IMG/VR virus record: IMGVR_UViG_3300023174_000040
Coordinates: 1-64,000 of that record
Direction: 5' to 3' (one strand)
Length of the DNA: 64,000 nucleotides
The notes under the pieces: generated by a model
What the model was told of the DNA's origin: nothing
What the model saw: the letters and a program-made list of their open reading frames with translations, nothing else
Databases searched by the model: none
Translations under genes and position numbers: made by a program
In this document: piece by piece, positions 1 to 64,000 of the stretch
Numbering within the stretch: position 1 is the first letter of the stretch
Layout: every line of letters starts with the position of its first letter

Positions 1-125
1 CTGTAGTAGGTGCTGCTGTAGTAGGTGCTGCTGTAGTAGGTGCTGCTGTAGTAGGTGCTGCTGTAGTAGGTGCTGCTGTAGTAGGTGCTGCTGTAGTAGG
101 TGCTGCTGTAGTAGGTGCTGCTGTA
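1..125. repeat. 15-bp tandem repeat CTGTAGTAGGTGCTG x8, encoding TTAAP on the - strand
   Basis: Eight perfect copies read directly. Confidence 0.97.
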
Positions 126-1156
126 GTCGTAGTGCCTGGTATAGGAGGCAAAGTTTCGCAATTTACCGAGTATATAAACTCATTATCATACACAGAGTTG
201 GCGCCACTAGCGGATATATAAAGCTTATCTCCTATGCTATTTAAATCTACCCCGCTAATATACCTGAAAGAATCAGGATTATTTTGATCAATTATATTTG
301 CCCAATAATTTCCCCCATCTTTACTAACTCTATATGAATACGAACCAGCCGCTCCGGCTAAAATTGTGCTAAAGTCATCCGAACAAGCTAATTGCGATGC
401 TATTATGTCCACTCCGACCCAGGTAGACCCGCCGTTTCTACTAATAAATGACCCATAAACTGTTTGACTGTTACATGGGGTGTCATTGAATTTTTCTCTG
501 ATTGAAGCCATCATAGAGGTGCCATTGCTTGACATACAGCAAGCATATAATTGTTCACAATCCGCTTGCTCGTTTAATGCCACGGGTAACGTGCGTACAC
601 TCCAGGACAGCCCAGAATCGTTACTTATATAAACATTGGATTTTCCTGTAGCCAATACTGTATTACCATCACTTGAGCAAGATATGGATGTAAAGGGCTC
701 TAATCCCGATGTAATTTTTGTCCAAGTATCTCCTTTATCTGTGCTTTTGTAAAAATAACCTGTTAAACTCGCATAAAGACCAGGCACTATAAAAATAGTA
801 TCTCCACTATATGATGAGCAAATTATTCTAGATTCTGTAGGAGTAAATTCCTGTAATGGGAGACCCGGTTGTTTATTGACCCAGGTGTGTCCGCTATCCT
901 GAGATACATATATATTATTGTATGTGTAGCGTGATATAAAAATTCCTATTTGACCGTCGCCAGAAATATGAGAAAATCCATTACCTGGGGAATTGATTTT
1001 TTTCACCCATGTACTACCAGAATCTGTGCTGCGGTATAAACCATCATACCGTTTAATACACACTATTTTCGTGCCATTGGAAGAACAAGATACGGATCGC
1101 CAGTCTCCGGGAATATTAATAATTTTAGTTAGATAATTACATGTATTATTGCTCAT
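1..1156 (-). CDS. Asp-box/BNR beta-propeller protein with Thr/Ala/Pro-rich tail; 3' end runs off the window start (absent from the ORF track)
   Basis: ATG at 1156. Manual translation gives MSNNTCNYL... with Asp-box motifs YRSTDSGSTW, YVSQDSGHTW, FYKSTDKGDTW, ISNDSGLSW, ISRNGGSTW, then (TTAAP)n. Confidence 0.85.
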   Translation of the reverse strand, partial: MSNNTCNYLTKIINIPGDWRSVSCSSNGTKIVCIKRYDGLYRSTDSGSTWVKKINSPGNGFSHISGDGQIGIFISRYTYNNIYVSQDSGHTWVNKQPGLPLQEFTPTESRIICSSYSGDTIFIVPGLYASLTGYFYKSTDKGDTWTKITSGLEPFTSISCSSDGNTVLATGKSNVYISNDSGLSWSVRTLPVALNEQADCEQLYACCMSSNGTSMMASIREKFNDTPCNSQTVYGSFISRNGGSTWVGVDIIASQLACSDDFSTILAGAAGSYSYRVSKDGGNYWANIIDQNNPDSFRYISGVDLNSIGDKLYISASGANSVYDNEFIYSVNCETLPPIPGTTTTAAPTTAAPTTAAPTTAAPTTAAPTTAAPTTAAPTTAAPTT

Positions 1157-1276
1157 GAATTTTTTTCTTTTTTATTTAATTAAAATATATAGTTGTAAAG
1201 ATAATAGAAAATTACTATTAAAGTTTAATATATACTAATAGTTGGCAATGATGCCAGCCTTAACAAGGAGGTATGA

Positions 1277-1732
1277 ATGGATTCTAATTTATATATAGTT
1301 GGTTATGAGTACTCATATAGCTACAATGCATATTATGTAGCCAGAAAAGATATGACTATGGATTGGGCTTCTAATAAGTTAGTTGCCAAATCTATACAAT
1401 ATTTTATAGGCGATAATGAAGTAGATAATATTAAATATGAAGTTATGGACGTCTCAAAGATGGCTGATATGCCAAAAATGGATGATAATGGTTTAATTAT
1501 TATTGGCGCCAACGGCCGACCAGTAATGGAAAAAACTGCTCTTGAATTAAAATATGTGAAAATATATTCACAATTTAAATGCTTGAGCAAAAAAGATCCA
1601 ACGAACCCAGCTACCACTTATACACATTCAAGACTATTTTACCCAACATGCAGAGCCATGAATTCTCTATGTTCGGGTATTAGCGGAGCTTACGTTCCTG
1701 CTATAACAGTCTGCAATCAGCAATTATTCTAA
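1277..1732 (+). CDS. hypothetical protein
   Basis: 151 aa ORF with strong SD (AAGGAGG) and a downstream terminator. Confidence 0.8.
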   Translation: MDSNLYIVGYEYSYSYNAYYVARKDMTMDWASNKLVAKSIQYFIGDNEVDNIKYEVMDVSKMADMPKMDDNGLIIIGANGRPVMEKTALELKYVKIYSQFKCLSKKDPTNPATTYTHSRLFYPTCRAMNSLCSGISGAYVPAITVCNQQLF

Positions 1733-1744
1733 TAGTTTATGTAG

Positions 1745-1781
1745 ATTCCCCCTCTCCTAACCGGGAGGGGGAATTTTTTTT
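1745..1781 (+). terminator. intrinsic terminator
   Basis: 12-bp stem ATTCCCCCTCTC/GGGAGGGGGAAT followed by a T-tract. Confidence 0.8.
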
Positions 1782-2602
1782 GATAATAGTCTTCCTATAA
1801 AATTCTTAGATTGTTGAAAAGGACATTTTGGCTCCATCTCTTTATCTAAAATTTTATTTTTTTCTTTATGATAAGTTCCGGAGTCCTTAGTCAAAGACCC
1901 ATCAGTTGTTAGAAATTGTTTTCCACCATTTTCGAACTTTTTCTTATTGTAATAAAGATAATATTCAAACACTTTATTACTTTCTCTTGAATTTCGATTT
2001 ATGTTTTCCTCTTGAATTTCACATTTTTCTTCAAAACTCTCTCTTCTTACTGGTAGTAATTGTGCAAATGGAATTGTTTTTTTAATTTGGAATTTTTCGT
2101 TTTCTTTATTGCAAACTAAATTTATCCATATGTCATATTGCATCCAATCAGTCTCTAAAACAGCTTCCATCACATGATATTTTGTGTGTTGAAAATTAAC
2201 TGGACTTCTAAGGTGTAGGCACCACCCAGGAGGAGTCTGAAGGATAAAACCTGTCCAAATTTGTATTACATTCGGCTCGACCATTCCCCAAGTGAATTTG
2301 GTTCGACCATCTTCTGGAAGCCATTTATCTGGCTTGGAATTGTCGCACGGTTTGATTAACGACTTTATAATTCCATGGTCATCATCTCCGTAATCTTCTA
2401 GGTATTCATATTCGAATTTTCCATTTTTATAAATAAAATTGAAATCTATTGGAGGATATATCCAAAATCCATATTTGTTTGCGTTTGTGTAAGGGCCACA
2501 CCAACGTACAGCGGCAGAGTTAGCAGTTCCCAAACAAGTTTTTTCTGCTTTTTCAACTCTGCAGCCTCTTGGATGCAGTCTCCAGATTTTGATATTTTCC
2601 AT
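1757..2602 (-). CDS. DUF6065-like protein
   Basis: C-x-P-x-x-x-A-N-x-x-G-F-W-I-x-P-P and TPPGW-x-L-x-x-R-x-P-x-N motifs. Confidence 0.6.
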   Translation of the reverse strand: MENIKIWRLHPRGCRVEKAEKTCLGTANSAAVRWCGPYTNANKYGFWIYPPIDFNFIYKNGKFEYEYLEDYGDDDHGIIKSLIKPCDNSKPDKWLPEDGRTKFTWGMVEPNVIQIWTGFILQTPPGWCLHLRSPVNFQHTKYHVMEAVLETDWMQYDIWINLVCNKENEKFQIKKTIPFAQLLPVRRESFEEKCEIQEENINRNSRESNKVFEYYLYYNKKKFENGGKQFLTTDGSLTKDSGTYHKEKNKILDKEMEPKCPFQQSKNFIGRLLSKKIPPPG

Positions 2603-2608
2603 GATTAT

Positions 2609-2636
2609 ATTATCTATATTTTTTGTTTTTTGTCAA
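2609..2636 (-). promoter_or_regulatory. sigma70-type promoter; probably leaderless transcript of the DUF6065-like gene
   Basis: TTGACA-16-GATAAT on the - strand; the ATG lies 7 nt beyond the -10 box. Confidence 0.55.
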
Positions 2637-2708
2637 ATTTTTGAGAAAGAATAAAAATACACACTATATTGATTTTGGAAGATTACACATTAAGATGAAA
2701 GGAATTAT

Positions 2709-2915
2709 ATGCTAGTTCTCAGTAGAAAAAAGGATGAGACAATTGTTCTGAAGAGCCCAGGTGCCGACGATATCAAAATCACCGTTGTCAGGATTGACAA
2801 CCGCAATAAAGTTCGTATAGGTATAGATGCTCCTCAAGAAGTCACCGTAATCAGATCTGAATTAGAAAATAAAAATTTATCTAGCGATCTAAGCGATGAT
2901 CTCCGAGTGGATTGA
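2709..2915 (+). CDS. csrA: carbon storage regulator CsrA/RsmA homologue
   Basis: MLVLSRKKDETIVL...VRIGIDAPQEVTVIRSEL, the canonical CsrA signature. Confidence 0.93.
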   Translation: MLVLSRKKDETIVLKSPGADDIKITVVRIDNRNKVRIGIDAPQEVTVIRSELENKNLSSDLSDDLRVD

Positions 2916-2973
2916 GCAAACCATGGAATAGATCTGGGTAATGTCTAAAGAATCGATTTTTTAATAGGCCGAC

Positions 2974-2996
2974 CACTCAGCTATTGGGTGTTTTTT
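2974..2996 (+). terminator. intrinsic terminator after csrA
   Basis: CACTCA-GCTAT-TGGGTG followed by T6. Confidence 0.6.
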
Positions 2997-3138
2997 GTAA
3001 TTTCCTAGTTAAAAACATTATTCCAAAACCTAATACAGCCATGCAAACAAGCGAGTTGGGTTCTGGCAACTGAACAATTGTGTTTGATATTCCTGGGCGA
3101 TTTCAGCCAGCAAAAAGATTTAGCCAAAATTTTCTTCA

Positions 3139-4173
3139 TCATTTTAAAATTTTAACAAATTTGGCACACTTTGAATAATCTTTAAGGTTTTTGGCTCCAA
3201 TATAAGCTCCACAAGATCTTATTCCTCCCAAGATTTCTTGAATAACATCTGCTACCGGGCCTTTGTAGGGTATTTTAGATACCTTGCCTTCTGAAGCTCT
3301 GTATTCTTTTTTGCCAACTCCATGCTTTTCTTGTGCGTAATGGGAGCTCATTCCATAGAATGTAAGTGCGGATTTATTTTTTTCCGCATCATATTCCCAT
3401 TCTCCTTCGCATTCATCTGTGCCTGCAAACATGCCTCCCAACATGATCCAATCGGAACCACCACATAATGCTTTGCATATATCGCCAACATCTTTGCAAC
3501 CACCATCACTCATAACCAAACCTAACCTGCTTTTATTTGATTTTAAACCATGGGCGGCATGAGAACATTCTTGTACACATGAAAAAGTTCCATATCCAAC
3601 ACCTGTCATTTTTCTGGTTTCGCATTGAGATCCTGGGCCTATTTGGATTTTACAAATATCAACTTTCCCGTGAATTATAAGCTCTTCACATATTTCTGGT
3701 GTTGTGACATTCCCGGCACAAATTATACTATCTGGAAACTCTTCTCTTACTTGTGCGCAAAATTTAACAAAAGATTCCATATAGCCATTGGGAACGTCTA
3801 TTACTATATTTGGATTTTTATTTAGATCTATAGAAACCTTTTTTATTTTTTTAATATCTTCTTCTGATTTCCCTATTGTTGCCCAAGCGTAATCAGTTCC
3901 AACTTCATTGATTATTTTACTTAAGTCTTTGTGGGAATAATATTTGTGAAGTGCAGTAACAATTTTATAGTTCGATAGTTTTTTTGCCATTGCCAAAGAT
4001 GTAAGAGGAACCATGTTTGAACACATGATTGGAATTCCCTCCCAAATCCTTGGAGAGTTATAAAAATAAAATTTTCTCTCTACGATAACTTCGCTTCTAC
4101 TTTCAAGAGTGGTTCTCTGAGGAACAATTAATACGTCTTGAAAATCTAATTTAAAATCTTGTGAAATAATCAT
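3139..4173 (-). CDS. guaC: GMP reductase
   Basis: KLDFQDVLIVP, DVPNGY, AGNV, IGPGSQCETRKMTGVG, FYGMSS, EYRASEGK, GGIRS motifs; no CBS domains. Confidence 0.93.
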   Translation of the reverse strand: MIISQDFKLDFQDVLIVPQRTTLESRSEVIVERKFYFYNSPRIWEGIPIMCSNMVPLTSLAMAKKLSNYKIVTALHKYYSHKDLSKIINEVGTDYAWATIGKSEEDIKKIKKVSIDLNKNPNIVIDVPNGYMESFVKFCAQVREEFPDSIICAGNVTTPEICEELIIHGKVDICKIQIGPGSQCETRKMTGVGYGTFSCVQECSHAAHGLKSNKSRLGLVMSDGGCKDVGDICKALCGGSDWIMLGGMFAGTDECEGEWEYDAEKNKSALTFYGMSSHYAQEKHGVGKKEYRASEGKVSKIPYKGPVADVIQEILGGIRSCGAYIGAKNLKDYSKCAKFVKILK

Positions 4174-4182
4174 AATAAACTC

Positions 4183-4629
4183 CTAGTACTTATATCCTCT
4201 GACAACTTCTTCTTTAGTAATCTTTATTGCTTTAAAGAATTTAAGGCTATTTTTGTCATGAGGTATAACCTTAATTTTTTTACCAAATTTTATCTCTGCA
4301 GTTTTTTTGGCTTTTTCTAATATCGTAGTGCCAAATTTTTTACGTCTATATTTTGTTTTTACGTAGATATAAGTTCTTACGGAATTGCTATTTTTGGATA
4401 AAAAGAAATCCAACATAGACCATCCAATTAATTTTTTTTTATCATACAAACAGACAGCAAAATAACTATTTTTTTTTCTTTTTTTGCTTAATATCACTCC
4501 TTCTCTCATATAGTCATCGCCAAGAGGAGTGGAAGATAATAGAGTTTTATACTCTTTTTTGCAATTTTTTAAATCTTTTATGACCCAATTCATGAATTTG
4601 ATTATACATATACCAGTTCTATTAATCAA
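4183..4629 (-). CDS. GNAT-family acetyltransferase-like protein
   Basis: YIYVKTKYRRKKFGTTIL resembles GNAT motif A. Confidence 0.6.
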   Translation of the reverse strand: MINRTGICIIKFMNWVIKDLKNCKKEYKTLLSSTPLGDDYMREGVILSKKRKKNSYFAVCLYDKKKLIGWSMLDFFLSKNSNSVRTYIYVKTKYRRKKFGTTILEKAKKTAEIKFGKKIKVIPHDKNSLKFFKAIKITKEEVVRGYKY

Positions 4630-4669
4630 TAAGAAAGATATTTTCTAAATCTATATTCATAGATAATTC

Positions 4670-6427
4670 ATGCCTACCACCACTAGCGATCCAACCACAA
4701 CAGCACCCACTACGACTATCCGCCCAGGCTGCCCAGAAATTCCGCAGAACTGCTGTGACATTCCATGTAAAACTTTTGCTTTAAACAAAGTTAAAAATGA
4801 CTGTCCGACAGACAAAACTATGACTTGGATTGCTGATTTAGGTTATGATAAATTATATTTTAAATTTGATGAAAATGATCTTCATATAACAAGTAAAAAT
4901 AATATTTCTTGTTTCAATCAAATAATACTAGATTATAAAAATAAGATTAAAGATGGGACTTTGGTTAGTTTGATACAAGATTGTATTACGACTCCTGCAC
5001 CAACTACTACTTCGGCTCCTTGCTTTTTGAGACCGTCCGGTTGTCAAAACATTCAGACTGGATTGGATAGTACGGGAATTGTTTTCTTGAGAGGATTAAA
5101 TTCTAACGCCACTATGCAAGGAAGATTTTTTGCAATAGGTCCTGATGACATTAATAACCCCACAGGTACTTGGGTTTTTTATGGTGAAAATCAATCAGGT
5201 AGATTTATTGATAATGAATATGTTTGTTTTACGCTACCTAGTAGTTATAAACTTAATTTAGAAAATTACATAGGCATACAAGATGGATCCTGCTATTTAG
5301 CAAAAAAGACCACATTATTATCTATTGAAAATCCATGTGTTCGGCCGGGAGTATTTCCCAATAGTGATTATTTGGCTTTGTATTGCGGTCCAACCGACAC
5401 TACATCTCCACCCAACACTACATCTCCACCTAATACTACATCTCCACCCAATACTACATCTCCACCCAATACTACATCTCCACCCAATACTACATCTCCA
5501 CCCAACACAACGCCTGCTCCATGTTGGTCTTTTAATCAATGTACAGATTTAGAGTGTTTTTCTGTATCGTGTCAGACTGGTGGTTATTCTAGTAGAAGTG
5601 ATTGTGAATCTAACCTTAATGGAGATTGCAATCCCCCTCCAAATTCAATTGAATGTTGGGAGTGCCCTTCGTGTAATTCAATTTTTGTTCAACCTAGTTC
5701 TGAATTCGGCGGAGTTTCCCAAACTTGTGAAAATCTTGGATTTTTTAGTAGCCTTGCATCTTGCCAATCATCTGGTTGCGAGGCTCAACCCACAACAACC
5801 ACACATGGTCCGTGCTGTCCTGGCGAATTAACAATGAACGTTAAATATAGTAACACAGAGGGGCCTTGTCCTGGTGGACATCAATGTGATGGGGCTACTT
5901 TTTATGTTAAAGTTAATGATACTGTATTGGGAACCGCTAATCTGGATAATATGATTGACGGAGGAGATAGAGCAGCAGGATTTAGTATTCCAAGTGAGCT
6001 TATCGGTGAAGGCGGAGTGGTTTCATTTGAATTGGTTTGCGTTGAAGGTGAATCTTGGGGTGGCCCGAATATAGATCCTCAATTTCCTGGATGTCACACT
6101 ACCGTTGAATGGGTTCAAATTCTTGATAATGGGGTTGAAATATTCAACGCTTGCGTTTCTGCTGGTTCGGTGACCACAGTTGGCCGATGTGATGATCCCT
6201 CGCAATGCGGGCCTACTACATCACCGCCTACAACATCAACATCCCCGCCTACAACATCCCCGCCTGACAATTGTACGATTGAAAATTGCGGAGGCTTTCC
6301 TTGCCCCAACCCCTCAGATAAATGCTGCGGAGACAATGCTGGTAACTGTGGTTGTTGCTCAGAAACTACTTGGGTTTGTTGCCCAGATCAAACATATTGC
6401 GCAGCATCCTTGGGTGATTGCCCTTAG
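4670..6427 (+). CDS. Cys-rich, Thr/Pro-rich modular protein (putative virion appendage)
   Basis: Thr/Pro linkers, a GPCPGGH domain and a C-terminal Cys-rich module; no signal peptide. Confidence 0.8.
   Translation: MPTTTSDPTTTAPTTTIRPGCPEIPQNCCDIPCKTFALNKVKNDCPTDKTMTWIADLGYDKLYFKFDENDLHITSKNNISCFNQIILDYKNKIKDGTLVSLIQDCITTPAPTTTSAPCFLRPSGCQNIQTGLDSTGIVFLRGLNSNATMQGRFFAIGPDDINNPTGTWVFYGENQSGRFIDNEYVCFTLPSSYKLNLENYIGIQDGSCYLAKKTTLLSIENPCVRPGVFPNSDYLALYCGPTDTTSPPNTTSPPNTTSPPNTTSPPNTTSPPNTTSPPNTTPAPCWSFNQCTDLECFSVSCQTGGYSSRSDCESNLNGDCNPPPNSIECWECPSCNSIFVQPSSEFGGVSQTCENLGFFSSLASCQSSGCEAQPTTTTHGPCCPGELTMNVKYSNTEGPCPGGHQCDGATFYVKVNDTVLGTANLDNMIDGGDRAAGFSIPSELIGEGGVVSFELVCVEGESWGGPNIDPQFPGCHTTVEWVQILDNGVEIFNACVSAGSVTTVGRCDDPSQCGPTTSPPTTSTSPPTTSPPDNCTIENCGGFPCPNPSDKCCGDNAGNCGCCSETTWVCCPDQTYCAASLGDCP
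5399..5506. repeat. 18-bp tandem repeat x6 encoding TTSPPN
   Basis: ACTACATCTCCACCYAAY units. Confidence 0.95.
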
Positions 6428-6443
6428 TTTTATCTTGGCAAGT

Positions 6444-6451
6444 ATATATAA
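6444..6451 (+). promoter_or_regulatory. putative late promoter ATATATAA, 3 nt before ATG
   Basis: Recurrent motif; no SD present. Confidence 0.55.
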
Positions 6452-6454
6452 AAT

Positions 6455-9400
6455 ATGCCAAATATTATTGATCATATCATAGTTGAAATTGATTGGACCA
6501 ACAGTGGAATTAACGATCTAGACACAACACTGACGGTCGCAGATATCAACGATAGCGGACAAACATTATACCCTCCCGGCTGTCCCGATTCTGATATTAA
6601 CTCAGTTTGTGCTGATTACACAGGTCCAGTTGGAGCTTGTACTGATAATTTAGCTGATTATGTTGAATATGCTGGAGATCATACAGGGATTGGCAAAGAA
6701 TCTTTTGTTGTTCGTGTTGACAATATATTAAGCAGCTTTCCATCGGCGCTTATTTTGGATTTGCTTCCAAAAGCTCAATGGGGTCACATATTGAGTCAAG
6801 AAGAAAGAGGCTCTATAAATAATGTAGGATTTATAAGAATTAATTATAAATTATATTCTGGTGGAGTTGCTTCTGTAGTGTCTGGGCAATACATCTCAAG
6901 TGGAACTCTGGTTAAAAGTCTTTATACTCTGGTGGATCCTGACGTGCTACTAGGGTCATCTAAATTGTCGTGCTGTCTTGTTGGTGGCAATAAAATTCAA
7001 TCTTGCAATGATTTTGTTTGTTTAGATGTTTTTAGAATAAACTGGGATACCGGTAGTTTAGATGCTTATCAGAACCCTCCTGCGGAGAACAGGATATATG
7101 TAGACCTTACTGTTTTAGAGGGTTATTGTGATCGTAGTTGTGAATGCCCTGCAACTACAACTTCAGGCCCAACAACTACAACAACCACTACAACCACTAC
7201 AACATCACCCCCATGCGCAGATTCTAGCATGTTGTATTTGGGTGCAGCCATAGGTCCTCATGCTCCATACGGAGTGACGGTTCTTCCTAATTTAGCCTTG
7301 TATAAATATGATATAGCTTCTAAAAAATCAACTAGAATAAGTCACGATGTATGGGGAGACCCTATTCTTGGAGATTATTTTCCAACAAATCCTAACTGTA
7401 TCGATATAGCTCATACTAAAAACAAATTTTGGATTGGACCCGTCAATGGTGTCCACCCACCAGATTTTGAACATGGCATAGGGGGATATTGTGATGGTTC
7501 AATAATAACTGAGTGGGATATCGAGTCCTTTGAACCGTTCACAATGTCATATAAAAGGCAATTAATTTTATCTGATTCTGTGCCTAATTTTGGAATGAGT
7601 TGCGATGGAGATGAGACTATCATTACAACCAAAGCAGAGGATCCCTTATACCCAGAAGGCGGTGGCAGAATCATAGTTGGAGTTGACACAAACAATACAA
7701 GTTCTGTGACCGTGCGTGCCGAACTACCAACAAACTGCAGCTTAAGTAGTGCTGCTGATATATGCCTTACAAGCAATGGAAAGCTAATAGTTTCATGCGG
7801 TTGCATGATTACAAGCCCATCTTGGAACATACTAGTGTATGATTATGAATCTGGTTTGTTGGAAAAAAACTATGATATAACAACATCATTAATTGGTTGC
7901 AACTCTTTCCGTGCTGGCTATGGCGGAGTCACAGGTCTGGGTGGAGCAGGTGAAGATATATATCTTTTTACAATTTGCGGCGATGTTTATAAAATGAATT
8001 CCGATGGCACTCTTACCCTTTATGATGAAATAGGAAGAGATCTTTGGGATGAATATAACGATACCCTTGTTTATGGCGGGTATAAAAGTGGACAAAATAC
8101 AAAATTACAAATTTTTGCAGCATCCCAAATAAAGGATTGTATAACTCAGTCTTTGCCTTCTTCATGTAGTTGTAATTCAGTAACAGATGATTGTAATATT
8201 ATTTCTGTTTTTATAGATATTCCTCGTTCTATAATAGCTCCCGTAACAACAACCGTCAATCCCAATGATTGTAATATTTATTTATATGCATGGGGAAATA
8301 ATTTGTTTGGACAAATTGGTGATGGAACACAATTTGAAACCCCTGGGTTTTCCGGTGGCCAAGTTCGTCATAAATTGGTTGGAAATGGATTTGCTAAATT
8401 ATCAAGTGGTGAGAATCACAGTCATTTCTTAGCAATAAAGTCTAATGGAGATTTATATTCTTGGGGCAAAAATTTATATGGAGAGATTGGCAACAACACC
8501 AGAACTGACTCGTTTAACCCAGTTAAAATCGGAGAAGATTATATAGAAGTGAGTGGGGGATCGTATGCTTCTTTTGGCATAAAAAGCAATAGTGATTTAT
8601 ATGCATGGGGAGATGTTGTTGGCGATAACAAACTAGATTATAACACTCCAACCAAAATAGGTGAAGGCTACAAAAAGGTTTCAGCTGGCGAACAATTTGT
8701 TTTTGCAATAAAGTCCAATGGAGATTTATATAGTTGGTGGTATAACTCCATAAACAGCCCAAAGTTTGGGCCAAATAATTATATTCCAACTAAAATAGAT
8801 GAAGATATAGTTGCGGTAAACAGTGGAGATGGAGGTGGAATTGCATTAAAATCCAATGGTGATTTATATCTGATAGCCTATGATGAGTTTTATAATTTTT
8901 CTATAAAAACAAAATTGGGAGAGGGTTATAAAGTAATGGCTCCCGGACATGGGTGGAATGGATACGCCCAGCAACAATACACCCCGTCATTGGCGGCGAT
9001 TAAAAATAATGGAGAGTTACATGTTTGGTACGTCACGGATGATGTTGTTGGAGACTTTCAAATAATTGAAGGTGATTGGCTAGAGGTTAGCACTGGCGAG
9101 GATTTTGTTTTGGCTCTGCGAACAAACGGAGACGTATATGCTTGGGGAGGCAACTTCAAAGCAGCAGGGACATCTCGTCAATCCTCGACGCCAATAAAAA
9201 TTGGCGAGGGCTATTCTTCTATAGCTACATCGGACTGGACCAGTTATGGACTAAAATATAGTTGCCCCACTACAACTACAACAACAACAACAATTGCTCC
9301 TGCGATTATATCCGGAACACTATGGGCTTGGGGATATAACGGGAAGGGACAACTTGGAGATGGAACAGTTTTAGCTAAATCATCACCCATCCAAATAGGT

Positions 9401-10915
9401 TCTGATAATGATTGGAAATCTATAATTGCTAATTCTGGGACAAACCCGGCATCACACACCATGGCCCTAAAAACTAATGGAACACTATGGGCTTGGGGAT
9501 ATAATGAATTTGGCCAACTTGGAGATGGAACAGTTGTTGATAAATTATCACCCATCCAAATAGGTTCTGACAGTGATTGGGAATCAATAAGTGTTGGATC
9601 TAATTTTACCATTGCAATAAAAACTGATAGAACACTATGGGCCTGGGGAAATAATCTAAAGGGTCAGCTTGGAGACGGAACCGGGATCAACAAGAATTCT
9701 CCTATTCAAATAGGTTCTGATAATGATTGGGAATCAATAAGTGCTGGAGGAGAATCTGCTTTTGCCCTAAAAATCAATGGAACACTATGGGCTTGGGGGC
9801 TGAGTCGCTTCTGTCAGCTCGGGAATGGAATGTCTTCTCCCAACCAACTCTCTCCCATCCAAATAGGTTCTGGCAGTGATTGGAAATTAATAAGTACGGG
9901 AGAGAACTCTACCATTGCTCTAAAAAATGATGGAACACTATGGGCTTGGGGATATAATGAATTTGGTCAACTTGGTGTCGGACCGCCTAGATCAACATTA
10001 GACACCCCTACCTTAATAGGCTCCGACAATGATTGGAAATCAATAAGTGTTGGAGGAAATTTTGCCATTGCCCTGAAAACTAATAGAACACTATGGGCTT
10101 GGGGATATAATGGACAACACCAACTTGGAGACGGGACCTGGGTCGATAAAACTTCTCCTGTCCAAATAGGTTCTGATAATGATTGGGAATCAATAAGCGC
10201 TGGAACAGCTCATACTGTTGCCCTAAAAACTAATGGAACATTATGGGCTTGGGGGGCTAATGGATCAGGACAACTTGGAAAGGGTGACCCCTCAGCCCCC
10301 TACTGGGGCAGCATTGCCCAGGTAGGTTCGGATACATGGCACACCGCAATTGCCGGTATTGGGGATAGTCTGGGTATAAAGTCTAATAACACAAACACTA
10401 CAACAACTATTGCTCCAACCACAACTACAACTGTTGCTCCAATCACAACCACTGTTGCTCCAACCACCACAACCGTAGCCCCAGATCCATTTGTTTGTGT
10501 GAGTGGTTCTGTAAATTGCCGAGCAGTTATAACTGATGATATTTGTGCTAATGATCCACCTCAATGCGGCACTTCTGCAAATACATTTATAGGAGGGTTT
10601 GGATCCAATATATGTCAGGCAAAACCGGTAGGAGCAAGTACTTTTGGTAATATTTTCTTAAATTGTCAAATTCAGAATTCCAATGATTATCAGGTCGGTA
10701 TCAGCATGTGTCTTTGGGACGGAAGTATAAATCTTGTGAATTTAAGCATATACGGATTTAATGTTAATTCATATATCTTTATTTCAGATGCTGAAAAAGA
10801 CGTTCCATCTGGATCTACTTCTTCTTATACTCCTTATAACGGCAGGTATTTAATAGTATCACATGGTCCTTTCTACTCAGTATTGCGAAAAGTTGGTAAC
10901 AACGATCAGCCCTGA
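6455..10915 (+). CDS. large RCC1-repeat adhesin-like protein with Thr-rich linkers
   Basis: Two RCC1 blocks (about 8280-9260 and 9313-10390; LWAWGYNxxGQLGDGT...QIGSDxDW); N-terminal domain paralogous to ORF 11054. Confidence 0.88.
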
Positions 10916-11042
10916 TTTAGGAAGGTCTCAGCTTCGTCAACCATTAATTTTGGTATCTATCGTGCATTAAAATTTGATGTTTTGGGCAATTTATATTTTG
11001 GTTATTGATTTTTTATCCTTATAACTTTCCCGATTATAAGGC

Positions 11043-11050
11043 ATATATAA
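11043..11050 (+). promoter_or_regulatory. putative late promoter ATATATAA, 3 nt before ATG
   Basis: Same context as 6444 (ATATATAAAATATGCCAAAT). Confidence 0.55.
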
Positions 11051-11053
11051 AAT

Positions 11054-12160
11054 ATGCCAAATATTATTGATCACATCATAGTTGAAATTGATTGGACCAC
11101 CAGCGGAATTAATGGTCTGGATACGACACTAACAGTTGCTGATATATCGGATAGCAGCCACACATTCTACCCGCCCGGTTGCCCTAGTAGCGATATAAAT
11201 TCAGTTTGCGCCAATTATATCGGCCCAGTCGGAGCCTGCACTGATAATTTAGCCAATTATGTTGAATACGCTGGAGACCACACAGGTGTTGGCAAAGAAT
11301 CTTTTGTTGTTCGTATAAGTGGCCCCAATAGTATAACAAGTGATTTCCCGACTGCCGACAATATTTTATTGCTTCCTAAAGCCCAATGGAGTCACAATTT
11401 AAAAAAAACCGAGAAAGATGCAATAAACATAGGCTTCATTAAAGTAAAATATGAATTATATTCTGGCGGGATTGCTTCTGTGGTAGATGGTCAATATGTT
11501 TCAAATGGAGCACTAGTAAAAACTCTCTACACCCTTGTAGATCCAGATATGATGTTAGGATCAGCGGGATCTAAATTAAGATGTTGTCTTCTAGGTGGAT
11601 CCAAGGGTCAATCTTGCGATAATTTTGTTTGTGTAGATGCTCTAAGAATAAACTGGGTTAGTGGTTTAAACGGCTACCAGAACCCCCCTGCGGAGAATAG
11701 AATATACACAGATCTTAATATTTTAGAGGGTTATTGTGATCGTAGTTGTTGTAATATTTTGATTACCGACATTGTAATATCAGAAACTTTTAGCAATGGC
11801 GACAAAACCTTTAAATTAACATTAGACCATCAGACTAACTGTTGTGAAGCCAAAGCCAGTATCGCTGGAGCGCCTTACATTTATGCAAAAGATGTTAGAT
11901 GTAAAAATAACTTGGTTTTTGCCACAGTTAATATACCAGGTCCTACTGAAAATACTAATGTTTGTTTTAAAATGGATTGTTGTAGTTCTTCTTCAGGTTG
12001 TACCACTGAAGATTGCGGAGGTTTTCCTTGTTCCAACCCCCTGACAGATAAATGCTGCTCAGATGGCGCTGGCAACTGTGGTTGCTGTCCGGAAATTACT
12101 TGGGTTTGTTGCCCAGGTCAAGTATATTGTGCGGCATCCTTGGGAGATTGTCCTCCTTAG
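11054..12160 (+). CDS. modular Cys-rich protein; N-terminus paralogous to ORF 6455, C-terminus to ORF 4670
   Basis: 51 of the first 60 aa are identical to ORF 6455; CGGFPC...YCAASLGDCP tail shared with ORF 4670. Confidence 0.85.
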   Translation: MPNIIDHIIVEIDWTTSGINGLDTTLTVADISDSSHTFYPPGCPSSDINSVCANYIGPVGACTDNLANYVEYAGDHTGVGKESFVVRISGPNSITSDFPTADNILLLPKAQWSHNLKKTEKDAINIGFIKVKYELYSGGIASVVDGQYVSNGALVKTLYTLVDPDMMLGSAGSKLRCCLLGGSKGQSCDNFVCVDALRINWVSGLNGYQNPPAENRIYTDLNILEGYCDRSCCNILITDIVISETFSNGDKTFKLTLDHQTNCCEAKASIAGAPYIYAKDVRCKNNLVFATVNIPGPTENTNVCFKMDCCSSSSGCTTEDCGGFPCSNPLTDKCCSDGAGNCGCCPEITWVCCPGQVYCAASLGDCPP

Positions 12161-12240
12161 CTTTAAACATACAATCTTGTGATTAGACATTAATTTCGAC
12201 TAGTTTAATTATATATAACTTTACCAAAAGTAATTAAATA

Positions 12241-15200
12241 ATGTCAAAAGAAATTGAAAAAAAACTAGAAAAGTTAGACGTAACAACCACAATATCTCCT
12301 TGTGCTTCCTTGCCTTTAGGTGACTCAGATGTTGATTGTGGAGCATGGTGCCCAGATCCATTGTTAAATTGTTGTGAATGGCTGGCTGGACCGGAAGCCT
12401 ACGCAAGAATTCAAGACCCCATCACTTCATGTTATTTTGGATATACATTAGGTAAAATGGATTGTTGTCATTACGGAGCGGGCAGCGTGCTCATCGCCTG
12501 TGATTGCCCTCCCATTGGAAGTTGTTCTAACGAGATTTGCATAGTAGTTCCTCCTCCTGGCACTACAACAACTCCTCCCCCGGTGTGCTTCGGCTTGCCC
12601 GATTTAAGCGGTTATTTAGTTGAAGCAATGTATAGCGATACTGATGGTCCTTGTCCTGGAGGTCATGCCTGTAGTAGAGCTCGTTTTAATTTATATGTTA
12701 ATAATAACTGGATCATGGAGGTAAATTTAAATAATGATTGCCCAGTAGGTAGATCCAACCAGGTCACTGGTGATAAGATCTCGTCGTCAGTACTGCCAGG
12801 GGGCACCGTCGCAGAAGATGGAGTTTTTAAATTTTTCTTACAATGTTGTTGTTGTACCGACGTTCAGGGAGTAGACATGTTGTCTTCTGGTCCACCTGCA
12901 ATTGCAGGGAATGTTGCGACGTGCACTATTTCTACCACAACTACAACCACAACAACAACCACTACAACAACAACTACTACAACTCAAGGTCCTTGTTATT
13001 TTGTAATAGATGATGATTTTTTTGGAACTGGTCACTGGGAAGGTGACTGTTGTTGGTGCCGAACGACTTGTATAGCCGGCCACCCAAGTAACCCGATTTG
13101 CTATAAGTGTCCTTGCTGCTCTCCAGCAGGAAGTAGTACTGCAGTTTTTTCAGAATATCAATCCTGTGATGACTCTAGGATAAATTGTGACCCAGGACCT
13201 GATAATGTCTGCACTACTACAATTGAACCCACAACCACAACTACGACTACAACTACAACTACAACCACAACCACTGGTCCTGGCAACTGTCGTCATACCG
13301 GCTGTCATGATGGAATAACTTGGTTCAGAATTACAAGTCCAGAAGGCGAGGTTGTATTAAGTCAGTGTTTTGTAAATGATATCATAACCGTATTAGATTC
13401 AGAGTGTACTACCACAACAAGTACCACCACAACAACTATTGAGCCTACTCCAACTTTAACAGAAACCCCAGGTTTAACTAGAACACTTACCCTAACGCCA
13501 ACTTTAACAAAAACTCCAACTCAAACCTTGGTTCCTTGTGAATTGTATGCTTGGGGAAATAATTCTAATGGTCAACTTGGAGATGGCACAACTATTAATA
13601 AGTACACCCCAACATTTATAGGAAATTTTTCCAAACTATCCGTTGGTGAAAATCATACTCATTTTTTAGCAATTAAGTCAAATGGAGATTTATATGCTTG
13701 GGGAAATAATTCTAATGGTCAACTTGGAGATGGCACAACCACTGACAGATCAATACCAACAAAAATAGGCACAGATTTTATTGAAGTTTCTGGTGGCACT
13801 GCTGAATCGTTTGCAATAAAATCTAATGGAGATTTGTATGCTTGGGGCAATGGAGGTTACGCAGGCTCACAACTCCCAATTGTTCCTACAAAAATAGGAA
13901 GTGAATTTTCGGCTGTTAGTTGTGGTGAAATCGGAGCGGTGGCACTAAAGACTAATGGGGATATATATAAGATCTCTATTGACCAAATAATCACCGGACC
14001 GATTGATAGCGGATTTATAAAAATTTGTGCTGGCGAGATTGATTATGTGGCACTAAAAAATGATGGAAATGCCTATATTGGCAATCTTTCTAATTCACAA
14101 TTTTATAAAGCAGGTTCGGGTGGTTACATCGATATTAGCATTCACCAGTTGCCATTTGGAATCAAGTCTAACGGTTTTATATACTTGTTGCAAGGTCCAG
14201 ATACTGAAGCTCTTGTTTTTAGCGATCATAATTATAAAATGATAAGAGGGTTGGAGAATAGCAGCGACGGCTTTTTATTGTTAACAAATGACGGTGATAT
14301 ATATTCCTTGAGTTTAGGCGGAGTTGGGAGAAAAATAGGAAGTGGTTTTGACTATATTAGTGCCGGAGACGTCTCTTTTTATGGTTTAAAATGTGCATTA
14401 AGCCCTCCAACCTTAACTAGAACCCTCACCCCAACTCCAACTTTAACCTTAACTTTTACTTCTACCCCTGGTTTAACAAATACACTTACTTCCACACCCG
14501 ATTTAACAAAAACACTTACTTCTACTCCAACACTTACTTTTACCCCAACATTAACAAAAACTCCAACTCTAACAAAAACGCTTACTTCAACTCCAACTCT
14601 AACAAAAACGCTTACTTCAACTCTAACTTTAACACCAACTTTAACTCCCACCCCATCCGCAACAAGATGGTTGACAAAAACTCCAACTTCGACTCCGACA
14701 CTTACTTCGACTCCAACTTTAACAAAAACTCAAACCCATACCCCAACCCTAACTAGGTCATCAGGACCAAATCCAACTCCAACTCTCACAAGAACGTTTG
14801 GCTTAACTCCAACGCCAACTATAATGCCATGTTCTTGCAACATGGAAGAATACACACTTGAGTTGGTGTTCAAGCCAGAGCCAGACAACACAACATTTGG
14901 TAAATTAATAGATTTTAAAGGCAAATCTTCAGATAATGGAATTTATATATATGATAATGGAGCAAATCTTTATATATCATATATACCAGGAGGTTACGTA
15001 GGTCAAACTGAACTCGAAGTCAATGATTATAACCAACTGGTCATCACAAGAAATAAAAATACTAAAAATGTTTGTGTATTTTTAAATAAAATTAAACAAT
15101 TTGAATTTACAGACACGGCAGGCAATGTAGTGTTAAATGATAATATATGGTTGTTTGTAGATGATGATATTACTGCTGTTGAAAATATCGGCAATAGAGT

Positions 15201-16428
15201 TTCTAAAATTAAGTTATTTGCTGAATATTACACGCAACAAGAAATAATTAATCTTCCAATATTTCATGGAAAAATATCAGGCTGTTCACCAGAGGATCCT
15301 TGGACTAGACCAACAACCACAACTCCTGCTCCGCAATCTTATTGTTCTATAAATAGTATAGAAGATATACCTAGTAGTTTATTTTTAAGTATAGATTGTG
15401 AATATGATGAAATAACCACCTCTATTCCAACCACAACAGTCTCTCCTTCTACTACGACAACTACTACTATTTCCCCAACAACAACAACGACAACAACAAT
15501 CTCTCCGTTATGTCTGCCGGAAATCCCACAGAACATAGCCATAGAATGTGTAAACCCGGGAGACACTTCCTCATCAGTATTGGCTTCAATTTCTTGGGAA
15601 TATCCAACTTATTTGTGTAATATACCTAACTGGATGACTGTTTATGTCATAGAGGCAATGTACAATGCCGAAGACCCAGGCTCTAATTGGGTTGAGAAAG
15701 ATTCATTTTTTGCAAGTCTTTATAGTGGCCCCAATCTGGGCACCATACCCAGGGTATCCCGCACTTTTCAAATAAGTAGAGCTCTAGGAGATCACCGATT
15801 TAGAGTTACTGCTGCCCTTATTCAGGTAGGCACTCTATGGGATCATAACACCTCTCGCTCTGTTATTACATCTACAATTAATTGGAATAATTGCGCTTTA
15901 TTAGCAACAAACACTCCTACTCCAACCCCGACTATTACCCCAACTAGGACTTTAACTCCCACCCCCACACAGGCACCAGCCCCAACCAATACTTCTACAT
16001 TAACTTCAACTCCAACAATCACAAAGACATCTACATCTACTTTAATAAATCCCGATTTAACACAAACGCCAACTTCAACTTTCACAAATACTCCAACCTT
16101 GACTCCAACTGGGACATCAACCCCAACCTTAACACCAACCTTAACACCAACCTTAACAAATACCACGACATCAAATAACCCGACTAACACACCAACTTTA
16201 ACAAGAACATCTACTAACACACCAACTTTAACAAGAACATCTACTAACACACCAACTTTAACAAGAACATCTACTAACACACCAACTTTAACAAGAACAT
16301 CTACTAACACACCAACTTTAACAAGAACATCTACTAACACACCAACTTTGACACCAACATTAACAAGAACTCAAACTCCATCTGCAGCAAATCCAAGTTT
16401 GAAAGTTCTCTGGGTTTCTTTCGTATAA
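12241..16428 (+). CDS. large mucin-like modular protein (Cys-rich, RCC1 repeats, LamG/ConA-like, beta-sandwich, Thr/Pro tails)
   Basis: LYAWGNNSNGQLGDGTT repeats; ELVFKP...IDFK...LVITRN LamG-like segment; long TLTPT stretches. Confidence 0.85.
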   Translation: MSKEIEKKLEKLDVTTTISPCASLPLGDSDVDCGAWCPDPLLNCCEWLAGPEAYARIQDPITSCYFGYTLGKMDCCHYGAGSVLIACDCPPIGSCSNEICIVVPPPGTTTTPPPVCFGLPDLSGYLVEAMYSDTDGPCPGGHACSRARFNLYVNNNWIMEVNLNNDCPVGRSNQVTGDKISSSVLPGGTVAEDGVFKFFLQCCCCTDVQGVDMLSSGPPAIAGNVATCTISTTTTTTTTTTTTTTTTTQGPCYFVIDDDFFGTGHWEGDCCWCRTTCIAGHPSNPICYKCPCCSPAGSSTAVFSEYQSCDDSRINCDPGPDNVCTTTIEPTTTTTTTTTTTTTTTGPGNCRHTGCHDGITWFRITSPEGEVVLSQCFVNDIITVLDSECTTTTSTTTTTIEPTPTLTETPGLTRTLTLTPTLTKTPTQTLVPCELYAWGNNSNGQLGDGTTINKYTPTFIGNFSKLSVGENHTHFLAIKSNGDLYAWGNNSNGQLGDGTTTDRSIPTKIGTDFIEVSGGTAESFAIKSNGDLYAWGNGGYAGSQLPIVPTKIGSEFSAVSCGEIGAVALKTNGDIYKISIDQIITGPIDSGFIKICAGEIDYVALKNDGNAYIGNLSNSQFYKAGSGGYIDISIHQLPFGIKSNGFIYLLQGPDTEALVFSDHNYKMIRGLENSSDGFLLLTNDGDIYSLSLGGVGRKIGSGFDYISAGDVSFYGLKCALSPPTLTRTLTPTPTLTLTFTSTPGLTNTLTSTPDLTKTLTSTPTLTFTPTLTKTPTLTKTLTSTPTLTKTLTSTLTLTPTLTPTPSATRWLTKTPTSTPTLTSTPTLTKTQTHTPTLTRSSGPNPTPTLTRTFGLTPTPTIMPCSCNMEEYTLELVFKPEPDNTTFGKLIDFKGKSSDNGIYIYDNGANLYISYIPGGYVGQTELEVNDYNQLVITRNKNTKNVCVFLNKIKQFEFTDTAGNVVLNDNIWLFVDDDITAVENIGNRVSKIKLFAEYYTQQEIINLPIFHGKISGCSPEDPWTRPTTTTPAPQSYCSINSIEDIPSSLFLSIDCEYDEITTSIPTTTVSPSTTTTTTISPTTTTTTTISPLCLPEIPQNIAIECVNPGDTSSSVLASISWEYPTYLCNIPNWMTVYVIEAMYNAEDPGSNWVEKDSFFASLYSGPNLGTIPRVSRTFQISRALGDHRFRVTAALIQVGTLWDHNTSRSVITSTINWNNCALLATNTPTPTPTITPTRTLTPTPTQAPAPTNTSTLTSTPTITKTSTSTLINPDLTQTPTSTFTNTPTLTPTGTSTPTLTPTLTPTLTNTTTSNNPTNTPTLTRTSTNTPTLTRTSTNTPTLTRTSTNTPTLTRTSTNTPTLTRTSTNTPTLTPTLTRTQTPSAANPSLKVLWVSFV
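16183..16349. repeat. 30-bp tandem repeat x5 plus a partial copy, encoding TNTPTLTRTS
   Basis: Perfect ACTAACACACCAACTTTAACAAGAACATCT units. Confidence 0.97.
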
Positions 16429-16441
16429 TCGAGGTAAAACT

Positions 16442-17809
16442 ATGCAACTAACAGAAGAATTAAAAAAAGAAATAGAAAGATTACATCGTGAAACACCTGA
16501 TAATATTCACGGAGTATCTTTGGGATATAAATATAAAAATGGCCTAAAAACAAATGTGATAGGTATTGTTTTTAATGTTGATGCTAAGATACCAGAAACC
16601 GACCTGCCTAGTGATCAGATACTGCCAAAGACAATAAAAGCCGGAGATCAATATTATCTCACTGATGTGATGGAGGCCAAAAGAGCAGAATTTGTTTCTT
16701 GTTATTGTAATTCCGCTAATGCAAATACAAATCCTTGTCCAACTGTTCAAGATATAACAAGGCTGGCTCCTTGGCCAAACGGTGGGTCTGCATTATTGCC
16801 TATGAGGGGTGGGCAAGAAATAGTTCAATACCCAACATCGTGGTCTAATGTGGGCAACTCATATTATGCTAGTTTGGGAACGCTTGGTTTTTTTTGTGTA
16901 GATAACATTGACAACAAGATAGTTGGTGTCACAAATAGTCACGTTGTTTGTCATAGAAGATATTTTGCCACAAACAGAAATTGGGCTACTGAGAACTCAG
17001 ATGCGTATAATACATTCGAACCAAGAAACTGGATTTTGGACAATAAGAACCATAACCCGGGCGCTATAACCTTAATTAACTCTGGTTCATCTGTGAGAAT
17101 TGTTTGTCCTTTTATTAAGAGATATCAACCTGTGGCACCATCGCCCACATACAATTATTCAGATGTTGCTTTAATGGTTATGGATCCTGGTGCGATATCT
17201 TCTTCTGCTTCTTATAAAGTATGGCAGCCGATAGGAACAACAGACTACGCAGGATTTCTAGATTTTGCTACAACTTTAGAAATAGATAACTTATTGAACA
17301 CTAATCCAAGATTATACAGCACTGGAAGAACCACTGGTCCGAAGGGATACGCTGACACAGCAACATGTAGACTTCGTGTAAGATCAGTTGGTGGTTGGTC
17401 TAATGTCTCGAACGTAGGAGAAGAGGCCGATATTACTGTGTGGGGAGACTTGATAGAATATGGCTATGAAGATGGTAGCAATGGAACGTCCTTAGGGGGA
17501 GATTCTGGTTCGGCATTACTCGCAGATATATCCGGGGTCAGGAAAATAATAGGTTTAGTTTTTGCTGGAAATGGTACCATAGGACTGGCCTCTAGGATAG
17601 ATAGAGTTGCCTCTGAGATGAATATACGTGCATGGGATGGAACCTATAATACAGCACTACCTACATCAACAACCGGAGCCTTCACTGGCAGTGCAGTCAC
17701 AACAGATCCGGGTAATATTAAATCTAGCCAGACAATCTTAGTGTATGGCGGAAAAACTTACTACCAAGTTGGATTCACGAAAACTACTGGTTTAACTAAT
17801 ATAAATTAA
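16442..17809 (+). CDS. trypsin-like (S1/Nal1-like) serine protease with N-terminal pro-region
   Basis: Triad motifs TNSHVV, SDVAL, GDSGS; GTLG and TGRTTG motifs. Confidence 0.85.
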   Translation: MQLTEELKKEIERLHRETPDNIHGVSLGYKYKNGLKTNVIGIVFNVDAKIPETDLPSDQILPKTIKAGDQYYLTDVMEAKRAEFVSCYCNSANANTNPCPTVQDITRLAPWPNGGSALLPMRGGQEIVQYPTSWSNVGNSYYASLGTLGFFCVDNIDNKIVGVTNSHVVCHRRYFATNRNWATENSDAYNTFEPRNWILDNKNHNPGAITLINSGSSVRIVCPFIKRYQPVAPSPTYNYSDVALMVMDPGAISSSASYKVWQPIGTTDYAGFLDFATTLEIDNLLNTNPRLYSTGRTTGPKGYADTATCRLRVRSVGGWSNVSNVGEEADITVWGDLIEYGYEDGSNGTSLGGDSGSALLADISGVRKIIGLVFAGNGTIGLASRIDRVASEMNIRAWDGTYNTALPTSTTGAFTGSAVTTDPGNIKSSQTILVYGGKTYYQVGFTKTTGLTNIN

Positions 17810-17810
17810 T

Positions 17811-17975
17811 ATGCAAAAAACAATTCAAGACATCAAAAACTTAATTGCCGACCATAGAAGTTATATTTGTTCTGAATTTTGCGATAATCCAAGTTTTGTG
17901 TATGAAGAGATTTCGAAACTCAATAAATTATTGGAAGAAAAAATTAAACTTGAAGAAAAGAATAACCAAGAATAA
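17811..17975 (+). CDS. small hypothetical protein (54 aa, below the ORF-track cutoff)
   Basis: MQKTIQDIKNLIADHRSYICSEFCD...; starts 1 nt after the protease stop and precedes a terminator. Confidence 0.6.
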   Translation: MQKTIQDIKNLIADHRSYICSEFCDNPSFVYEEISKLNKLLEEKIKLEEKNNQE

Positions 17976-18016
17976 TTTATTGGATGACATATCCTTTTAA
18001 TTTTATTTTTATTTAA

Positions 18017-18046
18017 CTCTCTCGTCTAAAAAATGAGAGGGTTTTT
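18017..18046 (+). terminator. intrinsic terminator
   Basis: CTCTCTC...GAGAGGG stem followed by T5. Confidence 0.6.
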
Positions 18047-18047
18047 A

Positions 18048-18076
18048 TTGATTTTTTTGCCTATATCATCTATAAT
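18048..18076 (+). promoter_or_regulatory. sigma70-type promoter
   Basis: TTGATT-17-TATAAT. Confidence 0.6.
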
Positions 18077-18085
18077 TACTGATAG

Positions 18086-18418
18086 ATGATAGCCTATTTG
18101 ATCAGTAGCAGAGAAGAAAAATTATCTGAAATATATTTGTCAGGTGATATTAGACAAATTTTAAATCTTCTTAATTGTGAAATTCATACTGAGATAGATT
18201 TGAAGAATGGAGATTGCCTACTTATTGACAAGCATTGTTTGTTACTTGTCAATAACTATTCTAAATTTTTTGAAATCGATGGGTTTCTCCCCAACCCAGA
18301 AAATGGTTTGATTATAGGTAAGGGTTTTACTGATCCTAAAAATAGCTTAGAATATTACAAGAATACAATAAAATATCACAATATGTTTTATCTTAAAGAA
18401 GTCTTCAATCACCAGTAA
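18086..18418 (+). CDS. DUF3846-like phage protein
   Basis: A(Y)LI...EI...GD...I..L..C......L.NGD.L.ID...LL pattern. Confidence 0.5.
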   Translation: MIAYLISSREEKLSEIYLSGDIRQILNLLNCEIHTEIDLKNGDCLLIDKHCLLLVNNYSKFFEIDGFLPNPENGLIIGKGFTDPKNSLEYYKNTIKYHNMFYLKEVFNHQ

Positions 18419-19269
18419 GCACCGTTCTCAACCATTTTATATTTTTTTGGGGTTTCGTTTTCTAATACACGAACCCAATGTTTATTGTAAAATACTTGTC
18501 CAATAATTTTACTATCCCATCTAGATCCCGCTATTCCGAAAAGTATCTGCAATGCTCCGCCAAGATGAATTGCCTTTTTTCCGCTAGTTTTGGCGAAAGA
18601 CACAAGGGGTAGTGAGCTGGCACCGGTACCGATTAATGCCACATCATAGTTTATGGCGTTCATTTGCTCTTTCATGTCTGCTATCATCTCGGACCAATCT
18701 TTATATTTGCTTGGTTCTCCGACACCTGGAGAGTGCTGATGACCCAATGTGATTAAATCAAATTTAGGCAAAATTCTTTTATCTTCCCATAGAACTTCTC
18801 TTTTATTATATTGGTTTCTGATTGTTTCCGGAAAACTAGTTACGACCAAAACTTTTTTATCTTTTAGATTTTGGGTCCAAGGAATTCCTGAATAATATGG
18901 TTCCAAGCTTCTTAATGGCACTAATGTAGAATTTGGTGAATATTTTTCTATAAATCTTTTTTCATATTCGATGTCATATGGGGACCAAAGCGAAAGACAA
19001 TCCATATCTTTAATGCAATAAATTAATTCATTTATAAAACTGATTTTTGCTTCTGTTGTTTGTGGAAAAATACCATTTTGATAATATGTCTTATATTCAA
19101 CTTCTTCTGTCCAGACCGGCTCCTGCCCCTTTTCATGATATTCAAAATAGTTTTTTACACATCTTAACTCATTGCATCCTATTTTGCCAGCAGCAAATGG
19201 TTCTTCATTATTGAATTTTGAAGAAAGGTGTGTGCTTGCATCTACGAAATCGTTTATATATTTTTGCAT
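18409..19269 (-). CDS. glycan-locus-associated protein (putative glycosyltransferase)
   Basis: DVALIGTGASSLPL..FAK..GKKAIHLGGALQILFGI.G.RW, a pattern recalled from polysaccharide loci. Confidence 0.55.
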   Translation of the reverse strand: MQKYINDFVDASTHLSSKFNNEEPFAAGKIGCNELRCVKNYFEYHEKGQEPVWTEEVEYKTYYQNGIFPQTTEAKISFINELIYCIKDMDCLSLWSPYDIEYEKRFIEKYSPNSTLVPLRSLEPYYSGIPWTQNLKDKKVLVVTSFPETIRNQYNKREVLWEDKRILPKFDLITLGHQHSPGVGEPSKYKDWSEMIADMKEQMNAINYDVALIGTGASSLPLVSFAKTSGKKAIHLGGALQILFGIAGSRWDSKIIGQVFYNKHWVRVLENETPKKYKMVENGAYW

Positions 19270-19925
19270 TTGTTTATTAAATACCTATTTAAATTGAATT
19301 TTATGAATTTTTCTTTTCTGTCAATGCCTGTTGCTTCTTGAAACCAATCTTGCGCTGTTAAATAATTGTTCTTATTAATATTCCAGTAAGGACTATGCAT
19401 TTTATGAAATAAAAATGGAAAATCTATTAAGTACACATCTAGATTTTGTTTGGTGGATATGTATAAAAGATACCAATCCCATGCACATTGGCCCATTAAG
19501 AACTTATCATTATCAAAAACAATCTTTTTATTTAAGATAAAGAAATCTAAACCATGCCAGTTTAGAACTGGGTTTTTTCCTTCGTCGTAATCATATTTGT
19601 GTCCGACAACTATAGAGTTTTCATCCAACTTGCTTGTTATCTTATTCCAATTTTCTTGATTTTGCTGAATCTTTATATCGCTATTTATTATGCAAAAATA
19701 TTCTGACTGGCTTTGTCCTATTCTTATTATATCTCTAATTCTTTGGAATTTTTTGCCATCAAAATTAGCGGCCTTATTATATATCTTTTCACAGTTAACC
19801 TCTATGTTTTCTGATGGGTCCTGTACCGCATATATTTTATTTGCAAAAAGTAGCCAGCTCTTATATTGTTGCCCAACATCTCTTGGGTTAAACGAGGTGT
19901 AAAAATCTAATTTCATCAAAAACAC
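19254..19925 (-). CDS. putative glycosyltransferase (GT-A-like)
   Basis: CIINSDI DxD-like motif, LDFFI, WDWYL; sits within the glycan operon. Confidence 0.5.
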   Translation of the reverse strand: MFLMKLDFYTSFNPRDVGQQYKSWLLFANKIYAVQDPSENIEVNCEKIYNKAANFDGKKFQRIRDIIRIGQSQSEYFCIINSDIKIQQNQENWNKITSKLDENSIVVGHKYDYDEGKNPVLNWHGLDFFILNKKIVFDNDKFLMGQCAWDWYLLYISTKQNLDVYLIDFPFLFHKMHSPYWNINKNNYLTAQDWFQEATGIDRKEKFIKFNLNRYLINKCKNI

Positions 19926-20848
19926 CTCATTTTTGAAAATTTATAATAAGCTGATAAACAATTATTTTTCATGAATTCTATTTTTTCATTATTATAAGAT
20001 TTTAGTATTTCCAATGTATTGATAGCCTCTTCTCTCTTTATGAATATTGCAATATCTTCCCAATTAAATTCTTTTATAATCGGAGGCTGCCACTCATCTG
20101 AAAAAATAACTGGTATAGAACCTATAGACATACTCTCCCATAATCTTAGAGTATTTGGCCCAGTACCCTCTGGACACAAAGAGAATATTGTATCCGATAA
20201 TATCTCATTGTATTTTTTTGTGTTTTTTTTATATTCCTCTAAATAAGATTCTTCTAGCTCTTCTTTTTTGATTTGTTTTCCATATACTATTTTGTGATAA
20301 AACCATCTTTCTTTTAATTCGTAAAGAGTTCCATCGACTCCTTCTAAATATTCTTTTAATTTCAATCTAATATCTGACCTGTATTGTTTTGAATTTGATC
20401 CTATAAAAGATGTTATATATTTTTTATCTTTATTATTTTTTATTATTAATCCTTCCCGCCGGTCTAGGTTCTCATAATTAACTGCTATCAATGGCCAGGA
20501 ATGAAAATTAAATTTGTCTGATCGATTGTTCTTTTCGCAGTGTGATAGATGAACATCTGACACCCCTATTTCTTTCCAAAGATTCTCAATATATCTCCAG
20601 CTAATATGCTGACAAACCGTATGAATTTTTTTACCTTTGAATTTTTCTATTTTTTCAAATATGAGTTCTCTATATTTTTTTAAGTTTATTCCTTCTTTTG
20701 AATGAGTTAAATTATCGATAAGAGTTGCCCATGGAAAAGCTAGGTATATATTTTCTTCATCTTTGATATAGATGTGATTGTTAAATGCTTGTTTTTCCGT
20801 TAATGCTGGATATTGCCAATCTAAATTTGTTTCTATAAAAATATGCAT
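19916..20848 (-). CDS. exostosin-family (GT47) glycosyltransferase
   Basis: FSLCPEGTGPNTLRLWESMSIGSIPVIFSD. Confidence 0.85.
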   Translation of the reverse strand: MHIFIETNLDWQYPALTEKQAFNNHIYIKDEENIYLAFPWATLIDNLTHSKEGINLKKYRELIFEKIEKFKGKKIHTVCQHISWRYIENLWKEIGVSDVHLSHCEKNNRSDKFNFHSWPLIAVNYENLDRREGLIIKNNKDKKYITSFIGSNSKQYRSDIRLKLKEYLEGVDGTLYELKERWFYHKIVYGKQIKKEELEESYLEEYKKNTKKYNEILSDTIFSLCPEGTGPNTLRLWESMSIGSIPVIFSDEWQPPIIKEFNWEDIAIFIKREEAINTLEILKSYNNEKIEFMKNNCLSAYYKFSKMRCF

Positions 20849-21135
20849 TAATTATTTTTTTTATTAAAATATGTTTCGCCTTCTTTGTCGACACTTATTT
20901 TTACTTTATTTTCTAAAAAGTTTTTTAATAATAAGGCCCCCACTCTGGCGTTTGTTGCCCATGCAACAATTTTTATCATGCTGTCTTCATCGGTTATTCC
21001 TTGATCAATACAATTTGAGAGTATCGAATCGAGCTCATCCATAGATAAAGCAGTATATTTTTTTTCAATTTCATTCCAATGCAGATCATCAGCCGCAATT
21101 ATATTGTTTAATGTTTCCCTGTATAAATTGCTCAT
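20848..21135 (-). CDS. hypothetical protein, first gene of the glycan operon
   Basis: SD AGGAGA; stop overlaps the GT47 start. Confidence 0.7.
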   Translation of the reverse strand: MSNLYRETLNNIIAADDLHWNEIEKKYTALSMDELDSILSNCIDQGITDEDSMIKIVAWATNARVGALLLKNFLENKVKISVDKEGETYFNKKNN

Positions 21136-21152
21136 AATATCTCCTTTTTCGT

Positions 21153-21180
21153 ATTATACATAGGTTAATTTAAAAATCAA
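21153..21180 (-). promoter_or_regulatory. sigma70-type promoter of the glycosyltransferase operon
   Basis: TTGATT-16-TATAAT on the - strand. Confidence 0.6.
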
Positions 21181-21297
21181 TAAATTCTGCATTATACTTA
21201 TCCGCTCCCAGATAAGGAGGGGTCATATTTAGCTGACCACCCGGTCATAGGTATGGTCTACTTGATCAAAAATTAATAAACTAGAATATATACTTTT

Positions 21298-23103
21298 ATG
21301 GAAAACAACAAACAAATTATCGCTATGCTTGATGGAAAAGAAATCCGCATCTCCAAAGAAAGAAAATGCGGAGCCTCCTGTATGGCTAAAAATGATCCCC
21401 GCCTTATTGCAAATTTAAACCAAATTGAGGCATTAAGATCTAGGGGTCCGATAAGCTCAGATAGTGTTGTTACCATACCAATAGTTTTTAATGTAATATC
21501 TAATCCTAATTTACCTTGGACAAATATCACCGATGCAAAACTAAATGAACAGGTAAATCAGTTAAATTTAGATTATTCCGGAAACAACCCAGACGTTGTT
21601 AATTTACCTTGTGTTTTTGCTCCTTATTTACCAAGTGGAACAGGAATAAGATTTGAAATAAATCAAATAAGAAGAAAGGTCTCAAATACACTTATATTTT
21701 CGAAAGGCAACTTTTTTGGCAATTGGGCTCTTCAAGAAAGTATGAAGTATGAACCGGCCGGACTTAATCCGATATTAATACTTCCTAATAATATAAAGCC
21801 TCTTAATATATGGGTTTGTCTTTTTAATAATGATGGACTAATAAGCAGCGATCCGGATTTACTAGGATATAGTTATTTCCCCGATTTTCAGGATGGTTCA
21901 GCGGATTTTTTAAGAAATGATGGCGTGGTTGTCCAGCCATACTGCGTTGGAAGCAATAATAGTCCAACCTTTTTACCAAATGGCACTTCCAGCACGTTTG
22001 GTAGGGGTCGCACATTAACCCATGAAATTGGGCACTGGTTGGGTCTACGTCATACTTGGTTCGACGATGAGGTTAGGGACGCCCAAGGCAACCATCTCAG
22101 TTGGCTTTGTAATTCGAGTCCTGATGATATTCCGCCAAAAAAAGGTCCATCATATGGGTGTCCTTCCTTCCCTAATCTTTCTGGCCACCCCGTGGAGGGC
22201 TCTTGTTTTCCAAGCTCTCCAAACGGTGATCTCACCGTTGGTCTTGGTATAAGTAAATTTCCGCTTGTTGAAGGTTCTGGTACTTTATTCATGAATTACA
22301 TGGATTATGTAGATGATTCTTGTATGATTATGTTTACCAAATCCCAAAGAGACATAATGAGGGGTTTCCTTTCGACAAGGTTTAGGAAATCATCCATAAT
22401 CAGTGTGACTTCTCCATTCCCGAGCTCTATATCTGTGCCTTGTACACCTACTATTACACTGACCAAAACAATAAGGCCTACCAAGACGCCCACGCCCACT
22501 TGCACATCCACTCTAACATTAACTCCTACTCGCACATCCACTCCAACATTAACTAACACACTAACATTAACTAAAACTATCAGGCTCACAAAAACTCCTA
22601 CTCCAACTTTAACATCAACTCCAACATCAACACCTACTCCCACACCAACATTAACTAAAACTATCAGGCTCACAAAAACGCCTACTCCAACATCCACGCC
22701 TACTCCAACATCCACGCCTACTCCAACTCAAACATTAACAAGAACAATTAGAACTACAAGAACACTTACTCCGACTCCAACGTTGACACCAACCTCAACA
22801 AAAGGAAGTTTGCCTGGTACTCCAACTAATTTAATTGTGACATCAAACGGTGCCGGATCTGTTAGTATAGCTTGGGCTGTACCATTATCAGACGGCGGCA
22901 GAACAATAAATAGTTATATTATCAGATATACCCGTGACCAAGTTAATTATAGTTATAAAACAGTGGCATCTACAGGTATGATGAATGCAACAACAGTTTC
23001 AAGCTTAGTTGTGGGTTCAACATATACATTCAGGGTCGCAGCAATTAACTCTGAAGGACAAGGGGGATGGTCGACTGGTTTTCAATTTCTTGTTACCTCT
23101 TGA
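21298..23103 (+). CDS. M43 (pappalysin/ulilysin-like) zinc metalloprotease + Thr/Pro linker + FN3 domain
   Basis: [16 protein letters not shown]; MNYMDY Met-turn; PGTPTNL..W..PLSDGG..I..Y...[14 protein letters not shown]. Confidence 0.9.
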
Positions 23104-23189
23104 TATATTGGATATTCACATCCCTCATTACTTGTGACGTATCTTTTGTTGTTTTATAACAAAAAATCAACAAAAAACGTATATATTTT

Positions 23190-25091
23190 ATGGAAAACGA
23201 AAAAATCGTCCATATATCCGAGAACATCAGGAGATGTGGAGTAGACGAAATAATTAGGAGAGACCCCGCTCTCAGAAGAACCCTCAAAGCAGCTAATATT
23301 CACGCATTAGAAGTCACTCTCAGCTCAGATAGTGTTGTTACCATACCAATAGTTTTTAATGTAATATCTAATCCTAATTTACCTTGGACAAATGTTACTG
23401 ATGCAAAACTAAATGAACAAGTAAATCAGTTAAATTTAGATTATTCCGGAAACAACCCAGACGTTGTTGATTTACCTTGTGTTTTTGCTCCTTATTTACC
23501 AAGTGGAACAGGAATAAGATTTGAAATAAATCAAATAAGAAGAGCAAATTCAACCAAACTTTTCTCGGCTGGCGGAACTGGCGCTGATTGGATCCTTAAT
23601 GAAAGCATGAAATTTTCTAATCAAGGAGGAATAAATCCAATATTAACGCTTGCTAATGGTATAAAGCCTCTTAATATATGGGTTTGTTCTTATAATTCTG
23701 ATGGTAATCCATCAACTGGATATGACCTTTTAGGATATTCTTATTATCCTCATTACTCCATTTACGGCTCAAATTATGCGAGAAATGATGGTGTCGTGGC
23801 TATATCCTACAGTGTGGGCAGCCGCAATAGCCCAACAACTGACCCAAAAGGAAGAACATTTTTTGGTTTAGGTCGAACATTGACCCATGAAATTGGGCAC
23901 TGGTTGGGTCTTGCTCACACATGGAACGACAACGAGGTTACAGACGAGGCAGGTAAGCATATTCGATGGGTTTGTGACGCAAGTCCATTTGATTTGCCGC
24001 CTCAAAAAGGCTATTCATTTGAATGCCCTTCTTTCCCTAATTTCAATAACATAGAAGGTGGCTGTTTTCCGAGCAGCCCAGGTGGTGATCCCACCGATGG
24101 TCTTTACACGGGCCTCTTTCCACTTGTCGAGGGCTGTGGTAGTTTATACATGAATTATATGGATTATGTTGATGACTCTTGTATGATTATGTTTACCAAA
24201 TCCCAAAGGGATATAATGAGGGGTGTCCTCTCATCAGTGTATAGAAATAACTCAATAATCAGGACGACCTCTCCATTCCCGAGTGCCATATCTGTTAATC
24301 CTTGCACACCAACACTCACTAGAACAAATACTTCCACTCCCACCAAAACTTTAACTCCTACACCCACCAAAACGCCAACACTAACCCAAACCAAAACGCC
24401 TACCCAGACTCCAACAAAAACCCAGACTTTAACTATAACTCCCACATTAACTGGAACTCCAACATTAACCCCTACATTAACAAAAACCCCAACCTTAACC
24501 AGAACGATGCGAGTTTGGCCTGTACCTGGGACGACACGTGTAACGCAAACTCCAACATTAACCACCAATTCTCAAACCCCCACCCTGACCAGAACCCCAA
24601 CTTTAACCAATACTCCGACCCTAACTAGTTCTCAAACACCAACAAGGACTAGCACACCCACTCCCACTCCAACTAATACGCCCACCTCAACTTCTACTCC
24701 CACTCAAACATTAACCAAAACAATTAAGCTTACTAAAACCCCAACTTTAACACTTACGCCGACTCCAACATTAACACCAACCTCAACAAGAGGAGGCTTA
24801 CCTGGTACTCCAACGAATTTAATTGTGAGATCAAACGGTGCTGGGTCCGTTAGTATAACCTGGTCGGCACCACTATCAGATGGAGGCAGAATGATAAATA
24901 GTTATATTGTCAGATACACCCGTGACCAGGTCAATTATAATTTTAAAACAGTGGCATCTGGAGGTCTGATGAATGCAACAAATGTTTCAAGCTTAGTGTT
25001 AGGTTCAACTTATACATTCAGAGTTGCAGCAATTAACTCTGAAGGACAAGGGGCATACTCGACTGGTGCTCAATTTGTTGTGCCCTCTTGA
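23190..25091 (+). CDS. M43 zinc metalloprotease + Thr/Pro linker + FN3 (tandem paralogue)
   Basis: [22 protein letters not shown]; same architecture as the preceding gene. Confidence 0.9.
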   Translation: MENEKIVHISENIRRCGVDEIIRRDPALRRTLKAANIHALEVTLSSDSVVTIPIVFNVISNPNLPWTNVTDAKLNEQVNQLNLDYSGNNPDVVDLPCVFAPYLPSGTGIRFEINQIRRANSTKLFSAGGTGADWILNESMKFSNQGGINPILTLANGIKPLNIWVCSYNSDGNPSTGYDLLGYSYYPHYSIYGSNYARNDGVVAISYSVGSRNSPTTDPKGRTFFGLGRTLTHEIGHWLGLAHTWNDNEVTDEAGKHIRWVCDASPFDLPPQKGYSFECPSFPNFNNIEGGCFPSSPGGDPTDGLYTGLFPLVEGCGSLYMNYMDYVDDSCMIMFTKSQRDIMRGVLSSVYRNNSIIRTTSPFPSAISVNPCTPTLTRTNTSTPTKTLTPTPTKTPTLTQTKTPTQTPTKTQTLTITPTLTGTPTLTPTLTKTPTLTRTMRVWPVPGTTRVTQTPTLTTNSQTPTLTRTPTLTNTPTLTSSQTPTRTSTPTPTPTNTPTSTSTPTQTLTKTIKLTKTPTLTLTPTPTLTPTSTRGGLPGTPTNLIVRSNGAGSVSITWSAPLSDGGRMINSYIVRYTRDQVNYNFKTVASGGLMNATNVSSLVLGSTYTFRVAAINSEGQGAYSTGAQFVVPS

Positions 25092-25138
25092 TTTTGAATA
25101 AATTTTGTATATACTTTAATTTAAAGTGGAGTTAAATT

Positions 25139-25594
25139 ATGCAAAAACATTTATCTGATCCATTGGATTGTTTAATAGAGTGGTGCGAGAACAATAGTGA
25201 GATAAAAGATAAATATCCACTTATTATTAATAATGCAAAAGACGAATTGAAAAAATTAAGAAAAAAAGCTGAGTTTTATTGCGAAAAAACAGATAAAGGT
25301 TGTTATCAAAAATCAAAAAAAATAGATGAAGAGTTTAAAAAATTCATTGAAAAATGGATCGAACAGAAACAGGCCGAACTAAAGAGAATCTCGTTCCCAG
25401 AATTCAAAATCATGGTGGATGAATATTTGGCCAAACACAATCTTAGACAAGGGCAGACAATAATGAATGTCCTTGGGGACACATACCCAGAAATATATCG
25501 TGAGATAACAGGCACAGATTTAGATTGTTTTTACAATGATGAAAAATCAAATAAGCTTTTGGAATATTTGGAAGAAAAATTAGGCGGTAAGTAG
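25139..25594 (+). CDS. hypothetical protein
   Basis: 151 aa ORF with SD-like GGAG. Confidence 0.7.
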   Translation: MQKHLSDPLDCLIEWCENNSEIKDKYPLIINNAKDELKKLRKKAEFYCEKTDKGCYQKSKKIDEEFKKFIEKWIEQKQAELKRISFPEFKIMVDEYLAKHNLRQGQTIMNVLGDTYPEIYREITGTDLDCFYNDEKSNKLLEYLEEKLGGK

Positions 25595-25661
25595 TTGATA
25601 TTTAATATTGATTTGTTATAATCAATTTTTGGCCAACGTTACCTATTATAAGGGTTATAAA

Positions 25662-25880
25662 ATGGATCACCAATATTTAGAAGAACAGATTAACAGTATT
25701 TTAACCATTTGTGATGATTTAGATTTGTTAGCCATTGGTATTATTGATGAGGACCTCACCACAGATGAAATAGCAAATATTACCATTGGCATAAGCTCTT
25801 TAATTAAACTCAAACATAAAAGATTATTCGATACTTATAAAAGAGTTTTTAAGCTGGATGAATATAACGAAAATTATTGA
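25662..25880 (+). CDS. hypothetical protein (start revised to ATG 25662)
   Basis: MDHQYLEEQ...; TTGATA-16-TATAAT upstream. Confidence 0.65.
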   Translation: MDHQYLEEQINSILTICDDLDLLAIGIIDEDLTTDEIANITIGISSLIKLKHKRLFDTYKRVFKLDEYNENY

Positions 25881-28136
25881 TTAGTTTGCTGGACAACAAG
25901 TTACTGCGACATCGCAGTAGTCAAAATTCGGCACTTCTCTTGCCGCACAATTCCATCCGGGGAGACTATCCATGAAAATAGATGTGCCCCCACAAGGAAC
26001 ATAAAACATTTGATATCCTGTACACCCCCCACAGCCCATGACCCAGGCGCCGTTCCAATAATGAGAGCAATTCTCACAGGACTGCTCAGAACAGGAAATA
26101 TTTGTATTAACCCAAACATATTCTCCCGGGTTATTATAGCCTGGTCTTGGTCCCGGTGTTTTTCCGTTTCCTGAAAAGTCGCATTCATTCCCAAGTTCGT
26201 GATATGCGTTACACCACAATGTTTTCCGACAAGACTCTTCTGACACACATCTTTTAACTCCTTCTCCAACATCGCAGCAAACAAGCTCGCCATCACAGTC
26301 GATCGTGTTTACACACGGCGCTGGCGTTGTGGTTGTTGTCAAGGAAATACACTCGCAATTTGACCCAGCTCTTATTTGTCCTTCTGGGCAAGGGTCGTAA
26401 CAATTTTCATCCACAAGAGAAAAACATGGTACTTTTCCTTCTGGGCATTCACAATTGCATCCATCCATGGGATTAGGAAAAACCTTGCCACCAGTGCAAT
26501 TTGGGCAACACTCGCAAGTCAATGGATTCAAGGTCTCCCCCTCCGGGCAAGTTTTTTGCACACTTATTTCATTTAGATAACTATAGAGAAGCGCAATAGA
26601 AGCTGCTAATTCTTGTAATCTAGTAGCTAAGGTTTTTTCATTCATTTCAAGTATGGATTGCTTAATAAATAAGTCAGCTTCAGCACTCTGTTTTATGGAT
26701 TCTCGAGTGCTTAGTTCCATTTCTTTTGCAATCACGTCCTCAGCTTTTACGTCATACTGTCGCTGCAGATTTTTTGCTTTCTCCATTCGCTCTAGAATAA
26801 TTTTGCGTATTCTATTGTCTTCATCTATTAGTTTATTTAATTCATGCCAAATAGGGTCGTTTTCTACATCGATCGTTACTCCGCTTTTGCTTAGCTCATT
26901 AATTATTTCTCGTAGTTTATTTATTTCATCATCTAGGCTATTTTTTCTGGCTATTGCGCTATTTATCTGAGCGACGAGATTGTTTATATCATCCATTAAA
27001 GCGGCCATTTGCGATCTTAATTGACTAATTCTGGTCGCCAGGGCTCTTATAGCAGCTATTGCATCATCAACTATAGCAATTAAACCTTTTATTATACTTT
27101 TAAGGTCAAATATGCTTTTCATTATAGCGCAAATGCCAGCTTTGGCCGCCGACACGCCAGAAGCAGCCCCAATTATTAGATCAATAGTTATCTGCGAAGG
27201 CTCCCAACAACCGCATGTTCCGCCAAGCAATCTTGGTGGCCCTATTCCATCCTCTGTTATCGCCCAGTTACCCCTGGTTTGATTTCCAGGGCAGGGCTCG
27301 GGTGGTGTAACAGTTAATCTAAAGTCGCACTGTCCTTGTCCTGGCCCCCATGCGTTAGGTGGCGGATAAGAGCCAATCATAAACGGGCTCAAAGAATTCA
27401 CAACGCCTGATATTTTTCCCTCTATCGCTTCTGCAGTTACATCTTCATAAGAAACTTCTTCTAATTCTTCGTAATATTTAAGATGTATTATTGCGGGGTC
27501 ATCTTCTGGATTTATATTTGAATCATTAAATGAAATTGTTATATTGCCACTAAATTCAGCATCGGTGTTTATATCGTAAATTGATATCTCACTAGATTCA
27601 GAACTTACTTTCTCAAATGTTACCTCACCTGCTTTGGTTATATTTTCAAAAGTTAATTCAACGTTATTATCGCTTGATGAGATTTGAATTTGCGTACCTA
27701 GTCCCAGACGCAAGTTATCTTTTGAGCTTGTTACTAGAATATCAAATTCTTTTCTTGTATGATATTTTGCCCCAGAGTAGTTGACCCCAACTTTATATGA
27801 AATTCCTGGCCTGTGGTAGAATATTTGATTGCTTTTAAGTTTATTTCCTTCTATCACAAATTTATCATTATCGTTTTGGCCAACAAATTCAGAATAGAGA
27901 GTGAACACCCCATTTTCGTTTTTATCTACTGTTAATGTTCCAACCTCAGTCCCGCTCTCCTGAAGCTCTTCTATTTCATTATTGGATAATGATAGATTAC
28001 ATTCTTTTTTTACTGGGTGCGATAATTTTTCAGATTGATCACAAGATATAGAAACAACTGGTACCCATGCATTCTTTACATTGGACCATTCTACTGTTCG
28101 TATAATTCCATCTTTGCCTTTGCACCTAAATGACAT
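25881..28136 (-). CDS. modular protein: cadherin-like + beta-sandwich + hydrophobic/coiled-coil insert + CxC repeats
   Basis: LSNNEI.E....GT.VGTL...DNDKF.IEGN.L; SLSPF; about 210 aa helical segment; CPEGETLNPLTCEC repeats. Confidence 0.8.
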   Translation of the reverse strand: MSFRCKGKDGIIRTVEWSNVKNAWVPVVSISCDQSEKLSHPVKKECNLSLSNNEIEELQESGTEVGTLTVDKNENGVFTLYSEFVGQNDNDKFVIEGNKLKSNQIFYHRPGISYKVGVNYSGAKYHTRKEFDILVTSSKDNLRLGLGTQIQISSSDNNVELTFENITKAGEVTFEKVSSESSEISIYDINTDAEFSGNITISFNDSNINPEDDPAIIHLKYYEELEEVSYEDVTAEAIEGKISGVVNSLSPFMIGSYPPPNAWGPGQGQCDFRLTVTPPEPCPGNQTRGNWAITEDGIGPPRLLGGTCGCWEPSQITIDLIIGAASGVSAAKAGICAIMKSIFDLKSIIKGLIAIVDDAIAAIRALATRISQLRSQMAALMDDINNLVAQINSAIARKNSLDDEINKLREIINELSKSGVTIDVENDPIWHELNKLIDEDNRIRKIILERMEKAKNLQRQYDVKAEDVIAKEMELSTRESIKQSAEADLFIKQSILEMNEKTLATRLQELAASIALLYSYLNEISVQKTCPEGETLNPLTCECCPNCTGGKVFPNPMDGCNCECPEGKVPCFSLVDENCYDPCPEGQIRAGSNCECISLTTTTTPAPCVNTIDCDGELVCCDVGEGVKRCVSEESCRKTLWCNAYHELGNECDFSGNGKTPGPRPGYNNPGEYVWVNTNISCSEQSCENCSHYWNGAWVMGCGGCTGYQMFYVPCGGTSIFMDSLPGWNCAAREVPNFDYCDVAVTCCPAN

Positions 28137-30081
28137 TTTTATCCTTTTTGCTTAATAAAAAATCACTAAATGTTTTTTGTGTATACTCTGGTTTTGGTTT
28201 GACTATCTTTGGCAAAGTGTTGAATTCTTTGTCTCTCTTAGCCAAATCCCCCTTGACAGTTAGATCAAATATTTGGCTCAATCTCTTCATATAAGCATCC
28301 CAATTTTTATCAAGTTGTTTTATTTGGGCTATTATCTTAGATTTATTGTTATAGTCTAGGTGCTGGAAACTCTTGGAAAATTTAACGTAAACATATCCTG
28401 TTAGTTTCCGGTTAGTTCCACTGTGCCAACCTTGTGTGGTGTTTTTAGGCATGTACAAAATTATGCTTTTAGGATCAATAAATGGGATTGCTTTTACCGA
28501 AGGGTTGTTAAAGATTTCATCTTTTAGCACGCCTAGATATATGTCGTATTCACGATCAATTTTAACTGGAGAGCTATTTGGTCCGTCTATTGGATAATCT
28601 TTTAGATAACCTATTTTTTCCGGGCTACTATACATTGTGATGTCGCCTTCTTCATCATCGATTTCTACTTCAAAGTTTTTAAAGTCGAAATCAGTTTTTG
28701 GGCTTTTCATGTAACCCTCTTTTATCAATTTTGCATAAACTTTTTGAACATGAGTTTCATAGTTTTTGTCTAGAACATCTATGTAATCTAAAAATTGTTC
28801 TAATGCTGTGAGTTGATCATTTGCACGATCTTCATCATCTATGGATAGATTTACTACGTGATATTCTTTTTTGCCTTGTTGATGATCATCCCAATTAATA
28901 TCACTTATTGAGTATATATCAATTGATCTTTTTATCATACTCTCTAGATCTCTACCATCCCTCCAATTTTCTCTTGCTTTTTCAAATTTATCAGTAGTTT
29001 CCCTGGTTGGTATTGTAAAACTCACACTTGCACTATAATGTAAATACGCTCCGCCTTCTCCATCAAAATCATCAGTAACATCATGATAAACATGAAAATG
29101 TTTCCAGTTAGCACTATGTTCTCTTATTTGTTGTTCTGCTAACTCCTCAATATCATCTGCACTAGTTGGATCTTTACGTTCTTCTTTTTCATCCTTGCTA
29201 GTTTTTCTTGCGCCCGCAAATTTTTTATCAAAAAATTCTCCCCAAATTTTGTCTGCGGGAGTGTCTTGATAAGTTCCGCCTTTTAGATCAAACTTATCGT
29301 AATCTTCTTCTGGGTTTATGTCTTTTATAACATCTGATTGAGCGGATTTGGCCCAGTTTTTAACAGCATCGTAAAATCCTATATGATCTATGCCATACGT
29401 GCTAATCTCGGGGGCCAGCAGATCTATTTCACCTTTGTTAAATCTTCTAAGTCTCAATCTTTCAAGTGGAACTATTCCGTCTATTTTTCTGTCTTTGTCT
29501 TTGAATAATTCAGATTTTTGTATATCCACACCAGCTAAATCTGAGTTCTTAACAACATAAGCTATAGCACCACCAGTTCTTGCTTCTTGTTTAGCGCATT
29601 TAAAATGAGATCTCTTTGGGTCATGGCAGCTTGTAATATTGTCATGGTCGCTCATTCTCACTAGATCAATTGGGCTTCTGCTTATTATGATGCTTGCGCC
29701 TGTTTGCGAATTTTTAAGATGAGAACTATTTTTTTGCCACCAATCCAATAATTCTTCGGCTTTATTTGATGGTGGTGTTTTAAAGTTTATTGCGCTCTGC
29801 AATGCTTTTCCTACTTTTTCTGGTCTATTTTTGTCGCCTTCTTTTGTTTTTATTTTTTTATAGACTATTTTTTTTTCAACCAAATCTCCGTAATCAACTG
29901 TGTAACCCAGATTTTCAAGCAGTTTTATTAATTCCTGCAGTTCTTTGTTTGAATCCAATGGTATCAATACTCTTAGTTTATCTTTGAATATATTATTAAA
30001 TAATAAGTCTCTCTCTGGTTCTATGCCGGCAAGACTTTTGATCTCATTGATATTTTGTTCTAGCCAATTCTTAAAATTCAT
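28126..30081 (-). CDS. large phage hypothetical protein with CTS-like N-terminus
   Basis: MNFKNWLEQ start; SRSPIDLVRMSD..ITSCH motif. Confidence 0.8.
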   Translation of the reverse strand: MNFKNWLEQNINEIKSLAGIEPERDLLFNNIFKDKLRVLIPLDSNKELQELIKLLENLGYTVDYGDLVEKKIVYKKIKTKEGDKNRPEKVGKALQSAINFKTPPSNKAEELLDWWQKNSSHLKNSQTGASIIISRSPIDLVRMSDHDNITSCHDPKRSHFKCAKQEARTGGAIAYVVKNSDLAGVDIQKSELFKDKDRKIDGIVPLERLRLRRFNKGEIDLLAPEISTYGIDHIGFYDAVKNWAKSAQSDVIKDINPEEDYDKFDLKGGTYQDTPADKIWGEFFDKKFAGARKTSKDEKEERKDPTSADDIEELAEQQIREHSANWKHFHVYHDVTDDFDGEGGAYLHYSASVSFTIPTRETTDKFEKARENWRDGRDLESMIKRSIDIYSISDINWDDHQQGKKEYHVVNLSIDDEDRANDQLTALEQFLDYIDVLDKNYETHVQKVYAKLIKEGYMKSPKTDFDFKNFEVEIDDEEGDITMYSSPEKIGYLKDYPIDGPNSSPVKIDREYDIYLGVLKDEIFNNPSVKAIPFIDPKSIILYMPKNTTQGWHSGTNRKLTGYVYVKFSKSFQHLDYNNKSKIIAQIKQLDKNWDAYMKRLSQIFDLTVKGDLAKRDKEFNTLPKIVKPKPEYTQKTFSDFLLSKKDKNVI

Positions 30082-30092
30082 ATAAATATGTA

Positions 30093-30121
30093 TTGAAAAA
30101 ACTGATTTTTTTTGGTATAAT
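30093..30121 (+). promoter_or_regulatory. sigma70-type promoter
   Basis: TTGAAA-17-TATAAT with an extended -10 (TGG). Confidence 0.6.
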
Positions 30122-30154
30122 TTTATCTCAAGCCAGGTTAAAAAAGGTTTAATT

Positions 30155-30745
30155 ATGGGTATGTTTGACTATTTAATTTGTCAAGGGCAATTACCTATTT
30201 CTGACGAATTAAAGGATTTTAAAGTGGATTGGGATAGAGAGGTATTTCAGACAAAAAGTTTGGACAAACTCCTTTTTACCTATCTTATCTCTAAAGATGG
30301 TTATTTATATCGTGATGCTAATCCTAAAAAAGTGGCAGAGAATTCCGCCATCCCTTTTAGCACGGGACTCGCCTTTAACTTTCACGAAGATAATTGGGGA
30401 TTGGATTGCCCGGAAAAAGAAAGAGCCAACGGCTTAGAAGACGCTTTAGCTTTAATAGATTATAAGATTGAATATCACGGCTATATTATATTTTATACTA
30501 TAATTCACGATTTAAAGCATGGGTATTTAAATAAAGATTGTAGGGTAGAATTTATGGCTAAGTTCACTGATGGAAAGCTTCAAAATATAGAAGTTAAAAA
30601 ATTAGATTGGTATAGAGCCGAATCAGAATGTAAAAAAATTCATCTTGTTAAAAAAAGAGGGTTTCTCGGGAACCTTATTATTGAAACTGGTTTATTTTTG
30701 TCTAGAATTAGTCACAAAATCATTAAACTTGGTTATTGGATATGA
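30155..30745 (+). CDS. phage hypothetical protein
   Basis: MGMFDYLIC...FQTKSLD...Y.I..DG.L pattern typical of a phage small-protein family. Confidence 0.7.
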   Translation: MGMFDYLICQGQLPISDELKDFKVDWDREVFQTKSLDKLLFTYLISKDGYLYRDANPKKVAENSAIPFSTGLAFNFHEDNWGLDCPEKERANGLEDALALIDYKIEYHGYIIFYTIIHDLKHGYLNKDCRVEFMAKFTDGKLQNIEVKKLDWYRAESECKKIHLVKKRGFLGNLIIETGLFLSRISHKIIKLGYWI

Positions 30746-30930
30746 TTGAAAGAAAAAGAGTTATGCCCAGCTTCTGGGTGTTTTTGTCAATTATAGGACT
30801 ATTAATTAGTTCTATTTCTATATATGAAAATATTTTACTCTATAATAGATTTATAATTTTAAAAGAAGAGTATATTAAATTACAAAAAAAATATAATGAA
30901 CCAAATTTATCGATTTTTGACAAAACCTAA
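30736..30930 (+). CDS. small membrane protein
   Basis: One hydrophobic segment; overlapping operon arrangement. Confidence 0.55.
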   Translation: MDMIERKRVMPSFWVFLSIIGLLISSISIYENILLYNRFIILKEEYIKLQKKYNEPNLSIFDKT

Positions 30931-31090
30931 AATAGTTGTTATACTTTTTTTACTGGCATATATAACGGCTGTTTTTCCAATGATTTTTGGTTTTATTTTG
31001 CCGATGAAAATTTTTGTTACTATTTCGCAATTTTTGATTACACCTCTCCTTTTTTACTGTCTTTTTCTAATGCTTTTGAAGTTAACATGA
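30896..31090 (+). CDS. small membrane protein (2 TM)
   Basis: Two hydrophobic segments. Confidence 0.55.
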   Translation: MNQIYRFLTKPKIVVILFLLAYITAVFPMIFGFILPMKIFVTISQFLITPLLFYCLFLMLLKLT

Positions 31091-31269
31091 GTGGCATTAA
31101 AGTTTTAATAGATACCAAAAACTACGACAATCAGCCAATAAATGGCTTTGGCTATATTCTTAGAAGATTAAATGCCCAAGCATATGAGATATGGCTAGAA
31201 GGAATGGAAACGGTGCTGGTTTTACATCCCGACGAATTCAAGGAGATTGAAGAAAATGGAAATATTTAA
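31087..31269 (+). CDS. hypothetical protein
   Basis: ATGA overlap with the upstream gene. Confidence 0.6.
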   Translation: MSGIKVLIDTKNYDNQPINGFGYILRRLNAQAYEIWLEGMETVLVLHPDEFKEIEENGNI

Positions 31270-31453
31270 TAAGTACCCAGATATTAGTATCAATGCTGAT
31301 ATGATAGATGATAACTACAGAGTCACATACACAGAAGTTGTCGAAGATTTCGGTAGGTATTTTTTTGTAAAGAAACAGGTAAAATTATCCAAACATCAAA
31401 TTGAAAGAATGGTTGAAAGAATATTAGAGGAATGTGAAAATAAGAAACAATAA
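31247..31453 (+). CDS. hypothetical protein
   Basis: Operon continuity. Confidence 0.55.
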   Translation: MKKMEIFNKYPDISINADMIDDNYRVTYTEVVEDFGRYFFVKKQVKLSKHQIERMVERILEECENKKQ

Positions 31454-31485
31454 TTACTCCTGTGAATTAAAAGAAAGGCAAATAT

Positions 31486-31581
31486 ATGAACGGAAAAGGT
31501 GATTCCCCAAGACCTAAAACCGTGACTCAAGAGGTTTGGGATAAAAATTGGATTAAAATATTCAAAAAAAAGCCTAAATAA
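31486..31581 (+). CDS. 31-aa small phage protein (not in the ORF track)
   Basis: MNGKGDSPRPKTVTQEVWDKNWIKIFKKKPK resembles the GKG..PRP......NW..IF phage peptide family; SD GAAAGG. Confidence 0.7.
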   Translation: MNGKGDSPRPKTVTQEVWDKNWIKIFKKKPK

Positions 31582-31587
31582 CTTATT

Positions 31588-31800
31588 GTGAAAGAAAATA
31601 ATATATTTTCAGTGGGTTTGGTGGGTGGACCTCTTTGCGGCCAGGCTGTGACAAGCAAAGATGGAAGGATGCCAAATATTCTCCCTATCCCATATAAAAG
31701 AAAAAAATATACCTATAAATTAAAAATAAACAATAAATCAAAAGATTACACAGAGATATACTATCAATATTATGTAGAAAAAGGAATGGACAATGGGTGA
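31588..31800 (+). CDS. hypothetical protein
   Basis: GTG start; GGPLCGQ motif. Confidence 0.55.
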   Translation: MKENNIFSVGLVGGPLCGQAVTSKDGRMPNILPIPYKRKKYTYKLKINNKSKDYTEIYYQYYVEKGMDNG

Positions 31801-32332
31801 ATTATCTGAATTATCAAAAAACTACGGTACCGATAAGAACACATTGCATTGTTATATTGATGAAGTCTATGAAAAGGTGTTCCCAAGTAGAAAGAACTCG
31901 GCCAAAAAGGTTCTTGAAATTGGTGTCTATAATGGAGAAAGTATAAGGTTGTGGAGAGATTATTTTATCAATGCAGAAATTTATGGTCTAGATATCTCGG
32001 AGTGCAGTGCGATTAAAAACTCAGACAGAATAACCCATGTTGTAAATGATGCTTATGATAAGAGTGTTATAGACTCTCTTCCAAATGATTTTGATATTGT
32101 TATTGACGACGGCCCCCACTCACTAGAGAGTATGAAGATATTTTTAAAAGAATATTCGAGCAAAATTAATCCGAATGGTGTGCTAATTTTAGAGGACATT
32201 CAACACTATAGTTGGCTGGATGAATTGAGAGAAGAAGCACCAGAACATCTTAAAAATAAAATTCAATTTTATGATCTAAGAAAAATAAAAGATAGATACG
32301 ATGATCTTGTTATGGTGATTGATCTAAGATGA
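31793..32332 (+). CDS. class I SAM-dependent methyltransferase (sugar O-methyltransferase-like)
   Basis: GTDK...H.Y; VLEIGVYNGES..LW..YF; GLDI; FDIVIDDGPH; ILEDI. Confidence 0.85.
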   Translation: MGELSELSKNYGTDKNTLHCYIDEVYEKVFPSRKNSAKKVLEIGVYNGESIRLWRDYFINAEIYGLDISECSAIKNSDRITHVVNDAYDKSVIDSLPNDFDIVIDDGPHSLESMKIFLKEYSSKINPNGVLILEDIQHYSWLDELREEAPEHLKNKIQFYDLRKIKDRYDDLVMVIDLR

Positions 32333-33493
32333 AAATCCTATTCTTTTTTCTTCTTTTTCCTTTGTATAATTTTCTTCGCTATTGTTGTATATCTCGGCCA
32401 GAGTCATTGGAACACTTGTTGTCTTTTTAACTCCAAGCTTCTTCAATAGCTTATTGCTATTTTCAATTGATAGTGGCTCAAAATGATGTTCTAGAATAAG
32501 CCTGCCCTTTCTCAGCAGTGCGCTATCAATTTTTTCTCTGTCTGTATTGAAGGTGGCAATTACCAATATATTTAAACAGTCGCCTAATATCCCGTCAGTT
32601 ACGTTTAGAATATTACTGATTGCTTCATTGTCTTGTGTTTCTCTGCTTCGCAGCGCTTTCTCCGCATCCTCTAGTAAAAGGATACAGTTCCTTTGCCCCA
32701 TGATGAAACTGAGGAAATCCGGACTTGTCAGTTGTTCAGCAGCAGTGCTGCTTATGTATATAATTTTTCTTGTAGTTTCACGGCTAAGATATTTTATAAA
32801 AGTGCTCTTTCCTGTGCCTGGGGCACCACTGAATAAAATAAGTCCATTTTTATTGTTGCCGAGATACTCTGAAACTTTTTTATATTTGTCTGCAGCTTCT
32901 TTTCCATAATTTAATTCTATATCGATCTTTTCTTGCGGAAACTTTGTATCGAATTTTTGTGTTGATAACATTCCATCCATGGAGCAAAGAAGATGGATGT
33001 TGCTATTTTGCTTAACATCTAATGAATACTCTATATTTTTTTTGATTTCTTTAAGAGTCTTTTCCTCTAGATATAAAATTTTTACAATATATTCATTATT
33101 ATCAACTTCATTTTCTTCATCCTCTTCTTCTATTCCAAAATCCAAATTATTTAGTATGCTTGCTTTTTTAGACAAAGATATCATTGCATCTTTATATTCA
33201 AAACATAACTCTGCAATTGTGTTTGTTTTTTTATTTTTTTCTAATTTCTCAAAATTGTGAGTATAGAATTTTTTGGCCCCTAATTTTTCAAGATTATTTA
33301 TGGTTTGTCCCTTTATGGGAACCCTAATCTCTAACACAGAGGGCTGAGTATTTTTGTGAAAAACATAATAATAATACAGATTTATATTTGTCCCATATTC
33401 ATTTGGAGGAATTTTTGTCGCATATGGGCGATAGGTATGTGTGGGTTTTTCCATAATATTTTCCATTTCTATTTCATCTCGCATTTTTGCCAT
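32324..33493 (-). CDS. AAA+ ATPase
   Basis: Walker A GAPGTGKS; Walker B LLLEDAE; ILNVTDG; IATFN; DSALLRKGRL. Confidence 0.88.
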   Translation of the reverse strand: MAKMRDEIEMENIMEKPTHTYRPYATKIPPNEYGTNINLYYYYVFHKNTQPSVLEIRVPIKGQTINNLEKLGAKKFYTHNFEKLEKNKKTNTIAELCFEYKDAMISLSKKASILNNLDFGIEEEDEENEVDNNEYIVKILYLEEKTLKEIKKNIEYSLDVKQNSNIHLLCSMDGMLSTQKFDTKFPQEKIDIELNYGKEAADKYKKVSEYLGNNKNGLILFSGAPGTGKSTFIKYLSRETTRKIIYISSTAAEQLTSPDFLSFIMGQRNCILLLEDAEKALRSRETQDNEAISNILNVTDGILGDCLNILVIATFNTDREKIDSALLRKGRLILEHHFEPLSIENSNKLLKKLGVKKTTSVPMTLAEIYNNSEENYTKEKEEKRIGFSS

Positions 33494-33555
33494 ATCATCA
33501 TTCTACATAAAAAATAAAATTTCTTCAAGTAGTCAATTCAACTTTCTCACTTGGC

Positions 33556-33583
33556 TTGACAGCACAAATACCACGCCTAGAAT
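33556..33583 (+). promoter_or_regulatory. sigma70-type promoter
   Basis: TTGACA-16-TAGAAT. Confidence 0.6.
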
Positions 33584-33619
33584 ATCTTGTTCTGAGTGCC
33601 CGATTCTCAGGGGATCTTG

Positions 33620-33636
33620 TTTCTTTTTGGTACGGT
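33620..33636 (+). promoter_or_regulatory. dispersed 17-bp motif, copy 1 (TTTC-Y5-GGTACGGT)
   Basis: TTTCTTTTTGGTACGGT; function unknown. Confidence 0.75.
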
Positions 33637-33690
33637 TGGACCAAGGAGAGTCGGCTGGATATTAAAATAATAAAATTATAAGGCATCGAA

Positions 33691-34776
33691 ATGCAACTTG
33701 AAAAGAAGTTTTTCAATTCTAATAACATTATAACTGAAGAAGATAAGGATTATTTCAAAGGTCTGGTGGATCCAGACAATCATGTTTCGCCTTTTTATGG
33801 TTTTGTGGGAAATCGAAAAGCCATATCCAAGCTTTCTATTATTGCTTTTGATGCTCTTCAAAAAGAGAATCACCTCTGCAGGGATATATCCCTCTGCATC
33901 ACAGGCCCGGCAAGTAGCGGAAAAACCTCTTTGGTGAGAAAGTTCGCCAAAGTGTTGCAGTTGCCCCTGGTTGAGATTAGCCCTAGAAGCATCACGAGTC
34001 TCGACGATTTAGTGGAACAGATTTCTATTTCTTTGTATAAAGAAAATATTCCCCTGGTCGAACAGGTCAAGGATAGCAATTCTTATATGCTTCCTCCGTG
34101 TATTATTTTTATTGATGAAGTTCATGCTCTAAGAAACAATATTGTTCAGGGTCTTCTAAAGGCCACTGAAACCAAGGATGCTATTCTAACAACCGAGTCT
34201 GGAAGCCATATTGACTGTTACAAGGCTTGTTGGATTATAGCCACAACAGACATAGGTAAAGTTTTTGATGCCTTTAGGTCGAGATTCAGTGGCCTAGAAC
34301 TTAAATATTTGACTAAGAAAGAAATTGGTCAGATAGTTCATCATAATTTTCCTGAATTACCTCAGAATGTTTGCGATTTGGTTGCGCACTATAATTCTAA
34401 GATACCAAGAAAAGCCATAGAATTTGCGAAATATATGAAACTTCACAGGTCTATGAATGGTTTTTCTTGGGAAGAAACAGCCAGAACCATTGCCGCAAAC
34501 GAGGGAATTGATGAACACGGGATGCACGAAACCCATCTGGCCATTTTGAAATATCTCTATAAATATAAGACTGTGGCCATGAAGAGGCTCCAGTACCTTC
34601 TCAATAAAAAGACGGAAGAAATAGACAAATATATTCTTCCTTGGCTGCTGGCGGATTCCGAAGACCAGCCCAGCCTTGTTTATGTCACCCCTAGAGGTCT
34701 AAGATTAACCAAGCAGGGCCGCAAAGAATTAATTAAAAGAAATCTTGTAGAGAAGAAAATTAAGGAAGTTGCCTGA
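33691..34776 (+). CDS. ruvB: RuvB-like Holliday junction branch-migration ATPase
   Basis: GPASSGKT; IFIDEVH; IATTD...AFRSRF; C-terminal P.L....L...TPRG winged-helix motif. Confidence 0.7.
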   Translation: MQLEKKFFNSNNIITEEDKDYFKGLVDPDNHVSPFYGFVGNRKAISKLSIIAFDALQKENHLCRDISLCITGPASSGKTSLVRKFAKVLQLPLVEISPRSITSLDDLVEQISISLYKENIPLVEQVKDSNSYMLPPCIIFIDEVHALRNNIVQGLLKATETKDAILTTESGSHIDCYKACWIIATTDIGKVFDAFRSRFSGLELKYLTKKEIGQIVHHNFPELPQNVCDLVAHYNSKIPRKAIEFAKYMKLHRSMNGFSWEETARTIAANEGIDEHGMHETHLAILKYLYKYKTVAMKRLQYLLNKKTEEIDKYILPWLLADSEDQPSLVYVTPRGLRLTKQGRKELIKRNLVEKKIKEVA

Positions 34777-34784
34777 ATATATAA
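34777..34784 (+). promoter_or_regulatory. putative late promoter ATATATAA
   Basis: 4 nt before ATG 34789. Confidence 0.5.
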
Positions 34785-34788
34785 ATTG

Positions 34789-35235
34789 ATGCAATTCCGA
34801 GAATACCTAGAAATGGCAAGTTTCATCTTGCCTCATAAACTCAGAATAGGGGACAGTGTTGTTTCCGCTGTGGATATGCAGTTTGAAAAACATCCCGCCA
34901 CTATTAACAGTGATGGCAGGGTTATGAACCAAGGTTCCAAATTTATAGCAAAAGTTCCACAATCCCCAGATTACCTATCCTATGACGGTCAAGGAAGCAG
35001 TGAATTTGTTAAAAAAGATAATCTAATAGATTATATTAAAAAAGGTTTTCATAAAATACCAGATAATTGGTGGAAAAAAGCAAATTTTATAACAAATGAA
35101 AGTGTTGGAAGTTTTAGTGTTGTTACCTGCAAAGATTTAAATAATCCGAATTTTCAGATTTGGGGCGCACTCTCAGATTTGAAATGTAAAAATCAAAAAA
35201 AGCTTAAATTAAAGAACCTTATTGACAAAAAATAA
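34789..35235 (+). CDS. hypothetical protein with CTS-like N-terminus
   Basis: MQFREYLEM; ATG 34789 preferred over TTG 34786. Confidence 0.7.
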   Translation: MQFREYLEMASFILPHKLRIGDSVVSAVDMQFEKHPATINSDGRVMNQGSKFIAKVPQSPDYLSYDGQGSSEFVKKDNLIDYIKKGFHKIPDNWWKKANFITNESVGSFSVVTCKDLNNPNFQIWGALSDLKCKNQKKLKLKNLIDKK

Positions 35236-35250
35236 ACCCTTTTATATAAT
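35222..35250 (+). promoter_or_regulatory. sigma70-type promoter
   Basis: TTGACA-17-TATAAT, perfect consensus. Confidence 0.8.
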
Positions 35251-35274
35251 AATCCTCTTCAAAGGAGGAATATT

Positions 35275-35544
35275 ATGGGTCCAATGCTTGAAGGCGTATC
35301 TGTTTGCAGAAAACAAAAACAATCACCAAATGTGGCACTTGCGTTAGTTGCTGCGATGATGTGCGGTAAAGACTTGGCTACAGACAAAGAATTGATGGAT
35401 TATTGTGAGAATTGGATTGAAGAACACGGCAAGATAACTTATAAAAAAGTATTTGACTTTGTTGAAAAATTGGGCTATGAAAGAGAGATTGCTGAAATTT
35501 CACTGTGTTTTGACTGGTCCCCTGATTTTGATCCGAACTGTTGA
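35275..35544 (+). CDS. hypothetical protein
   Basis: SD AGGAGG after a consensus promoter. Confidence 0.75.
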   Translation: MGPMLEGVSVCRKQKQSPNVALALVAAMMCGKDLATDKELMDYCENWIEEHGKITYKKVFDFVEKLGYEREIAEISLCFDWSPDFDPNC

Positions 35545-35702
35545 TCCATTATCTTCGTATTTGAAATAGTTGAAAATCATCCCATCTAGGAGACTCGCCT
35601 GTGTGATATATTAAGATTTTTATAAAAATATTGACTAAGAATGGAAGTTTTAGCCAATTTTAAATTTTAAAGGAATATAGTTTTTAACAAAGAGTTACTA
35701 CC

Positions 35703-36032
35703 ATGAAAATGAGAGATTATATTAATAACGGTTTTGAAAACAGGGAAAAGAAGATTGTTGAGAAGAGGGATTTCGTAAAGATTCCGGCTTTTCAATTAAA
35801 CAAGTTCCAAAGTGAATTCAATCTTAGTTTCAATCAGGAAATGGCTAAAATGTTGGCTGACGCTCTATTAAATAATGAGGATACCATTCAAAATAGAGGT
35901 CGAAATATTCCGCCTCCCCTATTCGCTCTTCTGACCAAATTAGAAGATATGCAGAAGAATAGGTTTTTTGATGATCGTGATGAAGGATATGATCGTGACG
36001 ATCGTCAAGAAGATGAATATTCTCCTCGATAA
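35703..36032 (+). CDS. hypothetical protein
   Basis: 109 aa ORF followed by a terminator. Confidence 0.7.
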   Translation: MKMRDYINNGFENREKKIVEKRDFVKIPAFQLNKFQSEFNLSFNQEMAKMLADALLNNEDTIQNRGRNIPPPLFALLTKLEDMQKNRFFDDRDEGYDRDDRQEDEYSPR

Positions 36033-36062
36033 CTTCTAATTAAAAAAACATATTTTTTAAAA

Positions 36063-36088
36063 CGCTGGAGCGATCCAGCGTTTTTTTT
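36063..36088 (+). terminator. intrinsic terminator
   Basis: CGCTGGA-GCGA-TCCAGCG followed by T8 (GNRA loop). Confidence 0.9.
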
Positions 36089-36143
36089 GCTTGCATACAA
36101 CAAACTAAATGATATAATAGATTCACACACGAAAGGTAAAATT

Positions 36144-36392
36144 ATGTCATACAATAAAGAATACAGAAGAGAAAAGGCAATTGAACGTCAAGAATTAAGA
36201 AATAAGAGAAGCCACTCTGAGCAACTTGCTGTTTTAGACAAGATTTTTGGAGTAGGTTTGGGGGCAAAAAAAGAGCGTGAACGCTTAGCCGGACTTATTA
36301 GCAATAAAAGTAAACCCAAAAAAGAAATTGAGTCTGACGCTTCCGAAGAAAAGCCAAAGAAGAAGAGAAAGAAGAAAAATCAAGATAGTTGA
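36144..36392 (+). CDS. small basic phage protein (start revised)
   Basis: MSYNKE...; QLAVLDKIFGVGLGAKKERERL motif; SD AAAGGT. Confidence 0.7.
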   Translation: MSYNKEYRREKAIERQELRNKRSHSEQLAVLDKIFGVGLGAKKERERLAGLISNKSKPKKEIESDASEEKPKKKRKKKNQDS

Positions 36393-37927
36393 TGTAATTC
36401 ATCACTCAAATTATCGTTGAAATAGTCTTCGTTAAAACCTTCATATCCATGATATGGATGTGTGTAGTCTATTTTAACAAATTCTCTTAGTTCGTAATTA
36501 TCTTTGGCATGCTCTTTGTATATGTCTTTGAGATTTGATATAGCAATCTTTACCATTATATTTTCTGCATTTTCTACATCTGCATAGAATCCATTTTCAT
36601 CTTTTTGGGAAAGAGAGGACGTAACTCTTTGCCAAGCGTCTGATTGAGCCCCATCTTCATATCCAAGTCTACCCGCTGATTCTACTGCGCTGAGCAATTC
36701 TTTGTTGCGATTTATTGCACCCATAATATCATCTTCATCATATTCTTGCCCTTCTGAGGTTAGTATTTTTTTGATGATTTTGATGTTTTTGTCTGAAATA
36801 TGATCAAAAACATCTTTGATTGATATGTGGTCTATTTGTGGATCAAAATTATCCATAAAAGATAAATCTTCTACATCTCCCGAGTAGTATCTCTTTGCTC
36901 TCTCAGAAAAATCTTTAAAGCTATCAAATTTATCGACTACCAATTCATCTCCAACCACTGAGTCGAAAATATCATTAAACATTTCTTGTATTTTTATTAG
37001 TATTTCTCTTGGATTCTTTAATTTAAATATTTCTTTGTTAAAATATTGCTCAATATATAGATCGTAATTTAGACTTGGTTTTAATTTGTAAAGAGTTTGT
37101 TTTACACTTTCATCTAAATCATCCATAGAAAAATTGTTCTCTGGCTTGTATCCTCCACCCTTGACTGTCTTCACAATATTATTTTTTAGTAATTCTATTA
37201 TCGCTGGGTGGAATCTTATTGAGGGCTTGCTATTGTTTCTGCCTTTCATTTCTCCCAAAGCACCGTCGTTAATTATGAATGTTAAATATGCAACATTACT
37301 TGTGTCTCTTAACGATAGAATGTTATCGCCTTCTTTTCCTGCTGCATTTCCACAATGACCTGCACTTGCGCCTTCTTTTTCACATGATCTTTTATCTAAT
37401 AGAACCCATCTCCATCCATTCCAAGAAGATCCTAAGTGACTTAGATCCATAAATGTATCAGCCTCTGCCGCAGGTTTAGCTTTTGAAGTCTCAATTCTTT
37501 CGTGCCATTCTTCGCTTTCTTTTATTAGCATCTCAATAGTGAATTGGCTGTTGTTGAGTTTTGATTTTAAAATATTGTTGTCACTATTAGCCACTAAATA
37601 ATCAATTGTTTCATCTATTTGGTTGCCAAGTTGAGCTAACACACCTGGTTGTGCATATCTCATGAATCCCCTATTGTATGGTTTATTGTATGGGTTGTTG
37701 ACTGTTACACTTGTGAGTTTTTTGTAAAAATTATAAAAAAAGAAATTGATATATGTGGTAATGTATTTGGAACCTGGATTCACCCCTGATAAGATTCTAT
37801 TATTTATATAATTGACCACTTTTAGATAATCTGGGTCCGACTTTATTTCTTTGTCATTTTTTAGCAATTGCGCTATAGTTTGGCTCTCTATTAATAATAA
37901 CCATTCTGAAAATTTGATTTCTTCCAT
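36380..37927 (-). CDS. PcfJ-like domain phage protein (start revised to ATG 37927)
   Basis: CEKEG...GHCG...ILSLRD...LTF....GEMKGRNNSKP; MEEIKFSEWL start. Confidence 0.65.
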   Translation of the reverse strand: MEEIKFSEWLLLIESQTIAQLLKNDKEIKSDPDYLKVVNYINNRILSGVNPGSKYITTYINFFFYNFYKKLTSVTVNNPYNKPYNRGFMRYAQPGVLAQLGNQIDETIDYLVANSDNNILKSKLNNSQFTIEMLIKESEEWHERIETSKAKPAAEADTFMDLSHLGSSWNGWRWVLLDKRSCEKEGASAGHCGNAAGKEGDNILSLRDTSNVAYLTFIINDGALGEMKGRNNSKPSIRFHPAIIELLKNNIVKTVKGGGYKPENNFSMDDLDESVKQTLYKLKPSLNYDLYIEQYFNKEIFKLKNPREILIKIQEMFNDIFDSVVGDELVVDKFDSFKDFSERAKRYYSGDVEDLSFMDNFDPQIDHISIKDVFDHISDKNIKIIKKILTSEGQEYDEDDIMGAINRNKELLSAVESAGRLGYEDGAQSDAWQRVTSSLSQKDENGFYADVENAENIMVKIAISNLKDIYKEHAKDNYELREFVKIDYTHPYHGYEGFNEDYFNDNLSDELHQLS

Positions 37928-37933
37928 ATATAA
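37926..37933 (+). promoter_or_regulatory. putative late promoter ATATATAA between head-to-head genes
   Basis: CAT-ATATAATAT-ATG. Confidence 0.55.
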
Positions 37934-37936
37934 TAT

Positions 37937-38530
37937 ATGCTTAGTTTTAAAGATTTTATCAACCAATCTCCTGCTCCTATGGAATTAGTCCAGAATATTA
38001 AAGTTAGTGAAAACTTAAAATATCACTTAGATAACAAGATATCTCTCTCGGAGAATATTTTCAGGTTATACAGTGAGTCATATTTTGATCTTATTAAAGA
38101 GGTCAGAGAATTGTATAATAAAAATATGATATCTATCAATGATGATGACCTCGAATTGGTATCCAGCGATGCAGGTGAAACAGCCGACTATAATGGGAAA
38201 ACTATTTATTTGGATTGCCCCGTTATTGACAACGAAATAAATGAAGCTGAGTATAAGGGAAAAAAAGTTCAATTGGGAAAACCCCATAGAACTCCTGGTG
38301 AAAACAAAAAATTTGCTGTTTATGTCAAATCGCCATCAGGAAATATAAAGAAAGTTCGTTTTGGAGATCCTAATTTAAAGATTAAAAATAATAACCCATC
38401 CCGAGCCAAGAGGTTTCGTGCAAGACACAAGTGCTCAGAAAAGAAAGATCGGACTACTCCTGGTTATTGGTCGTGCAATATAGCGAGATTTGCTAAATCT
38501 GTTGGTCTGGTTAGCTCGAGGACATGGTGA
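37937..38530 (+). CDS. conserved-looking phage protein with basic C-terminal domain
   Basis: KKFAVYVK...VRFGDP...RFRARHKC...GYWSC; MLSFKDFI start. Confidence 0.75.
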   Translation: MLSFKDFINQSPAPMELVQNIKVSENLKYHLDNKISLSENIFRLYSESYFDLIKEVRELYNKNMISINDDDLELVSSDAGETADYNGKTIYLDCPVIDNEINEAEYKGKKVQLGKPHRTPGENKKFAVYVKSPSGNIKKVRFGDPNLKIKNNNPSRAKRFRARHKCSEKKDRTTPGYWSCNIARFAKSVGLVSSRTW

Positions 38531-38531
38531 T

Positions 38532-38813
38532 ATGAAATTTCCTTTTGAAGAAGAAAAGATTAGTCCCAACACATTTGTTAGAACTTTTAAAGAAAATGTG
38601 CTAGATGATGATCTACAATGGCATTATGATAAAGAAGATAGAATTATCGAGTGCAATGAGGATACAGATTGGATGTTTCAATTTGATGATGAATTGCCAA
38701 TTCAAATAAAAGGACAGATATTCATTCCGAAAGACAAATGGCACAGACTCATAAAAGGAACAAAAGATCTGTCGGTTGTCGTAAAAAAAAGCCTTCCTGA
38801 AAAAATTTTTTAG
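38532..38813 (+). CDS. cupin-like phage protein (start revised)
   Basis: WHYDKEDR...WMFQFDDELP...IPKDKWHRLIKG. Confidence 0.65.
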   Translation: MKFPFEEEKISPNTFVRTFKENVLDDDLQWHYDKEDRIIECNEDTDWMFQFDDELPIQIKGQIFIPKDKWHRLIKGTKDLSVVVKKSLPEKIF

Positions 38814-38819
38814 GGGGGC

Positions 38820-38847
38820 TTGACAAGCTTGAAAAATCTGCTATTTT
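38820..38847 (+). promoter_or_regulatory. sigma70-type promoter
   Basis: TTGACA-16-TATTTT. Confidence 0.5.
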
Positions 38848-38872
38848 CTCGCAGCCCCCATAAATGGGGATG

Positions 38873-38889
38873 TTTCTTTCTGGTACGGT
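38873..38889 (+). promoter_or_regulatory. 17-bp motif, copy 2
   Basis: TTTCTTTCTGGTACGGT. Confidence 0.75.
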
Positions 38890-39012
38890 TGAATCACACT
38901 GCCTAGTCGGGGGACTGATTTTGGAAAGGATTTCCACCCCTGACATCTTTTTCATTTGCAAAGAATTTTCATTTGCACAGCCCCTCGGCTAGGCAGAAAT
39001 AAATCCCATAAG

Positions 39013-39029
39013 TTTCCCTCTGGTACGGT
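39013..39029 (+). promoter_or_regulatory. 17-bp motif, copy 3
   Basis: TTTCCCTCTGGTACGGT. Confidence 0.75.
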
Positions 39030-39063
39030 TGGTCAAGAATGGGGCAGAAATAAATCCCATAAG

Positions 39064-39080
39064 TTTCCCTCTGGTACGGT
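39064..39080 (+). promoter_or_regulatory. 17-bp motif, copy 4
   Basis: TTTCCCTCTGGTACGGT. Confidence 0.75.
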
Positions 39081-39133
39081 TGGTGACGACGGGTTCAAGG
39101 AATGGCCGACACTACAAATAAAAGGACAAAATA

Positions 39134-40213
39134 ATGTACTATATTTTTACCGACAAAGAAAACAATCATCTTTTGAAGATCGAAAAGACTCGTGGAAGAA
39201 CCAAGAGTGGATTCACTCAGAAGTCGGATGGCAATTGGTATAAGATTGTTACGCCTGAAGAACTCAGAGTTATTGTAAATTCCAAAATTACAAATTTTGA
39301 GGAGATAGAAGGTGAATACGAAATCGGTGAACCCAAAGATGGTTCTTTTCAATCAAGGTTCTTGAGTGAAAGCAGGATCGAAGGTGGGGTATTTTATCCC
39401 AAACCCGATCCTTCTTATATCTCTGGGACAAATGTATCCAATCTATTTAAGAATTTGGATAAGCTCAGTGAGATATCCCCTCAGAATATTCGCTTAGTTG
39501 GTCCTCATGGTTGTGGTAAGACCGAATTGGCTATCCAATATGCGGCACAATATAATATGCCAATTCTTATTATGGATTGTGCTAATCTTCGTGAGCCAAG
39601 AGATTGGTTTGGTCATAAGACCGCTAAGGATGGCTCTGTATATTGGAAAGAAAGCCAGTTTGATAAGTGCATCACAAGTGGTGGCCATGTAATTCTTTTG
39701 GATGAAATCAATAGAACTTCTCCAAATGTTTTGAATACTTTGCTTCCATTATTGGACGATAGGAGATTCACCTATCTGGAAGAAAAGGGAGATATCATTA
39801 AGGTTGGCAAAAAGACAGTATTTTTTGCGACCATGAATGAAGGTGCAGGATATACAGGGGCGTCCAGTGTAGATTTTGCTCTTGAAGATAGATTCCCAAG
39901 ACTAATTGAGCTTAATTATCTCTTGAACAGCCAGGAAATCCAACTGCTCATTAGTAGGACTGGCATTGCAAAGTCTGATGCTAATAAGTTGGTGGATATA
40001 GCAACTACTATTAGGAAGAAAAATATGGGCCTTGATGCTTCGTTCTCCAAGAGCGTTAGCACAAGGCAGCTAATATCCATCGCACAGGATTTTGTTGTTG
40101 GTGGAGTTCCAACACTCGAATATACTTTGACCAATCATTTTAGCAGCGAAGGCGGCAGAGAGAGTGAACGAGCCGCAATCCTTCAAATGATTCAAGGAAA
40201 GTGGGGCAATTGA
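39134..40213 (+). CDS. MoxR/CbbQ/CobS-like AAA+ ATPase
   Basis: GPHGCGKT; ILLDEINR; FATMN.G.GY.G...D.AL.DRF; VSTRQL. Confidence 0.88.
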   Translation: MYYIFTDKENNHLLKIEKTRGRTKSGFTQKSDGNWYKIVTPEELRVIVNSKITNFEEIEGEYEIGEPKDGSFQSRFLSESRIEGGVFYPKPDPSYISGTNVSNLFKNLDKLSEISPQNIRLVGPHGCGKTELAIQYAAQYNMPILIMDCANLREPRDWFGHKTAKDGSVYWKESQFDKCITSGGHVILLDEINRTSPNVLNTLLPLLDDRRFTYLEEKGDIIKVGKKTVFFATMNEGAGYTGASSVDFALEDRFPRLIELNYLLNSQEIQLLISRTGIAKSDANKLVDIATTIRKKNMGLDASFSKSVSTRQLISIAQDFVVGGVPTLEYTLTNHFSSEGGRESERAAILQMIQGKWGN

Positions 40214-40214
40214 C

Positions 40215-42140
40215 ATGGCATTTAATTCTTCAGAATATAATGTGAATTATTCTCCCACTAGTATTTGGACAAAGAAATTAGGAATCTTTGATTATCAAGA
40301 AAAGACAGATAACAAGAACAAATGTTTGTCTCTGCTCAGGCAATTAAACAGATCCGCCAATATTATTTTGAATGATGGAGAAAATGAGAAGAATGTAAAA
40401 GTATCGTTTAGTAGTGGTGAAGAATCCAACAGTGTCTGTAAAAATGATATCTTCATTAGTCCTGATGATTTTCTTAATTCTAAGGATGAGTTCATAGTAG
40501 ATGCTCTTACCGGTAAAGTTTTATTGGCAACTCAACTTAAGAGATCTGTAGATAAAAATACTTGGAAAAAAGTTAAACTTGAGTCTAGGCTCGGCGGCAA
40601 GCGAAAGGGTTCCGATTTCGATTCTTGCAAGAATATTTGGCAGGCAATAGAGCAGTTCGTTGCAAGAGAAGAAGTAATTAAAAATTGGGAAGGCTTTGTT
40701 CCCTACTTTGTAAAACATTCAGAAAATTACATCTCAGAGAAGGACAAGATTCAAAGTCTATTGAATAAAACTTTCGACATAGATGGTTTTTCTTCTATGT
40801 TTGCTTGGAATATTCTTTTTTCTGAGAATTCACTAAAGATCCCCTTTCAGTATTCTGAATTATACGAAAAGTGCAAAAAACTTCTCGATATAGATAATTT
40901 GCCAGCCGATAAAAGGTGGGAATTTAGTAAAAAAGTTGTTGATATTGCTAAAGAATATTTCAAAGAAAATTCAAGTCACTCAGGTAATCAAGAATCCACA
41001 AAAGATTCAGATGAATCTAAGGAAGACTCAAACAACTCGGGTAATTCCGGTAATTCCGATCAAGAATCCACAGAAGATTCAGATGAATCTAAGGAAGACT
41101 CAAACAACTCGGGTAATTCCGGTAATTCCGATCAAGAATCCACAGAAGATTTAGACGAATCTAATGAGTCAGAATCGGAATTTGACAACTACAAAATAAC
41201 AGATAATGAACTTTTCGGAGATAAAGTTAAAAATAAAAGTTTTTCTGAGGCAAAAACTATTGATGTAGAAGCTCCTCAAGAAGAAGATTATGTTTGTCGT
41301 ATTTACGAGAATTGTGCCGAGCCGTTAGAGCCAAAATTTATTTTTAAAAATGAAAACAAGAAAAATCTATTGTTGAGAGAGAAGTATCTGAAAAAATTTA
41401 AGAAAGAAATTCAATCAATAAGCAAGTGTTTGCTTTTTAGAAATACAGATTCTTCTGTTGAAGATTATGGGCATGAGAATGGAGCCATAGATGAAAACAG
41501 TCTTCATAAGCTCGCCTATAACGACTATAGAATATATTCTGAAAAGACAATAAAATCTAAGAAAAATATTGCAATCTGTCTTTTAGTTGATGAAAGCGGC
41601 TCTATGATGGATAGACATAGAATAAATTTGGCAAAAGAGGTTGCTTTTGTTTTATCTGAGGCCATGAAATCTGTCAGCGGTTTGAAAGTCTGTATATATG
41701 GACATACCGCACAAACCGAAAACAACGAAGACATTGATATTACTTGCTACAAGACTTTTGATCAACAAGATACCTCAAGTATTTTTGAAATGAACGCCAA
41801 GCAGCAGAATCTTGATGGTCATGCCATTAAATATGTTGCGAAAAAATTTGCTGAGGATTCTTTTTCTTTTGATAAAAGAATTATGTTTATTATTTCCGAT
41901 GGAGAGCCAGAAGGATATGGCTATGGCGGAAGTCCTGCCATTAAGCACACCGGTAGTGTTTGTGAATTTTGTCGTAAAAAAATGTCTATTGACATAATCG
42001 GTATTGGTATCGACAATGCTTTTTCTACGACCACAGCCGAAAAACTATATGGAAAAAACAAAAGTATTGTTTTAGATGATGTCAAGAAGTCCCTGTCTGT
42101 TATGTCAAGATACATAAGACAGATAAGCCTTAGGATGTAA
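40215..42140 (+). CDS. VWA-domain partner (CobT/NorD-like)
   Basis: MIDAS LVDESGS; NLDGHAI; ISDGEP; adjacent to the MoxR-type ATPase. Confidence 0.85.
   Translation: MAFNSSEYNVNYSPTSIWTKKLGIFDYQEKTDNKNKCLSLLRQLNRSANIILNDGENEKNVKVSFSSGEESNSVCKNDIFISPDDFLNSKDEFIVDALTGKVLLATQLKRSVDKNTWKKVKLESRLGGKRKGSDFDSCKNIWQAIEQFVAREEVIKNWEGFVPYFVKHSENYISEKDKIQSLLNKTFDIDGFSSMFAWNILFSENSLKIPFQYSELYEKCKKLLDIDNLPADKRWEFSKKVVDIAKEYFKENSSHSGNQESTKDSDESKEDSNNSGNSGNSDQESTEDSDESKEDSNNSGNSGNSDQESTEDLDESNESESEFDNYKITDNELFGDKVKNKSFSEAKTIDVEAPQEEDYVCRIYENCAEPLEPKFIFKNENKKNLLLREKYLKKFKKEIQSISKCLLFRNTDSSVEDYGHENGAIDENSLHKLAYNDYRIYSEKTIKSKKNIAICLLVDESGSMMDRHRINLAKEVAFVLSEAMKSVSGLKVCIYGHTAQTENNEDIDITCYKTFDQQDTSSIFEMNAKQQNLDGHAIKYVAKKFAEDSFSFDKRIMFIISDGEPEGYGYGGSPAIKHTGSVCEFCRKKMSIDIIGIGIDNAFSTTTAEKLYGKNKSIVLDDVKKSLSVMSRYIRQISLRM
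40987..41149. repeat. 72-bp tandem repeat (about 2.3 copies) in the low-complexity linker of the VWA protein
   Basis: ATCAAGAATCCACA... at 40987, 41059 and 41131; unit QESTEDSDESKEDSNNSGNSGNSD. Confidence 0.9.
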
Positions 42141-42149
42141 AAAAAAAAC

Positions 42150-42177
42150 TTGACAACCTAAAAAATAAAAGTATATT
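42150..42177 (+). promoter_or_regulatory. sigma70-type promoter
   Basis: TTGACA-16-TATATT, then SD AGGAGG. Confidence 0.65.
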
Positions 42178-42225
42178 GTTCGACTTCGGTTTGTTTGTTT
42201 TCTTTTTTTCAATTAGGAGGTAATT

Positions 42226-42969
42226 ATGTCAAAGGACGGCAGAGGGCGAAAAGAACATGAACTAAAGAAGATGTGTCGTGAACGTGCGGAGGTTCGCAAT
42301 GCTCTCTTTGAATTGGCGTCTTCTATGAGACGAATGACTGATCTTGTTAGTCATCTCGTTTCTAATGGTATCAACGTTGAAGCCGAGATTATCAAGGTCA
42401 AGAGCATTAGTGTCCCCACCCTCACCAGCATTCTTGGCGAGCATGGGCACACTAGGCAGAAGGGTCGTCCCAAGGGGACTGGTAGCACTTCGTGGATCAA
42501 CAACCCACAGGCTATTAAGATCGTCGCAGATGTTCTCAGGAATCATGGACTTCACAAGGGTCGTGAGAAACTCCTTGAAGAAGGAATCGATTGTAAGAAC
42601 GAGAATGGTGAAAATGAACACTATTCATTTGTTGGCGATAATGGTAAGAAACTCTTGAGCATTACAACTCTAAGAGAAATTGCCAAAGATAATGGGATCA
42701 CCTTCGCAGTTGGTCCTAAATCGTCATCTTCTTCATCCTCTGTTGTTGAGGATCGTTATGACGAAGATGATGATGATGACGAAGATGATGAAGACGAAGA
42801 TGATGAAGACGAAGATGATGAAGACGATGATGATGATATCGAAGATGCCGAAGATGCAGAAGAAGATACCGAAGAAGATGATGAAGATATCGAAGAAGTC
42901 GAAGACGATGATGAAGACTTCGATGATGATATCGATGATTTTGAAGACGAGGATGAAGAGGACGAATAG
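42226..42969 (+). CDS. putative nucleic-acid-binding protein with AT-hook-like motif and 73-aa Asp/Glu tail
   Basis: KGRPKG; TLREIAKDNG; acidic tail encoded at 42748-42966. Confidence 0.8.
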   Translation: MSKDGRGRKEHELKKMCRERAEVRNALFELASSMRRMTDLVSHLVSNGINVEAEIIKVKSISVPTLTSILGEHGHTRQKGRPKGTGSTSWINNPQAIKIVADVLRNHGLHKGREKLLEEGIDCKNENGENEHYSFVGDNGKKLLSITTLREIAKDNGITFAVGPKSSSSSSSVVEDRYDEDDDDDEDDEDEDDEDEDDEDDDDDIEDAEDAEEDTEEDDEDIEEVEDDDEDFDDDIDDFEDEDEEDE

Positions 42970-42995
42970 AGTCCTTTTCTTTTAACCTCACCAAA

Positions 42996-43012
42996 TTTCC
43001 TTCCGGTACGGT
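42996..43012 (+). promoter_or_regulatory. 17-bp motif, copy 5
   Basis: TTTCCTTCCGGTACGGT. Confidence 0.75.
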
Positions 43013-43024
43013 TCCATCTTGTTG

Positions 43025-43073
43025 GTTTCTCCCTCCTTCCTGTGTAAAAATGGGAAGGGGGGAGAAACTTTTT
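43025..43073 (+). terminator. long-stem intrinsic terminator
   Basis: 17-bp stem GTTTCTCCCTCCTTCCT/GGGAAGGGGGGAGAAAC (two G-U pairs) followed by T5. Confidence 0.85.
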
Positions 43074-43085
43074 TGAAAGGCATTT

Positions 43086-43466
43086 ATGAAAAAGAAAAAG
43101 ATCATCTTTTCTGATATTGACAAGTTAACTAAAAAAATAAAGAGAATCACTCTTGATGTCAATGGAAATTTTACTGTAGATCTAAATCAGCAACTATCAA
43201 CTCTATTCAACAGAACTATAAATATAGATGAAGTATTATCTGTTGAATTCAAGAAAATGATAACAGAGGAAGAGATTCGATCGATAATTTTGGATAATCT
43301 CAAAAGAACAAAGAGTGGCAAGTATTCCCTTCCAGAAAAAGATCTGAATAAATTTATGGATTTATTTCGTGTAAGACTGGCAAGCAATATTGTTGTCTAT
43401 CTAGTCAAAAATAATTATGTGGAACAGGCTTATGATGAGGAGGAGAACAACTTTTGTTTCTTTTAG
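43086..43466 (+). CDS. hypothetical protein
   Basis: SD AAAGG; first gene of an operon. Confidence 0.7.
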   Translation: MKKKKIIFSDIDKLTKKIKRITLDVNGNFTVDLNQQLSTLFNRTINIDEVLSVEFKKMITEEEIRSIILDNLKRTKSGKYSLPEKDLNKFMDLFRVRLASNIVVYLVKNNYVEQAYDEEENNFCFF

Positions 43467-43895
43467 ATGAAAATAACTAAGATAGACCTTCATGTTAAAA
43501 TCGATTCTCTATCTAGACTAGATCATTTAAGAGAAAATATAATTGGTGTCAAGAGACCCAATTGGTATACCGAGAGTTATGATAATAGTATTGTTATAGC
43601 CGGATATCTTGTTGACGAATCAACAGAATCAGATCTGCAAAATTTTATCGACAATATAATTAGAAAGGATTTTGATGAGGAAATAAAATTCCTGATCTTT
43701 GCAGAAAATCGTTATTCTTTTGAATTAAAGAAAAATAACAAAAATTATGTCATCAGATGCCTGAGAACTGAAAATAAAATCTGGCGAATTTGGAAAGAAT
43801 TTCACAATATTGAAATTCAAGATTGCGAAAAAACAATAATGAATAGTTTTAAACTAATGGAGAAAGAATTTATTTTGGGTTCTTTTACAACATGA
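43467..43895 (+). CDS. hypothetical protein
   Basis: Abuts the upstream stop. Confidence 0.7.
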   Translation: MKITKIDLHVKIDSLSRLDHLRENIIGVKRPNWYTESYDNSIVIAGYLVDESTESDLQNFIDNIIRKDFDEEIKFLIFAENRYSFELKKNNKNYVIRCLRTENKIWRIWKEFHNIEIQDCEKTIMNSFKLMEKEFILGSFTT

Positions 43896-44164
43896 ATAAA
43901 CAAGAATATATCCATCTTGCAAGTAAATTTTCAATCGATCAAATGATTGGAGAATCTTATTTGATGGACATGAACGAAATAGATCAATTTATTGATTCAA
44001 CGGATAATACAATTAAAATTTTAAAGAGTGTTCTTGAGGAAGAAGGTGTAAGTAAGAGTACGTTGAAATCTGCGCTTGAGCATTCTCTTTTATTTATAAT
44101 GTCTTCATCTTCAAGAATGCTCAACATTAATCGTGCTGGTTCTATGTATAAAAGCAAACTTTAG
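43892..44164 (+). CDS. hypothetical protein
   Basis: ATGA overlap. Confidence 0.7.
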   Translation: MNKQEYIHLASKFSIDQMIGESYLMDMNEIDQFIDSTDNTIKILKSVLEEEGVSKSTLKSALEHSLLFIMSSSSRMLNINRAGSMYKSKL

Positions 44165-44175
44165 AAAGGACTCAC

Positions 44176-44409
44176 TTGCCAATGAAAGTCGAATTCCCAC
44201 TAGGAACTTTTAATTTTCGTCCTGAGTTGATTGGAGATATGAATCCGGGTAAAAATTATTACCCTACTATAGACGAGATCCAAAAAGCTTGTATTGAAAT
44301 AAGAAGTAAGTGGCACACTGAAGAAGTGAAAAGGCGTAGTTGCGACAAAAGTAGAAGCGACTGGGTGATTCCGACCTATAACACGTCAGATATCGAAGGT
44401 TCCAATTGA
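44176..44409 (+). CDS. small protein with a Planctomycete-type PTxxEIxxxCxEIRxxW motif
   Basis: YYPTIDEIQKACIEIRSKWHTEEVKRR; SD GAAAGGA. Confidence 0.6.
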   Translation: MPMKVEFPLGTFNFRPELIGDMNPGKNYYPTIDEIQKACIEIRSKWHTEEVKRRSCDKSRSDWVIPTYNTSDIEGSN

Positions 44410-44434
44410 TATCATTGATTGTGGCATATTTTAT

Positions 44435-45283
44435 GTGTTTTTTTGTATTCATTCTAATGTGCAAGATTCTTCACCTTATATGATAAATCTAAAAGATGTT
44501 CTTTCTATACCAAGTGTCTCAAAGAGAGAAGATAGGGTCATAGAATTCATATTAGATTTTTGCCGTAAGAACGATTTGTATCATTATCTTGATGAAAAAA
44601 GAAATATTTATGTGCAAAAAGGATCATTAAATGAAGATGAGTATTTTCCTTGCGTGATTAGTCATATGGATACTGTCCACAGTGATCAAGACTATCTTGT
44701 AGACAAAAATATTAATCTTAATATTTTTGAATTATATAATGAATTTTCCGACTATAAGCCGATATTGGTTGCTTATGATCCAATAACCAAATTAAAAACA
44801 GGCATAGGCGGAGATAATAAATGTGGTGTGTACGTTTGCCTAAGATTGCTAGAGGAATTAGATAATATAAAGATTGCCTTCTTTGTAGAAGAAGAAATTG
44901 GTATGCTTGGATCATCTTCTTTGGATCCCAAATTCTTTGAGAATGTAGGTTATGCCCTTCAACCTGATGCCCCAACGAATAACTGGTTCAGCAAGACTTG
45001 CAGTGGACATAAACTCTGGACAGAAGAGTTTTTTTCCACTGTTGAAAGCATATTAGACAAGTATAATATCAATAATATCTCAAGGGATCCTTTCACCGAT
45101 GTTGTTCAATTGAGGAAAAATTTTGATTTCTGTTGTGCTGTTCTACCTGTGGGCTACTACAATCAGCATTGTGCAGATGAATACGTTGTAGAATCAGACA
45201 CGAAACTTTGTGTAGAATTAGCCAAAGATATTATAAGCGACTTGGGAAATAGAAAGTTTTATATGGAGAGATCTTCTAACTGA
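44435..45283 (+). CDS. M28/M20-type zinc peptidase (start may be ATG 44480)
   Basis: SHMDTVH; GIGGDNKCG; FVEEEIGMLGS; GYYNQH. Confidence 0.8.
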   Translation: MFFCIHSNVQDSSPYMINLKDVLSIPSVSKREDRVIEFILDFCRKNDLYHYLDEKRNIYVQKGSLNEDEYFPCVISHMDTVHSDQDYLVDKNINLNIFELYNEFSDYKPILVAYDPITKLKTGIGGDNKCGVYVCLRLLEELDNIKIAFFVEEEIGMLGSSSLDPKFFENVGYALQPDAPTNNWFSKTCSGHKLWTEEFFSTVESILDKYNINNISRDPFTDVVQLRKNFDFCCAVLPVGYYNQHCADEYVVESDTKLCVELAKDIISDLGNRKFYMERSSN

Positions 45284-45288
45284 AAGAG

Positions 45289-45305
45289 TTTCTTTTTGGT
45301 ACGGT
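45289..45305 (+). promoter_or_regulatory. 17-bp motif, copy 6
   Basis: TTTCTTTTTGGTACGGT, 8 nt before ATG 45314. Confidence 0.75.
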
Positions 45306-45313
45306 AGAAGTTC

Positions 45314-45622
45314 ATGGAAATAGATGTAACAAAAATTTTAGCTGAACTTATGTCTAATGCTTGCCGAGATTCTTTGGAAGACAAGAAATACGGTTGCAGA
45401 GAATATCATATAGAATCCATCTTAGTAGATAATGAAACTAATCCTTGGCAATTTACCTTAAAATATTACAAGGATGAAAGTATGAGGCCCACTAAGATCA
45501 AGCGTAACTTAAATTATGTCCAAACTATTGAGATGCTTACTCGTGCTATAGCAGAATTAGCGTCTCAGACTTTGCAGAATTCATTGCCCCGACGCCGCAA
45601 CCTTGAGAAAATTTGTTGTTGA
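45314..45622 (+). CDS. hypothetical protein
   Basis: 102 aa ORF. Confidence 0.65.
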   Translation: MEIDVTKILAELMSNACRDSLEDKKYGCREYHIESILVDNETNPWQFTLKYYKDESMRPTKIKRNLNYVQTIEMLTRAIAELASQTLQNSLPRRRNLEKICC

Positions 45623-45647
45623 CAAATTTTTACTAGTCGTCTACATT
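45619..45647 (+). promoter_or_regulatory. sigma70-type promoter
   Basis: TTGACA-17-TACATT, then SD AAGGAGA. Confidence 0.65.
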
Positions 45648-45686
45648 TTGTAGTGTTCCGTTAGTTTAACCAAAGGAGATTCTTCA

Positions 45687-46082
45687 ATGACTGATAGTGT
45701 TGAAAATACTGAGAAAGCCCCCAAGGTCAATAAGACCAGCATAATCCGTGATCTTATTGCCAAGAATCCTTCGGCAAAGCCCGCTGAAATTGTCAAGGAA
45801 CTTGCAGAGAAGGGTATTGAAGTCACCAGTACCTTCGTTTCTGTAACTAAGAGCAGGATGAAGAACCCTATCCCCAAGAAATCAAAGGTGATGGCCGCTG
45901 GAAAGCGCCGTCGCAAGGTTTCTCCTAAGAAGGGTTTTTCTGCAAAGAAGAGCCGTGGACATAATCGTTACAGCAATCAGCCTGTAATTGAGCATATGCT
46001 CCTTGTCAAGGGTCTTATGGAAAAGATGTCTGTTGAGGATATTGTTTCTGCTGCAAACGCACTTAAGAAGTTGTCTTATTGA
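45687..46082 (+). CDS. Lys-rich histone/nucleoid-like protein of a Planctomycete-type family
   Basis: NKTSIIRDLIAKNPSAKPAEIVKELAEKGIEVTSTFVSVTKS + basic linker + C-terminal helices. Confidence 0.65.
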   Translation: MTDSVENTEKAPKVNKTSIIRDLIAKNPSAKPAEIVKELAEKGIEVTSTFVSVTKSRMKNPIPKKSKVMAAGKRRRKVSPKKGFSAKKSRGHNRYSNQPVIEHMLLVKGLMEKMSVEDIVSAANALKKLSY

Positions 46083-46097
46083 CAATTTCTTGAAAAA

Positions 46098-46143
46098 AGG
46101 AGGGTAATAATGGGTGCCGCCCAAGCCCCATTATTACCCTCCT
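46098..46143. repeat. perfect 17-bp inverted repeat with 12-nt loop (T-tract on the - strand side)
   Basis: AGGAGGGTAATAATGGG / CCCATTATTACCCTCCT. Confidence 0.92.
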
Positions 46144-46185
46144 GATTAATTTGTTTTTATCTCAAATAATATTGGGAACATAATC

Positions 46186-47004
46186 ATGGATGTAATGGTT
46201 GTTGACAATAAGGCTAATGTTGATATTGAGCCTGCAAGTAAATCTCAAACATACTACTTGTTCCTGCTCACTGGCTTGGATTCAAGAAATTGCAATCTAA
46301 GTAAAAAAGAATGTTTCGAATTGATTGCCTTATGGAAAGGCAATAAAAGAGAAGATCAAGAATTTGTTTATGATTTCTTGATTACAAAAAATGCGGTTGT
46401 TCGTCGTAAAAAGAGTTTTCCAAAAAATAACACAAAGAAGGGCGCTATTATGAATAAGTTTAGTCGTAAAGAAACTTACGAGAGAATTGACGGTCTTGTT
46501 AACGCAAAGAAGAGTTGGGATTATATTGTTAAGATCTTGAACAAAGAAGGTCATGCAACTAATCGAATTAGTGTTGGCAAATGGACCGTTAAAGGTTCGT
46601 ACGATTTTTATCGTAGAACTCAGCCTGAGCGTCCCACCGGAGTCAGAAAGGTTCAGCAGGAACGAAGGCTTGAAATGTGTGAACTGCTCAATAGCGGCAA
46701 GACAATCAAAGAAATTGCTGCCCAATTTAATATTTGCGATGTGGCTGTGCGTAGTGCGATTAAAACCGCCCTGCGTAAGAATGAAGCTGTCATAGACGCC
46801 AAATATAGTTTTGGTAAGAATGCAAAGCGGAGTAGGAGCAAGAACAAGAACAAGAAAGTTCTGACCCAGAAAACTGTTTTAAAGCCCAGTTTTCCCGCTT
46901 TTGCCATTTCAGAAATGAAGTCTGTATTGGATAGCATTCTTGATTCCAATATGGACAACAGTTCTAAACTGGCCATCATTAAAACTGTGTTGAGTCAAAA
47001 GTAA
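46186..47004 (+). CDS. multi-HTH DNA-binding protein (putative regulator)
   Basis: SGKTIKEIAAQFNICDVAVRSAI HTH; LNKEGH.T...G.W recombinase-type HTH; basic tail. Confidence 0.65.
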   Translation: MDVMVVDNKANVDIEPASKSQTYYLFLLTGLDSRNCNLSKKECFELIALWKGNKREDQEFVYDFLITKNAVVRRKKSFPKNNTKKGAIMNKFSRKETYERIDGLVNAKKSWDYIVKILNKEGHATNRISVGKWTVKGSYDFYRRTQPERPTGVRKVQQERRLEMCELLNSGKTIKEIAAQFNICDVAVRSAIKTALRKNEAVIDAKYSFGKNAKRSRSKNKNKKVLTQKTVLKPSFPAFAISEMKSVLDSILDSNMDNSSKLAIIKTVLSQK

Positions 47005-47006
47005 TA

Positions 47007-47138
47007 ATGGAATACCTAATTCTTATTGCCATTGTATTCTGTTTTATGCGTGGTGTTTTTGCCCCAGACACAAACTCGACTTCATATAAGTTGGGCAAAG
47101 GTCTGGGTCATAAGACTAGACTGGAACGGTTGAAGTGA
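47007..47138 (+). CDS. 43-aa membrane peptide (not in the ORF track)
   Basis: MEYLILIAIVFCFMRGVFAP...; starts 2 nt after the upstream stop. Confidence 0.6.
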   Translation: MEYLILIAIVFCFMRGVFAPDTNSTSYKLGKGLGHKTRLERLK

Positions 47139-47210
47139 GAACGATGCGATCTGCGGCTTGTCGGGCTCCCGATTTTGTAACCACAATCAGTTGGTGAAAG
47201 GAATACTATT

Positions 47211-47774
47211 ATGAACGATGAACCAGTTACACCTGTTCAGCAGAAGAAGGCCCGGCTGCCACCCAAGTTTAAGGATAATCACTACTACGTGATTCAACCT
47301 AATGGGCTTAATACCCAGGGAAAACCGCTGGGTAAAATACTTGGCTTATATAATGCTAACAACTATAGTTTTGAAGATAGTAATATTACATGGGATGAAG
47401 ATATAGTAACTGTACTCGGTGGCCCGTTTACTATTGAGTGGTACGAAGATCTTCTTCGTGGCATCAAAGACCACTTTCCCCAGGTGAACGTGCATGGGTT
47501 TTCACCTCCCGAGCCACACCGTCCAATCTATGCTGTTTACGCCACTTATGCGTCCGTTGCGGCTCATCTGCTGGGCTACTGCATCAGCAATTCTGATGAG
47601 GACATTAAGGCATATTACGATGAACAAAATGGCTATGGACTTGACATTCAAGTTGTAACTCCTATTGTGATACCCTCTGGTTATGCGACTCAAAAGAGCG
47701 AACTAGTTCGTCAACGAGAAGTGCTAAAAAAGCAAATTGAACTCATAGACAGAAAGATACAGGCAAAAACATGA
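47211..47774 (+). CDS. chimeric hypothetical protein with an MqnC/CofH-like segment and a C-terminal coiled coil
   Basis: SD GAAAGGA; segment IEWYEDLLRGIKDHFPQVNVHGFSPPE. Confidence 0.75.
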   Translation: MNDEPVTPVQQKKARLPPKFKDNHYYVIQPNGLNTQGKPLGKILGLYNANNYSFEDSNITWDEDIVTVLGGPFTIEWYEDLLRGIKDHFPQVNVHGFSPPEPHRPIYAVYATYASVAAHLLGYCISNSDEDIKAYYDEQNGYGLDIQVVTPIVIPSGYATQKSELVRQREVLKKQIELIDRKIQAKT

Positions 47775-47855
47775 GACAAGAATAGAAAAATAAACCTTAA
47801 TATCTGGGTACGTTGGTGGGATAGACTGGATAGAAAACACTGATTCTTGATCTTG

Positions 47856-47872
47856 TTTCTTTCCGGTACGGT
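47856..47872 (+). promoter_or_regulatory. 17-bp motif, copy 7
   Basis: TTTCTTTCCGGTACGGT. Confidence 0.75.
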
Positions 47873-47913
47873 TTGGTGTTGGTCCGTTAAAACACCTTCT
47901 TGCAAAGATATTT

Positions 47914-49188
47914 ATGATTTTAAATAAAATAAAAAAATTATCGGATCTTCTTAAAGATACATCTTCAAGTTTAGATAAAGTAAAAATATTAAAAACTCAT
48001 CTTGAAGATGATGATCTAAAAAAACTGGTGATGTATGTTTACAATCCGTATTACCAGTTTTATATTACAAGCAGTGTTTGCGAAAAGAATGGTTCACTGA
48101 AAGGAAAATCTTTCAATGACGTCTTTGAATTGCTTGATAATCTAAGAAAAAGAATTGTCACGGGACACGAAGCAATTGGCTGCGTGAATTCTTTTATTGA
48201 AAAAAATCCTGATCACAAGGATATTTTATTCAATATCTTGGACAAGGATCTTAAAACAAGAATAGCAGAAAAAACTATCAATAAGGCAATTCCTGGACTC
48301 ATCCCTGAGTTTGAAGTTGCTCTTGCTGAAAAGCATGAAAAAGATTTAGATTTTTCTTCTAGCGACTACTACGCCAGCAGGAAATTAGATGGATGCCGAT
48401 GTATTGTTGTTATTGATGAAAACGGCAATGCAACCTCCTATAGCAGGCAAGGTAAAATTTTCACCACGCTTTCTGTTCTTGAAAAAGAAGTTCAAAACTT
48501 GGGTCTTAAGAATGTCGTCCTAGATGGTGAAGTTTGTATCTTCAAGGATGGCATTGAAGACTTCCAAGGTATTATGAAATTAATTAGGAAAAAGGATTAT
48601 TCGATTCCTTTTCCTGTTTACAAAATATTTGATTTTCTTAGTGCAGAAGAATTTTATAATAAAAAAGGAAAGTTAAATCTCGAGGATAGATTATCTCTTC
48701 TTGAGAAGAATATCCCCAAAGATAATAAATTCCTTCATATATTGCATCAGGAAATCGTTAAAGATGATGACCACTTTAAAAAGCTATTGAAGGAAGCGGA
48801 TGATAGTAATTGGGAAGGCTTGATGCTTCGATTAAATTCAACATATAAAGGCAAAAGAACAAAAGAGCTATTAAAATGCAAGACATTCTTTGATGCTGAG
48901 TACGTTGTAAAGGATGTTGAATTTGGACCTATTCATCAAGTTGTTGACGGAAAAGAGATAGAAGAAGTAATGCTGAGTTGTGTTACTATAGAACACAAGG
49001 GGTTTCCTGTTAGGGTAGGCAGCGGATGGAACGTAGAAGAAAGAAGAGAGTATTATAAAAATCCTAAAAAGATTATCGGCAAAACAATCACTGTAAAGTA
49101 TTTCGCAGAATCTACCAATCAAGATGGTGGGCTTAGTTTGAGGTTTCCTGTTTTTAAGTGTCTATACGACGGAGAACGAGATGTCTGA
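47914..49188 (+). CDS. ATP-dependent DNA ligase
   Basis: KLDGCR, LDGE, YKIFD, EGLMLR, LLKCK, GSG and LRFPVF motifs. Confidence 0.95.
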   Translation: MILNKIKKLSDLLKDTSSSLDKVKILKTHLEDDDLKKLVMYVYNPYYQFYITSSVCEKNGSLKGKSFNDVFELLDNLRKRIVTGHEAIGCVNSFIEKNPDHKDILFNILDKDLKTRIAEKTINKAIPGLIPEFEVALAEKHEKDLDFSSSDYYASRKLDGCRCIVVIDENGNATSYSRQGKIFTTLSVLEKEVQNLGLKNVVLDGEVCIFKDGIEDFQGIMKLIRKKDYSIPFPVYKIFDFLSAEEFYNKKGKLNLEDRLSLLEKNIPKDNKFLHILHQEIVKDDDHFKKLLKEADDSNWEGLMLRLNSTYKGKRTKELLKCKTFFDAEYVVKDVEFGPIHQVVDGKEIEEVMLSCVTIEHKGFPVRVGSGWNVEERREYYKNPKKIIGKTITVKYFAESTNQDGGLSLRFPVFKCLYDGERDV

Positions 49189-49528
49189 CTTTGATGGGGG
49201 ATACCCTGTTTATATCCTAGATGACGACACAGTTCTTCATGTTAAAGAAGATAAAAACCATACAGAATTTTGGGAAGAAGTTGTCGCCCCAATAGTAGCC
49301 AATAAATACAAAGTATCACTCTCCAATATAATCAATCTTCCTTATTGCCAAAGAAGGGCGAGAATCGTTGGAGATTGTTTTTATTTTGGAGAAAAGATTA
49401 CAAAAAAGCTTCTTAAAAAGATCGAAAAGACAGTAGGGCATAAATTAAGACATGCCTACGATGAGCACGAAACTAGATGCGATATCAGCGTATCTGAGTT
49501 TCGTTCTAATATCCCATATCAACAATAA
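49181..49528 (+). CDS. hypothetical protein
   Basis: Overlaps the ligase stop. Confidence 0.65.
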   Translation: MSDFDGGYPVYILDDDTVLHVKEDKNHTEFWEEVVAPIVANKYKVSLSNIINLPYCQRRARIVGDCFYFGEKITKKLLKKIEKTVGHKLRHAYDEHETRCDISVSEFRSNIPYQQ

Positions 49529-50135
49529 CGTATCTGTCACCAGTATCAAGAATATTATCCTGATAGTCAGTTAGTGATATTCCATAAAATCTTTCGAGTT
49601 GGAATAGACTTTCGAACATTTCGGCTAATTTATTATGTTCTTCATCCGTATTCTTCTTGTATAGATTCAATATATCTTGCTGCTTTCTATTGCCACCAGA
49701 GTTCAGCCAGTCTTTGGCCTTTTGAAATTGTCCTCCAAGAGCAAGCATATAAAAATGATTAGTTGAATAATCCATTGGTTTTCCAATAATTTTTTCAACT
49801 AAAATCGCAAGAGATTCATTTGGCTTGGTTGCTACCGTTTTAAAACTTGTCTTATCTGGCCATGGATAAATTTTAACAACGTTGCTACTCTTTATCTTTT
49901 GAGCCCTTATTATATTTTGAACGTCTTCCTTGTGGGATGTTATTTTTATTAGGATATTGCTGTTTTCTGGATGTTGGTATAGAGTGGCAAAACTTCCTTC
50001 GTTTACTTTTACCAATGGTTTTTTGAACCCTAGCAGTTTGGCAACGTTCGTTTTTTGAGTTTGATGCTTTTGTGAAAAAGCTTTTTCGCTATCATCTTCT
50101 AATTCTTCTTTTATTATCCACTCTTTAAAATTCAT
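49506..50135 (-). CDS. protein-kinase-like fold protein with CTS-like N-terminus
   Basis: EGSFATLY (Gly loop), LIKIT, D-x4-NIL catalytic loop, IVDMG. Confidence 0.7.
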   Translation of the reverse strand: MNFKEWIIKEELEDDSEKAFSQKHQTQKTNVAKLLGFKKPLVKVNEGSFATLYQHPENSNILIKITSHKEDVQNIIRAQKIKSSNVVKIYPWPDKTSFKTVATKPNESLAILVEKIIGKPMDYSTNHFYMLALGGQFQKAKDWLNSGGNRKQQDILNLYKKNTDEEHNKLAEMFESLFQLERFYGISLTDYQDNILDTGDRYVIVDMGY

Positions 50136-50138
50136 ACA

Positions 50139-50146
50139 TTATATAT
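50139..50146 (-). promoter_or_regulatory. putative late promoter ATATATAA, 3 nt before the kinase ATG
   Basis: CAT-ATATAATGT-ATG on the - strand. Confidence 0.55.
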
Positions 50147-51059
50147 GAACATTAGATACGGAATTTGTTGTATTATTCTCTCGTTAGAGGAAAATGATCC
50201 TCCAAAGAAATTTCAAAGAATGACTTATAAAAAGTTTAGTCAAACTCCAAGAGAAGAGGCCGTGACTGAACTTAGCAAAAGAATACTCAATAATATTGAT
50301 GTTACATTCAATGCTATAAAGTATTGTAAAGAACGTAATTTTAATTATAGGCTAAGTAGCGACTTATTTTCATTGATAACGTATGATAAGGCCGATTTAT
50401 CGCTAGAGCAATTGCCGGATTATGATAAAATAATTGATCTTTTCAAGCAGATAAAAGAATATAATGCTGTGAACAGTGTTAGGATAAGCCTGCACCCTGA
50501 TCAATTCAATGTCCTTGCCAGCAAAGATGAAAATGCTTTATCAAGAACTATTAAGGAATTAAATTTTTATAGCTGGGTTATGGATCAAATTGGATGCTCT
50601 GCTGATTATAACTCCCCTATAAACCTTCATATAAATAACAATCAGGATAGTTGTGAGGAGATAATCGATAGGCTATCTGCTAGTTTAGATATATTGGATG
50701 ACAATTGCAGGTCTAGGATAGTTTTTGAGAATGACGATAAAACAAAGTGTTGGAGTGTAAAAAAACTATCTGGATTTTATTATAAAAAATTTAATTCGCC
50801 AATTACTTTCGACTTTCTCCATCACAAATGCCACCCGGACGGATTATCGGAGAAAGAGGCGTTCGAACTCTGCTGTCACTCTTGGGGCAGTTTTAAGCCC
50901 CTGTTCCACTACAGTGAGTCTCGGGATGAAAAGAATCCAAGAGCACACGCAGACTATCCTTCAAATATTCCCAGCTTTTACGACAGCGAAATTGACATAG
51001 ATTTTGAGTTTAAGAAAAAAGAAAAAGCTATTGAAAAATTCATTACTCTAAACCATTAG
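50145..51059 (+). CDS. uvsE: UV-damage endonuclease
   Basis: YRLSSDLF, SLHPDQFNVLAS, FENDD, TFDFLHH, PLFHYSES, AHADY. Confidence 0.92.
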   Translation: MNIRYGICCIILSLEENDPPKKFQRMTYKKFSQTPREEAVTELSKRILNNIDVTFNAIKYCKERNFNYRLSSDLFSLITYDKADLSLEQLPDYDKIIDLFKQIKEYNAVNSVRISLHPDQFNVLASKDENALSRTIKELNFYSWVMDQIGCSADYNSPINLHINNNQDSCEEIIDRLSASLDILDDNCRSRIVFENDDKTKCWSVKKLSGFYYKKFNSPITFDFLHHKCHPDGLSEKEAFELCCHSWGSFKPLFHYSESRDEKNPRAHADYPSNIPSFYDSEIDIDFEFKKKEKAIEKFITLNH

Positions 51060-52581
51060 ATATTTTATAATTATCTGTTAAGGTTTCCATTATATCTTTA
51101 TTTTCATAATTCTCAGATCTGACTGAATCTGGATGTGGCATATGAATTATACATGGTTTGTTATGGTTTAAATATTTTCTTTCCAAACCAATGCCAGTTA
51201 ATCTATTGAATATATCGCAATCTTCATATCCATAATTTTTCATCAATTCGTTATATCCGCCTATTTTTATCAAATTTTCTCTGTGAACATAAAGGAATCC
51301 GTGTAAATATCTAATAAATCCCATATCATTGTCGATCAGGAAATCTTCCCAGTTACCTGTTAGAAACTCATTTTTTTTAATTTTATATTCTTGAAAAAAG
51401 TCGTAATATGGATTTAAAATATAATCCACATCCATTTTTATAATCAAGTCGCCACAGGTATTTTTTATTGCTAAATTTGGTGCTTTTACAACTGAAAAGT
51501 ATTTTTCATTTTCTACCCTGATTACTTTAATCCGATTATCCAACTTTGATAGGTAAGATATGTCTTCATCTGAGGACCAATCTACTATTACATATTCTTT
51601 TATATCTTTATGTTTTATCCATGATTGAATAGATATTTTCAGCATATCAGTTCTGTTCTTAACAGAACAAATCAATGAAATAGTTTCTTCTTTTTTTGGA
51701 ACTAATTTTACTTCTTGTTTTTTTGCTATAATTAATGGAATTTTATTTATCTTTGAGGAGATGTATGAAAAGCTACTCCAATTTGATCCTATTATTTTTT
51801 TTGTTCCAGACAATAACATCATATCAATCAATGCATCTTTTTGACCTGGTTTACTTTCTAAATGATTTATGTTTTTAAAAAACTTTTTATCTTTGTTCCA
51901 TAATAAATTTGGAAATTTATTTACAAAATAGTTGTTGGTATCCTCACAGTCTGTTGATAAGAAAAAATTACAATCTGGATTTGCTTCCATTTCTTCATTT
52001 ATTTTAATCACAAATGACTCATTATCGGAAATGCCAAACTTGTCTTTCCATGGACTTGTTGTTGAGTCTCCTCTTCTTATGTGAATCCCTATGGTATTTT
52101 TATTAAAAGACTTTCTTATATTCTTTATTTTATTTTGTATTTCTGGTTTGAATTTTAAACTTTTAATGAAGTCATACTTGCCATAATTGTGCCACAAAGA
52201 ACTTAGCATGTATTCAATGCAAGAATCGCCACAATAACAAAAAGAATTTTTTTTAATAAAATCAATTATTGAATTTTGTTCAATTTCTTGAACATATTCG
52301 TCTGGATTTTTTTCATTTTTGTAAACCACCCTGTCTAGATTAAAATTATCTTTGCTGAATTCTTCATATTCTTTTTCATTTATGAATTTTAATTTTGTTT
52401 TTTGAAACAAGTCGTAGAATTTCTCATCAGACCACCCTGCTCCCCCACCCCAGAGAACTCTTAATTCGAAATTATTCTCTTCTGCAAAATTGTAAAAAGA
52501 ATTCAAAGTGCGCAATCTATTTGCCAATCCATGTTTTACTTTGATGCAAATAATTCTATTAGAAGGCTCCATATCTCTCAT
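51043..52581 (-). CDS. bifunctional glycosyltransferase: alpha-fucosyltransferase-like (GT11/NodZ type) + GT2/GT7-like
   Basis: GLANRL, IGIHIRRGD, FLSTD, SSFS; then VIVDWSS, MDVD, GGYNE..KNYGYED. Confidence 0.8.
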   Translation of the reverse strand: MRDMEPSNRIICIKVKHGLANRLRTLNSFYNFAEENNFELRVLWGGGAGWSDEKFYDLFQKTKLKFINEKEYEEFSKDNFNLDRVVYKNEKNPDEYVQEIEQNSIIDFIKKNSFCYCGDSCIEYMLSSLWHNYGKYDFIKSLKFKPEIQNKIKNIRKSFNKNTIGIHIRRGDSTTSPWKDKFGISDNESFVIKINEEMEANPDCNFFLSTDCEDTNNYFVNKFPNLLWNKDKKFFKNINHLESKPGQKDALIDMMLLSGTKKIIGSNWSSFSYISSKINKIPLIIAKKQEVKLVPKKEETISLICSVKNRTDMLKISIQSWIKHKDIKEYVIVDWSSDEDISYLSKLDNRIKVIRVENEKYFSVVKAPNLAIKNTCGDLIIKMDVDYILNPYYDFFQEYKIKKNEFLTGNWEDFLIDNDMGFIRYLHGFLYVHRENLIKIGGYNELMKNYGYEDCDIFNRLTGIGLERKYLNHNKPCIIHMPHPDSVRSENYENKDIMETLTDNYKISNGLE

Positions 52582-52617
52582 AAGAGGATTGAATTTTTAA
52601 TTTTTTACCCCTCTCGG

Positions 52618-52634
52618 TTTCCTTTTGGTACGGT
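52618..52634 (+). promoter_or_regulatory. 17-bp motif, copy 8
   Basis: TTTCCTTTTGGTACGGT in a divergent intergenic gap. Confidence 0.75.
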
Positions 52635-52669
52635 TGATAACGGGAAGGTCCACAGAGAATTTGTCTTAA

Positions 52670-53263
52670 ATGTTTAAAAAAATAATTGCACCCCTGTCGT
52701 TGCTGTTTATTTGTTGTTTTTCCTTAAAAGCCCAGGAAGAATCGACAGATCGAATTACTACCACACAAGACGATAATGGTTATTTCAACACTATTGAAGA
52801 AATTTGCGAAGCAGCAAACGCAGAAGATCACAATAAATATCTTTCTCTTCGTGTGAGTTCCACTAAAAGAGAGAAGAGAGAAATTGCACTGTTCTTTTTG
52901 TCTAATAAAATTAATATATCTATATTAGACAAAAAGTTAATAGATATTAAGGATGATTTTGCCGAGATAGCAGTTGAATACAAAATGACTGTTAATGAAA
53001 CAAACAATATTATTGTGAGCTTACTTGCAATGAAAAAAATAGACTCTGATTGGAAGCTAATCAAAGAGACGGTGATTAGTAAGAAACTGGAATCCCGGTG
53101 TAGGAGTGGAAATTGTCGTGCTGTTGATAATGATTTTTCTAACCCTCCTAGACTAAATTGCCCCAATGGTAAATGTCGTGCCGTGGGCGATAGTCCTTTG
53201 TCTTTGCCTCCAAAGCCTAATTGTGCTAACGGCAGGTGCAATCTTCTTATGAGAATTGAGTAA
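52670..53263 (+). CDS. secreted NTF2/SnoaL-like protein with three CxxGxC repeats
   Basis: Sec signal MFKKIIAPLSLLFICCFSLKA; DWKLIKETVI; CRSGNC, CPNGKC, CANGRC. Confidence 0.6.
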   Translation: MFKKIIAPLSLLFICCFSLKAQEESTDRITTTQDDNGYFNTIEEICEAANAEDHNKYLSLRVSSTKREKREIALFFLSNKINISILDKKLIDIKDDFAEIAVEYKMTVNETNNIIVSLLAMKKIDSDWKLIKETVISKKLESRCRSGNCRAVDNDFSNPPRLNCPNGKCRAVGDSPLSLPPKPNCANGRCNLLMRIE

Positions 53264-53293
53264 AAAAAATAAAATAGTTTAATAAATAACCTC

Positions 53294-53458
53294 ATGAAGG
53301 TTATTTGTGAAAACAATGATTATTATCCTGCCGCTCTTAAGACCGGCAACGTCTATGATGTCTATATTGCAAAAGATTCTACTTTTATCATAATTGATGA
53401 ATTTCTTGAAAATCAAGAATATCCAAGAAATATATTCAAGATAATGGAACATTCTTGA
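53294..53458 (+). CDS. 54-aa hypothetical protein (not in the ORF track)
   Basis: MKVICENNDYYPAALKTGNVYDV...IIDE...YP; fits the + strand operon. Confidence 0.65.
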   Translation: MKVICENNDYYPAALKTGNVYDVYIAKDSTFIIIDEFLENQEYPRNIFKIMEHS

Positions 53459-53480
53459 CAATTTGATTATAAGCTTTAAA

Positions 53481-53888
53481 ATGTTCAGGATGAACTTATC
53501 TAAAGTAATAGAAATTAGTTATGCCTTGGCGGGCAAACACAGGGGAAATCATAGGTGCCGCCATTTTAGTTTTATTTATGAAAGAAATACATTAATCTCT
53601 GTGGGGATGAACAGCGCAAAAACTCATCCATTAAATTTAAAATATAATTATATCAACAAGCAAAAAGATAAAATTAGTGATATTGTTGGCACCCATTCTG
53701 AATTGAGTGCAGTTCTAAAATTAGGCTATGAAGATTGTAGTGGACTAACAATAATAAATACAAGAATCAACCGCAGAAACGAGGTTGATTATAGTCGCCC
53801 GTGCATAGGATGCATGGATATGTTGACTCAACTTGGCTTTAAAAGAATTTTATACACAACTAAAGACAAGACGTTTTTAGAGATATGA
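53481..53888 (+). CDS. zinc-dependent cytidine/dCMP-deaminase-like protein (start 53481 or 53490)
   Basis: HSE and PCIGC motifs. Confidence 0.8.
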   Translation: MFRMNLSKVIEISYALAGKHRGNHRCRHFSFIYERNTLISVGMNSAKTHPLNLKYNYINKQKDKISDIVGTHSELSAVLKLGYEDCSGLTIINTRINRRNEVDYSRPCIGCMDMLTQLGFKRILYTTKDKTFLEI

Positions 53889-54940
53889 TAGATAAACTAA
53901 TAGATGATGGTTACGTTAATGTAGTGAAGCATCCTACTGACGAACTATTTATCTACAATTATACTGCTCGGGCACAATATGAAAATAAGTGGGCAGAATA
54001 TCCTGAGATTAGGAAATATAGAGGTCTGATATTGGACCCTTCAGGACAAATAGTGGGTAAATCTTTTGATAAGTTTCATAACTTAGAAGAATATTCTGAA
54101 AATAGTATTCTCGGTCCATTGCCGGATTACAACGATTTCGAAGTTTATGACAAACTAGACGGCAGCCTGGGTATATCGTATAAATACTCTGGGGGTGTTG
54201 CTATAGCAACAAGAGGCAGTTTCACATCAGAGCAGTCCTTTTGGGCCACCAACCATCTAAATAAAAAATATCCAAACTTTAACCCGCCAGATGATTTGAC
54301 TTTTCTTTTTGAGATATTATATAAAAAAAATAGAATAGTTGTTGATTATGATTACGAGGGATTAGTTTTACTTTCTGTTTTTAGAAAAGAAATAGAATTA
54401 TCTCGAGAAGAAATAGAAGTTATTTCAAAAGAGTATGATTTTGAATTAGTGGAAAAGTTTGATGGGATAAAAGATTTTGATAATATAAGAACTCTTTATG
54501 CAAGAGATAATGCCGAAGGCTTTGTGATAAAGTTCGATAATGGATTAAGGGTAAAATTAAAATATGAAGAATATTGTCGATTGCATAAAATAGTCACAGG
54601 TGTAAATTCTAAGATAATATGGGAAATGCTAAAAGAGAACAAAAACTTTGATGAAATTTTAGATCATGTCCCCGATGAATTTTACGATTGGGTAAAAAAC
54701 ACAAGAGACGCCATACAGGAAAAATATGAAGGAATAATTGAATCTGCGGAAGAAAAGAAAGAAAGTATTAAAAATTTAACAAGAAAAGAGCAGGCAGAAA
54801 TTATACTTCGGGATTGCAGAGACTATTCCGGTGTGGTATTCTCTCTGCTTGATAATAGGCCAGATAAGGCAAAAGAAATAAGTTGGAAATTAAGCAAGCC
54901 AGAAAATGATAAGCCGTTTAAGGATGAACAACAAGGCTGA
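53885..54940 (+). CDS. T4 Rnl1-like RNA ligase
   Basis: DKLDGS, ATRGSF, FEIL...NRIVVDY, EGFVI, RVKLK motifs. Confidence 0.9.
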   Translation: MIDKLIDDGYVNVVKHPTDELFIYNYTARAQYENKWAEYPEIRKYRGLILDPSGQIVGKSFDKFHNLEEYSENSILGPLPDYNDFEVYDKLDGSLGISYKYSGGVAIATRGSFTSEQSFWATNHLNKKYPNFNPPDDLTFLFEILYKKNRIVVDYDYEGLVLLSVFRKEIELSREEIEVISKEYDFELVEKFDGIKDFDNIRTLYARDNAEGFVIKFDNGLRVKLKYEEYCRLHKIVTGVNSKIIWEMLKENKNFDEILDHVPDEFYDWVKNTRDAIQEKYEGIIESAEEKKESIKNLTRKEQAEIILRDCRDYSGVVFSLLDNRPDKAKEISWKLSKPENDKPFKDEQQG

Positions 54941-54954
54941 GATAAGGGGGATTT

Positions 54955-55542
54955 ATGATTAATATTAAACCACGCCTCCAACCAGAAGATTTTGAATTCT
55001 GGTTTAGTGTTCGTGGCTTTAGCAACTATGAAAACTACTGCTCGGAAACTAAAGAAAAAATTTCAACCGATCCCAGGTTCGCTTTTAAATATGCGGAAAA
55101 ATTTGGGCCTCTTCCAGAAGAGTGTGAATCTGTATTTTTAAAGAGTCCCGAATATGCTTATAATTATTCTTATTGGATAAAAAATAAAAGACTTTCTCCT
55201 AAACTTGAGAAAGTTTTTTCCCGATGTCCTAAGTGGGCTTATATTTATGCAAAAAAAATAATTAAAGGTAGATTGCCAAAAAGCATAGAAAAAGCTTTCT
55301 TAAAGTCACCCGAATATGCACTGCAGTACGCATACCTCATTGGTAAGCTGGAAGAAGATTTAGAATTTGTTTTTTTAGAAGATTGTGAACTTGCTCTAAA
55401 ATACGCAAGAGAGATAATAAAGAAAGGATTCTCGGGAAAAATGCACAATGCATTATTTTTAAAATTTTCTTTTGAGAAAAATAATGGTTATCAAAAACTT
55501 CATCTATCTCAGTACTTTCAAGAGTTTCCACAACCAACCTAG
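54955..55542 (+). CDS. helical-repeat hypothetical protein
   Basis: About 25-aa repeats P..A..YA...I..RL...E..F. Confidence 0.7.
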   Translation: MINIKPRLQPEDFEFWFSVRGFSNYENYCSETKEKISTDPRFAFKYAEKFGPLPEECESVFLKSPEYAYNYSYWIKNKRLSPKLEKVFSRCPKWAYIYAKKIIKGRLPKSIEKAFLKSPEYALQYAYLIGKLEEDLEFVFLEDCELALKYAREIIKKGFSGKMHNALFLKFSFEKNNGYQKLHLSQYFQEFPQPT

Positions 55543-55547
55543 TTCAA

Positions 55548-56402
55548 TCAACCTAATAAAATACTTATATTTTTTAATAACTCCGTATCATTTGCGATTT
55601 CTGCTTCGTTTATAAAATTATCTATATTTAAAACTTTTTGTCTTAATGTAAGGGTGTTAGTTTTTATTTTTTTTTGTTTTGGAGTTCCACTGATATCAAA
55701 GAAGTTTTTGGGATCCTCTCCTAAAAATTTAATAATATTCTTATAAAAAGAAATATAATTTTCTCCTGTTAAATTTTCATAAGTCACATGTTGATAATCA
55801 ATATTGTTCCTTAAACAGAAGTTAAATACTATTTCTTCTTCTTCTAATAAATCTTTTTTATACTCAATAAATTCTTTGTAAAATACATTGATTCCAATTG
55901 AATGAAATTTTATTGATTCTAATTCTGAATTATAATTTTTTGTAATGCCTGCTGTTTTGTGCGAAATATATTTCAAAAAGATATTATTACGAGTCAAATG
56001 TATAATTTTTATATTATTATTTTTTATATATTTTAAAAAATTGCTGATCCCGATATGGTCTCCTGGCGGCAATTTATTATTGGTTCCTATGTGATGACTA
56101 AAAAATACCTTAAATCCAAAATGTTCCGACTGTTTTATCTCCTCCCAAATCTTTAAATATTCAATAAAGTTTCTGTTTCTGTTTCCTATAAATTGATTCG
56201 GATCACTACCAAATAAGATTTCACATCTTTTTCTAACTTCTGAATTGTTTTCTGCTAAATTCAATAAATTTAAACACGGTCTTACTTTGTATGGATGAAA
56301 TATCTCATACTGGCAACGTATGCTTTTTTGACTATCGAGGAACTCACATAGCATCTGAGACCCACTTCTGGGTGTTGTAACTATTATAAATTTTTTTGCC
56401 AT
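55548..56402 (-). CDS. Stf0-like sulfotransferase
   Basis: TTPRSGSQML (5'-PSB), EIFH, IIHLTRNN, TYENL. Confidence 0.75.
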   Translation of the reverse strand: MAKKFIIVTTPRSGSQMLCEFLDSQKSIRCQYEIFHPYKVRPCLNLLNLAENNSEVRKRCEILFGSDPNQFIGNRNRNFIEYLKIWEEIKQSEHFGFKVFFSHHIGTNNKLPPGDHIGISNFLKYIKNNNIKIIHLTRNNIFLKYISHKTAGITKNYNSELESIKFHSIGINVFYKEFIEYKKDLLEEEEIVFNFCLRNNIDYQHVTYENLTGENYISFYKNIIKFLGEDPKNFFDISGTPKQKKIKTNTLTLRQKVLNIDNFINEAEIANDTELLKNISILLG

Positions 56403-56440
56403 AATACCAATGCGGATTATTTGCTAAAAAACCGGTAGAG

Positions 56441-56632
56441 TCATCGACTCTTTTTCTTCTTCTTTTTCTTTTTCTTTTTGAGGCTATTTCTACTGGCCTT
56501 TACATATACTTGATCTGGGCCTGTTTGGTTGGCTAGTGGTGGATATTGGCCCACACCGCCATATTGCGGGGGATATATTCCCACTATCTCTTCTCCAAAT
56601 ATTTTCTTTACATATTCTTTAAAAGTTATCAT
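56441..56632 (-). CDS. small protein with CTS-like N-terminus and poly-Lys tail
   Basis: MITFKEYV...YPPQYGGVGQYPP...K10SR. Confidence 0.65.
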   Translation of the reverse strand: MITFKEYVKKIFGEEIVGIYPPQYGGVGQYPPLANQTGPDQVYVKASRNSLKKKKKKKKKKSR

Positions 56633-56636
56633 AAAG

Positions 56637-56644
56637 TTATATAT
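56637..56644 (-). promoter_or_regulatory. putative late promoter ATATATAA
   Basis: ATATATAA-CTTT-ATG. Confidence 0.5.
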
Positions 56645-56688
56645 CCACTATATAGTTTTTTTACTTAGAGCTTAAACTATATAGATTT

Positions 56689-57849
56689 ATGCAAGACGAT
56701 GCAGTTCCAACTACAACTCCATTATTTACCGTAGGAAGCGAAGTTTATTCTTTGCTTCAAGAGAAAAATGGTTATTTAGAAAAAGTTGTAATTAAAAAAA
56801 TAATATACAATCCAGAAAATCAATCTTATCTTTATAAAGATACTTGGAATGGTATTTATTTTGAGGAAGATTTGCGTGAGATACAATCCCCAACCCCAAC
56901 ATTAACACCCACTTTAACGCTAACAAAAACCCCAACATCCACTCCAACAAAAACCAATACTCCGACTAGCACTAGGACCCCAACATCCACTCCAACAAAA
57001 ACAAAAACCAATACTCCGACTAGCACTAGGACCCCAACATCCACTCCAACAAAAACCAATACTCCGACTATTACTAGGACCCCTCTTCCCACACAAACAT
57101 CAACTCTTGCCCCAACCCCAACCTGTACTTCAACGCCCACATTGACTCTTACTCTAACGCCCACACTGACATCAACATCCACTCTAACACCAACACCTAC
57201 ACTCACTTCGAATACAATAATTCCAAGCTGTAACTCAATTACTTTGGTGGGCATCAATGCGGACACAACAGGAAATTCTGCGACGAAAACATCTGCTGGT
57301 GGTTGGGATTCATCATCGTATTCCGTTGAAACTTATTCAGAACCAGTCTCAGTAACATTCCAGGCTTCAACTAACGGAAATTATTTTATGGGTGGATTTT
57401 CTTATAATCCAACTACAAATACTCAGACTTATATAAATACAACCTATGGATTTTATATACAAAATGGATTTTTAGAGATATACGAATATGGAGGCCAAGT
57501 TAATGTCCCCGGCTCTACCATCACATTATCCACCGATGTTTGGAAGGTAGATTATAATGGAACAAATGTTGAATATTATAAAAATAATAATTTAATTTAT
57601 ACCTCATTAAATCCAATAACACAACCACTGCACGTTTTCTTTGCACTTTTGACTGGGGGGCAAGGCGTCACTAATATTTGTGTCAGATCAACAAACACTC
57701 CAAAACCGACGCCAACAAATACACCTACCAATACACTTGTTATGCTTTCTTATGAAAGAAGCTCAGATGCCCCAATCAGCACAGATCAAAATTGGGGTTT
57801 ATTAAGATCAGTCATACCAAACAACATACAAGGGTGGGGCGAATCATGA
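56689..57849 (+). CDS. Thr/Pro-linker protein with a ConA/SPRY-like C-terminal domain
   Basis: About 115-aa T-x repeat; beta-rich domain [13 protein letters not shown]...KVDYNG.NVEYYKN. Confidence 0.75.
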
Positions 57850-60800
57850 AAAAATATACCATAGTTTTAAAAAACATTTCCGAAAAAGAACAATTTCAAT
57901 CTGAGCTGAGAGGGGTTTCATCACTAGAGTATATCCCCAATAGAGAGTGTAATATCGAAAATATTGAATATTCAAGATGTTTACTTTCGGAATTAACTGA
58001 TGAGGAGGCTGTTCTATTAAAGAACGATAATAGAGTTAGTGCTATAAAAATGACAGCACCAACTATTTTAAAACCAGCTGTATTTACTTCCGAAAGTCTA
58101 TTGCCATCAAAAATATTATTTAAATCACAATCAAATACAGATAATATTAAAATACAATCACTATCTCAGCAAGCAAATATAGAAAATATTCCTGATGGTA
58201 ATGGTGTTGACGTTGTTATTGTGGATGGAATAATTACAGGAAAATCAAGAAATGAAAGTTTGATTTTTGATGACGAGGACATACACCCAGAATTATTGGA
58301 TATAAACGGTAATTCTAGAGTAGAATTGATAAATTGGAATGCATATGTTAATAAACCAAGGTCATATCCATATAAAGCTATTTTAGAATTTCCTCCTGAA
58401 AAAGATAATAATCTTCATGGACTACACGTTGCCGGAACAGCATGTGGTGCAACATTAGGGTGGGCAAAAAATAGTAAAATATATAATATTTCTCCTTATG
58501 CAGGCCCACTTGGTTATCAATACCTATCAGCCGTAACAAATTGGCATTTATCAAAAGGAAATTCTAGGCCAACAATTACCAATCATAGCTATGGTGTTAG
58601 TTATCCTCTTTATGAGGCTAGATATATTACTAAAATTATAGCTGGCGGGGTGGAATACATTGCCCCAAGAGAAACAGAACAAGCTGTAGCGGAGGCTGTG
58701 ATCAACCAAAATGGTCAAATTGAATCATTTAATATTATTAATTCGGGTGCTGGTTATACTAATAATCCGGACATATCATATAATGGTGGTGGTGGAGATG
58801 AAGCCGCAATAATAATGGCTAGTGGAACAGTAAAAGAGATAACAGTTACTAATATAGGATCTGGATACAATCAAAATAGCCCACCAAATATTATATTTTC
58901 TCAGCCCTTGGCAGGAGTAGCAGCATCTGGAACGTGTACGGTTAACTCTAATGGGAATATCGATAGTATTAAAATAACAGAATGGGGTAGTGGATACGAT
59001 CAGCCACCAACTATAACTTTTGATGACCCTGCTTCTGGGACAACAGCAACAGCAACAGCAATAATTGGCTCTAATTTTATTAAATCCATACAAATACTAA
59101 ATAGTGCTCCTGGCTTTGGGAGAAATGGCACTAAAATATATGCTGATCCTCCGTTTATTATATTCAGCGGAGGAAATTGTATTAAAGATGCATTGTGGAC
59201 AATTTCAAATGATAATGGAGAATATAATACTTATTGTGGGCTAGGCGAACCAAACGACTATTCGAGGATTGTTACTGGTCTATATGTTATAGCTACAAAA
59301 AAGACTAATATTGATTCAATTAGTTTTAAATATACTTTACTAGGAGGGGAATATGGTTCGGTACCGAATGTGTCGTTTAGATACCAAGGCCCTTCCTTGG
59401 AGGGAACGTCGGGTCCAATAGCCAGGACAACAGTAGATGAAGGTCAAGTTTCTAGCATAATACCATCATGGTCGGAGGATGTCTCGGTGAACGACTCATC
59501 TTACGGATGGTTTACTTCTCCACCACAAATTTATATAACAAATGGTGGTGGATTTAGTGAAGAAGTTTTAGATAATTGGGGAATCCTTCTTTATAAGGTA
59601 TCAATTCCAGGCAATCCAGCAGCGGGGTTATTTTTTCCTACTTATATTTACCCGGCTCCTGCCAGAGACATAGTTATGGATTCATTACTAGAGGATATGA
59701 TAGAGGCGGGTGTTGTAGTTGTTGCAGCTGCGGGGAATAGTTTCTATGATATACGAATTCCTACCTCTGGTAATTATGATTTAACCATAGAGGCAAATTT
59801 ATGCAATCTACAAAAATCAAATCCATCAATTCCATATGACGACAGCATAACAGAAGATATTATAACCCCAGGAGGCAATTATACTGCTCTGTATCGTGGA
59901 CAGTTGTGGGGGGATAATATCTATGATTTTTTTCCATTTCAAGGAAGCAGTCCAGGATCAGCTAGTGGAGTCATTACTGTTGGTTCTATGTCTTATGAAT
60001 GCTGTCCTGAGATTAAATCTTTATTTAGCAATTCAGGAAAAAGAATAGACATATATGCTCCTGGCGGTCAAATCTTATCATCAGCTTTTTTTAATGCTGA
60101 GTCATTTGGTGGCAGTTTTTTTTGCGATCATCCAAAGGATAATAGATTTGGTATGTCAAAATTAAGCGGAACAAGTATGGCTAGTCCTCAAGTTTGTGGA
60201 GCAATAGCCAGCTATTTAACAGAAGGCAACATACAGAGATCAGAGAATATAGTAGAGCAAGCCACGCAATGGATCAAAGATAATGGTATACCAACATTAT
60301 CTAACGGAGCTTTTCCATATAATCTTCATGACGGGACAAATAAAATTTTGTATTTTCCCAACATTATAGTAAATGTTTCAACAACTGCGATTGCTCCAAC
60401 GTTAACACCTACTTCTACACCAACCCCCACACCAACCAATCAAGATGTTCCTACGACTTTGCCTCCATATCCAACTAATACTCCAACTTTAACAAATACT
60501 CCAACTTTAACAAATACACCAACTCTAACAAATACACCAACTCTAACATCACCAGAGCCAATGCTAGTTACCGATGGATTGGTATTGCACTATGACTTCA
60601 GCAATCCACTCAGTTATTCCGGAAATGGCTCCAATATAGTTGATTTATCAAATTCCAACAATAATGGAACCCTTATAAATAATTATGCTGCGGCTATATC
60701 TTGGGTTAATGATGGTGACAAAAGTTATTTTAATTGGTCAACAAATGATGGTGGAAGTGGGAGTAACTCATTTGGAGGTTGTATACAAACAACCTCAACT

Positions 60801-62696
60801 AATACCTATAAAGATTTTACCATTGTATTTCAACCGGATTTTAGCACCTCTGGAATAGTAGGTCTATTTTGTATTCCAAATGATAAAAGTTTAAGATTTT
60901 ATAATGGAAATACTTGGGTGATACCAAATCCCGGTAACGGTGATGATTGGGCAGGATCACCAACAACATATTATGTAAACGGGCAAGTGAGCAATACAAT
61001 GCTATCTGGATGGAATATTTTTGGCGGAGCAAAGAACAATAACAATCCAGCTTTCCCCGACAATGCCAGGCTATATATTGGCACAAGCGGTTATCAAGAC
61101 CGTCATATGCAAGGTAAGATTGCTGTGGTATTGATGTATAATAGAGTTTTAACACATCAAGAGCAAATACAAAACTATAATTTCTTAAAAACAAGATTCG
61201 ATCAGATCTCAAATCCGACTCCCACACCAACCAATACACCAACACCTACACCAACGCAGACGCCCGAAAATGGAAATCCATATAAATTTGATCAACCTAA
61301 AATTTTTGATATTATCCCAATAAACACCACGAGTTTAGATAAAAATGTGGCTTCAACAGGAAGAGAACCAGTAAAAATAGAAGATAATTATAAAATATAC
61401 ATATTTGAAAAATTAAATAATTATAAAGCTGATTCAGGAGGGGGACATACTTCCGTTCAATCTACAATATTCTTTTTATCTGTAAAAGGACATAATATAA
61501 GAGGTCCATTAACTATTGATTTCTGTTCTGGAGATGGAGATGAAGACAATAATTTATTTGAGATAAGCGGTCCTTATTATAATGACTTTTCATACACCGG
61601 ATCTACTGTTGCAATACTTGTCAAAGAGGATTTGATTTACGAAAATAAATCCGAATATAATATAAGAATTAGAGCTGGTTCTTGTGGTTGGGACGAATGT
61701 TATTCTTTTGAAAAATTATTTAAAATAATTTTAGTAAAAGTCAATCCAGAAAACATTGAACTTAAAACTGATATGGTTATATTTTTAGATAATCCTTGGA
61801 GGGATAATAGACTTCCTTTGTCCTCAAATCTGTATACAGTCTTTAATTATGAAAATTCAATTAAAAAAATTGATGCTTATTCTAATATAGAGTTTGCCTC
61901 CGGTGTTGGCGATGATGATAATTATAGATTCTTGCTTAGTAAAGGAACATTCACAGACTATGTTAGTGGCTTGTCCAATATTTGGTGTAATTGTTATACC
62001 AGTTGTTATACTCTCATATGTTATAACACAGAAGGTTTATCAGATGGAGATGTAATAAGCATAAGAATTAAATTATATAATCAGGACAGAACTTATGGTA
62101 ATTCTTACGCAAGCAGTTGTGATTCTTTTTTACAATATTCTACTTTATTAAGCCCAACACAGCCAAGAGCAGAGTATGTAGAAAAGATACTAAATATTCC
62201 TGTTTATCAATCAACAAGCATACCCAGAACAGACAGTGTGACAGACTTTAGTTTAGTTGCTAATACTTTAGATGCGTCATATCCAGAATATTTATATTTG
62301 TGGATTATTCATCCAAAAGAATATATGTTTTTAGATGAAAATATATATATTAGAATAGAATATACAAAAAACAATGGTTTAAATTGGAATTTTTTAATTG
62401 ACGCCTATTCTTCTGGGGGATGGCACAGCTTCATCAACTATGGTTGGGTATTTTTTGATTTAAAATCACAAATATTTTATACTCAATATGAACGTGCATC
62501 ATCACAGGAAAATCATAATTCTCCAATAAGTTATTGTGATACTGTTCAGTTTAGATGCGCCACAGTAGACAAAAGTGGAGAGGTCGAATCTTTATCTAAT
62601 TGGACTTATTCAAATGTTTTTTCTACTTTAAGCCGTTTTGGAGAAGACTGTTCCAATCAAGTTGAATCTAAAAGCCTATACATCTCTTTTGACTAA
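57846..62696 (+). CDS. S8 subtilisin-like protease with internal insert, Thr/Pro linkers, LamG and cadherin-like domains (start revised to 57846)
   Basis: [28 protein letters not shown]; [12 protein letters not shown] LamG-type start; ATGA overlap. Confidence 0.9.
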
Positions 62697-62705
62697 GGAT
62701 TTTTT

Positions 62706-64000
62706 ATGAATTTTGATCATTATGTTAAAAATTTATTTTTATTAAAAAAAGACGAAAATATAAAAAGTATTTCTGTTGGAGTAAAAACCATCTCTGGACA
62801 ACCGTCCGAAGAAGAAGCAATAGTTTATTTTGTTGAAAAAAAAATTGATGAAAAAAAAATAGATCCTGATAAAATAATTCCAAAAACTTTAAAAATTAAT
62901 GGCAAACAATATAAAACAGATGTTGTAGAAGGTAATTTTGAACTTATTGATTGTTATGCCTATAGCGATACTCAAAAACAATCTAATTATCTATGGTGTA
63001 CTGATTGTGAAAATCCTCCAGAATCTATACGTGCTCATAGAAAAAAAACAAGACCTTTAATAGGTGGAATTAGTATTGGAAATTCAACAATAGCAGGCGT
63101 AGGTTCAAATCTAACGGCTGGTGGTTATGGTTCTGCTGGTACATTAGGTTTAATTGCTATAGATAAAAGAGATGGCTGTGCAGTTGGAATAACTTGTGCC
63201 CACGTAGTTTGTTCTGATTATTTAATATCTAACGAAAAAAATAATGTAAATAATACAGCTGAACAAATTATTAATCAGCCAGCTTATTTTGACTGTCCTG
63301 GTGATATTTGCTCTGATACAGCTATTGGAAAAATAAAAAGACATTCCATAGCAAGTGCAAATCCAGATTATGAAAACTATATTGATTGTGCTTTAGTTTC
63401 AATAAATAATGGTTTATTAGATGAATCTTCTTTCGGTCAATTAGGATTTTCTTCACAAGAGTTAGATTGGGCCACAGAAGCAGAATGTAATAGTTTAATT
63501 ACCTCAAATATAAAATTATATAAAAGTGGTAGAACTACAGGCGCTATAGGAGGTGATGATTGTCCTATAGTTCCTTTTGCATTAAATGCATCATTAACGA
63601 CAGTAGCCCCTGCACAATATAAATATCCTAGTATTCTTTATCAGGGAGGTATAATTTTTAGGTATGCAGCAAATTCACCAGTGCCCGACCGCTGGGGCCA
63701 ACCGATGCCGAAAGAAGGGGTTGCAGTTGGGGGAGACTCTGGATCTGCTTTGATTGGGGATTTTAATGGAGTAAAAAAAATAGTCGGCATAATTTATGCG
63801 GCAGGCTCACAATATGATTATCAAGCAAATTTGAAAGTGGGTGTTTATGGCATAGCGTATCCAATATATAAACTGGCAGAAATTATGAATGTGGAACCAC
63901 TATCACAAACTCCTGGTAGAAATACTATAAATTATAGTAATTCAGAAAATTGGACATATAAAACTTTTGATTCTGATGAACCTTTTATTATTTTTGAAGG
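62706..64000 (+). CDS. second trypsin-like (S1/Nal1-like) serine protease; 3' end runs off the window (absent from the ORF track)
   Basis: MNFDHYVKN...; AGTLG, TCAHVV, IDCALV, SGRTTG, GGDSGSAL. Confidence 0.88.
   Translation, partial: MNFDHYVKNLFLLKKDENIKSISVGVKTISGQPSEEEAIVYFVEKKIDEKKIDPDKIIPKTLKINGKQYKTDVVEGNFELIDCYAYSDTQKQSNYLWCTDCENPPESIRAHRKKTRPLIGGISIGNSTIAGVGSNLTAGGYGSAGTLGLIAIDKRDGCAVGITCAHVVCSDYLISNEKNNVNNTAEQIINQPAYFDCPGDICSDTAIGKIKRHSIASANPDYENYIDCALVSINNGLLDESSFGQLGFSSQELDWATEAECNSLITSNIKLYKSGRTTGAIGGDDCPIVPFALNASLTTVAPAQYKYPSILYQGGIIFRYAANSPVPDRWGQPMPKEGVAVGGDSGSALIGDFNGVKKIVGIIYAAGSQYDYQANLKVGVYGIAYPIYKLAEIMNVEPLSQTPGRNTINYSNSENWTYKTFDSDEPFIIFE

What the first reader, a model, noticed from the sequence alone, without database searches (positions are those of the whole stretch)
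1..16428. Battery of signal-less mucin-like modular proteins
Five large ORFs (1-1156, 4670, 6455, 11054, 12241) combine propeller, LamG, beta-sandwich and Cys-rich modules; four carry Thr-rich linkers, and 11054 shares its modules with two of them. Similar linkers recur at 21298, 23190, 25881, 56689 and 57846. Two linker grammars appear: poly-Thr/TTAAP/TTSPPN and alternating T-x (TPTLTRT). None of these proteins has a signal peptide and several follow the late-type ATATATAA motif. A virion fibre or brush role is therefore the simplest inference. Perfect tandem DNA repeats (15, 18 and 30 bp) could give rapid linker-length variation.
Basis: partly seen in the sequence, partly recalled or inferred. 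Interest (0 to 1): 0.72.

Follow-up and report, generated by a model that had tools for sequence, protein, structure and literature searches.

The report
Shuffling adhesin-like gene battery, huge phage
A huge T4-like freshwater bacteriophage (not a giant eukaryotic virus) carries a cluster of signal-less "beads-on-a-string" proteins whose binding modules are joined by threonine-rich linkers, and near-identical phage populations differ almost only by linker repeat counts and by whole modules swapped at those linkers, as expected of fast-evolving host-attachment proteins.

Summary
Five large ORFs combine RCC1 and BNR propellers, a probable LamG, beta-sandwiches and Cys-rich modules. Four have Thr-rich linkers, none has a signal peptide, and the 15, 18 and 30 bp tandem repeats are real.

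The virus is not a giant eukaryotic virus. It is a 323-kb fragment of a T4-like huge phage from lake metagenomes, with gp23 capsid protein, T4-type terminase and strong Shine-Dalgarno use.

Sister contigs show how the locus evolves. At 99.97% identity, with no amino-acid substitution in three proteins, the alleles differ only by whole repeat units (4 x 30 bp, 1 x 18 bp, 2 x 18 bp, 7 x 15 bp). At 98-99% identity, modules are replaced, deleted or added, and five of eight breakpoints lie in linker-coding DNA.

One shared module folds confidently as a beta-sandwich. It is an unannotated family that lies in tail or structural gene modules of Verrucomicrobia prophages and other phages.

Best reading: a hypervariable cassette of virion-displayed glycan or cell-surface adhesins (confidence about 0.5). 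Display on the virion, "late" timing and glycosylation are all unproven. The battery also runs past the window start, because the contig breaks inside a repeat.

The parts
2..1156 (-). BNR/sortilin-type beta-propeller protein, cut off at its 3' end by the contig end. The full gene reads propeller, (TTAAP)n, small Cys-rich module, (TTVAP)5, C-terminal module B.
   Evidence: Pfam Sortilin-Vps10/BNR. The contig starts inside the repeat. Full-length 528 and 493 aa alleles in L039 and L040 end in module B, 76% identical to the ORF11054 C-terminus.
1..127 (-). Perfect 15-bp tandem array encoding TTAAP. It is the site where the assembly broke.
   Evidence: TRF: 8.5 copies, 100% matches. Sister alleles differ by 7 units.
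4670..6427 (+). 585-aa protein. N-terminal T-linker, two orphan modules (aa 17-240), TTSPPN x6, Cys-rich module (285-372), module C beta-sandwich (380-507), TSPP linker, module B (535-585).
   Evidence: No Pfam or PHROG hit. Alleles of 578, 573, 561 and 553 aa, and a truncated allele of about 250 aa, exist elsewhere.
5399..5505 (+). 18-bp tandem array (TTSPPN). It is the left breakpoint of an 862-nt deletion seen in two other metagenomes.
   Evidence: TRF: 5.9 copies, 96%. L024 and L025 join 5415 to 6278.
6444..6451 (+). ATATATAA motif ending 3 nt before the ATG of ORF6455. There is no Shine-Dalgarno site.
6455..10915 (+). 1486-aa protein. Module A (aa 1-230), poly-Thr, unassigned domain (262-600), RCC1 propeller (610-934), poly-Thr, RCC1 propeller (956-1310), T-linker, C-terminal domain (1345-1486).
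   Evidence: Pfam and PHROG RCC1 hits, BLAST, linkers. The sister allele is 2309 aa, with module A replaced and about 980 aa added. An 892-aa allele is on record.
11043..11050 (+). ATATATAA motif ending 3 nt before the ATG of ORF11054.
11054..12160 (+). 368-aa linker-less protein: module A, small middle domain, module B.
   Evidence: Nearly orphan in 5.8 billion proteins. No match in phage records or IMG/VR. The fold prediction failed.
12211..12218 (+). ATATATAA motif 22 nt upstream of ORF12241.
12241..16428 (+). 1395-aa protein, 19.6% Thr. Cys-rich N-terminus, module C (127-202), poly-Thr, Cys-rich module D (249-318), poly-Thr, T-x linker, RCC1 propeller (434-717), long T-x linker, probable LamG (about 870-1010), T-linker, fn3-like sandwich (about 1095-1220), 160-aa T-x tail.
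   Evidence: The sister allele has the RCC1 propeller replaced by a DUF642-like domain, plus linker-unit insertions. The 99.97%-identical allele lacks 4 units.
16183..16360 (+). 30-bp tandem array encoding TNTPTLTRTS.
   Evidence: TRF: 5.9 copies, 97%. About 1.9 copies in L036, with no other change in the protein.
16442..17809 (+). NAL1-like (trypsin-fold) protease paralog, 13 nt downstream of ORF12241. It is one of three such paralogs, each directly after a large T-linker protein.
   Evidence: PHROG 'protease' E 1.8e-10. Paralogs at 62706 and in L040.
18409..20848 (-). Glycosyltransferase-like genes next to the battery: a weak GT-D-like hit and a GT47 exostosin-like hit.
   Evidence: Pfam.
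21298..25091 (+). Two paralogous M43-like peptidase proteins, each with a T-x linker and an fn3 domain.
   Evidence: Pfam. 64% identical to each other. One 18-bp unit fewer in L036.
25881..28136 (-). 751-aa protein with a coiled-coil centre and a Cys-rich C-terminus that contains a five-Thr mini-linker.
   Evidence: Sequence.
56689..62696 (+). T-linker protein that hits a 'virion structural protein' PHROG, then a 1616-aa S8 subtilase with a T-linker.

Best explanation
What it is. The locus is a hypervariable cassette region of a huge T4-like freshwater bacteriophage. It encodes accessory, adhesin-like 'beads-on-a-string' proteins. Each is a chain of small binding modules joined by flexible Thr or Thr-Pro linkers. 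The modules are RCC1, BNR and SBBP propellers, LamG-, DUF642- and CBM-like beta-sandwiches, fn3 domains and disulfide-type Cys-rich knots.

How the proteins reach their site (inferred). They are made in the host cytoplasm without secretion signals. They reach the outside with the virion at lysis. They are most likely displayed on the tail or capsid as flexible fibres or decorations that bind host-surface glycans or proteins. The C-terminal Cys-rich module B ends three different proteins and is the best candidate for a common docking or targeting element.

How the locus evolves (shown). The linker-coding DNA is made of short in-frame tandem repeats of 15, 18 and 30 bp. It changes in two ways. 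First, repeat units are gained and lost faster than point mutations accumulate. Second, the similar linker sequences serve as in-frame joints at which whole modules are swapped, deleted or added between paralogs. The binding repertoire is therefore reshuffled between otherwise near-identical phage populations.

Not shown. Virion display, the ligands, the expression timing and any glycosylation of the linkers are inferred or untested.
For: Phage identity
- gp23 capsid protein, E 2.9e-90.
- T4-type terminase, 52% identical to the 595-kb uncultured phage LR756511.1.
- Prohead protease.
- Shine-Dalgarno sites in 95 of 429 genes, against 16 at control positions.
- Found in lake and freshwater metagenomes from many studies.

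Module network
- Module A occurs in 2 genes, B in 3, C in 3, RCC1 in 2 and the DUF642-like module in 3.

Repeat-count change
- L036/L040 are 99.97% identical to the window, with zero substitutions in three proteins.
- They differ by 4, 1 and 2 repeat units. The two sister contigs L039 and L040 differ from each other by 7 TTAAP units in the BNR gene.

Module exchange
- In L023 (98% identity), module A is replaced by a Cys-rich module that is paralogous to ORF12241 aa 249-318.
- L023 also has a 2.9-kb in-frame extension with fn3 and propeller modules.
- In L023 the RCC1 propeller is replaced by a DUF642-like domain, 65% identical to a module of a neighbouring battery gene.
- The same module-A replacement appears in an independent run.
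- An 862-nt linker-to-linker deletion appears in two further metagenomes.
- Five of eight breakpoints lie within 10 nt of linker-coding DNA, which makes up 10.9% of the region (P 7e-4).
- The flanks are collinear.

Virion association (indirect)
- Module C is a conserved family: 44 aligned sequences give a model with pLDDT 85.
- About 60 module-C relatives in 1.8 billion representative proteins, and nearly all lack signal peptides.
- P0009 carries it at the C-terminal part of a 1456-aa tail protein with a GTA_TIM host-specificity domain, in a prophage tail module.
- In a Chthoniobacteraceae chromosome it lies between the tape measure, a tail protein and a tail fibre.
- In an SU10-like phage it lies just after the portal and capsid genes.
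- Other T-linker proteins of this genome hit virion-structural and baseplate-wedge PHROGs, and some sit beside the head module.
- ORF56689 hits a virion structural PHROG.
- phAPEC6 carries 11 RCC1-like paralogs. Its virion proteome lists 'DNA condensation proteins' gp003, gp005 and gp007, taken here to be those paralogs, and it has unassigned hairy fibres (PMC7247149).
- An RCC1 protein sits right after the large lytic-transglycosylase gene of Pseudomonas phage Ppr_SeaP2, which I read as the tail-fibre position.

Extracellular character
- Linkers are flanked by Cys, Cys content is 7.6-7.9%, and CBM-like folds are present.
Against: - None of the five focal proteins has a direct match to a proven virion protein, apart from generic RCC1 and the uncharacterised module C.
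- The genes lie more than 250 kb, in contig coordinates, from the head genes found here (about 275-292 kb).
- No trimerisation or fibre motif was detected.
- No constant terminal module anchors every member. Module A of ORF6455 is itself swappable.
- A natural frameshifted allele truncates ORF4670. The proteins are therefore dispensable, which fits any accessory role, not only a virion role.
- Module C matches solved folds only weakly (best Z 5.2), so carbohydrate binding is a guess.
- Repeat counts come from short-read assemblies, which can collapse tandem arrays. Unitigs break at the arrays.
Confidence: 0.55

Rival explanations
1. The proteins are not part of the virion. They are released into the water at lysis as free proteins. 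They bind or degrade host envelope or extracellular polymers, or they act as decoys, for the benefit of progeny phage.
For: - Several T-linker proteins carry enzymes rather than pure binding modules: M43-like peptidases and an S8 subtilase, and a possible trypsin-like domain in the L023 extension (read by eye).
- No common virion-anchoring module exists.
- A truncated natural allele shows the proteins are dispensable.
- Lack of signal peptides fits release by lysis.
Against: - Module C homologs sit inside tail and structural gene modules.
- Related T-linker proteins hit virion-structural and baseplate PHROGs.
- Free proteins would be diluted at once in lake water, which makes selection for them weak.
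Confidence: 0.2
2. The proteins act inside the infected cell, or inside the capsid. For example, the RCC1 propellers might organise packaged DNA, as was suggested for phAPEC6, or they might take part in host takeover.
For: The phAPEC6 authors proposed that virion-associated RCC1-like proteins are DNA-ordering inner-body candidates (PMC7247149). Lack of signal peptides is compatible with this.
Against: - Disulfide-type Cys-rich knots, CBM-, LamG- and DUF642-like sandwiches, fn3 domains and long Thr/Pro linkers are hallmarks of extracellular proteins.
- The RCC1 propeller is interchangeable with a DUF642-like sandwich at the same position. That is hard to reconcile with a DNA-organising core function.
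- Fast module turnover fits an arms-race interface.
Confidence: 0.08
3. The proteins are mucin-like fibril proteins of a giant eukaryotic (NCLDV-type) virus, expressed from a late promoter.
For: The base composition is AT-rich, the linkers are Thr-rich, the genome has several glycosyltransferases, and an AT-rich motif sits close to start codons.
Against: - There is no NCLDV capsid protein or PolB.
- T4 gp23, T4-type terminase and prohead protease are present.
- Shine-Dalgarno sites are strongly enriched.
- The nearest terminases are phage terminases.
Confidence: 0.01
4. The apparent variation is an artefact of short-read assembly across repeats, through collapsed arrays or chimeric joins. It is not real population variation.
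For: Unitigs break at every tandem array. Arrays of 107-178 bp approach or exceed read and k-mer lengths.
Against: - The module-A replacement is seen in two independent data sets.
- The 862-nt deletion is seen in two metagenomes.
- The swapped-in sequences are unique, in frame and paralogous to other battery modules.
- Unit changes occur in four different arrays of an otherwise identical genome.
- A more distant relative (73% identity) also has shorter linkers.
Confidence: 0.05

Closest known systems
Mosaic receptor-binding and tail-fibre proteins of tailed phages (T-even gp37/gp38 adhesins, lambdoid side tail fibres, J/GTA host-specificity proteins)
   Same: They are accessory virion proteins without signal peptides. 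Their distal modules are exchanged by recombination between relatives. They sit at the host interface and evolve fast. Module C occurs in a GTA_TIM host-specificity protein and in prophage tail modules.
   Different: No fibre or trimerisation motif and no conserved virion-attachment domain was found here. The architecture is globular modules on long Thr linkers, not a rod. The recombination joints are the repeat-coded linkers themselves. The genes are far from the head genes found here.
RCC1-like paralog arrays of Rak2-like jumbo phages such as phAPEC6, with 'hairy' capsid and tail fibres
   Same: Both are jumbo myoviruses with multiple RCC1-like paralogs. In phAPEC6, 'DNA condensation proteins' (taken here to be the RCC1-like paralogs) are listed in the virion proteome, and flexible unassigned appendages are seen (PMC7247149).
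   Different: The phAPEC6 proteins are about 40-kDa single-domain proteins. No Thr linkers or module shuffling were reported in the passages read, and their role is itself unknown.
Ig-like and fn3 decoration proteins of phage capsids and tails (T4 Hoc type; from my own knowledge)
   Same: They are non-essential, surface-displayed arrays of small beta-sandwich domains that mediate weak adherence to glycans.
   Different: No Hoc-like capsid-binding domain was detected. Here the modules are far more diverse and are separated by long low-complexity linkers.
Pro/Thr-rich linkers of bacterial cellulases and cellulosomal proteins, and mucin tandem repeats (from my own knowledge)
   Same: Thr/Pro-rich tandem repeats act as extended spacers between CBM-like and catalytic modules. 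Copy number is variable and the linkers are potential O-glycosylation sites.
   Different: Those proteins are secreted through signal peptides and glycosylated outside the cytoplasm. Here there is no secretion signal, and any glycosylation would need cytoplasmic phage enzymes.
O-glycosylated virions of mycobacteriophages (Freeman et al. 2023, cited in PMC12619734)
   Same: Phage-encoded glycosyltransferases decorate Ser/Thr-containing extensions of virion proteins. This genome has at least four GT2 genes, one GT47-like gene and sulfotransferase-like genes.
   Different: In mycobacteriophages the targets are the C-termini of the capsid and tail-tube subunits. Here glycosylation is untested and the candidate targets are internal linkers of accessory proteins.

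Membership tests
Nucleocytoviricota (giant eukaryotic virus) | Double-jelly-roll NCLDV major capsid protein | tested here: not met
   PF04451 has no match in the 323-kb record. The control genomes also gave no match, so this search is weak on its own. A T4 gp23 capsid protein is present instead.
Nucleocytoviricota (giant eukaryotic virus) | Eukaryotic host, so no Shine-Dalgarno translation signals | tested here: not met
   GGAG/GAGG lies at -18..-3 in 95 of 429 ORFs, against 16 at control positions.
T4-like tailed phage (Caudoviricetes, huge phage) | gp23-type HK97-fold capsid protein, T4-type large terminase, prohead protease | tested here: met
   PF07068, E 2.9e-90. Terminase_6N and 6C. PHROG head maturation protease, E 2e-49.
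RCC1-like seven-bladed beta-propeller | Tandem RCC1 repeats matching the Pfam RCC1 / RLD models above cut-off | tested here: met
   ORF6455: PF25390 338 bits, PF00415 241 bits. ORF12241: PF00415 74.6 bits. PDB hits to UVR8/HERC2 at E 1e-32 for ORF12241.
LamG / concanavalin-A-like lectin domain | Match to Laminin_G models above the gathering score, or a confident jelly-roll model | tested here: inconclusive
   Laminin_G_3 at E 0.0025, 18.4 bits, against a cut-off of 27.6. 82 of the 100 nearest named language-model clusters are Laminin_G_3. No structure was predicted for it.
Mucin-like glycoprotein | Ser/Thr/Pro-rich tandem repeats | tested here: met
   TTAAP, TTSPPN, poly-Thr and T-x repeats.
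Mucin-like glycoprotein | Dense O-glycosylation of the repeats | not testable with these tools
   Only candidate enzymes are seen: a GT47-like gene, four GT2 genes and sulfotransferase-like genes.
Mucin-like glycoprotein | Entry into a secretory pathway (signal peptide) | tested here: not met
   There is no hydrophobic N-terminus or TM segment in maximal ORFs. 27 other ORFs of the genome have them. This was a hydropathy heuristic, not SignalP.
Phage tail fibre / receptor-binding protein | Homology to, or shared domains with, proven or annotated tail proteins | tested here: inconclusive
   The five ORFs have no PHROG tail hit. Module C does occur in annotated tail proteins and tail modules elsewhere.
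Phage tail fibre / receptor-binding protein | Gene located within the tail or baseplate module | tested here: inconclusive
   The battery is not next to the head genes found here (about 275-292 kb). The record is only 64% complete and the tail genes were not mapped.
Phage tail fibre / receptor-binding protein | Physical presence in the virion; oligomeric fibre | not testable with these tools
   This needs virion proteomics or cryo-EM. No oligomer prediction was attempted, because the module-A model failed.
Contingency-type hypervariable locus (repeat-mediated variation) | Repeat-unit number differs between otherwise identical genomes | tested here: met
   At 99.97% identity with zero substitutions, four arrays differ by 1-7 units. 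Caveat: these are short-read assemblies.

The most novel reading that the evidence does not exclude
The Thr-rich linkers are substrates of the phage's own cytoplasmic glycosyltransferases and sulfotransferases. The huge phage would then leave the cell wearing a glycosylated, mucin-like brush. The protein 'bristles' would be docked through the shared C-terminal Cys-rich module B and matured by the dedicated NAL1-like proteases that follow three of the largest genes. The repeat-coded linkers would double as a built-in domain-shuffling device, playing the role that diversity-generating retroelements or shufflons play for other phages.
Probability: 0.15. Interest if true: 0.8.

Novelty: new variant of a known kind. 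Interest (0 to 1): 0.55.

Why it matters
Huge phages are known almost only from metagenomes, and how they recognise hosts is unknown. This locus gives a concrete, testable candidate for their host-interaction surface.

It also shows a simple genetic mechanism that can be watched in natural populations. In-frame repeat-coded linkers change length faster than point mutations accumulate, and they serve as joints for swapping whole binding modules.

It defines a conserved, unannotated beta-sandwich domain (signature GPCPGGHxC ... NLNN ... DGGDR) that lies in tail and structural gene modules of diverse uncultured phages and of Verrucomicrobia prophages. This gives a host lead and a marker for receptor-binding genes.

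If the linkers prove to be glycosylated by the phage's own enzymes, this would extend virion glycosylation from mycobacteriophages to aquatic huge phages.

Tried and rejected
- Giant-virus hallmark searches (NCLDV capsid protein, PolB) found nothing. That frame was dropped.
- ORF11054 is nearly orphan. The word-indexed search of 5.8 billion proteins found only its own cluster and one C-terminal match. There was no match in 50,697 phage records or in IMG/VR.
- A search with the first 600 residues of ORF6455 found only itself, probably because poly-Thr words swamped the candidates.
- PDB sequence searches of ORF4670, ORF11054 and the LamG/fn3 region found nothing useful.
- ESM Atlas models of ORF11054 and ORF4670 are of low confidence (pLDDT 0.40 and 0.41), so their structural neighbours were ignored.
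- AlphaFold2 on full ORF11054 with a 16-row alignment failed (pLDDT 35). Only module B reached 65-79. No fold could be assigned to module A, and no oligomer or complex job was sent.
- Fold searches for module C gave only weak, generic beta-sandwich matches: PLAT, CBM36/60, BcsB and DUF6805, with Foldseek E at best 3e-3, Z at most 5.2 and TM about 0.5. Carbohydrate binding is therefore only a lead.
- BLASTP of the LamG-like region against this genome's own Laminin_G_3 protein found no similarity.
- Laying contigs of four runs could not measure repeat copy number, because unitigs break at the arrays.
- The record behind L023 is not held for genome search. The BNR protein has only one 26%-identical relative in IMG/VR.
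- The 44-row module C alignment was too diverse for a genome scan. An 8-row subset worked.
- A DUF1559 search, used as a Planctomycete host hint, found nothing. The Erv1/ALR sulfhydryl oxidase search was negative, but its controls were silent too, so it is uninformative.
- The 'late promoter' label was tested through the functions of genes that share the motif. They are mixed: helicase, methyltransferase and CCA-adding enzyme, with the prohead protease carrying only a partial motif plus a Shine-Dalgarno site. The label was not adopted.
- A literature hit for 'RCC1' in prasinovirus hypervariable regions turned out to be culture-collection strain numbers.

Full report
**1. What the sequence is**

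The window is the first 64 kb of a 323,267-bp linear IMG/VR record. CheckV rates it 64% complete and its G+C content is 35.8%.

It is not a giant eukaryotic virus.
- Searches for the NCLDV capsid protein and for family-B polymerase found nothing.
- The record encodes a T4 gp23-type major capsid protein (E 2.9e-90), a T4-type large terminase and a prohead protease.
- GGAG/GAGG lies 3-18 nt upstream of 95 of 429 ORFs, against 16 at control positions.
- The terminase is 52% identical to that of a 595-kb uncultured phage, LR756511.1. More distant matches are to Flavobacterium, Microcystis and Synechococcus myoviruses.
- Near-identical DNA occurs in about twenty lake and freshwater sequencing runs from more than ten studies.

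The finding therefore concerns a huge T4-like freshwater bacteriophage. The host is unknown.

**2. Check of the observation**

The five ORFs are real and are maximal frames.

Modules:
- Pfam finds two RCC1 propellers in ORF6455, one in ORF12241, and a BNR/sortilin propeller in ORF 2-1156. Solved RCC1-fold proteins match ORF12241 at E 1e-32.
- The LamG call for ORF12241 (aa about 870-1010) is only probable. The Pfam hit is sub-threshold (E 0.0025). 82 of the 100 nearest named language-model clusters are Laminin_G_3.
- ORF11054 and ORF4670 contain 7.6 and 7.9% Cys, against 1.6% genome-wide.

Linkers:
At 25881 there is only a five-Thr stretch.
- Most linkers are bracketed by cysteines. This suggests that each globular module is closed by disulfides.

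Signal peptides:
- No T-linker protein has a signal-like N-terminus or a TM segment.
- 27 other ORFs of the same phage have obvious signal, lipobox or prepilin N-termini. The absence is therefore specific. This was a hydropathy heuristic, not SignalP.

Tandem repeats:
- 15 bp x 8.5 copies, 100% identical.
- 18 bp x 5.9 copies, 96%.
- 30 bp x 5.9 copies, 97%.

Correction: the contig begins inside the 15-bp array, so ORF 2-1156 is an assembly-truncated gene.

**3. The module network**

BLAST within the genome and against sister contigs defines the shared modules.

| Module | Where it occurs | Identity |
|---|---|---|
| A | N-terminal 230 aa of ORF6455 and ORF11054 | 72% |
| B | About 52-aa Cys-rich module at the extreme C-terminus of ORF4670, ORF11054 and the full-length BNR protein | 65-79% |
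| C | ORF4670, ORF12241 and a 1010-aa gene beyond the window | 36-55% over the conserved core |
| D | Cys-rich module in ORF12241, and in a sister allele of ORF6455 | 60% |
| RCC1 propeller | ORF6455 and ORF12241 | about 39% |
| DUF642-like sandwich | Several genes and alleles outside the window | 30-65% |

Sister contigs show that the battery continues upstream of window position 1. The order there is:
- the full BNR gene (493-528 aa);
- a 641-aa protein with two DUF642-like modules;
- a 1010-aa protein with module C and a run of 42 threonines;
- a NAL1-like protease.

**4. How it varies**

This is the strongest result.

*At 99.97% nucleotide identity.* A 228-kb ENA contig (L036/L040) has no amino-acid substitution in the homologs of ORF6455, ORF12241 and ORF21298. 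The alleles differ by whole repeat units:
- ORF12241: four fewer 30-bp units (-40 aa).
- ORF21298: one fewer 18-bp unit.
- ORF4670: two fewer 18-bp units (573 against 585 aa).
- BNR gene: the two sister contigs L039 and L040 differ from each other by seven 15-bp units (528 against 493 aa).

*At about 98% identity.* A 191-kb JGI contig (L023) shows these changes:
- Linker insertions of 5, 10 and 24 aa.
- Module A of ORF6455 replaced by module D.
- A 2.9-kb in-frame extension that adds linkers, an fn3 domain and propeller modules, giving 2309 aa.
- The RCC1 propeller of ORF12241 replaced by a DUF642-like domain. That domain is 65% identical to a module of a neighbouring battery gene.

*Other evidence.*
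- The module-A replacement is also seen in contigs of an independent run.
- Two further metagenomes, at 99.2-99.7% identity, carry an 862-nt deletion from the TTSPPN array to the next TSPP linker. It frameshifts ORF4670 to about 250 aa.
- Records of 561-aa and 892-aa alleles exist, but without DNA.
- A 73%-identical relative has shorter linkers.

*Breakpoints.* Five of eight breakpoints lie within 10 nt of linker-coding DNA, which makes up 10.9% of the compared region (binomial P 7e-4). The other three lie at the ORF6455 start and stop, where the incoming DNA itself begins with a linker. The flanks are collinear.

*Caveat.* All of these are short-read assemblies, and unitigs break at the arrays. 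The exact repeat counts need long reads. The module exchanges involve unique sequence, and two of them (the module-A replacement and the 862-nt deletion) are each seen in two independent data sets.

**5. What the modules say about function**

A phmmer scan of 1.8 billion representative proteins with ORF4670 gave 84 hits, about 60 of them to module C. Nearly all lack signal peptides.

The 44-row alignment shows the signature YSNT-GPCPGGHxC ... NLNN ... DGGDR ... CH..V.WV. It folds confidently as an eight-stranded beta-sandwich (pLDDT 85, pTM 0.81).

Matches to solved or predicted folds are weak and generic: CBM36/60, PLAT, BcsB and DUF6805, with Z at most 5.2 and TM about 0.5. A carbohydrate-binding role is therefore only a lead.

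The family has no Pfam or PHROG model and is absent from 50,697 deposited phage genomes.

Its genomic contexts are informative:
- The closest outside relative is a 1456-aa tail protein with a GTA_TIM host-specificity domain, in a prophage tail module.
- In a complete Chthoniobacteraceae chromosome it lies between the tape measure, a tail protein and a tail fibre. A Spartobacteria MAG has the same co-directional gene cluster by ORF layout, but those genes were not annotated.
- In an SU10-like phage it lies just downstream of the portal and capsid genes.

Other T-linker proteins of this genome hit 'virion structural protein' and 'baseplate wedge' PHROGs, Laminin_G_3, YHYH and DUF5122 propellers. 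Some lie next to the head genes.

RCC1 proteins occur in other phages:
- One sits right after the large lytic-transglycosylase gene of a Pseudomonas phage. I read this as the tail-fibre position.
- The jumbo coliphage phAPEC6 carries eleven RCC1-like paralogs. Its virion proteome lists 'DNA condensation proteins' gp003, gp005 and gp007, which I take to be those paralogs. It also has unassigned 'hairy' fibres on capsid and tail (PMC7247149).

**6. Most likely mechanism**

Shown:
- The modular architecture.
- The absence of secretion signals.
- The rapid repeat-unit and module turnover at linker joints.

Inferred:
- The proteins are made in the cytoplasm and leave with the virion.
- They act as flexible, multivalent adhesins for host-surface structures.
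- Module B, the only element that always sits at a terminus and that ends three different proteins, is the best candidate for a shared docking or targeting element.

I put about 0.55 on virion-displayed adhesins.

Rivals:
- Lysis-released free exoproteins (0.2). The peptidase-bearing members favour this.
- An intracellular or intracapsid role (0.08).
- Assembly artefact (0.05).
- The giant-virus reading (0.01).

**7. The start-codon motif**

- ATATATAA is not over-represented overall. I counted 54 copies on both strands and estimated about 70 expected from base composition.
- It is sharply positioned: 14 genes have it 3-6 nt before the ATG, and 4 more have it 20-23 nt before.
- Genes with a TATATA-type start (45) and genes with a Shine-Dalgarno site (136) are almost mutually exclusive. 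Only 5 have both.
- This fits a minimal -10-like promoter, comparable to the T4 late promoter TATAAATA (from my own knowledge). It would give leaderless or short-leader mRNAs.
- Genes with the motif include a helicase, a methyltransferase and a CCA-adding enzyme as well as genes beside the head module. 'Late' is therefore unproven.

**8. Comparison and novelty**

The locus works like the mosaic receptor-binding genes of tailed phages and like Ig/fn3 decoration proteins. It differs in three ways:
- It has a beads-on-linkers architecture.
- It uses repeat-coded linkers as both length-variable spacers and recombination joints.
- Most of its modules are uncharacterised.

I rate it a new variant of a known kind.

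The phage also encodes at least four GT2 genes, a GT47-like gene and sulfotransferase-like genes. This keeps open the more novel reading of a glycosylated brush, by analogy with mycobacteriophage virion glycosylation (Freeman et al. 2023, cited in PMC12619734). Nothing here tests it.

Noticed in passing
window 33628, 38881, 39021, 39072, 45297, 52626 (all + strand): The 9-mer TGGTACGGT, within a longer T-rich consensus, occurs 6 times against 0.18 expected. It is always intergenic and upstream of + strand genes: the AAA ATPases, the CobS-like gene and others. It is probably a second promoter or regulatory class, distinct from the TATATA and Shine-Dalgarno starts.
   Followed up: partly
window 16442-17809 and 62706-63998; L040 17942-19231: There are three paralogous NAL1-like (trypsin-fold) proteases. 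Each lies directly downstream (9-14 nt) of one of the largest T-linker proteins (ORF12241, the S8 subtilase ORF57846, and the 1010-aa gene beyond the window). This suggests a dedicated processing or maturation partner.
   Followed up: partly
G000 125201-126052 and 155442-155726 (outside the window): Two phage ORFs begin with prepilin-type N-termini (GFTLVE / TLVELL motifs). Together with module C occurring in Verrucomicrobia prophages, this hints at a PVC-group host. A DUF1559 search was negative.
   Followed up: partly
L030 11551-13113 (-), Chthoniobacteraceae chromosome: A reverse-transcriptase gene lies immediately downstream of the prophage tail-fibre gene, which follows the module C protein. 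It may be a diversity-generating retroelement.
   Followed up: no
window 19916-20848 (-), 51043-52581 (-), 55548-56402 (-): Three genes that are unusual for a phage: a GT47 exostosin-like glycosyltransferase, a GT2/GT7C protein with an O-fucosyltransferase-like N-terminus, and a sulfotransferase. They flank T-linker genes.
   Followed up: partly
window 3139-4173 (-), 4183-4629 (-), 2709-2915 (+): A GMP reductase/IMPDH-family gene, a GNAT acetyltransferase and a CsrA-like small ORF sit inside the battery, between the BNR gene and ORF4670. CsrA is a Pfam call from the sister-contig gene table.
   Followed up: no
window 39134-42140 and 40987-41164: A CobS/MoxR-like AAA ATPase is followed by a CobT-like VWA protein. 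The latter contains a 72-bp x 2.5 near-perfect tandem repeat encoding an acidic stretch.
   Followed up: no
L040 14895-17927 versus L039 14986-16518: The 1010-aa gene beyond the window contains a run of 42 consecutive Thr codons. In the sister assembly L039, no gene is called across about 1.5 kb covering its first half, up to just past that run. This is another likely assembly-fragile or variable site.
   Followed up: no
G000 319805-320269 (-): A small protein ends in eight or more tandem PATEP repeats. This is a different low-complexity grammar, at the other end of the contig.
   Followed up: no
G000 295374-295838 (-): A 154-aa protein next to the head module has a Stig1-like Cys-rich domain (PF04885, E 5.5e-8) and a C-terminal Thr-rich tail. 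It shows that Cys-rich knots plus T-linkers also occur beside core structural genes.
   Followed up: no

What the first reader, a model, noticed from the sequence alone, without database searches (positions are those of the whole stretch)
16442..64000. Tethered protease arsenal in a phage
Six peptidases of four families have recognisable catalytic motifs: S1 x2 (16442, 62706), M43 x2 (21298, 23190), S8 (57846) and M28 (44435). The M43 and S8 enzymes are joined by Thr/Pro stalks to FN3, LamG or cadherin-like domains, like cellulosome-style tethered enzymes. They could digest a proteinaceous surface layer or biofilm matrix of the host, rather than mature the capsid.
Basis: partly seen in the sequence, partly recalled or inferred. 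Interest (0 to 1): 0.65.

Follow-up and report, generated by a model that had tools for sequence, protein, structure and literature searches.

The report
Phage protease set with split subtilases
A giant T4-like lake phage carries a real set of intact secreted-type proteases. Its subtilisin-like enzymes appear to be split genes, with the first ~30 residues of the protease domain encoded at the end of the neighbouring protein, which probably docks the protease onto that carrier.

Summary
The window is the first 64 kb of a 323-kb fragment of a freshwater T4-like jumbo phage. It has a gp23 capsid protein, a terminase and its own gp21-type prohead protease elsewhere.

All six ORFs exist and keep their catalytic residues, but three family labels need correcting.
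- **"S1" x2:** these are NAL1-like PA-clan serine proteases, a large family found mostly in phages.
- **"M28":** this is an untethered M20/M42-like enzyme in the replication block, not part of the set.
- **M43 pair:** tandem pro-ulilysin-like zymogens with a conserved Arg-Cys-Gly pro-segment motif (likely cysteine switch), a Thr/Pro stalk and FN3.
- **Domains:** FN3 is confirmed, LamG is weak and cadherin-like is unproven.

The main new result concerns the S8 genes. Most phage S8 enzymes of this family carry an "NWGLLR…NWG" segment, which is the N-terminus of the mature domain. This phage's three S8 genes lack it. The protein encoded immediately upstream ends in exactly that segment. The same pairing holds in 9 of 9 readable loci, and the tail sits at the C-terminus in 21 of 23 database hits.

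Most likely the tail docks the subtilase onto carrier proteins (a lectin-like stalk protein, or a second protease), building multi-enzyme complexes that act outside the cell. Virion attachment and the substrate are untested.

The parts
16442..17809 (+). NAL1-like PA-clan serine protease, 455 aa. His167, Asp241, Ser355 (GDSGS). No stalk and no signal peptide. Follows the RCC1-repeat gene 12241-16428 after a 13-nt gap.
   Evidence: PHROG 20754 'protease', E 1.8e-10; 595 homologues; triad invariant; NAL1 PDB, E 5.5e-5.
21298..23103 (+). M43 (ulilysin-type) metallopeptidase zymogen 1, 601 aa. Pro-segment with an Arg-Lys-Cys-Gly motif (nt 21361-21372). [11 protein letters not shown] at nt 22021-22053. 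Met-turn at nt 22288-22308. Thr/Pro stalk at aa 380-511 (nt 22435-22830). FN3 at aa 508-593 (nt 22819-23076).
   Evidence: (pro-ulilysin E 1.4e-29).
23190..25091 (+). M43 zymogen 2, 633 aa, a tandem paralogue (64% identical in the catalytic part, 82% in FN3). Arg-Arg-Cys-Gly at nt 23229-23240. HExxHxxGxxH at nt 23886-23918. Stalk at aa 370-543 (nt 24297-24818). FN3 at aa 540-628 (nt 24807-25073).
44435..45283 (+). M20/M42-like (clan MH) metallopeptidase, catalytic domain only. The likely start is the Met at 44480. Untethered, in the replication/metabolism block, and not part of the tethered set.
   Evidence: PHROG 4191, E 2e-31; PepD alignment covers the H-x-D, bridging Asp, Glu-Glu and Asp positions.
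56689..57849 (+). Carrier protein, 386 aa. Small N-terminal domain, then a Thr/Pro stalk (aa 64-177, nt 56878-57219), then a beta-rich domain resembling phage virion structural proteins, then a 34-aa C-terminal S8-complementing tail (nt 57745-57846). Its stop codon overlaps the S8 start (ATGA).
   Evidence: PHROG 19691, E 2.2e-9; junction identical in an independent run.
57846..62696 (+). Trans-type S8 subtilase, 1616 aa. I9-like prodomain. Catalytic Asp at nt 58224-58226, His at 58416-58418, Asn at 58581-58583, Ser at 60174-60176. A ~300-aa insertion (nt 58647-59537) is shared with cyanophage virion proteins. Thr/Pro stalk at nt 60372-60563. Possible LamG at nt 60564-61190. Second stalk at nt 61191-61286. 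Unassigned C-terminal region at nt 61287-62693. It lacks the NWGLLR…NWG N-terminal segment of its family.
62706..64000 (+). First 431 aa of a 1009-aa protein that continues to genome position 65735. It has a NAL1-like protease (His166, Asp227, Ser345), an FGE-sulfatase-like domain and a C-terminal S8-complementing tail. It is followed, 1 nt after its stop, by the second trans-type S8 (65737-70389, with CBM_4_9 repeats).
6455..16428 (+). Context: two Cys-rich RCC1-repeat giants with Thr/Pro stalks (6455-10915 and 12241-16428) and the 368-aa protein at 11054-12160. The 6455 and 11054 proteins share modules with each other and the 11054 protein with the 4670-6427 protein. Same kind of secreted-type modular proteins, no protease domain.

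Best explanation
A freshwater T4-like jumbo phage carries an accessory set of extracellular-type peptidases. They are made without signal peptides and are probably kept latent in the infected cell by prodomains.

The components are:
- Two tandem pro-ulilysin-like M43 enzymes. Each has an N-terminal Arg-Cys-Gly motif matching pro-ulilysin's pro-segment (likely a cysteine switch), a Thr/Pro stalk and a C-terminal FN3 domain.
- Two NAL1-like serine proteases.
- Subtilases (S8) of the family already annotated in T4-like cyanophages.

Here the S8 genes are split. The roughly 30 residues that form the N-terminus of the mature S8 domain (…NY-N-R-S…NWGLLR…WG) are missing from the S8 polypeptide. They are instead encoded as the extreme C-terminus of the protein translated just upstream.

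Inferred mechanism:
- The tail folds onto the S8 core. This completes the S8 domain and docks it on its carrier.
- In this phage the carriers are a stalked lectin-like protein (56689) and a NAL1-like protease/FGE-domain protein (62706). In relatives, an M43 giant also serves as carrier.
- The result would be modular multi-enzyme complexes.
- These would be released at lysis, on the virion or free. They would then cut proteinaceous material on or around host cells.

The M20/M42-like enzyme is a separate cytoplasmic-type peptidase.

Shown: the sequence features, the gene pairing and the structural position of the segment. Inferred: the physical docking, the extracellular site of action and the substrate.
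For: Phage identity and a separate prohead protease.

Intact active sites.

Zymogen features:
- The Cys-Gly of the pro-segment motif is invariant in five phage M43 proteins.
- The same motif aligns to pro-ulilysin in a phage homologue.
- Cysteine-switch latency of this family is described in PMC6949598.
- An I9-like beta-alpha-beta-beta-alpha-beta unit appears in the model of a cis relative.

No signal peptides: maximum 12-residue hydropathy is 1.26 or less.

Split S8, comparative evidence:
- All 3 S8 genes here are preceded by a tail-bearing gene with an overlap or a 1-nt gap.
- The same holds in L011, L024, L104, L105, L106 and L107. That makes 9 of 9 readable cases.
- About 50 of 53 other phage S8 genes carry the segment in cis.
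- A tail HMM hits 23 of 27 cis enzymes at residues ~80-122 and 0 of 9 trans enzymes.
- A tail-profile search of 1.84 billion representatives gave 23 hits. In 21 of them NWG[LI]LR lies 8-15 residues from the C-terminus.

Split S8, structural evidence:
- In the AlphaFold model of a cis enzyme (pLDDT 82.9) the segment is ordered (blocks 83-87). The disordered break (residues 83-91) lies before it.
- Structural alignment puts model residue 101 on residue 4 of mature proteinase K, Z about 34. NWGLLR therefore occupies the position of the canonical N-terminal segment.

Other support:
- Trans-type S8s form one side of a branch, support 99/95.
- The junction is identical in an independent metagenome.
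- The S8 insertion and the carrier's domain match cyanophage virion or baseplate protein families.
- In cultured cyanophages the S8 gene lies inside the baseplate gene cluster.
Against: - No direct evidence of binding exists. The only complex prediction gave no answer.
- The tail could instead be a recognition or cleavage site.
- No proteomic evidence places any of these proteins in a virion. In cyanophage S-CREM1, the 14 proteins found in the virion were described as 4 structural, 9 of unknown function and 1 without matches. That wording leaves no place for its annotated S8 (shallow proteome).
- In another jumbo phage the NAL1-like gene sits among nucleotide-metabolism genes. NAL1 itself is an intracellular plant protease.
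- The shared TATATA upstream motif also precedes a helicase and a methyltransferase gene. It therefore says nothing about late expression.
- The host and the substrate are unknown.
Confidence: 0.5

Rival explanations
1. The S8 enzymes are dedicated assembly or maturation proteases rather than tethered weapons. Each recognises the C-terminal tail of its upstream partner as a substrate that mimics its own processing junction. It trims or activates that partner (a fibre, baseplate appendage or partner zymogen) and is then released or degraded.
For: - The genes are translationally coupled pairs.
- In cyanophages the S8 gene lies within the baseplate cluster. S8 is apparently not among the 14 proteins found in S-CREM1 virions.
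- HMMER's sequence alignment placed the second WG, not the first, on the canonical mature N-terminus. That reading would put NWGLLR on the prodomain side of a cleavage site.
Against: - The structural alignment puts NWGLLR itself on proteinase K residues ~7-12.
- The segment is confidently ordered, and the flexible break lies upstream of it.
- This rival does not explain why trans-type S8s have lost their own segment.
- The large binding-type extensions of the S8s (CBM_4_9, LamG-like, stalks) are unnecessary for a housekeeping maturase.
Confidence: 0.2
2. The enzymes act inside the infected cell. They would serve host takeover, counter-defence or nutrient recycling by degrading host proteins, and the extra domains would target intracellular substrates.
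For: - None has a signal peptide.
- NAL1-like genes in other jumbo phages sit among early-type or nucleotide-metabolism genes.
- NAL1 is an intracellular protease (PDB titles).
- The M20/M42-like gene lies in the replication block.
Against: - M43 and S8 keep secreted-type latency devices and conserved cysteines that align with ulilysin's.
- The partners are FN3, CBM_4_9, LamG-like, RCC1 and Cys-rich modules with Thr/Pro stalks (up to 51 Cys per protein). These are typical of extracellular proteins.
- The closest cellular M43 relatives are from Bacteroidota, a family described as secreted zymogens (PMC6949598).
Confidence: 0.12
3. The genes are recently acquired passengers (morons) with no role in infection, or are inactive.
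For: They are absent from the closest complete relative, LR756511.
Against: - Catalytic residues are intact in all of them.
- The M43 pair and the NAL1-like gene are syntenic and 85-90% identical in a related contig from another sample.
- The stretch recurs in lake and freshwater metagenomes from at least ten studies.
- The split-S8 module is conserved across many contigs.
Confidence: 0.05

Closest known systems
Subtilisin-like serine protease of T4-like cyanophages (PHROG 9158; e.g. Synechococcus phages S-H38 and S-CREM1 ORF165)
   Same: Same S8 family. PHROG 9158 scores E 1.5e-75 for the S8 at 65737 and 5e-35 for the S8 at 57846. The I9-like prodomain, the Asp/His/Asn/Ser motifs and a position next to structural-type genes are shared.
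   Different: The cyanophage enzymes are single polypeptides of ~550 aa that contain the NWGLLR…NWG segment. Here that segment has moved to the C-terminus of the upstream protein. The S8s also carry long extensions (stalks, LamG-like, CBM_4_9, and an insertion of a virion-protein repeat).
Proteinase K / aqualysin subfamily of S8 (PDB 2prk, 4dzt)
   Same: Same fold. The model of a cis relative aligns at Z 32-34, rmsd 2.3-2.7 A, over about 270 residues. The N-terminal WGLxR element is the same (model 101 = proteinase K residue 4).
   Different: These are one-chain secreted enzymes. No case is known to me, or was found in the paper library, in which that element is supplied by another protein.
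Ulilysin and mirolysin (M43B, unicellular pappalysins)
   Same: The catalytic domain aligns end to end, E 1e-29 and 5e-26. [quoted passage not shown]
   Different: The phage proteins have no signal peptide, carry a 130-175-aa Thr/Pro stalk plus FN3, and are phage-encoded tandem paralogues. Identity to the closest cellular (Bacteroidota) genes is only 28-34%.
Rice NARROW LEAF 1 (NAL1) protease and bacterial Nal1-like proteins
   Same: The N-terminal domain plus a trypsin-fold core with His-Asp-Ser and GDSG are shared. The family profile hits the NAL1 structures 8hau and 8pme at E 5.5e-5. Atlas neighbours carry Nal1_C and NAL1_N.
   Different: The phage family has a conserved ~60-aa C-terminal extension and forms largely viral clusters. 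One copy here is fused to an FGE-sulfatase-like domain and the S8-docking tail.
Cellulosome cohesin-dockerin tethering
   Same: The idea is shared: enzymes with different specificities are joined through flexible Thr/Pro linkers and a small portable docking element on different carriers.
   Different: No cohesin or dockerin domain was found in any Pfam scan. The proposed docking is by completing the fold of the enzyme itself. The enzymes are peptidases, not glycosidases.

Membership tests
MEROPS S8 (subtilases) | Catalytic Asp, His and Ser in that order, with the oxyanion Asn, in a subtilisin fold | tested here: met
   Pfam Peptidase_S8 scores E 1.3e-16, 7.5e-25 and 7.5e-20 for the three genes. 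The motifs are located. A cis relative's model aligns to proteinase K at Z about 32-34.
MEROPS S8 (subtilases) | The whole mature domain, including the N-terminal WGLxR segment, lies on one polypeptide | tested here: not met
   The segment is absent from all 9 trans-type S8s and present at the C-terminus of the upstream protein.
MEROPS S8 (subtilases) | N-terminal I9-type prodomain | tested here: inconclusive
   Pfam Inhibitor_I9 gives only E 0.065 in the third S8. The model of a cis relative shows a beta-alpha-beta-beta-alpha-beta unit at residues 5-73. It was not compared with I9 structures on its own.
MEROPS M43 (pappalysin/ulilysin) | HExxHxxGxxH zinc motif, Met-turn, ulilysin-like catalytic domain | tested here: met
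   Pfam Peptidase_M43 is above its cut-off. phmmer to ulilysin and mirolysin gives E 1e-29 and 5e-26 over the whole domain.
MEROPS M43 (pappalysin/ulilysin) | Short N-terminal pro-segment with a cysteine switch | tested here: inconclusive
   The Cys-Gly is invariant in 5 phage proteins. The same motif aligns with pro-ulilysin 8cd8 in a phage homologue. Zinc ligation was not tested.
MEROPS S1 (chymotrypsin family) | Match to the Trypsin / Trypsin_2 models | tested here: not met
   No Pfam Trypsin family hit at E <= 0.01. There is no NCBIfam hit for 16442 and no protease family hit for 62706. PDB hits are only to 3C-like proteases at E 0.1.
NAL1-like PA-clan serine proteases | NAL1-type N-terminal domain followed by a His-Asp-Ser trypsin fold with GDSG | tested here: met
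   NAL1_N gives E 5e-4 to 3e-3 in both copies at the same profile positions. The family profile hits NAL1 structures at E 5.5e-5. The triad is invariant. Atlas structural neighbours carry Nal1_C and NAL1_N.
MEROPS M28 | Match to Peptidase_M28, with the co-catalytic zinc ligands His, Asp, Glu, Asp/Glu, His | tested here: not met
   There is no M28 hit. The best hits are M42 at E 0.001 (below the cut-off) and M20 PepD at E 1.4e-13. Four ligand positions align to PepD 2qyv. It belongs to clan MH, but the family is not M28.
T4 gp21 prohead protease (S77) | Match to Peptidase_S77, next to the scaffold and major capsid genes | tested here: not met
   None of the six matches. The genome has its own S77 gene at 289419-289841, E 2.4e-28, beside gp23 at 291115-292308.
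Cellulosome-type cohesin-dockerin system | Cohesin and dockerin domains | tested here: not met
   No such Pfam family appears in any scanned protein.
Virion-associated enzymes (depolymerase-like) | Presence of the protein in purified virions | not testable with these tools
   The evidence is indirect only: PHROG matches to virion or baseplate families and the position of cis homologues in cyanophage baseplate clusters.

The most novel reading that the evidence does not exclude
The ~34-residue C-terminal tail (NY-N-R-S … NWGLLR … WG-COOH) is a portable docking tag. By supplying the missing N-terminal segment of a split subtilase, it both completes (activates) the enzyme and fixes it to any carrier that bears the tail. 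This lets phages assemble interchangeable multi-protease complexes (S8 + NAL1-like, S8 + M43, S8 + lectin stalk), a proteolytic counterpart of the cellulosome built on fold complementation.
Probability: 0.4. Interest if true: 0.82.

Novelty: new variant of a known kind. Interest (0 to 1): 0.7.

Why it matters
- **Proteases in phages.** Phage-borne enzymes known to open the way to the cell are almost all glycosidases or lyases. A large, conserved set of secreted-type proteases in an abundant lake phage points to protein layers (S-layers, sheaths, pili, matrix proteins) as a barrier that phages also attack.
- **A possible new way to couple proteins.** If the split subtilase is confirmed, it would be a natural example of tethering and possibly switching on a protease by fragment complementation. 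That is of interest for protease regulation and for the evolution of gene fission. It could also serve as a small genetically encoded docking tag.
- **Annotation.** The result gives a simple rule. A phage S8 gene without the NWGLLR segment should be read together with the gene upstream.

Tried and rejected
- **Complex prediction.** S8 65704 (residues 12-570) was run with the tail of the 62706 protein (residues 950-1009). It gave no answer (ipSAE 0.00, folded without alignments). This is neither support nor evidence against.
- **AlphaFold of the S8 C-terminal region.** Residues 925-1634, single sequence, gave pLDDT 31 and is unusable. The LamG and cadherin-like calls therefore stay open. The Atlas feature search gave only cadherin leads at 0.79-0.81, a range that shuffled proteins often reach.
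- **T4 late promoter TATAAATA.** There were 65 sites against 78 expected, and only 3 lie before genes. I could not use it to time expression.
- **The TATATA motif.** It precedes both M43 genes, the RCC1 genes and 56689. It also precedes helicase and methyltransferase genes, so it is not a marker of structural genes.
- **Searches that found nothing.** tblastn of the NAL1-like protein against the phage collection, and a single-protein scan of IMG/VR, were both empty. The family only appeared in the big protein search.
- **NCLDV origin.** No NCLDV capsid was found (the control was silent, so this alone is weak). The gp23, terminase and S77 hits settle it as a T4-like phage.
- **Cyanophage host.** No psbA was found in the 323-kb fragment, so the host is unresolved. 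The closest cellular M43 genes are almost all from Bacteroidota. That speaks to gene origin, not host.
- **Frameshift or assembly error.** I rejected this as the cause of the tail/S8 arrangement for three reasons. The order is tail then prodomain then core, unlike the cis order. It recurs in nine contigs from different samples. The junction is identical in an independent run.
- **Literature.** Searches for phage S8 function, NAL1-like phage proteases and natural split subtilases found nothing relevant.

Full report
**What the window is**

The window is bases 1-64000 of a 323,267-bp IMG/VR virus record. The record is linear and CheckV rates it 64% complete. It uses the standard genetic code and about 91% of it is coding.

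It is a T4-like phage:
- A gp23-type major capsid protein scores E 2.9e-90 at 291115-292308.
- A large terminase is present.
- A gp21-type prohead protease (Peptidase_S77, E 2.4e-28) lies at 289419-289841.
- No NCLDV capsid was found.

The closest deposited genome is the 595-kb uncultured phage LR756511, whose capsid protein is 78.6% identical. Sequence nearly identical to 16-25.5 kb of the window occurs in lake and freshwater metagenomes from more than ten studies. The host is unknown. There is no psbA in the fragment.

**The six reported peptidases**

All six ORFs exist and keep their catalytic residues.

*The M43 pair* (21298-23103 and 23190-25091):
- They align over the whole catalytic domain with ulilysin (E 1.4e-29) and mirolysin. 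This includes [11 protein letters not shown], the Met-turn and the conserved cysteines.
- They are tandem paralogues, 64% identical in the catalytic part and 82% in FN3.
- Both begin with a short segment carrying Arg-(Lys/Arg)-Cys-Gly. The Cys-Gly is invariant in five phage homologues.
- In a closer phage homologue the same motif aligns with the pro-segment of pro-ulilysin 8cd8.
- The family is described as secreted zymogens held latent by a cysteine switch (PMC6949598).
- After the catalytic domain comes a 130-175-residue stalk of about 60% Thr+Pro, then a clear FN3 domain, E about 1e-13.

*The two 'S1' enzymes* (16442-17809 and 62706-65735):
- They match no trypsin model.
- They match NAL1_N weakly at the same profile positions, and PHROG 20754 'protease'.
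- The 455-aa protein has at least 595 full-length homologues, all unnamed, many on contigs of 100-320 kb.
- His167, Asp241 and Ser355 are invariant in 32 of them.
- The family profile finds the rice NAL1 protease structures at E 5.5e-5.
- The Atlas places it among mostly viral clusters, next to bacterial Nal1-like ones.
- They are therefore PA-clan NAL1-like proteases.
- The second copy is 27% identical to the first. It continues beyond the window and adds an FGE-sulfatase-like domain, E 5e-16.

*The 'M28' enzyme* (44435-45283):
- It is a clan-MH catalytic domain closest to PepD/M20 and M42.
- It belongs to a recurrent phage family, PHROG 4191, E 2e-31.
- It lies among AAA ATPases, CobS/CobT-like genes and DNA ligase. 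That block carries a distinctive upstream motif, TCYYTYYGGTACGGT.
- It has no stalk or binding module. I do not count it as part of the set.

*The S8* (57846-62696):
- It has all four catalytic motifs.
- It carries a ~300-residue insertion that matches repeats of cyanophage virion and baseplate proteins.
- It has two Thr/Pro stalks.
- It has a possible LamG domain, E 0.016 and sub-threshold, and a 470-residue tail end that I could not assign.
- Two further S8 genes exist, at 65737-70389 (with CBM_4_9 repeats) and at 309923-312469.

*Signal peptides.* None of these proteins has an N-terminal hydrophobic stretch.

**The unexpected part: split subtilases**

Each of the three S8 genes is immediately preceded by a gene whose product ends in the same ~34-residue tail. 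The tail is an NY-N-R-S-like motif, about ten residues, NWG(L/I)LR, about six residues, Asn, then WG and zero to two more residues. The junction is an ATGA overlap or a 1-nt gap, and the two genes are in different frames. The preceding genes are:
- 56689-57849, a stalked 386-aa protein whose beta-rich domain matches a phage 'virion structural protein' family.
- 62706-65735, the NAL1-like/FGE protein.
- 308701-309921.

Evidence from the wider S8 family:
- The family is common in viral contigs, with more than 567 matching stretches.
- In about 50 of 53 distinct genes read, a homologous segment with identical spacing (F-D-K-S … NWGLLR … NWG) lies inside the S8, between the prodomain and the catalytic Asp.
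- This phage's S8s and a few relatives have a gap exactly there.
- A profile built only from five tails hits 23 of 27 cis enzymes at residues ~80-122, and none of nine trans enzymes.

Evidence that the tail is a C-terminal module paired with S8:
- Searching the tail profile against 1.84 billion representative proteins gave 23 hits. In 21 of them NWG[LI]LR lies 8-15 residues from the C-terminus, in proteins of 48 to 1125 aa. One hit is an internal (cis) match.
- Wherever the downstream gene could be read, it is a tail-less S8 with intact Asp, His and Ser motifs. This covers L011, L024, L104, L105, L106 and L107 plus the three pairs here, 9 of 9.
- Two more contigs have a tightly coupled downstream gene that could not be read.

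Carriers differ between loci:
- an M43 giant (L011, and probably L107);
- a NAL1-like protease with a Thr/Pro stalk (L104);
- an FN3 protein (L106);
- DUF642-type proteins.

The six complete trans-type S8s form one side of a branch against 27 cis enzymes, support 99/95. This fits a single fission followed by carrier swapping. L011 and L107 were left out because my Ser-motif pattern did not match their variant, and L104 was left out because it is partial.

The junction at 57846-57849 is identical, without indels, in a contig from an independent study.

**What the segment is**

An AlphaFold model of a cis enzyme, built with a 27-sequence alignment, has mean pLDDT 82.9. Its only disordered stretch near the N-terminus is residues 83-91, just after the prodomain. 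The segment that follows, residues ~92-140, is confidently modelled (block means 82-87, apart from the 91-100 block at 70).

Structural alignment to mature proteinase K, aqualysin and relatives gives Z 32-34. It starts at model residue 101, which equals residue 4 of the mature enzymes. This puts NWGLLR (residues 104-109) on positions 7-12 of proteinase K, which from memory read Pro-Trp-Gly-Leu-Ala-Arg.

HMMER's sequence alignment had placed the second WG there instead. I give the structural alignment more weight but note the disagreement.

On either reading, the tail corresponds to the N-terminal part of the mature domain and lies downstream of the flexible prodomain junction. The simplest reading is that the carrier's tail packs onto the S8 core in place of the missing segment.

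**Function**

Shown:
- intact active sites;
- likely latency devices;
- no export signals;
- domains and linkers typical of extracellular proteins;
- tight gene pairing;
- recurrence in nature.

Inferred:
- The enzymes stay latent in the cytoplasm.
- They leave the cell at lysis, either built into the virion or free.
- They act on protein outside the cell.
- S8 is physically joined to its carrier.

For virion association:
- PHROG matches to virion and baseplate families.
- The cis homologues lie inside cyanophage baseplate clusters.

Against virion association:
- S8 is apparently absent from the shallow S-CREM1 virion proteome.
- NAL1-like genes sit among nucleotide-metabolism genes in another jumbo phage.

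The set is accessory. LR756511 has no S8, M43 or NAL1-like gene. A closer relative from another sample keeps the NAL1-like gene and both M43 genes in the same order.

The nearest cellular M43 genes are almost all from Bacteroidota, at 28-34% identity.

**Verdict**

The most interesting element was not in the original finding. It is a family of phage subtilases whose N-terminal segment is encoded on the neighbouring gene, most likely as a docking device that builds multi-protease complexes.

The single complex prediction returned no answer, so binding remains an inference from comparative and structural evidence.

Noticed in passing
window 33600-53300 and genome to ~183 kb (e.g. upstream of 33691, 39134, 43086, 47914, 52670): A strongly conserved motif, TCYYTYYGGTACGGT, lies 6-117 nt upstream of about 37 genes. 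Almost all are on the + strand and most are small or replication-type genes (about 9-fold enriched). It may be an early or middle promoter or a processing signal. None of the stalked protease genes has it.
   Followed up: partly
window, e.g. 6455, 11054, 21298, 23190, 37937, 56689; 66 genes genome-wide: TATATA lies within 70 nt upstream of 66 genes, often starting only 10-13 nt before the ATG and with no Shine-Dalgarno sequence between (ATATATA is about 6-fold enriched upstream of genes). This suggests very short or absent leaders. The canonical T4 late promoter TATAAATA is not enriched.
   Followed up: partly
window 4670-16428: Modular Cys-rich proteins (up to 51 Cys). The two giants at 6455-10915 and 12241-16428 have RCC1 beta-propeller repeats. 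6455 and 11054 share a 230-aa N-terminal module (72% identical). 4670 and 11054 share a 52-aa Cys-rich C-terminal module (79% identical). The pattern looks like shuffling of adhesin or fibre-type modules.
   Followed up: partly
window 18409-20848 (- strand): A GT47 exostosin-like glycosyltransferase (E 1e-17) and a weak GT-D-like protein lie between the NAL1-like and M43 genes, and they are conserved in the related contig L014. They might O-glycosylate the Thr/Pro stalks, which would protect the stalks from the phage's own proteases. This is pure speculation.
   Followed up: no
window 58647-59537 (S8 residues 286-582) and genome 309923-312469: Two of the three S8 genes carry a ~300-residue insertion between the oxyanion Asn and the catalytic Ser. 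It matches repeats of very large cyanophage virion and baseplate proteins (PHROGs 701, 708, 2885).
   Followed up: partly
genome 252718-254997 (outside the window): A 759-aa YHYH-domain protein matching baseplate-wedge families has a C-terminal ~125 residues that match the C-terminal part of the cyanophage S8 family profile (PHROG 9158 positions 569-695). That domain is therefore shared between S8 enzymes and a structural-type protein.
   Followed up: no
window 39134-42140, 47914-49188, 3139-4173: Auxiliary and replication genes: CobS-like/MoxR AAA ATPase plus CobT-like VWA protein, a T4-type ATP-dependent DNA ligase (PHROG 114, E 8e-85), and an IMPDH/GMP-reductase-family gene.
   Followed up: no
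L015 8635-11290 (298-kb JGI contig): In another jumbo phage, two adjacent genes of 454 and 429 aa lie among RNR, thymidylate synthase and NUDIX genes. The second is a NAL1-like homologue. The first was not checked and may be a tandem copy.
   Followed up: no
window 56960-57040: Contigs from several public runs break inside the Thr/Pro-stalk coding repeat of gene 56689. Stalk length may therefore vary between populations, or the repeat may simply be hard to assemble.
   Followed up: no

What the first reader, a model, noticed from the sequence alone, without database searches (positions are those of the whole stretch)
18409..56402. Possible phage-encoded glycocalyx system: glycan enzymes plus in-genome Thr-rich acceptors
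The window encodes GT47 and two further putative glycan enzymes in one operon (18409-20848). It also has a sugar-type methyltransferase (31793), a fucosyltransferase-like/GT2 fusion (51043) and an Stf0-like sulfotransferase (55548). The same genome encodes hundreds of Thr residues in mucin-like linkers. Hypothesis: the phage builds methylated, fucosylated or sulfated O-glycans on its own appendages. This would parallel glycosylated fibrils of giant viruses and might mimic or bind sulfated matrices around Planctomycetes. Modification of the host surface or of DNA is an alternative.
Basis: inference. Interest (0 to 1): 0.8.

Follow-up and report, generated by a model that had tools for sequence, protein, structure and literature searches.

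The report
Huge-phage glycan toolkit, acceptor unproven
A roughly half-megabase freshwater phage encodes about ten sugar-transferring enzyme domains, several methyl- and sulfo-transferases and fifteen threonine-rich proteins, but the idea that the enzymes coat those proteins with sugars is plausible and not shown.

Summary
The window is the first 64 kb of a 323-kb IMG/VR contig (about 64% complete) of a tailed phage with a T4-type terminase, found in lake metagenomes. ORFs 21135-18409 (minus strand) form four overlapping genes. Three are glycosyltransferases: GT47, a GT-A fold and a GT-D-like fold. ORF 51043-52581 is a two-domain enzyme, a NodZ/FUT8/POFUT-like domain with an HIRRGD motif plus a GT2/Glyco_transf_7C domain. 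ORF 55548-56402 is a PAPS-type sulfotransferase and 31793-32332 is a SAM methyltransferase. Outside the window lie GT17-like, GT25-like+methyltransferase and three GT2 genes and a second sulfotransferase.

Fifteen ORFs carry TxTx or poly-Thr tracts (about 843 Thr). Several resemble virion or baseplate proteins. None has a signal peptide or membrane segment.

The enzymes belong to a modular cassette shared with other large phages and with giant-virus contigs, and domain fusions link its parts. Co-occurrence with Thr tracts is weak: 9 of 15 GT47-carrying records have tracts, but two near-complete genomes have none, including the closest near-complete relative. Proximity within this genome is marginal (p about 0.05-0.3). 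No route to DNA glycosylation was found. Virion-protein glycosylation is my leading reading (about 0.4) and host-envelope remodelling the main rival (about 0.3).

The parts
20848..21135 (-). 95-aa ORF of unknown function, first gene of the four-gene overlapping operon
   Evidence: Shares base 20848 with the GT47 ORF. No Pfam hit. A sigma-70-like site lies at 21180-21153 on the minus strand, a consensus match only.
19916..20848 (-). GT47 (exostosin-type, GT-B fold) glycosyltransferase, soluble
   Evidence: Pfam PF03016 at E=1.1e-17, above cut-off. PDB sequence hits to EXT1/2 and chlorovirus A075L. AF2 model with Foldseek best hits EXT1/EXT2/EXTL3. 152 homologues, about 50% identical on 100-500 kb contigs. 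No hydrophobic segment.
19254..19925 (-). GT-A-fold (GT2-like / C2185-like_N) putative glycosyltransferase
   Evidence: No Pfam or NCBIfam hit. ESM Atlas model (pTM 0.86) matches GT2 clusters at TM 0.64-0.72 and a C2185-like_N cluster at TM 0.81.
18409..19269 (-). GT-D-like putative glycosyltransferase
   Evidence: Pfam GT-D-like at E=7.6e-5, below cut-off. NCBIfam GT-D_rel at E=7.5e-4. Atlas structure TM 0.94 to GT-D-like clusters. Homologues sit beside GT47 on giant-virus loci L031, L035 and L037 and phage locus L019.
31793..32332 (+). Class I SAM-dependent methyltransferase (Methyltransf_24 type), substrate unknown
   Evidence: Pfam PF13578, PF13847 and PF13489 above cut-off. Only a faint sugar-O-MT hit. 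Homologue in G015 at 35% identity.
51043..52581 (-). Bifunctional enzyme: N-terminal fucosyltransferase-superfamily domain (about residues 10-290, HIRRGD motif) and C-terminal GT-A domain (about 300-500, DxD at 384-386, His 480/483)
   Evidence: Pfam. Invariant residues in 16 homologues. AF2 pLDDT 89.1. Foldseek against PDB and against viral models. In relatives the N-domain is fused to GT47 instead.
55548..56402 (-). PAPS-type sulfotransferase, soluble
   Evidence: Pfam Sulfotransfer_1 above cut-off; Stf0 hit only over residues 5-41. The N-terminal TTPRSGS loop can be read in the sequence. Nearest Atlas clusters are Sulfotransfer_3/1/Stf0.
1..1156 (-). ORF with a C-terminal (TTAAP)n tract that runs off the contig start
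   Evidence: The contig begins inside the 15-nt tandem repeat.
6455..10915 (+). 1486-aa RCC1-repeat protein with two poly-Thr/TTTVAP tracts
   Evidence: Pfam RCC1/WD40_RLD at E=7.5e-101. Tracts listed.
12241..16428 (+). 1395-aa RCC1-repeat protein, 19.6% Thr, six poly-T/TxT tracts (214 Thr)
21298..23103 (+). M43-like metallopeptidase motif, 138-aa TxT linker, then FN3 domain
   Evidence: Pfam. The FN3 part hits tail-protein PHROGs. Tract listed.
23190..25091 (+). Paralogue of the previous ORF, with a 179-aa TxT linker and FN3
56689..57849 (+). 386-aa protein, 22.5% Thr, 121-aa TxT tract; hits a virion-structural PHROG
   Evidence: phrog_19691 at E=2.2e-9. Tract listed. Starts 287 nt from the sulfotransferase gene.
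57792..62696 (+). 1634-aa protein similar to virion structural and baseplate proteins, with a TPTLTN tract
   Evidence: PHROGs 701, 708 and 9158. Tract listed.

Best explanation
The window belongs to a roughly 0.5-Mb freshwater tailed phage. It carries a dispersed set of soluble glycan-building enzymes: GT47, a GT-A enzyme, a GT-D-like enzyme, a fucosyltransferase-like/GT2 bifunctional enzyme, a sulfotransferase and a methyltransferase. Outside the window it also has a GT17-like gene, a GT25-like+methyltransferase fusion, three GT2 genes and a second sulfotransferase.

These are versions of a modular viral glycan cassette found in other large phages and in giant viruses.

The most likely mechanism has three steps. 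During infection the enzymes take host nucleotide sugars, SAM and PAPS. They assemble a branched, partly methylated and sulfated heteroglycan in the cytoplasm, directly on phage proteins before or during virion assembly. In this phage the long TxT and poly-Thr tracts of structural or appendage proteins are the likely acceptors, which would give a glycan coat on the virion's projections.

Shown: the enzyme families and folds, their solubility, the conservation and fusion of the cassette, the Thr tracts, and the structural-protein affinities of some carriers.

Inferred: that the enzymes act together, every donor and linkage, and above all the acceptor.
For: - Enzyme identities rest.
- One pathway: in relatives, GT47, the NodZ-like domain, GT2/7C, GT17, GT61, GT25, Methyltransf_24 and sulfotransferases sit in single clusters. 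The NodZ-like domain is fused either to GT2/7C or to GT47, and GT25 or a pyruvyl transferase is fused to GT2/7C.
- No membrane segment or signal peptide in any enzyme or any Thr-rich ORF. This fits cytoplasmic modification of proteins released at lysis.
- Thr-rich ORFs hit virion-structural or baseplate PHROGs, or lie beside the portal.
- Neighbourhood: the GT47 operon lies between Thr-rich ORFs (450 nt and 1981 nt away) and the sulfotransferase is 287 nt from one. A (PPATE)9-tailed ORF sits inside the second glycan operon at 316-321 kb, next to a TPR protein. G015's cluster also has a TPR protein.
- The nearest viral structural relatives of the fusion enzyme include Mimiviridae glycosyltransferases. 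GT47 and its GT-D-like neighbour recur on giant-virus contigs. Giant viruses use such soluble enzymes on capsid or fibril proteins (PMC9614988).
- Phage-encoded virion glycosylation has precedent: Freeman et al. 2023, as cited in PMC12619734 and PMC10877033.
- 9 of 15 other GT47-carrying phage records have long TxT tracts.
- Tracts are kept in a 95-98% identical strain.
Against: - Co-occurrence is not general. G015 (459 kb, 91% complete, TerL 51% identical, 120 of 420 ORFs shared) has a GT4-GT47, GT25, GT1 and MT24-GT61 cluster but no Thr- or Ser/Thr-rich ORF.
- G008 (231 kb, terminal repeats) also has none.
- Records with fusion-enzyme homologues have tracts in 4 of 18 (one probably out of frame), no more than terminase relatives at 4 of 17.
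- G028 has ten Thr-rich ORFs but no homologue of the nine enzymes tested in 144 kb.
- Adjacency is not conserved. No relative has a Thr-rich ORF within 10 kb of GT47, except at one contig edge.
- The in-genome proximity test is marginal: p=0.05 for the median distance, 0.14-0.31 for the count within 5 kb.
- In relatives, and partly here, the cassette sits among DNA ligase, UvdE, endonuclease VII and RNR genes, not among structural genes.
- No initiating protein O-glycosyltransferase was recognised (no GT1/GT4 hit in the contig).
- The folds match enzymes that act on glycans as well as ones that act on proteins.
- No expression data: no RNA run was listed.
Confidence: 0.4

Rival explanations
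1. Host envelope remodelling. The enzymes act at the cytoplasmic face of the membrane on the host's lipid-linked precursors (LPS, capsule or exopolysaccharide). They change the infected cell's surface, for example to block superinfection or alter aggregation. The Thr tracts are unrelated spacers.
For: - Cellular homologues of the GT47 are proteobacterial 'exostosin domain' proteins.
- GT25 is an LPS-type family.
- The C-terminal domain of the fusion resembles polysaccharide polymerases such as K4CP and chondroitin synthase.
- Peripheral glycosyltransferases of envelope pathways also lack membrane segments, so one search does not discriminate.
- The enzymes occur in phages without Thr tracts.
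- Current surveys class huge-phage glycosyltransferases as envelope-associated auxiliary genes (bioRxiv 10.64898/2026.10.24.761521).
- The cassette lies among early-type DNA-metabolism genes.
Against: - The ORFs scanned with Pfam include no initiating phosphoglycosyl transferase, flippase, polymerase or exporter, but no targeted search for them was run.
- The family mix (GT47, GT17, GT61, NodZ-like, sulfo- and methyltransferases) is shared with giant viruses of eukaryotes, where a bacterial envelope cannot be the target.
- A TPR protein and a Pro/Thr-repeat protein sit inside the glycan operons.
Confidence: 0.3
2. Phage proteins are glycosylated, but not at the Thr tracts. The acceptors would be the capsid or other structural proteins, as in chlorovirus capsid glycans. 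The tracts are plain extended spacers or repeats that vary in length.
For: - Relatives with the cassette but no tracts still need an acceptor.
- The chlorovirus GT47-like A075L acts on a capsid-protein glycan (PDB hits).
- Tract lengths vary between strains, as spacers do.
Against: - The local neighbourhood of GT47 and the sulfotransferase with tract genes in this genome.
- 9 of 15 GT47-carrying records have tracts.
Confidence: 0.15
3. DNA hypermodification. The transferases build glycans on modified bases of phage DNA to evade restriction.
For: - Phage glycosyltransferases classically glucosylate DNA, and diverse DNA glycans are known (Pyle et al. 2024, as cited in PMC12619734).
- The cassette neighbours DNA ligase, UvdE and a Dam-type methylase.
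Against: - No thymidylate-synthase-like hydroxymethylase in the contig, nor in the GT47-carrying near-complete genomes G008 and G006.
- No TET/JBP hit in five records, although that control search rang nowhere.
- Sulfotransferases, fucosyltransferase-like domains and GT47/GT17 are not known DNA-modifying families (my own knowledge).
- The contig is only about 64% complete.
Confidence: 0.05
4. There is no single system. The dispersed genes are independent acquisitions with unrelated substrates, and grouping them is an artefact of annotation.
For: - In this genome they occupy at least ten separate sites over 323 kb.
- The window's sulfotransferase has no homologue in the relatives' clusters, which use Sulfotransfer_4 instead.
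Against: Clustering and domain fusion of the same families in relatives.
Confidence: 0.1

Closest known systems
Virion glycosylation in mycobacteriophages (Freeman et al. 2023, Cell Host Microbe; cited in PMC12619734 and PMC10877033)
   Same: Phage-encoded soluble glycosyltransferases would modify virion proteins in the cytoplasm before lysis, and the glycans would coat exposed parts of the particle.
   Different: In mycobacteriophages a few glycosyltransferases act on the C-termini of capsid and tail-tube subunits, and this was shown by experiment. Here there are about ten GT domains of other families, plus sulfo- and methyltransferases. The putative acceptors are long internal TxT/poly-Thr tracts in accessory structural proteins, and nothing has been shown experimentally.
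Giant-virus glycan machineries: chlorovirus PBCV-1 capsid glycans (A064R, A075L, A111/114R) and mimivirus fibril glycan clusters (PMC9614988)
   Same: Virus-encoded soluble enzymes that include a GT47-like enzyme (A075L), fucose-centred glycans, methyltransferase partners and multi-domain glycosyltransferases. The phage GT47 subfamily and its GT-D-like neighbour occur on giant-virus contigs, and the fusion enzyme's best viral structural matches include Mimiviridae proteins.
   Different: The host is a bacterium. A075L is only a distant match (PDB E=0.026, TM about 0.42). Giant-virus clusters usually also make their own nucleotide sugars, and none was found here. The review has no occurrence of the word 'sulfotransferase'.
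Serine-rich-repeat adhesin glycosylation in streptococci (GtfA/B initiators, GT-D/DUF1792 and SP_1767-type extenders)
   Same: Cytoplasmic O-glycosylation of very long Ser/Thr repeat tracts. A GT-D-type enzyme sits next to a C2185-like GT-A enzyme, the two domains that SP_1767-family proteins combine.
   Different: No GtfA/B-type GT4 initiator (no Glycos_transf_1 hit in the contig). No accessory Sec system. The roles of the streptococcal enzymes are recalled from my own knowledge and were not tested here.
Glycosyltransferase auxiliary genes of cyanophages and huge phages, presumed to target the host envelope
   Same: GT47-like and fucosyltransferase-like genes occur in Synechococcus phages (S-SKS1; S-SCSM1) and in a 735-kb uncultured phage. 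Function is untested there too.
   Different: This genome pairs them with two sulfotransferases and an unusual load of Thr-tract structural proteins.
T-even phage DNA glucosylation and related DNA hypermodification
   Same: Phage-encoded glycosyltransferases in a lytic phage.
   Different: No hydroxymethylase or TET/JBP was found, and the enzyme families differ.

Membership tests
CAZy GT47 / Pfam Exostosin_GT47 (ORF 19916-20848) | Sequence match above the curated cut-off | tested here: met
   64.7 bits against a cut-off of 33.4.
CAZy GT47 / Pfam Exostosin_GT47 (ORF 19916-20848) | GT-B fold closest to known GT47 structures | tested here: met
   AF2 pLDDT 89.8. The top 16 Foldseek hits are EXT1/EXT2/EXTL3 at TMq 0.51-0.63.
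CAZy GT47 / Pfam Exostosin_GT47 (ORF 19916-20848) | Inverting transfer from a UDP-sugar to a glycan acceptor | not testable with these tools
   Needs an enzyme assay.
GT-D fold glycosyltransferases (ORF 18409-19269) | Sequence match above the curated cut-off | tested here: not met
   PF22882 scores 22.6 bits against 27. NF040628 scores 19.2 against 75.
GT-D fold glycosyltransferases (ORF 18409-19269) | GT-D-like three-dimensional fold | tested here: met
   Atlas model pTM 0.93. TM 0.94 to a cluster carrying PF22882, but only 0.58 to classic PF08759 GT-D clusters. It belongs to the 'GT-D-like' group, not the canonical DUF1792 family.
Fucosyltransferase superfamily GT11/GT23/GT37/GT65/GT68 (ORF 51043-52581, N-domain) | Conserved HxRRxD-type nucleotide-binding motif | tested here: met
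   H167, R169, G171 and D172 are invariant and R170 is at least 90% conserved in 16 homologues. That this motif defines the superfamily is from my own knowledge.
Fucosyltransferase superfamily GT11/GT23/GT37/GT65/GT68 (ORF 51043-52581, N-domain) | Fold like NodZ/FUT8/POFUT | tested here: met
   Foldseek hits POFUT2, NodZ, AtFUT1, FUT8 and POFUT1 at E=1e-9 to 8e-8. Pfam hits of the query itself are below cut-off, but homologues carry PF05830 NodZ.
Fucosyltransferase superfamily GT11/GT23/GT37/GT65/GT68 (ORF 51043-52581, N-domain) | GDP-fucose as donor, and whether the acceptor is a protein or a glycan | not testable with these tools
   Both protein O-fucosyltransferases and glycan fucosyltransferases are among the hits.
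Mucin-type initiating enzymes, GT27 polypeptide GalNAc-transferases (ORF 51043-52581, C-domain) | GT-A catalytic domain with GT2 and 7C signatures, DxD and a C-terminal His | tested here: met
   Pfam GT2 and Glyco_transf_7C. D384, D386, H480 and H483 are invariant. ppGalNAcT structures are among the hits.
Mucin-type initiating enzymes, GT27 polypeptide GalNAc-transferases (ORF 51043-52581, C-domain) | Closest to GT27 rather than other GT-A families, plus a ricin-type lectin domain | tested here: not met
   Chondroitin synthases, a Leptospira GT2 and K4CP rank above the ppGalNAcTs. No lectin domain. It should not be filed as GT27.
PAPS-dependent sulfotransferases (ORF 55548-56402) | Family match above cut-off and a 5'-phosphosulfate-binding loop | tested here: met
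   Sulfotransfer_1 scores 26.6 against 22. The TTPRSGS loop at residues 9-15 is read from the sequence. Atlas neighbours carry Sulfotransfer_3/1/Stf0.
Stf0 trehalose sulfotransferase family (ORF 55548-56402) | Full-length match to PF09037 | tested here: not met
   Only residues 5-41 align and no stretch passes on its own. No PDB relative by sequence.
Phage virion-glycosylation systems (mycobacteriophage type) | Glycosyltransferase genes next to the genes of the modified structural proteins | tested here: inconclusive
   True for the GT47 operon and the sulfotransferase here. The permutation p is 0.05-0.31, and the adjacency is absent in relatives.
Phage virion-glycosylation systems (mycobacteriophage type) | Glycans demonstrated on virion proteins | not testable with these tools
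   Needs virions and mass spectrometry.
Serine-rich-repeat protein glycosylation systems | GtfA/GtfB-type GT4 initiating pair | tested here: not met
   No PF00534 match in the 323-kb contig. The contig is about 64% complete.
Phage DNA glycosylation systems | An enzyme that makes a hydroxymethylated base (ThyA-like hydroxymethylase or TET/JBP) | tested here: not met
   No PF00303 hit in G000, G008 or G006. G015 has one strong ThyA-family hit. No PF12851 hit, but that control rang nowhere.

The most novel reading that the evidence does not exclude
A huge bacteriophage coats its own appendages with a mucin-like layer. Hundreds of clustered Thr residues in structural proteins would carry fucose-containing, methylated and sulfated O-glycans. 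These would be built in the bacterial cytoplasm by a modular enzyme cassette that large phages share with giant viruses of eukaryotes. It would be the first sulfated glycoprotein coat described on a bacterial virus.
Probability: 0.2. Interest if true: 0.85.

Novelty: new variant of a known kind. Interest (0 to 1): 0.55.

Why it matters
If the enzymes do decorate the virion, glycan coats would extend from giant viruses and a few mycobacteriophages to environmental huge phages. Sulfation would be added to the known chemistry. Such coats could affect adsorption, aggregation, grazing and stability in lakes.

One result does not depend on the acceptor. A conserved, domain-shuffling glycan cassette (GT47, NodZ-like, GT2/7C, GT17, GT25, GT61, methyl- and sulfotransferases) is shared between large phages and giant-virus contigs. 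It is a concrete, testable set of soluble enzymes for glycobiology and a marker of gene flow between very different viruses.

If the target is the host envelope instead, these would be unusually elaborate auxiliary genes for surface remodelling.

Tried and rejected
- Megablast of 20 kb of the window against GenBank phages found no match.
- Single-protein scans of IMG/VR with the GT47 and with the fusion enzyme found nothing. Alignment-based scans worked.
- Adjacency of Thr-rich ORFs to GT47 in 47 related loci was essentially absent, so adjacency is not a conserved feature.
- Terminase-clade records as a comparison group: none of the 18 fragments carried GT47, so a clean 2x2 table was not possible.
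- G016 turned out to be a 95-98% identical strain covering 70.5-323 kb. It extends the contig by only about 3 kb, so it could not complete the genome or link the two ends.
- Searches for ThyA-like, TET/JBP, APS kinase, epimerase, nucleotidyl-transferase and GT1 genes in the contig were all negative. The phage apparently relies on host donors, within the 64% of the genome that is held.
- Host inference from the GMP reductase was inconclusive: a Flavobacteriales MAG at 51%, then mixed phyla including two Planctomycetes at 45-48%. No tRNA in the window.
- I considered whether this is a 'moraphage' (PMC12619734). Those genomes are 200-307 kb and this one is estimated at about 500 kb, so no membership is claimed.
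- No RNA run was listed for the GT47 gene, so I did not use read laying.
- The paper by Freeman et al. is not held in the library. It is cited only through papers that cite it.

Full report
What the window is.

The window is bases 1-64000 of a single 323,267-bp IMG/VR virus record with 35.8% G+C. The record is linear and CheckV puts it at about 64% complete. It has a T4-type large terminase at 274.5-276.2 kb and a portal at 312.5-315.0 kb. It is therefore a tailed phage of about half a megabase. Stretches of the GT47 region occur in many independent lake and freshwater metagenomes. A 95-98% identical strain (G016) covers 70.5-323 kb. The closest near-complete relative found is G015: 459 kb, TerL 51% identical, 120 of 420 ORFs shared.

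Checking the observation: the enzymes.

Four minus-strand ORFs (21135-20848, 20848-19916, 19925-19254 and 19269-18409) overlap by 1-16 nt.
- The second is a GT47 enzyme. It scores above the Pfam cut-off. Its AF2 model (pLDDT 89.8) matches the GT47 domains of EXT1/EXT2/EXTL3 best.
- The third has no sequence-family hit, but its Atlas model is a GT-A fold. It is close to GT2 clusters and to the C2185-like_N domain.
- The fourth is GT-D-like by structure (TM 0.94), though it falls below the cut-off by sequence.

ORF 51043-52581 is a two-domain enzyme.
- The N-domain has the invariant H-I-R-R-G-D motif. It folds like NodZ, FUT8, POFUT1/2 and plant FUT1.
- The C-domain is a GT-A fold with GT2 and Glyco_transf_7C signatures and invariant D384/D386 and H480/H483. 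It is nearest to chondroitin synthases, K4CP, b4GalT and, lower in the list, polypeptide GalNAc-transferases.

ORF 55548-56402 is a PAPS-type sulfotransferase. The 'Stf0' label rests only on the N-terminal loop.

ORF 31793-32332 is a class I SAM methyltransferase. No test here supports a sugar substrate for it beyond context.

Outside the window the contig adds:
- a GT17-like gene (150334-151269);
- three GT2 genes (about 144, 164 and 234 kb);
- a GT25-like+Methyltransf_24 fusion (316270-317427);
- a TPR protein with a methyltransferase-like C-terminal part (317576-318829); the methyltransferase part is my own reading of the sequence, not a tool hit;
- a second, stronger sulfotransferase (320271-321071).

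The ten-odd enzyme ORFs checked for hydrophobic segments (the window's enzymes) have none, and no N-terminal signal-like sequence.

Checking the observation: the Thr tracts.

Fifteen ORFs have at least 40% Thr over at least 30 residues, about 843 Thr in all. A pattern of ten alternating Thr codons occurs 301 times, against 0 for the reversed control. The carriers include:
- two giant RCC1-repeat proteins;
- two paralogous proteins built of an M43-like peptidase motif, a linker and an FN3 domain;
- proteins that hit virion-structural and baseplate-wedge PHROGs;
- an ORF beside the portal.

None has a signal peptide or membrane segment. The tracts are kept in the sister strain, with small length changes.

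Do the enzymes form one system?

In this genome they are scattered. Relatives argue that they belong together. GT47 homologues of 40-54% identity lie on 100-508 kb contigs inside clusters. Those clusters hold GT61, GT1-like, GT17, GT25, STELLO-like, Methyltransf_24 and Sulfotransfer_4 genes, plus either a NodZ-like+GT2/7C or a NodZ-like+GT47 fusion. Homologues of the fusion enzyme show repeated domain shuffling: NodZ-like with GT2/7C or GT47, and GT25, a pyruvyl transferase or TPR repeats with GT2/7C.

The same GT47 subfamily, often with the GT-D-like neighbour, is also found on giant-virus (GVMAG) contigs. The best viral structural matches of the fusion enzyme include Mimiviridae glycosyltransferases and a cyanophage fucosyltransferase. 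This is a modular viral glycan cassette.

What is the acceptor?
- Among 15 other phage records with the GT47, 9 have long TxT tracts. The near-complete G008 (231 kb, terminal repeats) and G015 have none. A direct scan of all G015 ORFs found no Thr-rich or Ser/Thr-rich ORF, although G015 has a cluster of GT4-GT47 (1730 aa), GT25, GT1-like and MT24-GT61 genes next to a TPR protein.
- Among 18 records with homologues of the fusion enzyme, 4 match, one of them probably out of frame.
- Among 17 terminase-clade fragments other than the same-species strain G016, 4 have tracts and none contains the GT47. Most cover 8-33% of their genomes.
- G028 (TerL 75% identical) has ten Thr-rich ORFs in 144 kb and no homologue of the nine enzymes tested.
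- Thr-rich ORFs are not within 10 kb of GT47 in relatives, except once at a contig edge.
- In this genome, enzyme loci are somewhat closer to Thr-rich ORFs than random genes are. The median-distance test gives p of about 0.05, and the count within 5 kb gives 0.14-0.31.
- GT17-positive records of useful size are all tract-positive (4 of 4), against 5 of 10 for GT17-negative ones. This is suggestive, but the numbers are too small.

Overall, the association is real in some lineages, but it is neither necessary nor general.

Other acceptors.

DNA. No ThyA-like hydroxymethylase occurs in this contig or in G008 and G006. No TET/JBP hit was found either, though that control was uninformative. The families present are not known DNA-modifying ones (my own knowledge).

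Host envelope. This cannot be excluded, for four reasons:
- peripheral envelope glycosyltransferases are also soluble;
- cellular GT47 homologues are proteobacterial;
- the cassette often sits among DNA ligase, UvdE, endonuclease VII and RNR genes, not among structural genes;
- current surveys class such genes as envelope-associated.

Four things favour a protein acceptor instead:
- the sharing of the cassette with viruses of eukaryotes;
- TPR proteins beside glycan genes in both this phage and G015;
- a (PPATE)9-tailed small ORF inside the second glycan operon;
- the local neighbourhoods in this genome.

No nucleotide-sugar or PAPS synthesis genes were found, so donors must come from the host.

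Verdict.

A virus-encoded cytoplasmic glycan toolkit is well supported. That it modifies virion proteins is the leading but unproven reading (about 0.4). That the Thr tracts are the acceptors is plausible for this phage, but the comparative data weaken it. The Planctomycetes host is unsupported.

Compared with known systems, this would be a new variant of virus-encoded virion glycosylation. That is known from mycobacteriophages (Freeman et al. 2023) and from giant viruses (PMC9614988). The differences are the enzyme families, the sulfotransferases and the mucin-like scale of the putative acceptors.

Noticed in passing
window 1-1156 (minus strand), repeat at about 1-125: The contig begins inside a 15-nt tandem repeat that encodes (TTAAP)n at the C-terminus of an ORF. 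The assembly probably broke in a Thr-rich repeat, so the true genome continues here.
   Followed up: partly
window 21298-23103 and 23190-25091: Two tandem paralogues with an M43 (pappalysin-type) zinc-peptidase motif, a 138-179-aa TxT linker and a C-terminal FN3 domain. They may be virion-borne peptidases on flexible stalks.
   Followed up: partly
window 6455-10915 and 12241-16428: Two giant RCC1-repeat (beta-propeller) proteins of 1486 and 1395 aa with poly-Thr tracts. G028 and G006 have RCC1 homologues that also carry tracts.
   Followed up: partly
window 47914-54940; L005/L006: The neighbourhood of ATP-dependent DNA ligase, UvdE and T4 Rnl1-like RNA ligase around the fusion enzyme is partly shared with relatives, where UvdE and DNA ligase flank the GT47 cluster. 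The ancestral position of the cassette seems to be among DNA-repair genes. The GT47 operon's position between Thr-rich genes looks derived.
   Followed up: partly
G000 contig 316270-323224 (outside the window; locus L050): A second minus-strand glycan operon: a GT25-like+Methyltransf_24 fusion, a TPR protein with a methyltransferase-like C-terminal part (my own reading), an unknown 326-aa ORF, a 154-aa ORF ending in (PPATE)9, a strong sulfotransferase and a beta-helix (tailspike-like) protein. The last is 1055 aa in strain G016 but is cut by the contig end here.
   Followed up: partly
loci L022-L049, for example L031, L035, L037: The phage GT47 subfamily (29-38% identity) and a GT-D-like neighbour occur on giant-virus metagenome-assembled contigs (GVMAG). 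This points to gene exchange or a shared pool between large phages and Nucleocytoviricota.
   Followed up: partly
G015 (L055:7425-12617): In the closest near-complete relative, the GT47 domain is part of a 1730-aa multi-domain protein with an N-terminal GT4 domain. Beside it lie GT25, GT1-like and MT24-GT61 genes and a strongly TPR-rich protein. That genome has no Thr-rich ORF.
   Followed up: yes
G000 against G016 (for example 199295-202387 and 295900-298233): Thr-tract lengths differ between two 95-98% identical strains (114 against 82 aa; 33 against 47 aa), while flanking domains are 93-99% identical. The tracts behave as variable-length repeats.
   Followed up: partly
window 39134-42140 and 3139-4173: A MoxR/CbbQ-type AAA ATPase with a CobT-like VWA partner, and a GMP reductase. 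These are typical auxiliary genes of large aquatic phages. The GMP reductase's best cellular match is a Flavobacteriales MAG (51%).
   Followed up: partly
window 18001-22000, 30001-32000, 50001-52000, 54001-56000: The glycan-enzyme genes lie in the lowest-GC 2-kb bins of the window (30-32%, against 35.8% overall). The relatives' clusters have similar GC (30-33%). This fits a mobile cassette with its own composition, or the lack of GC-richer Thr codons.
   Followed up: no
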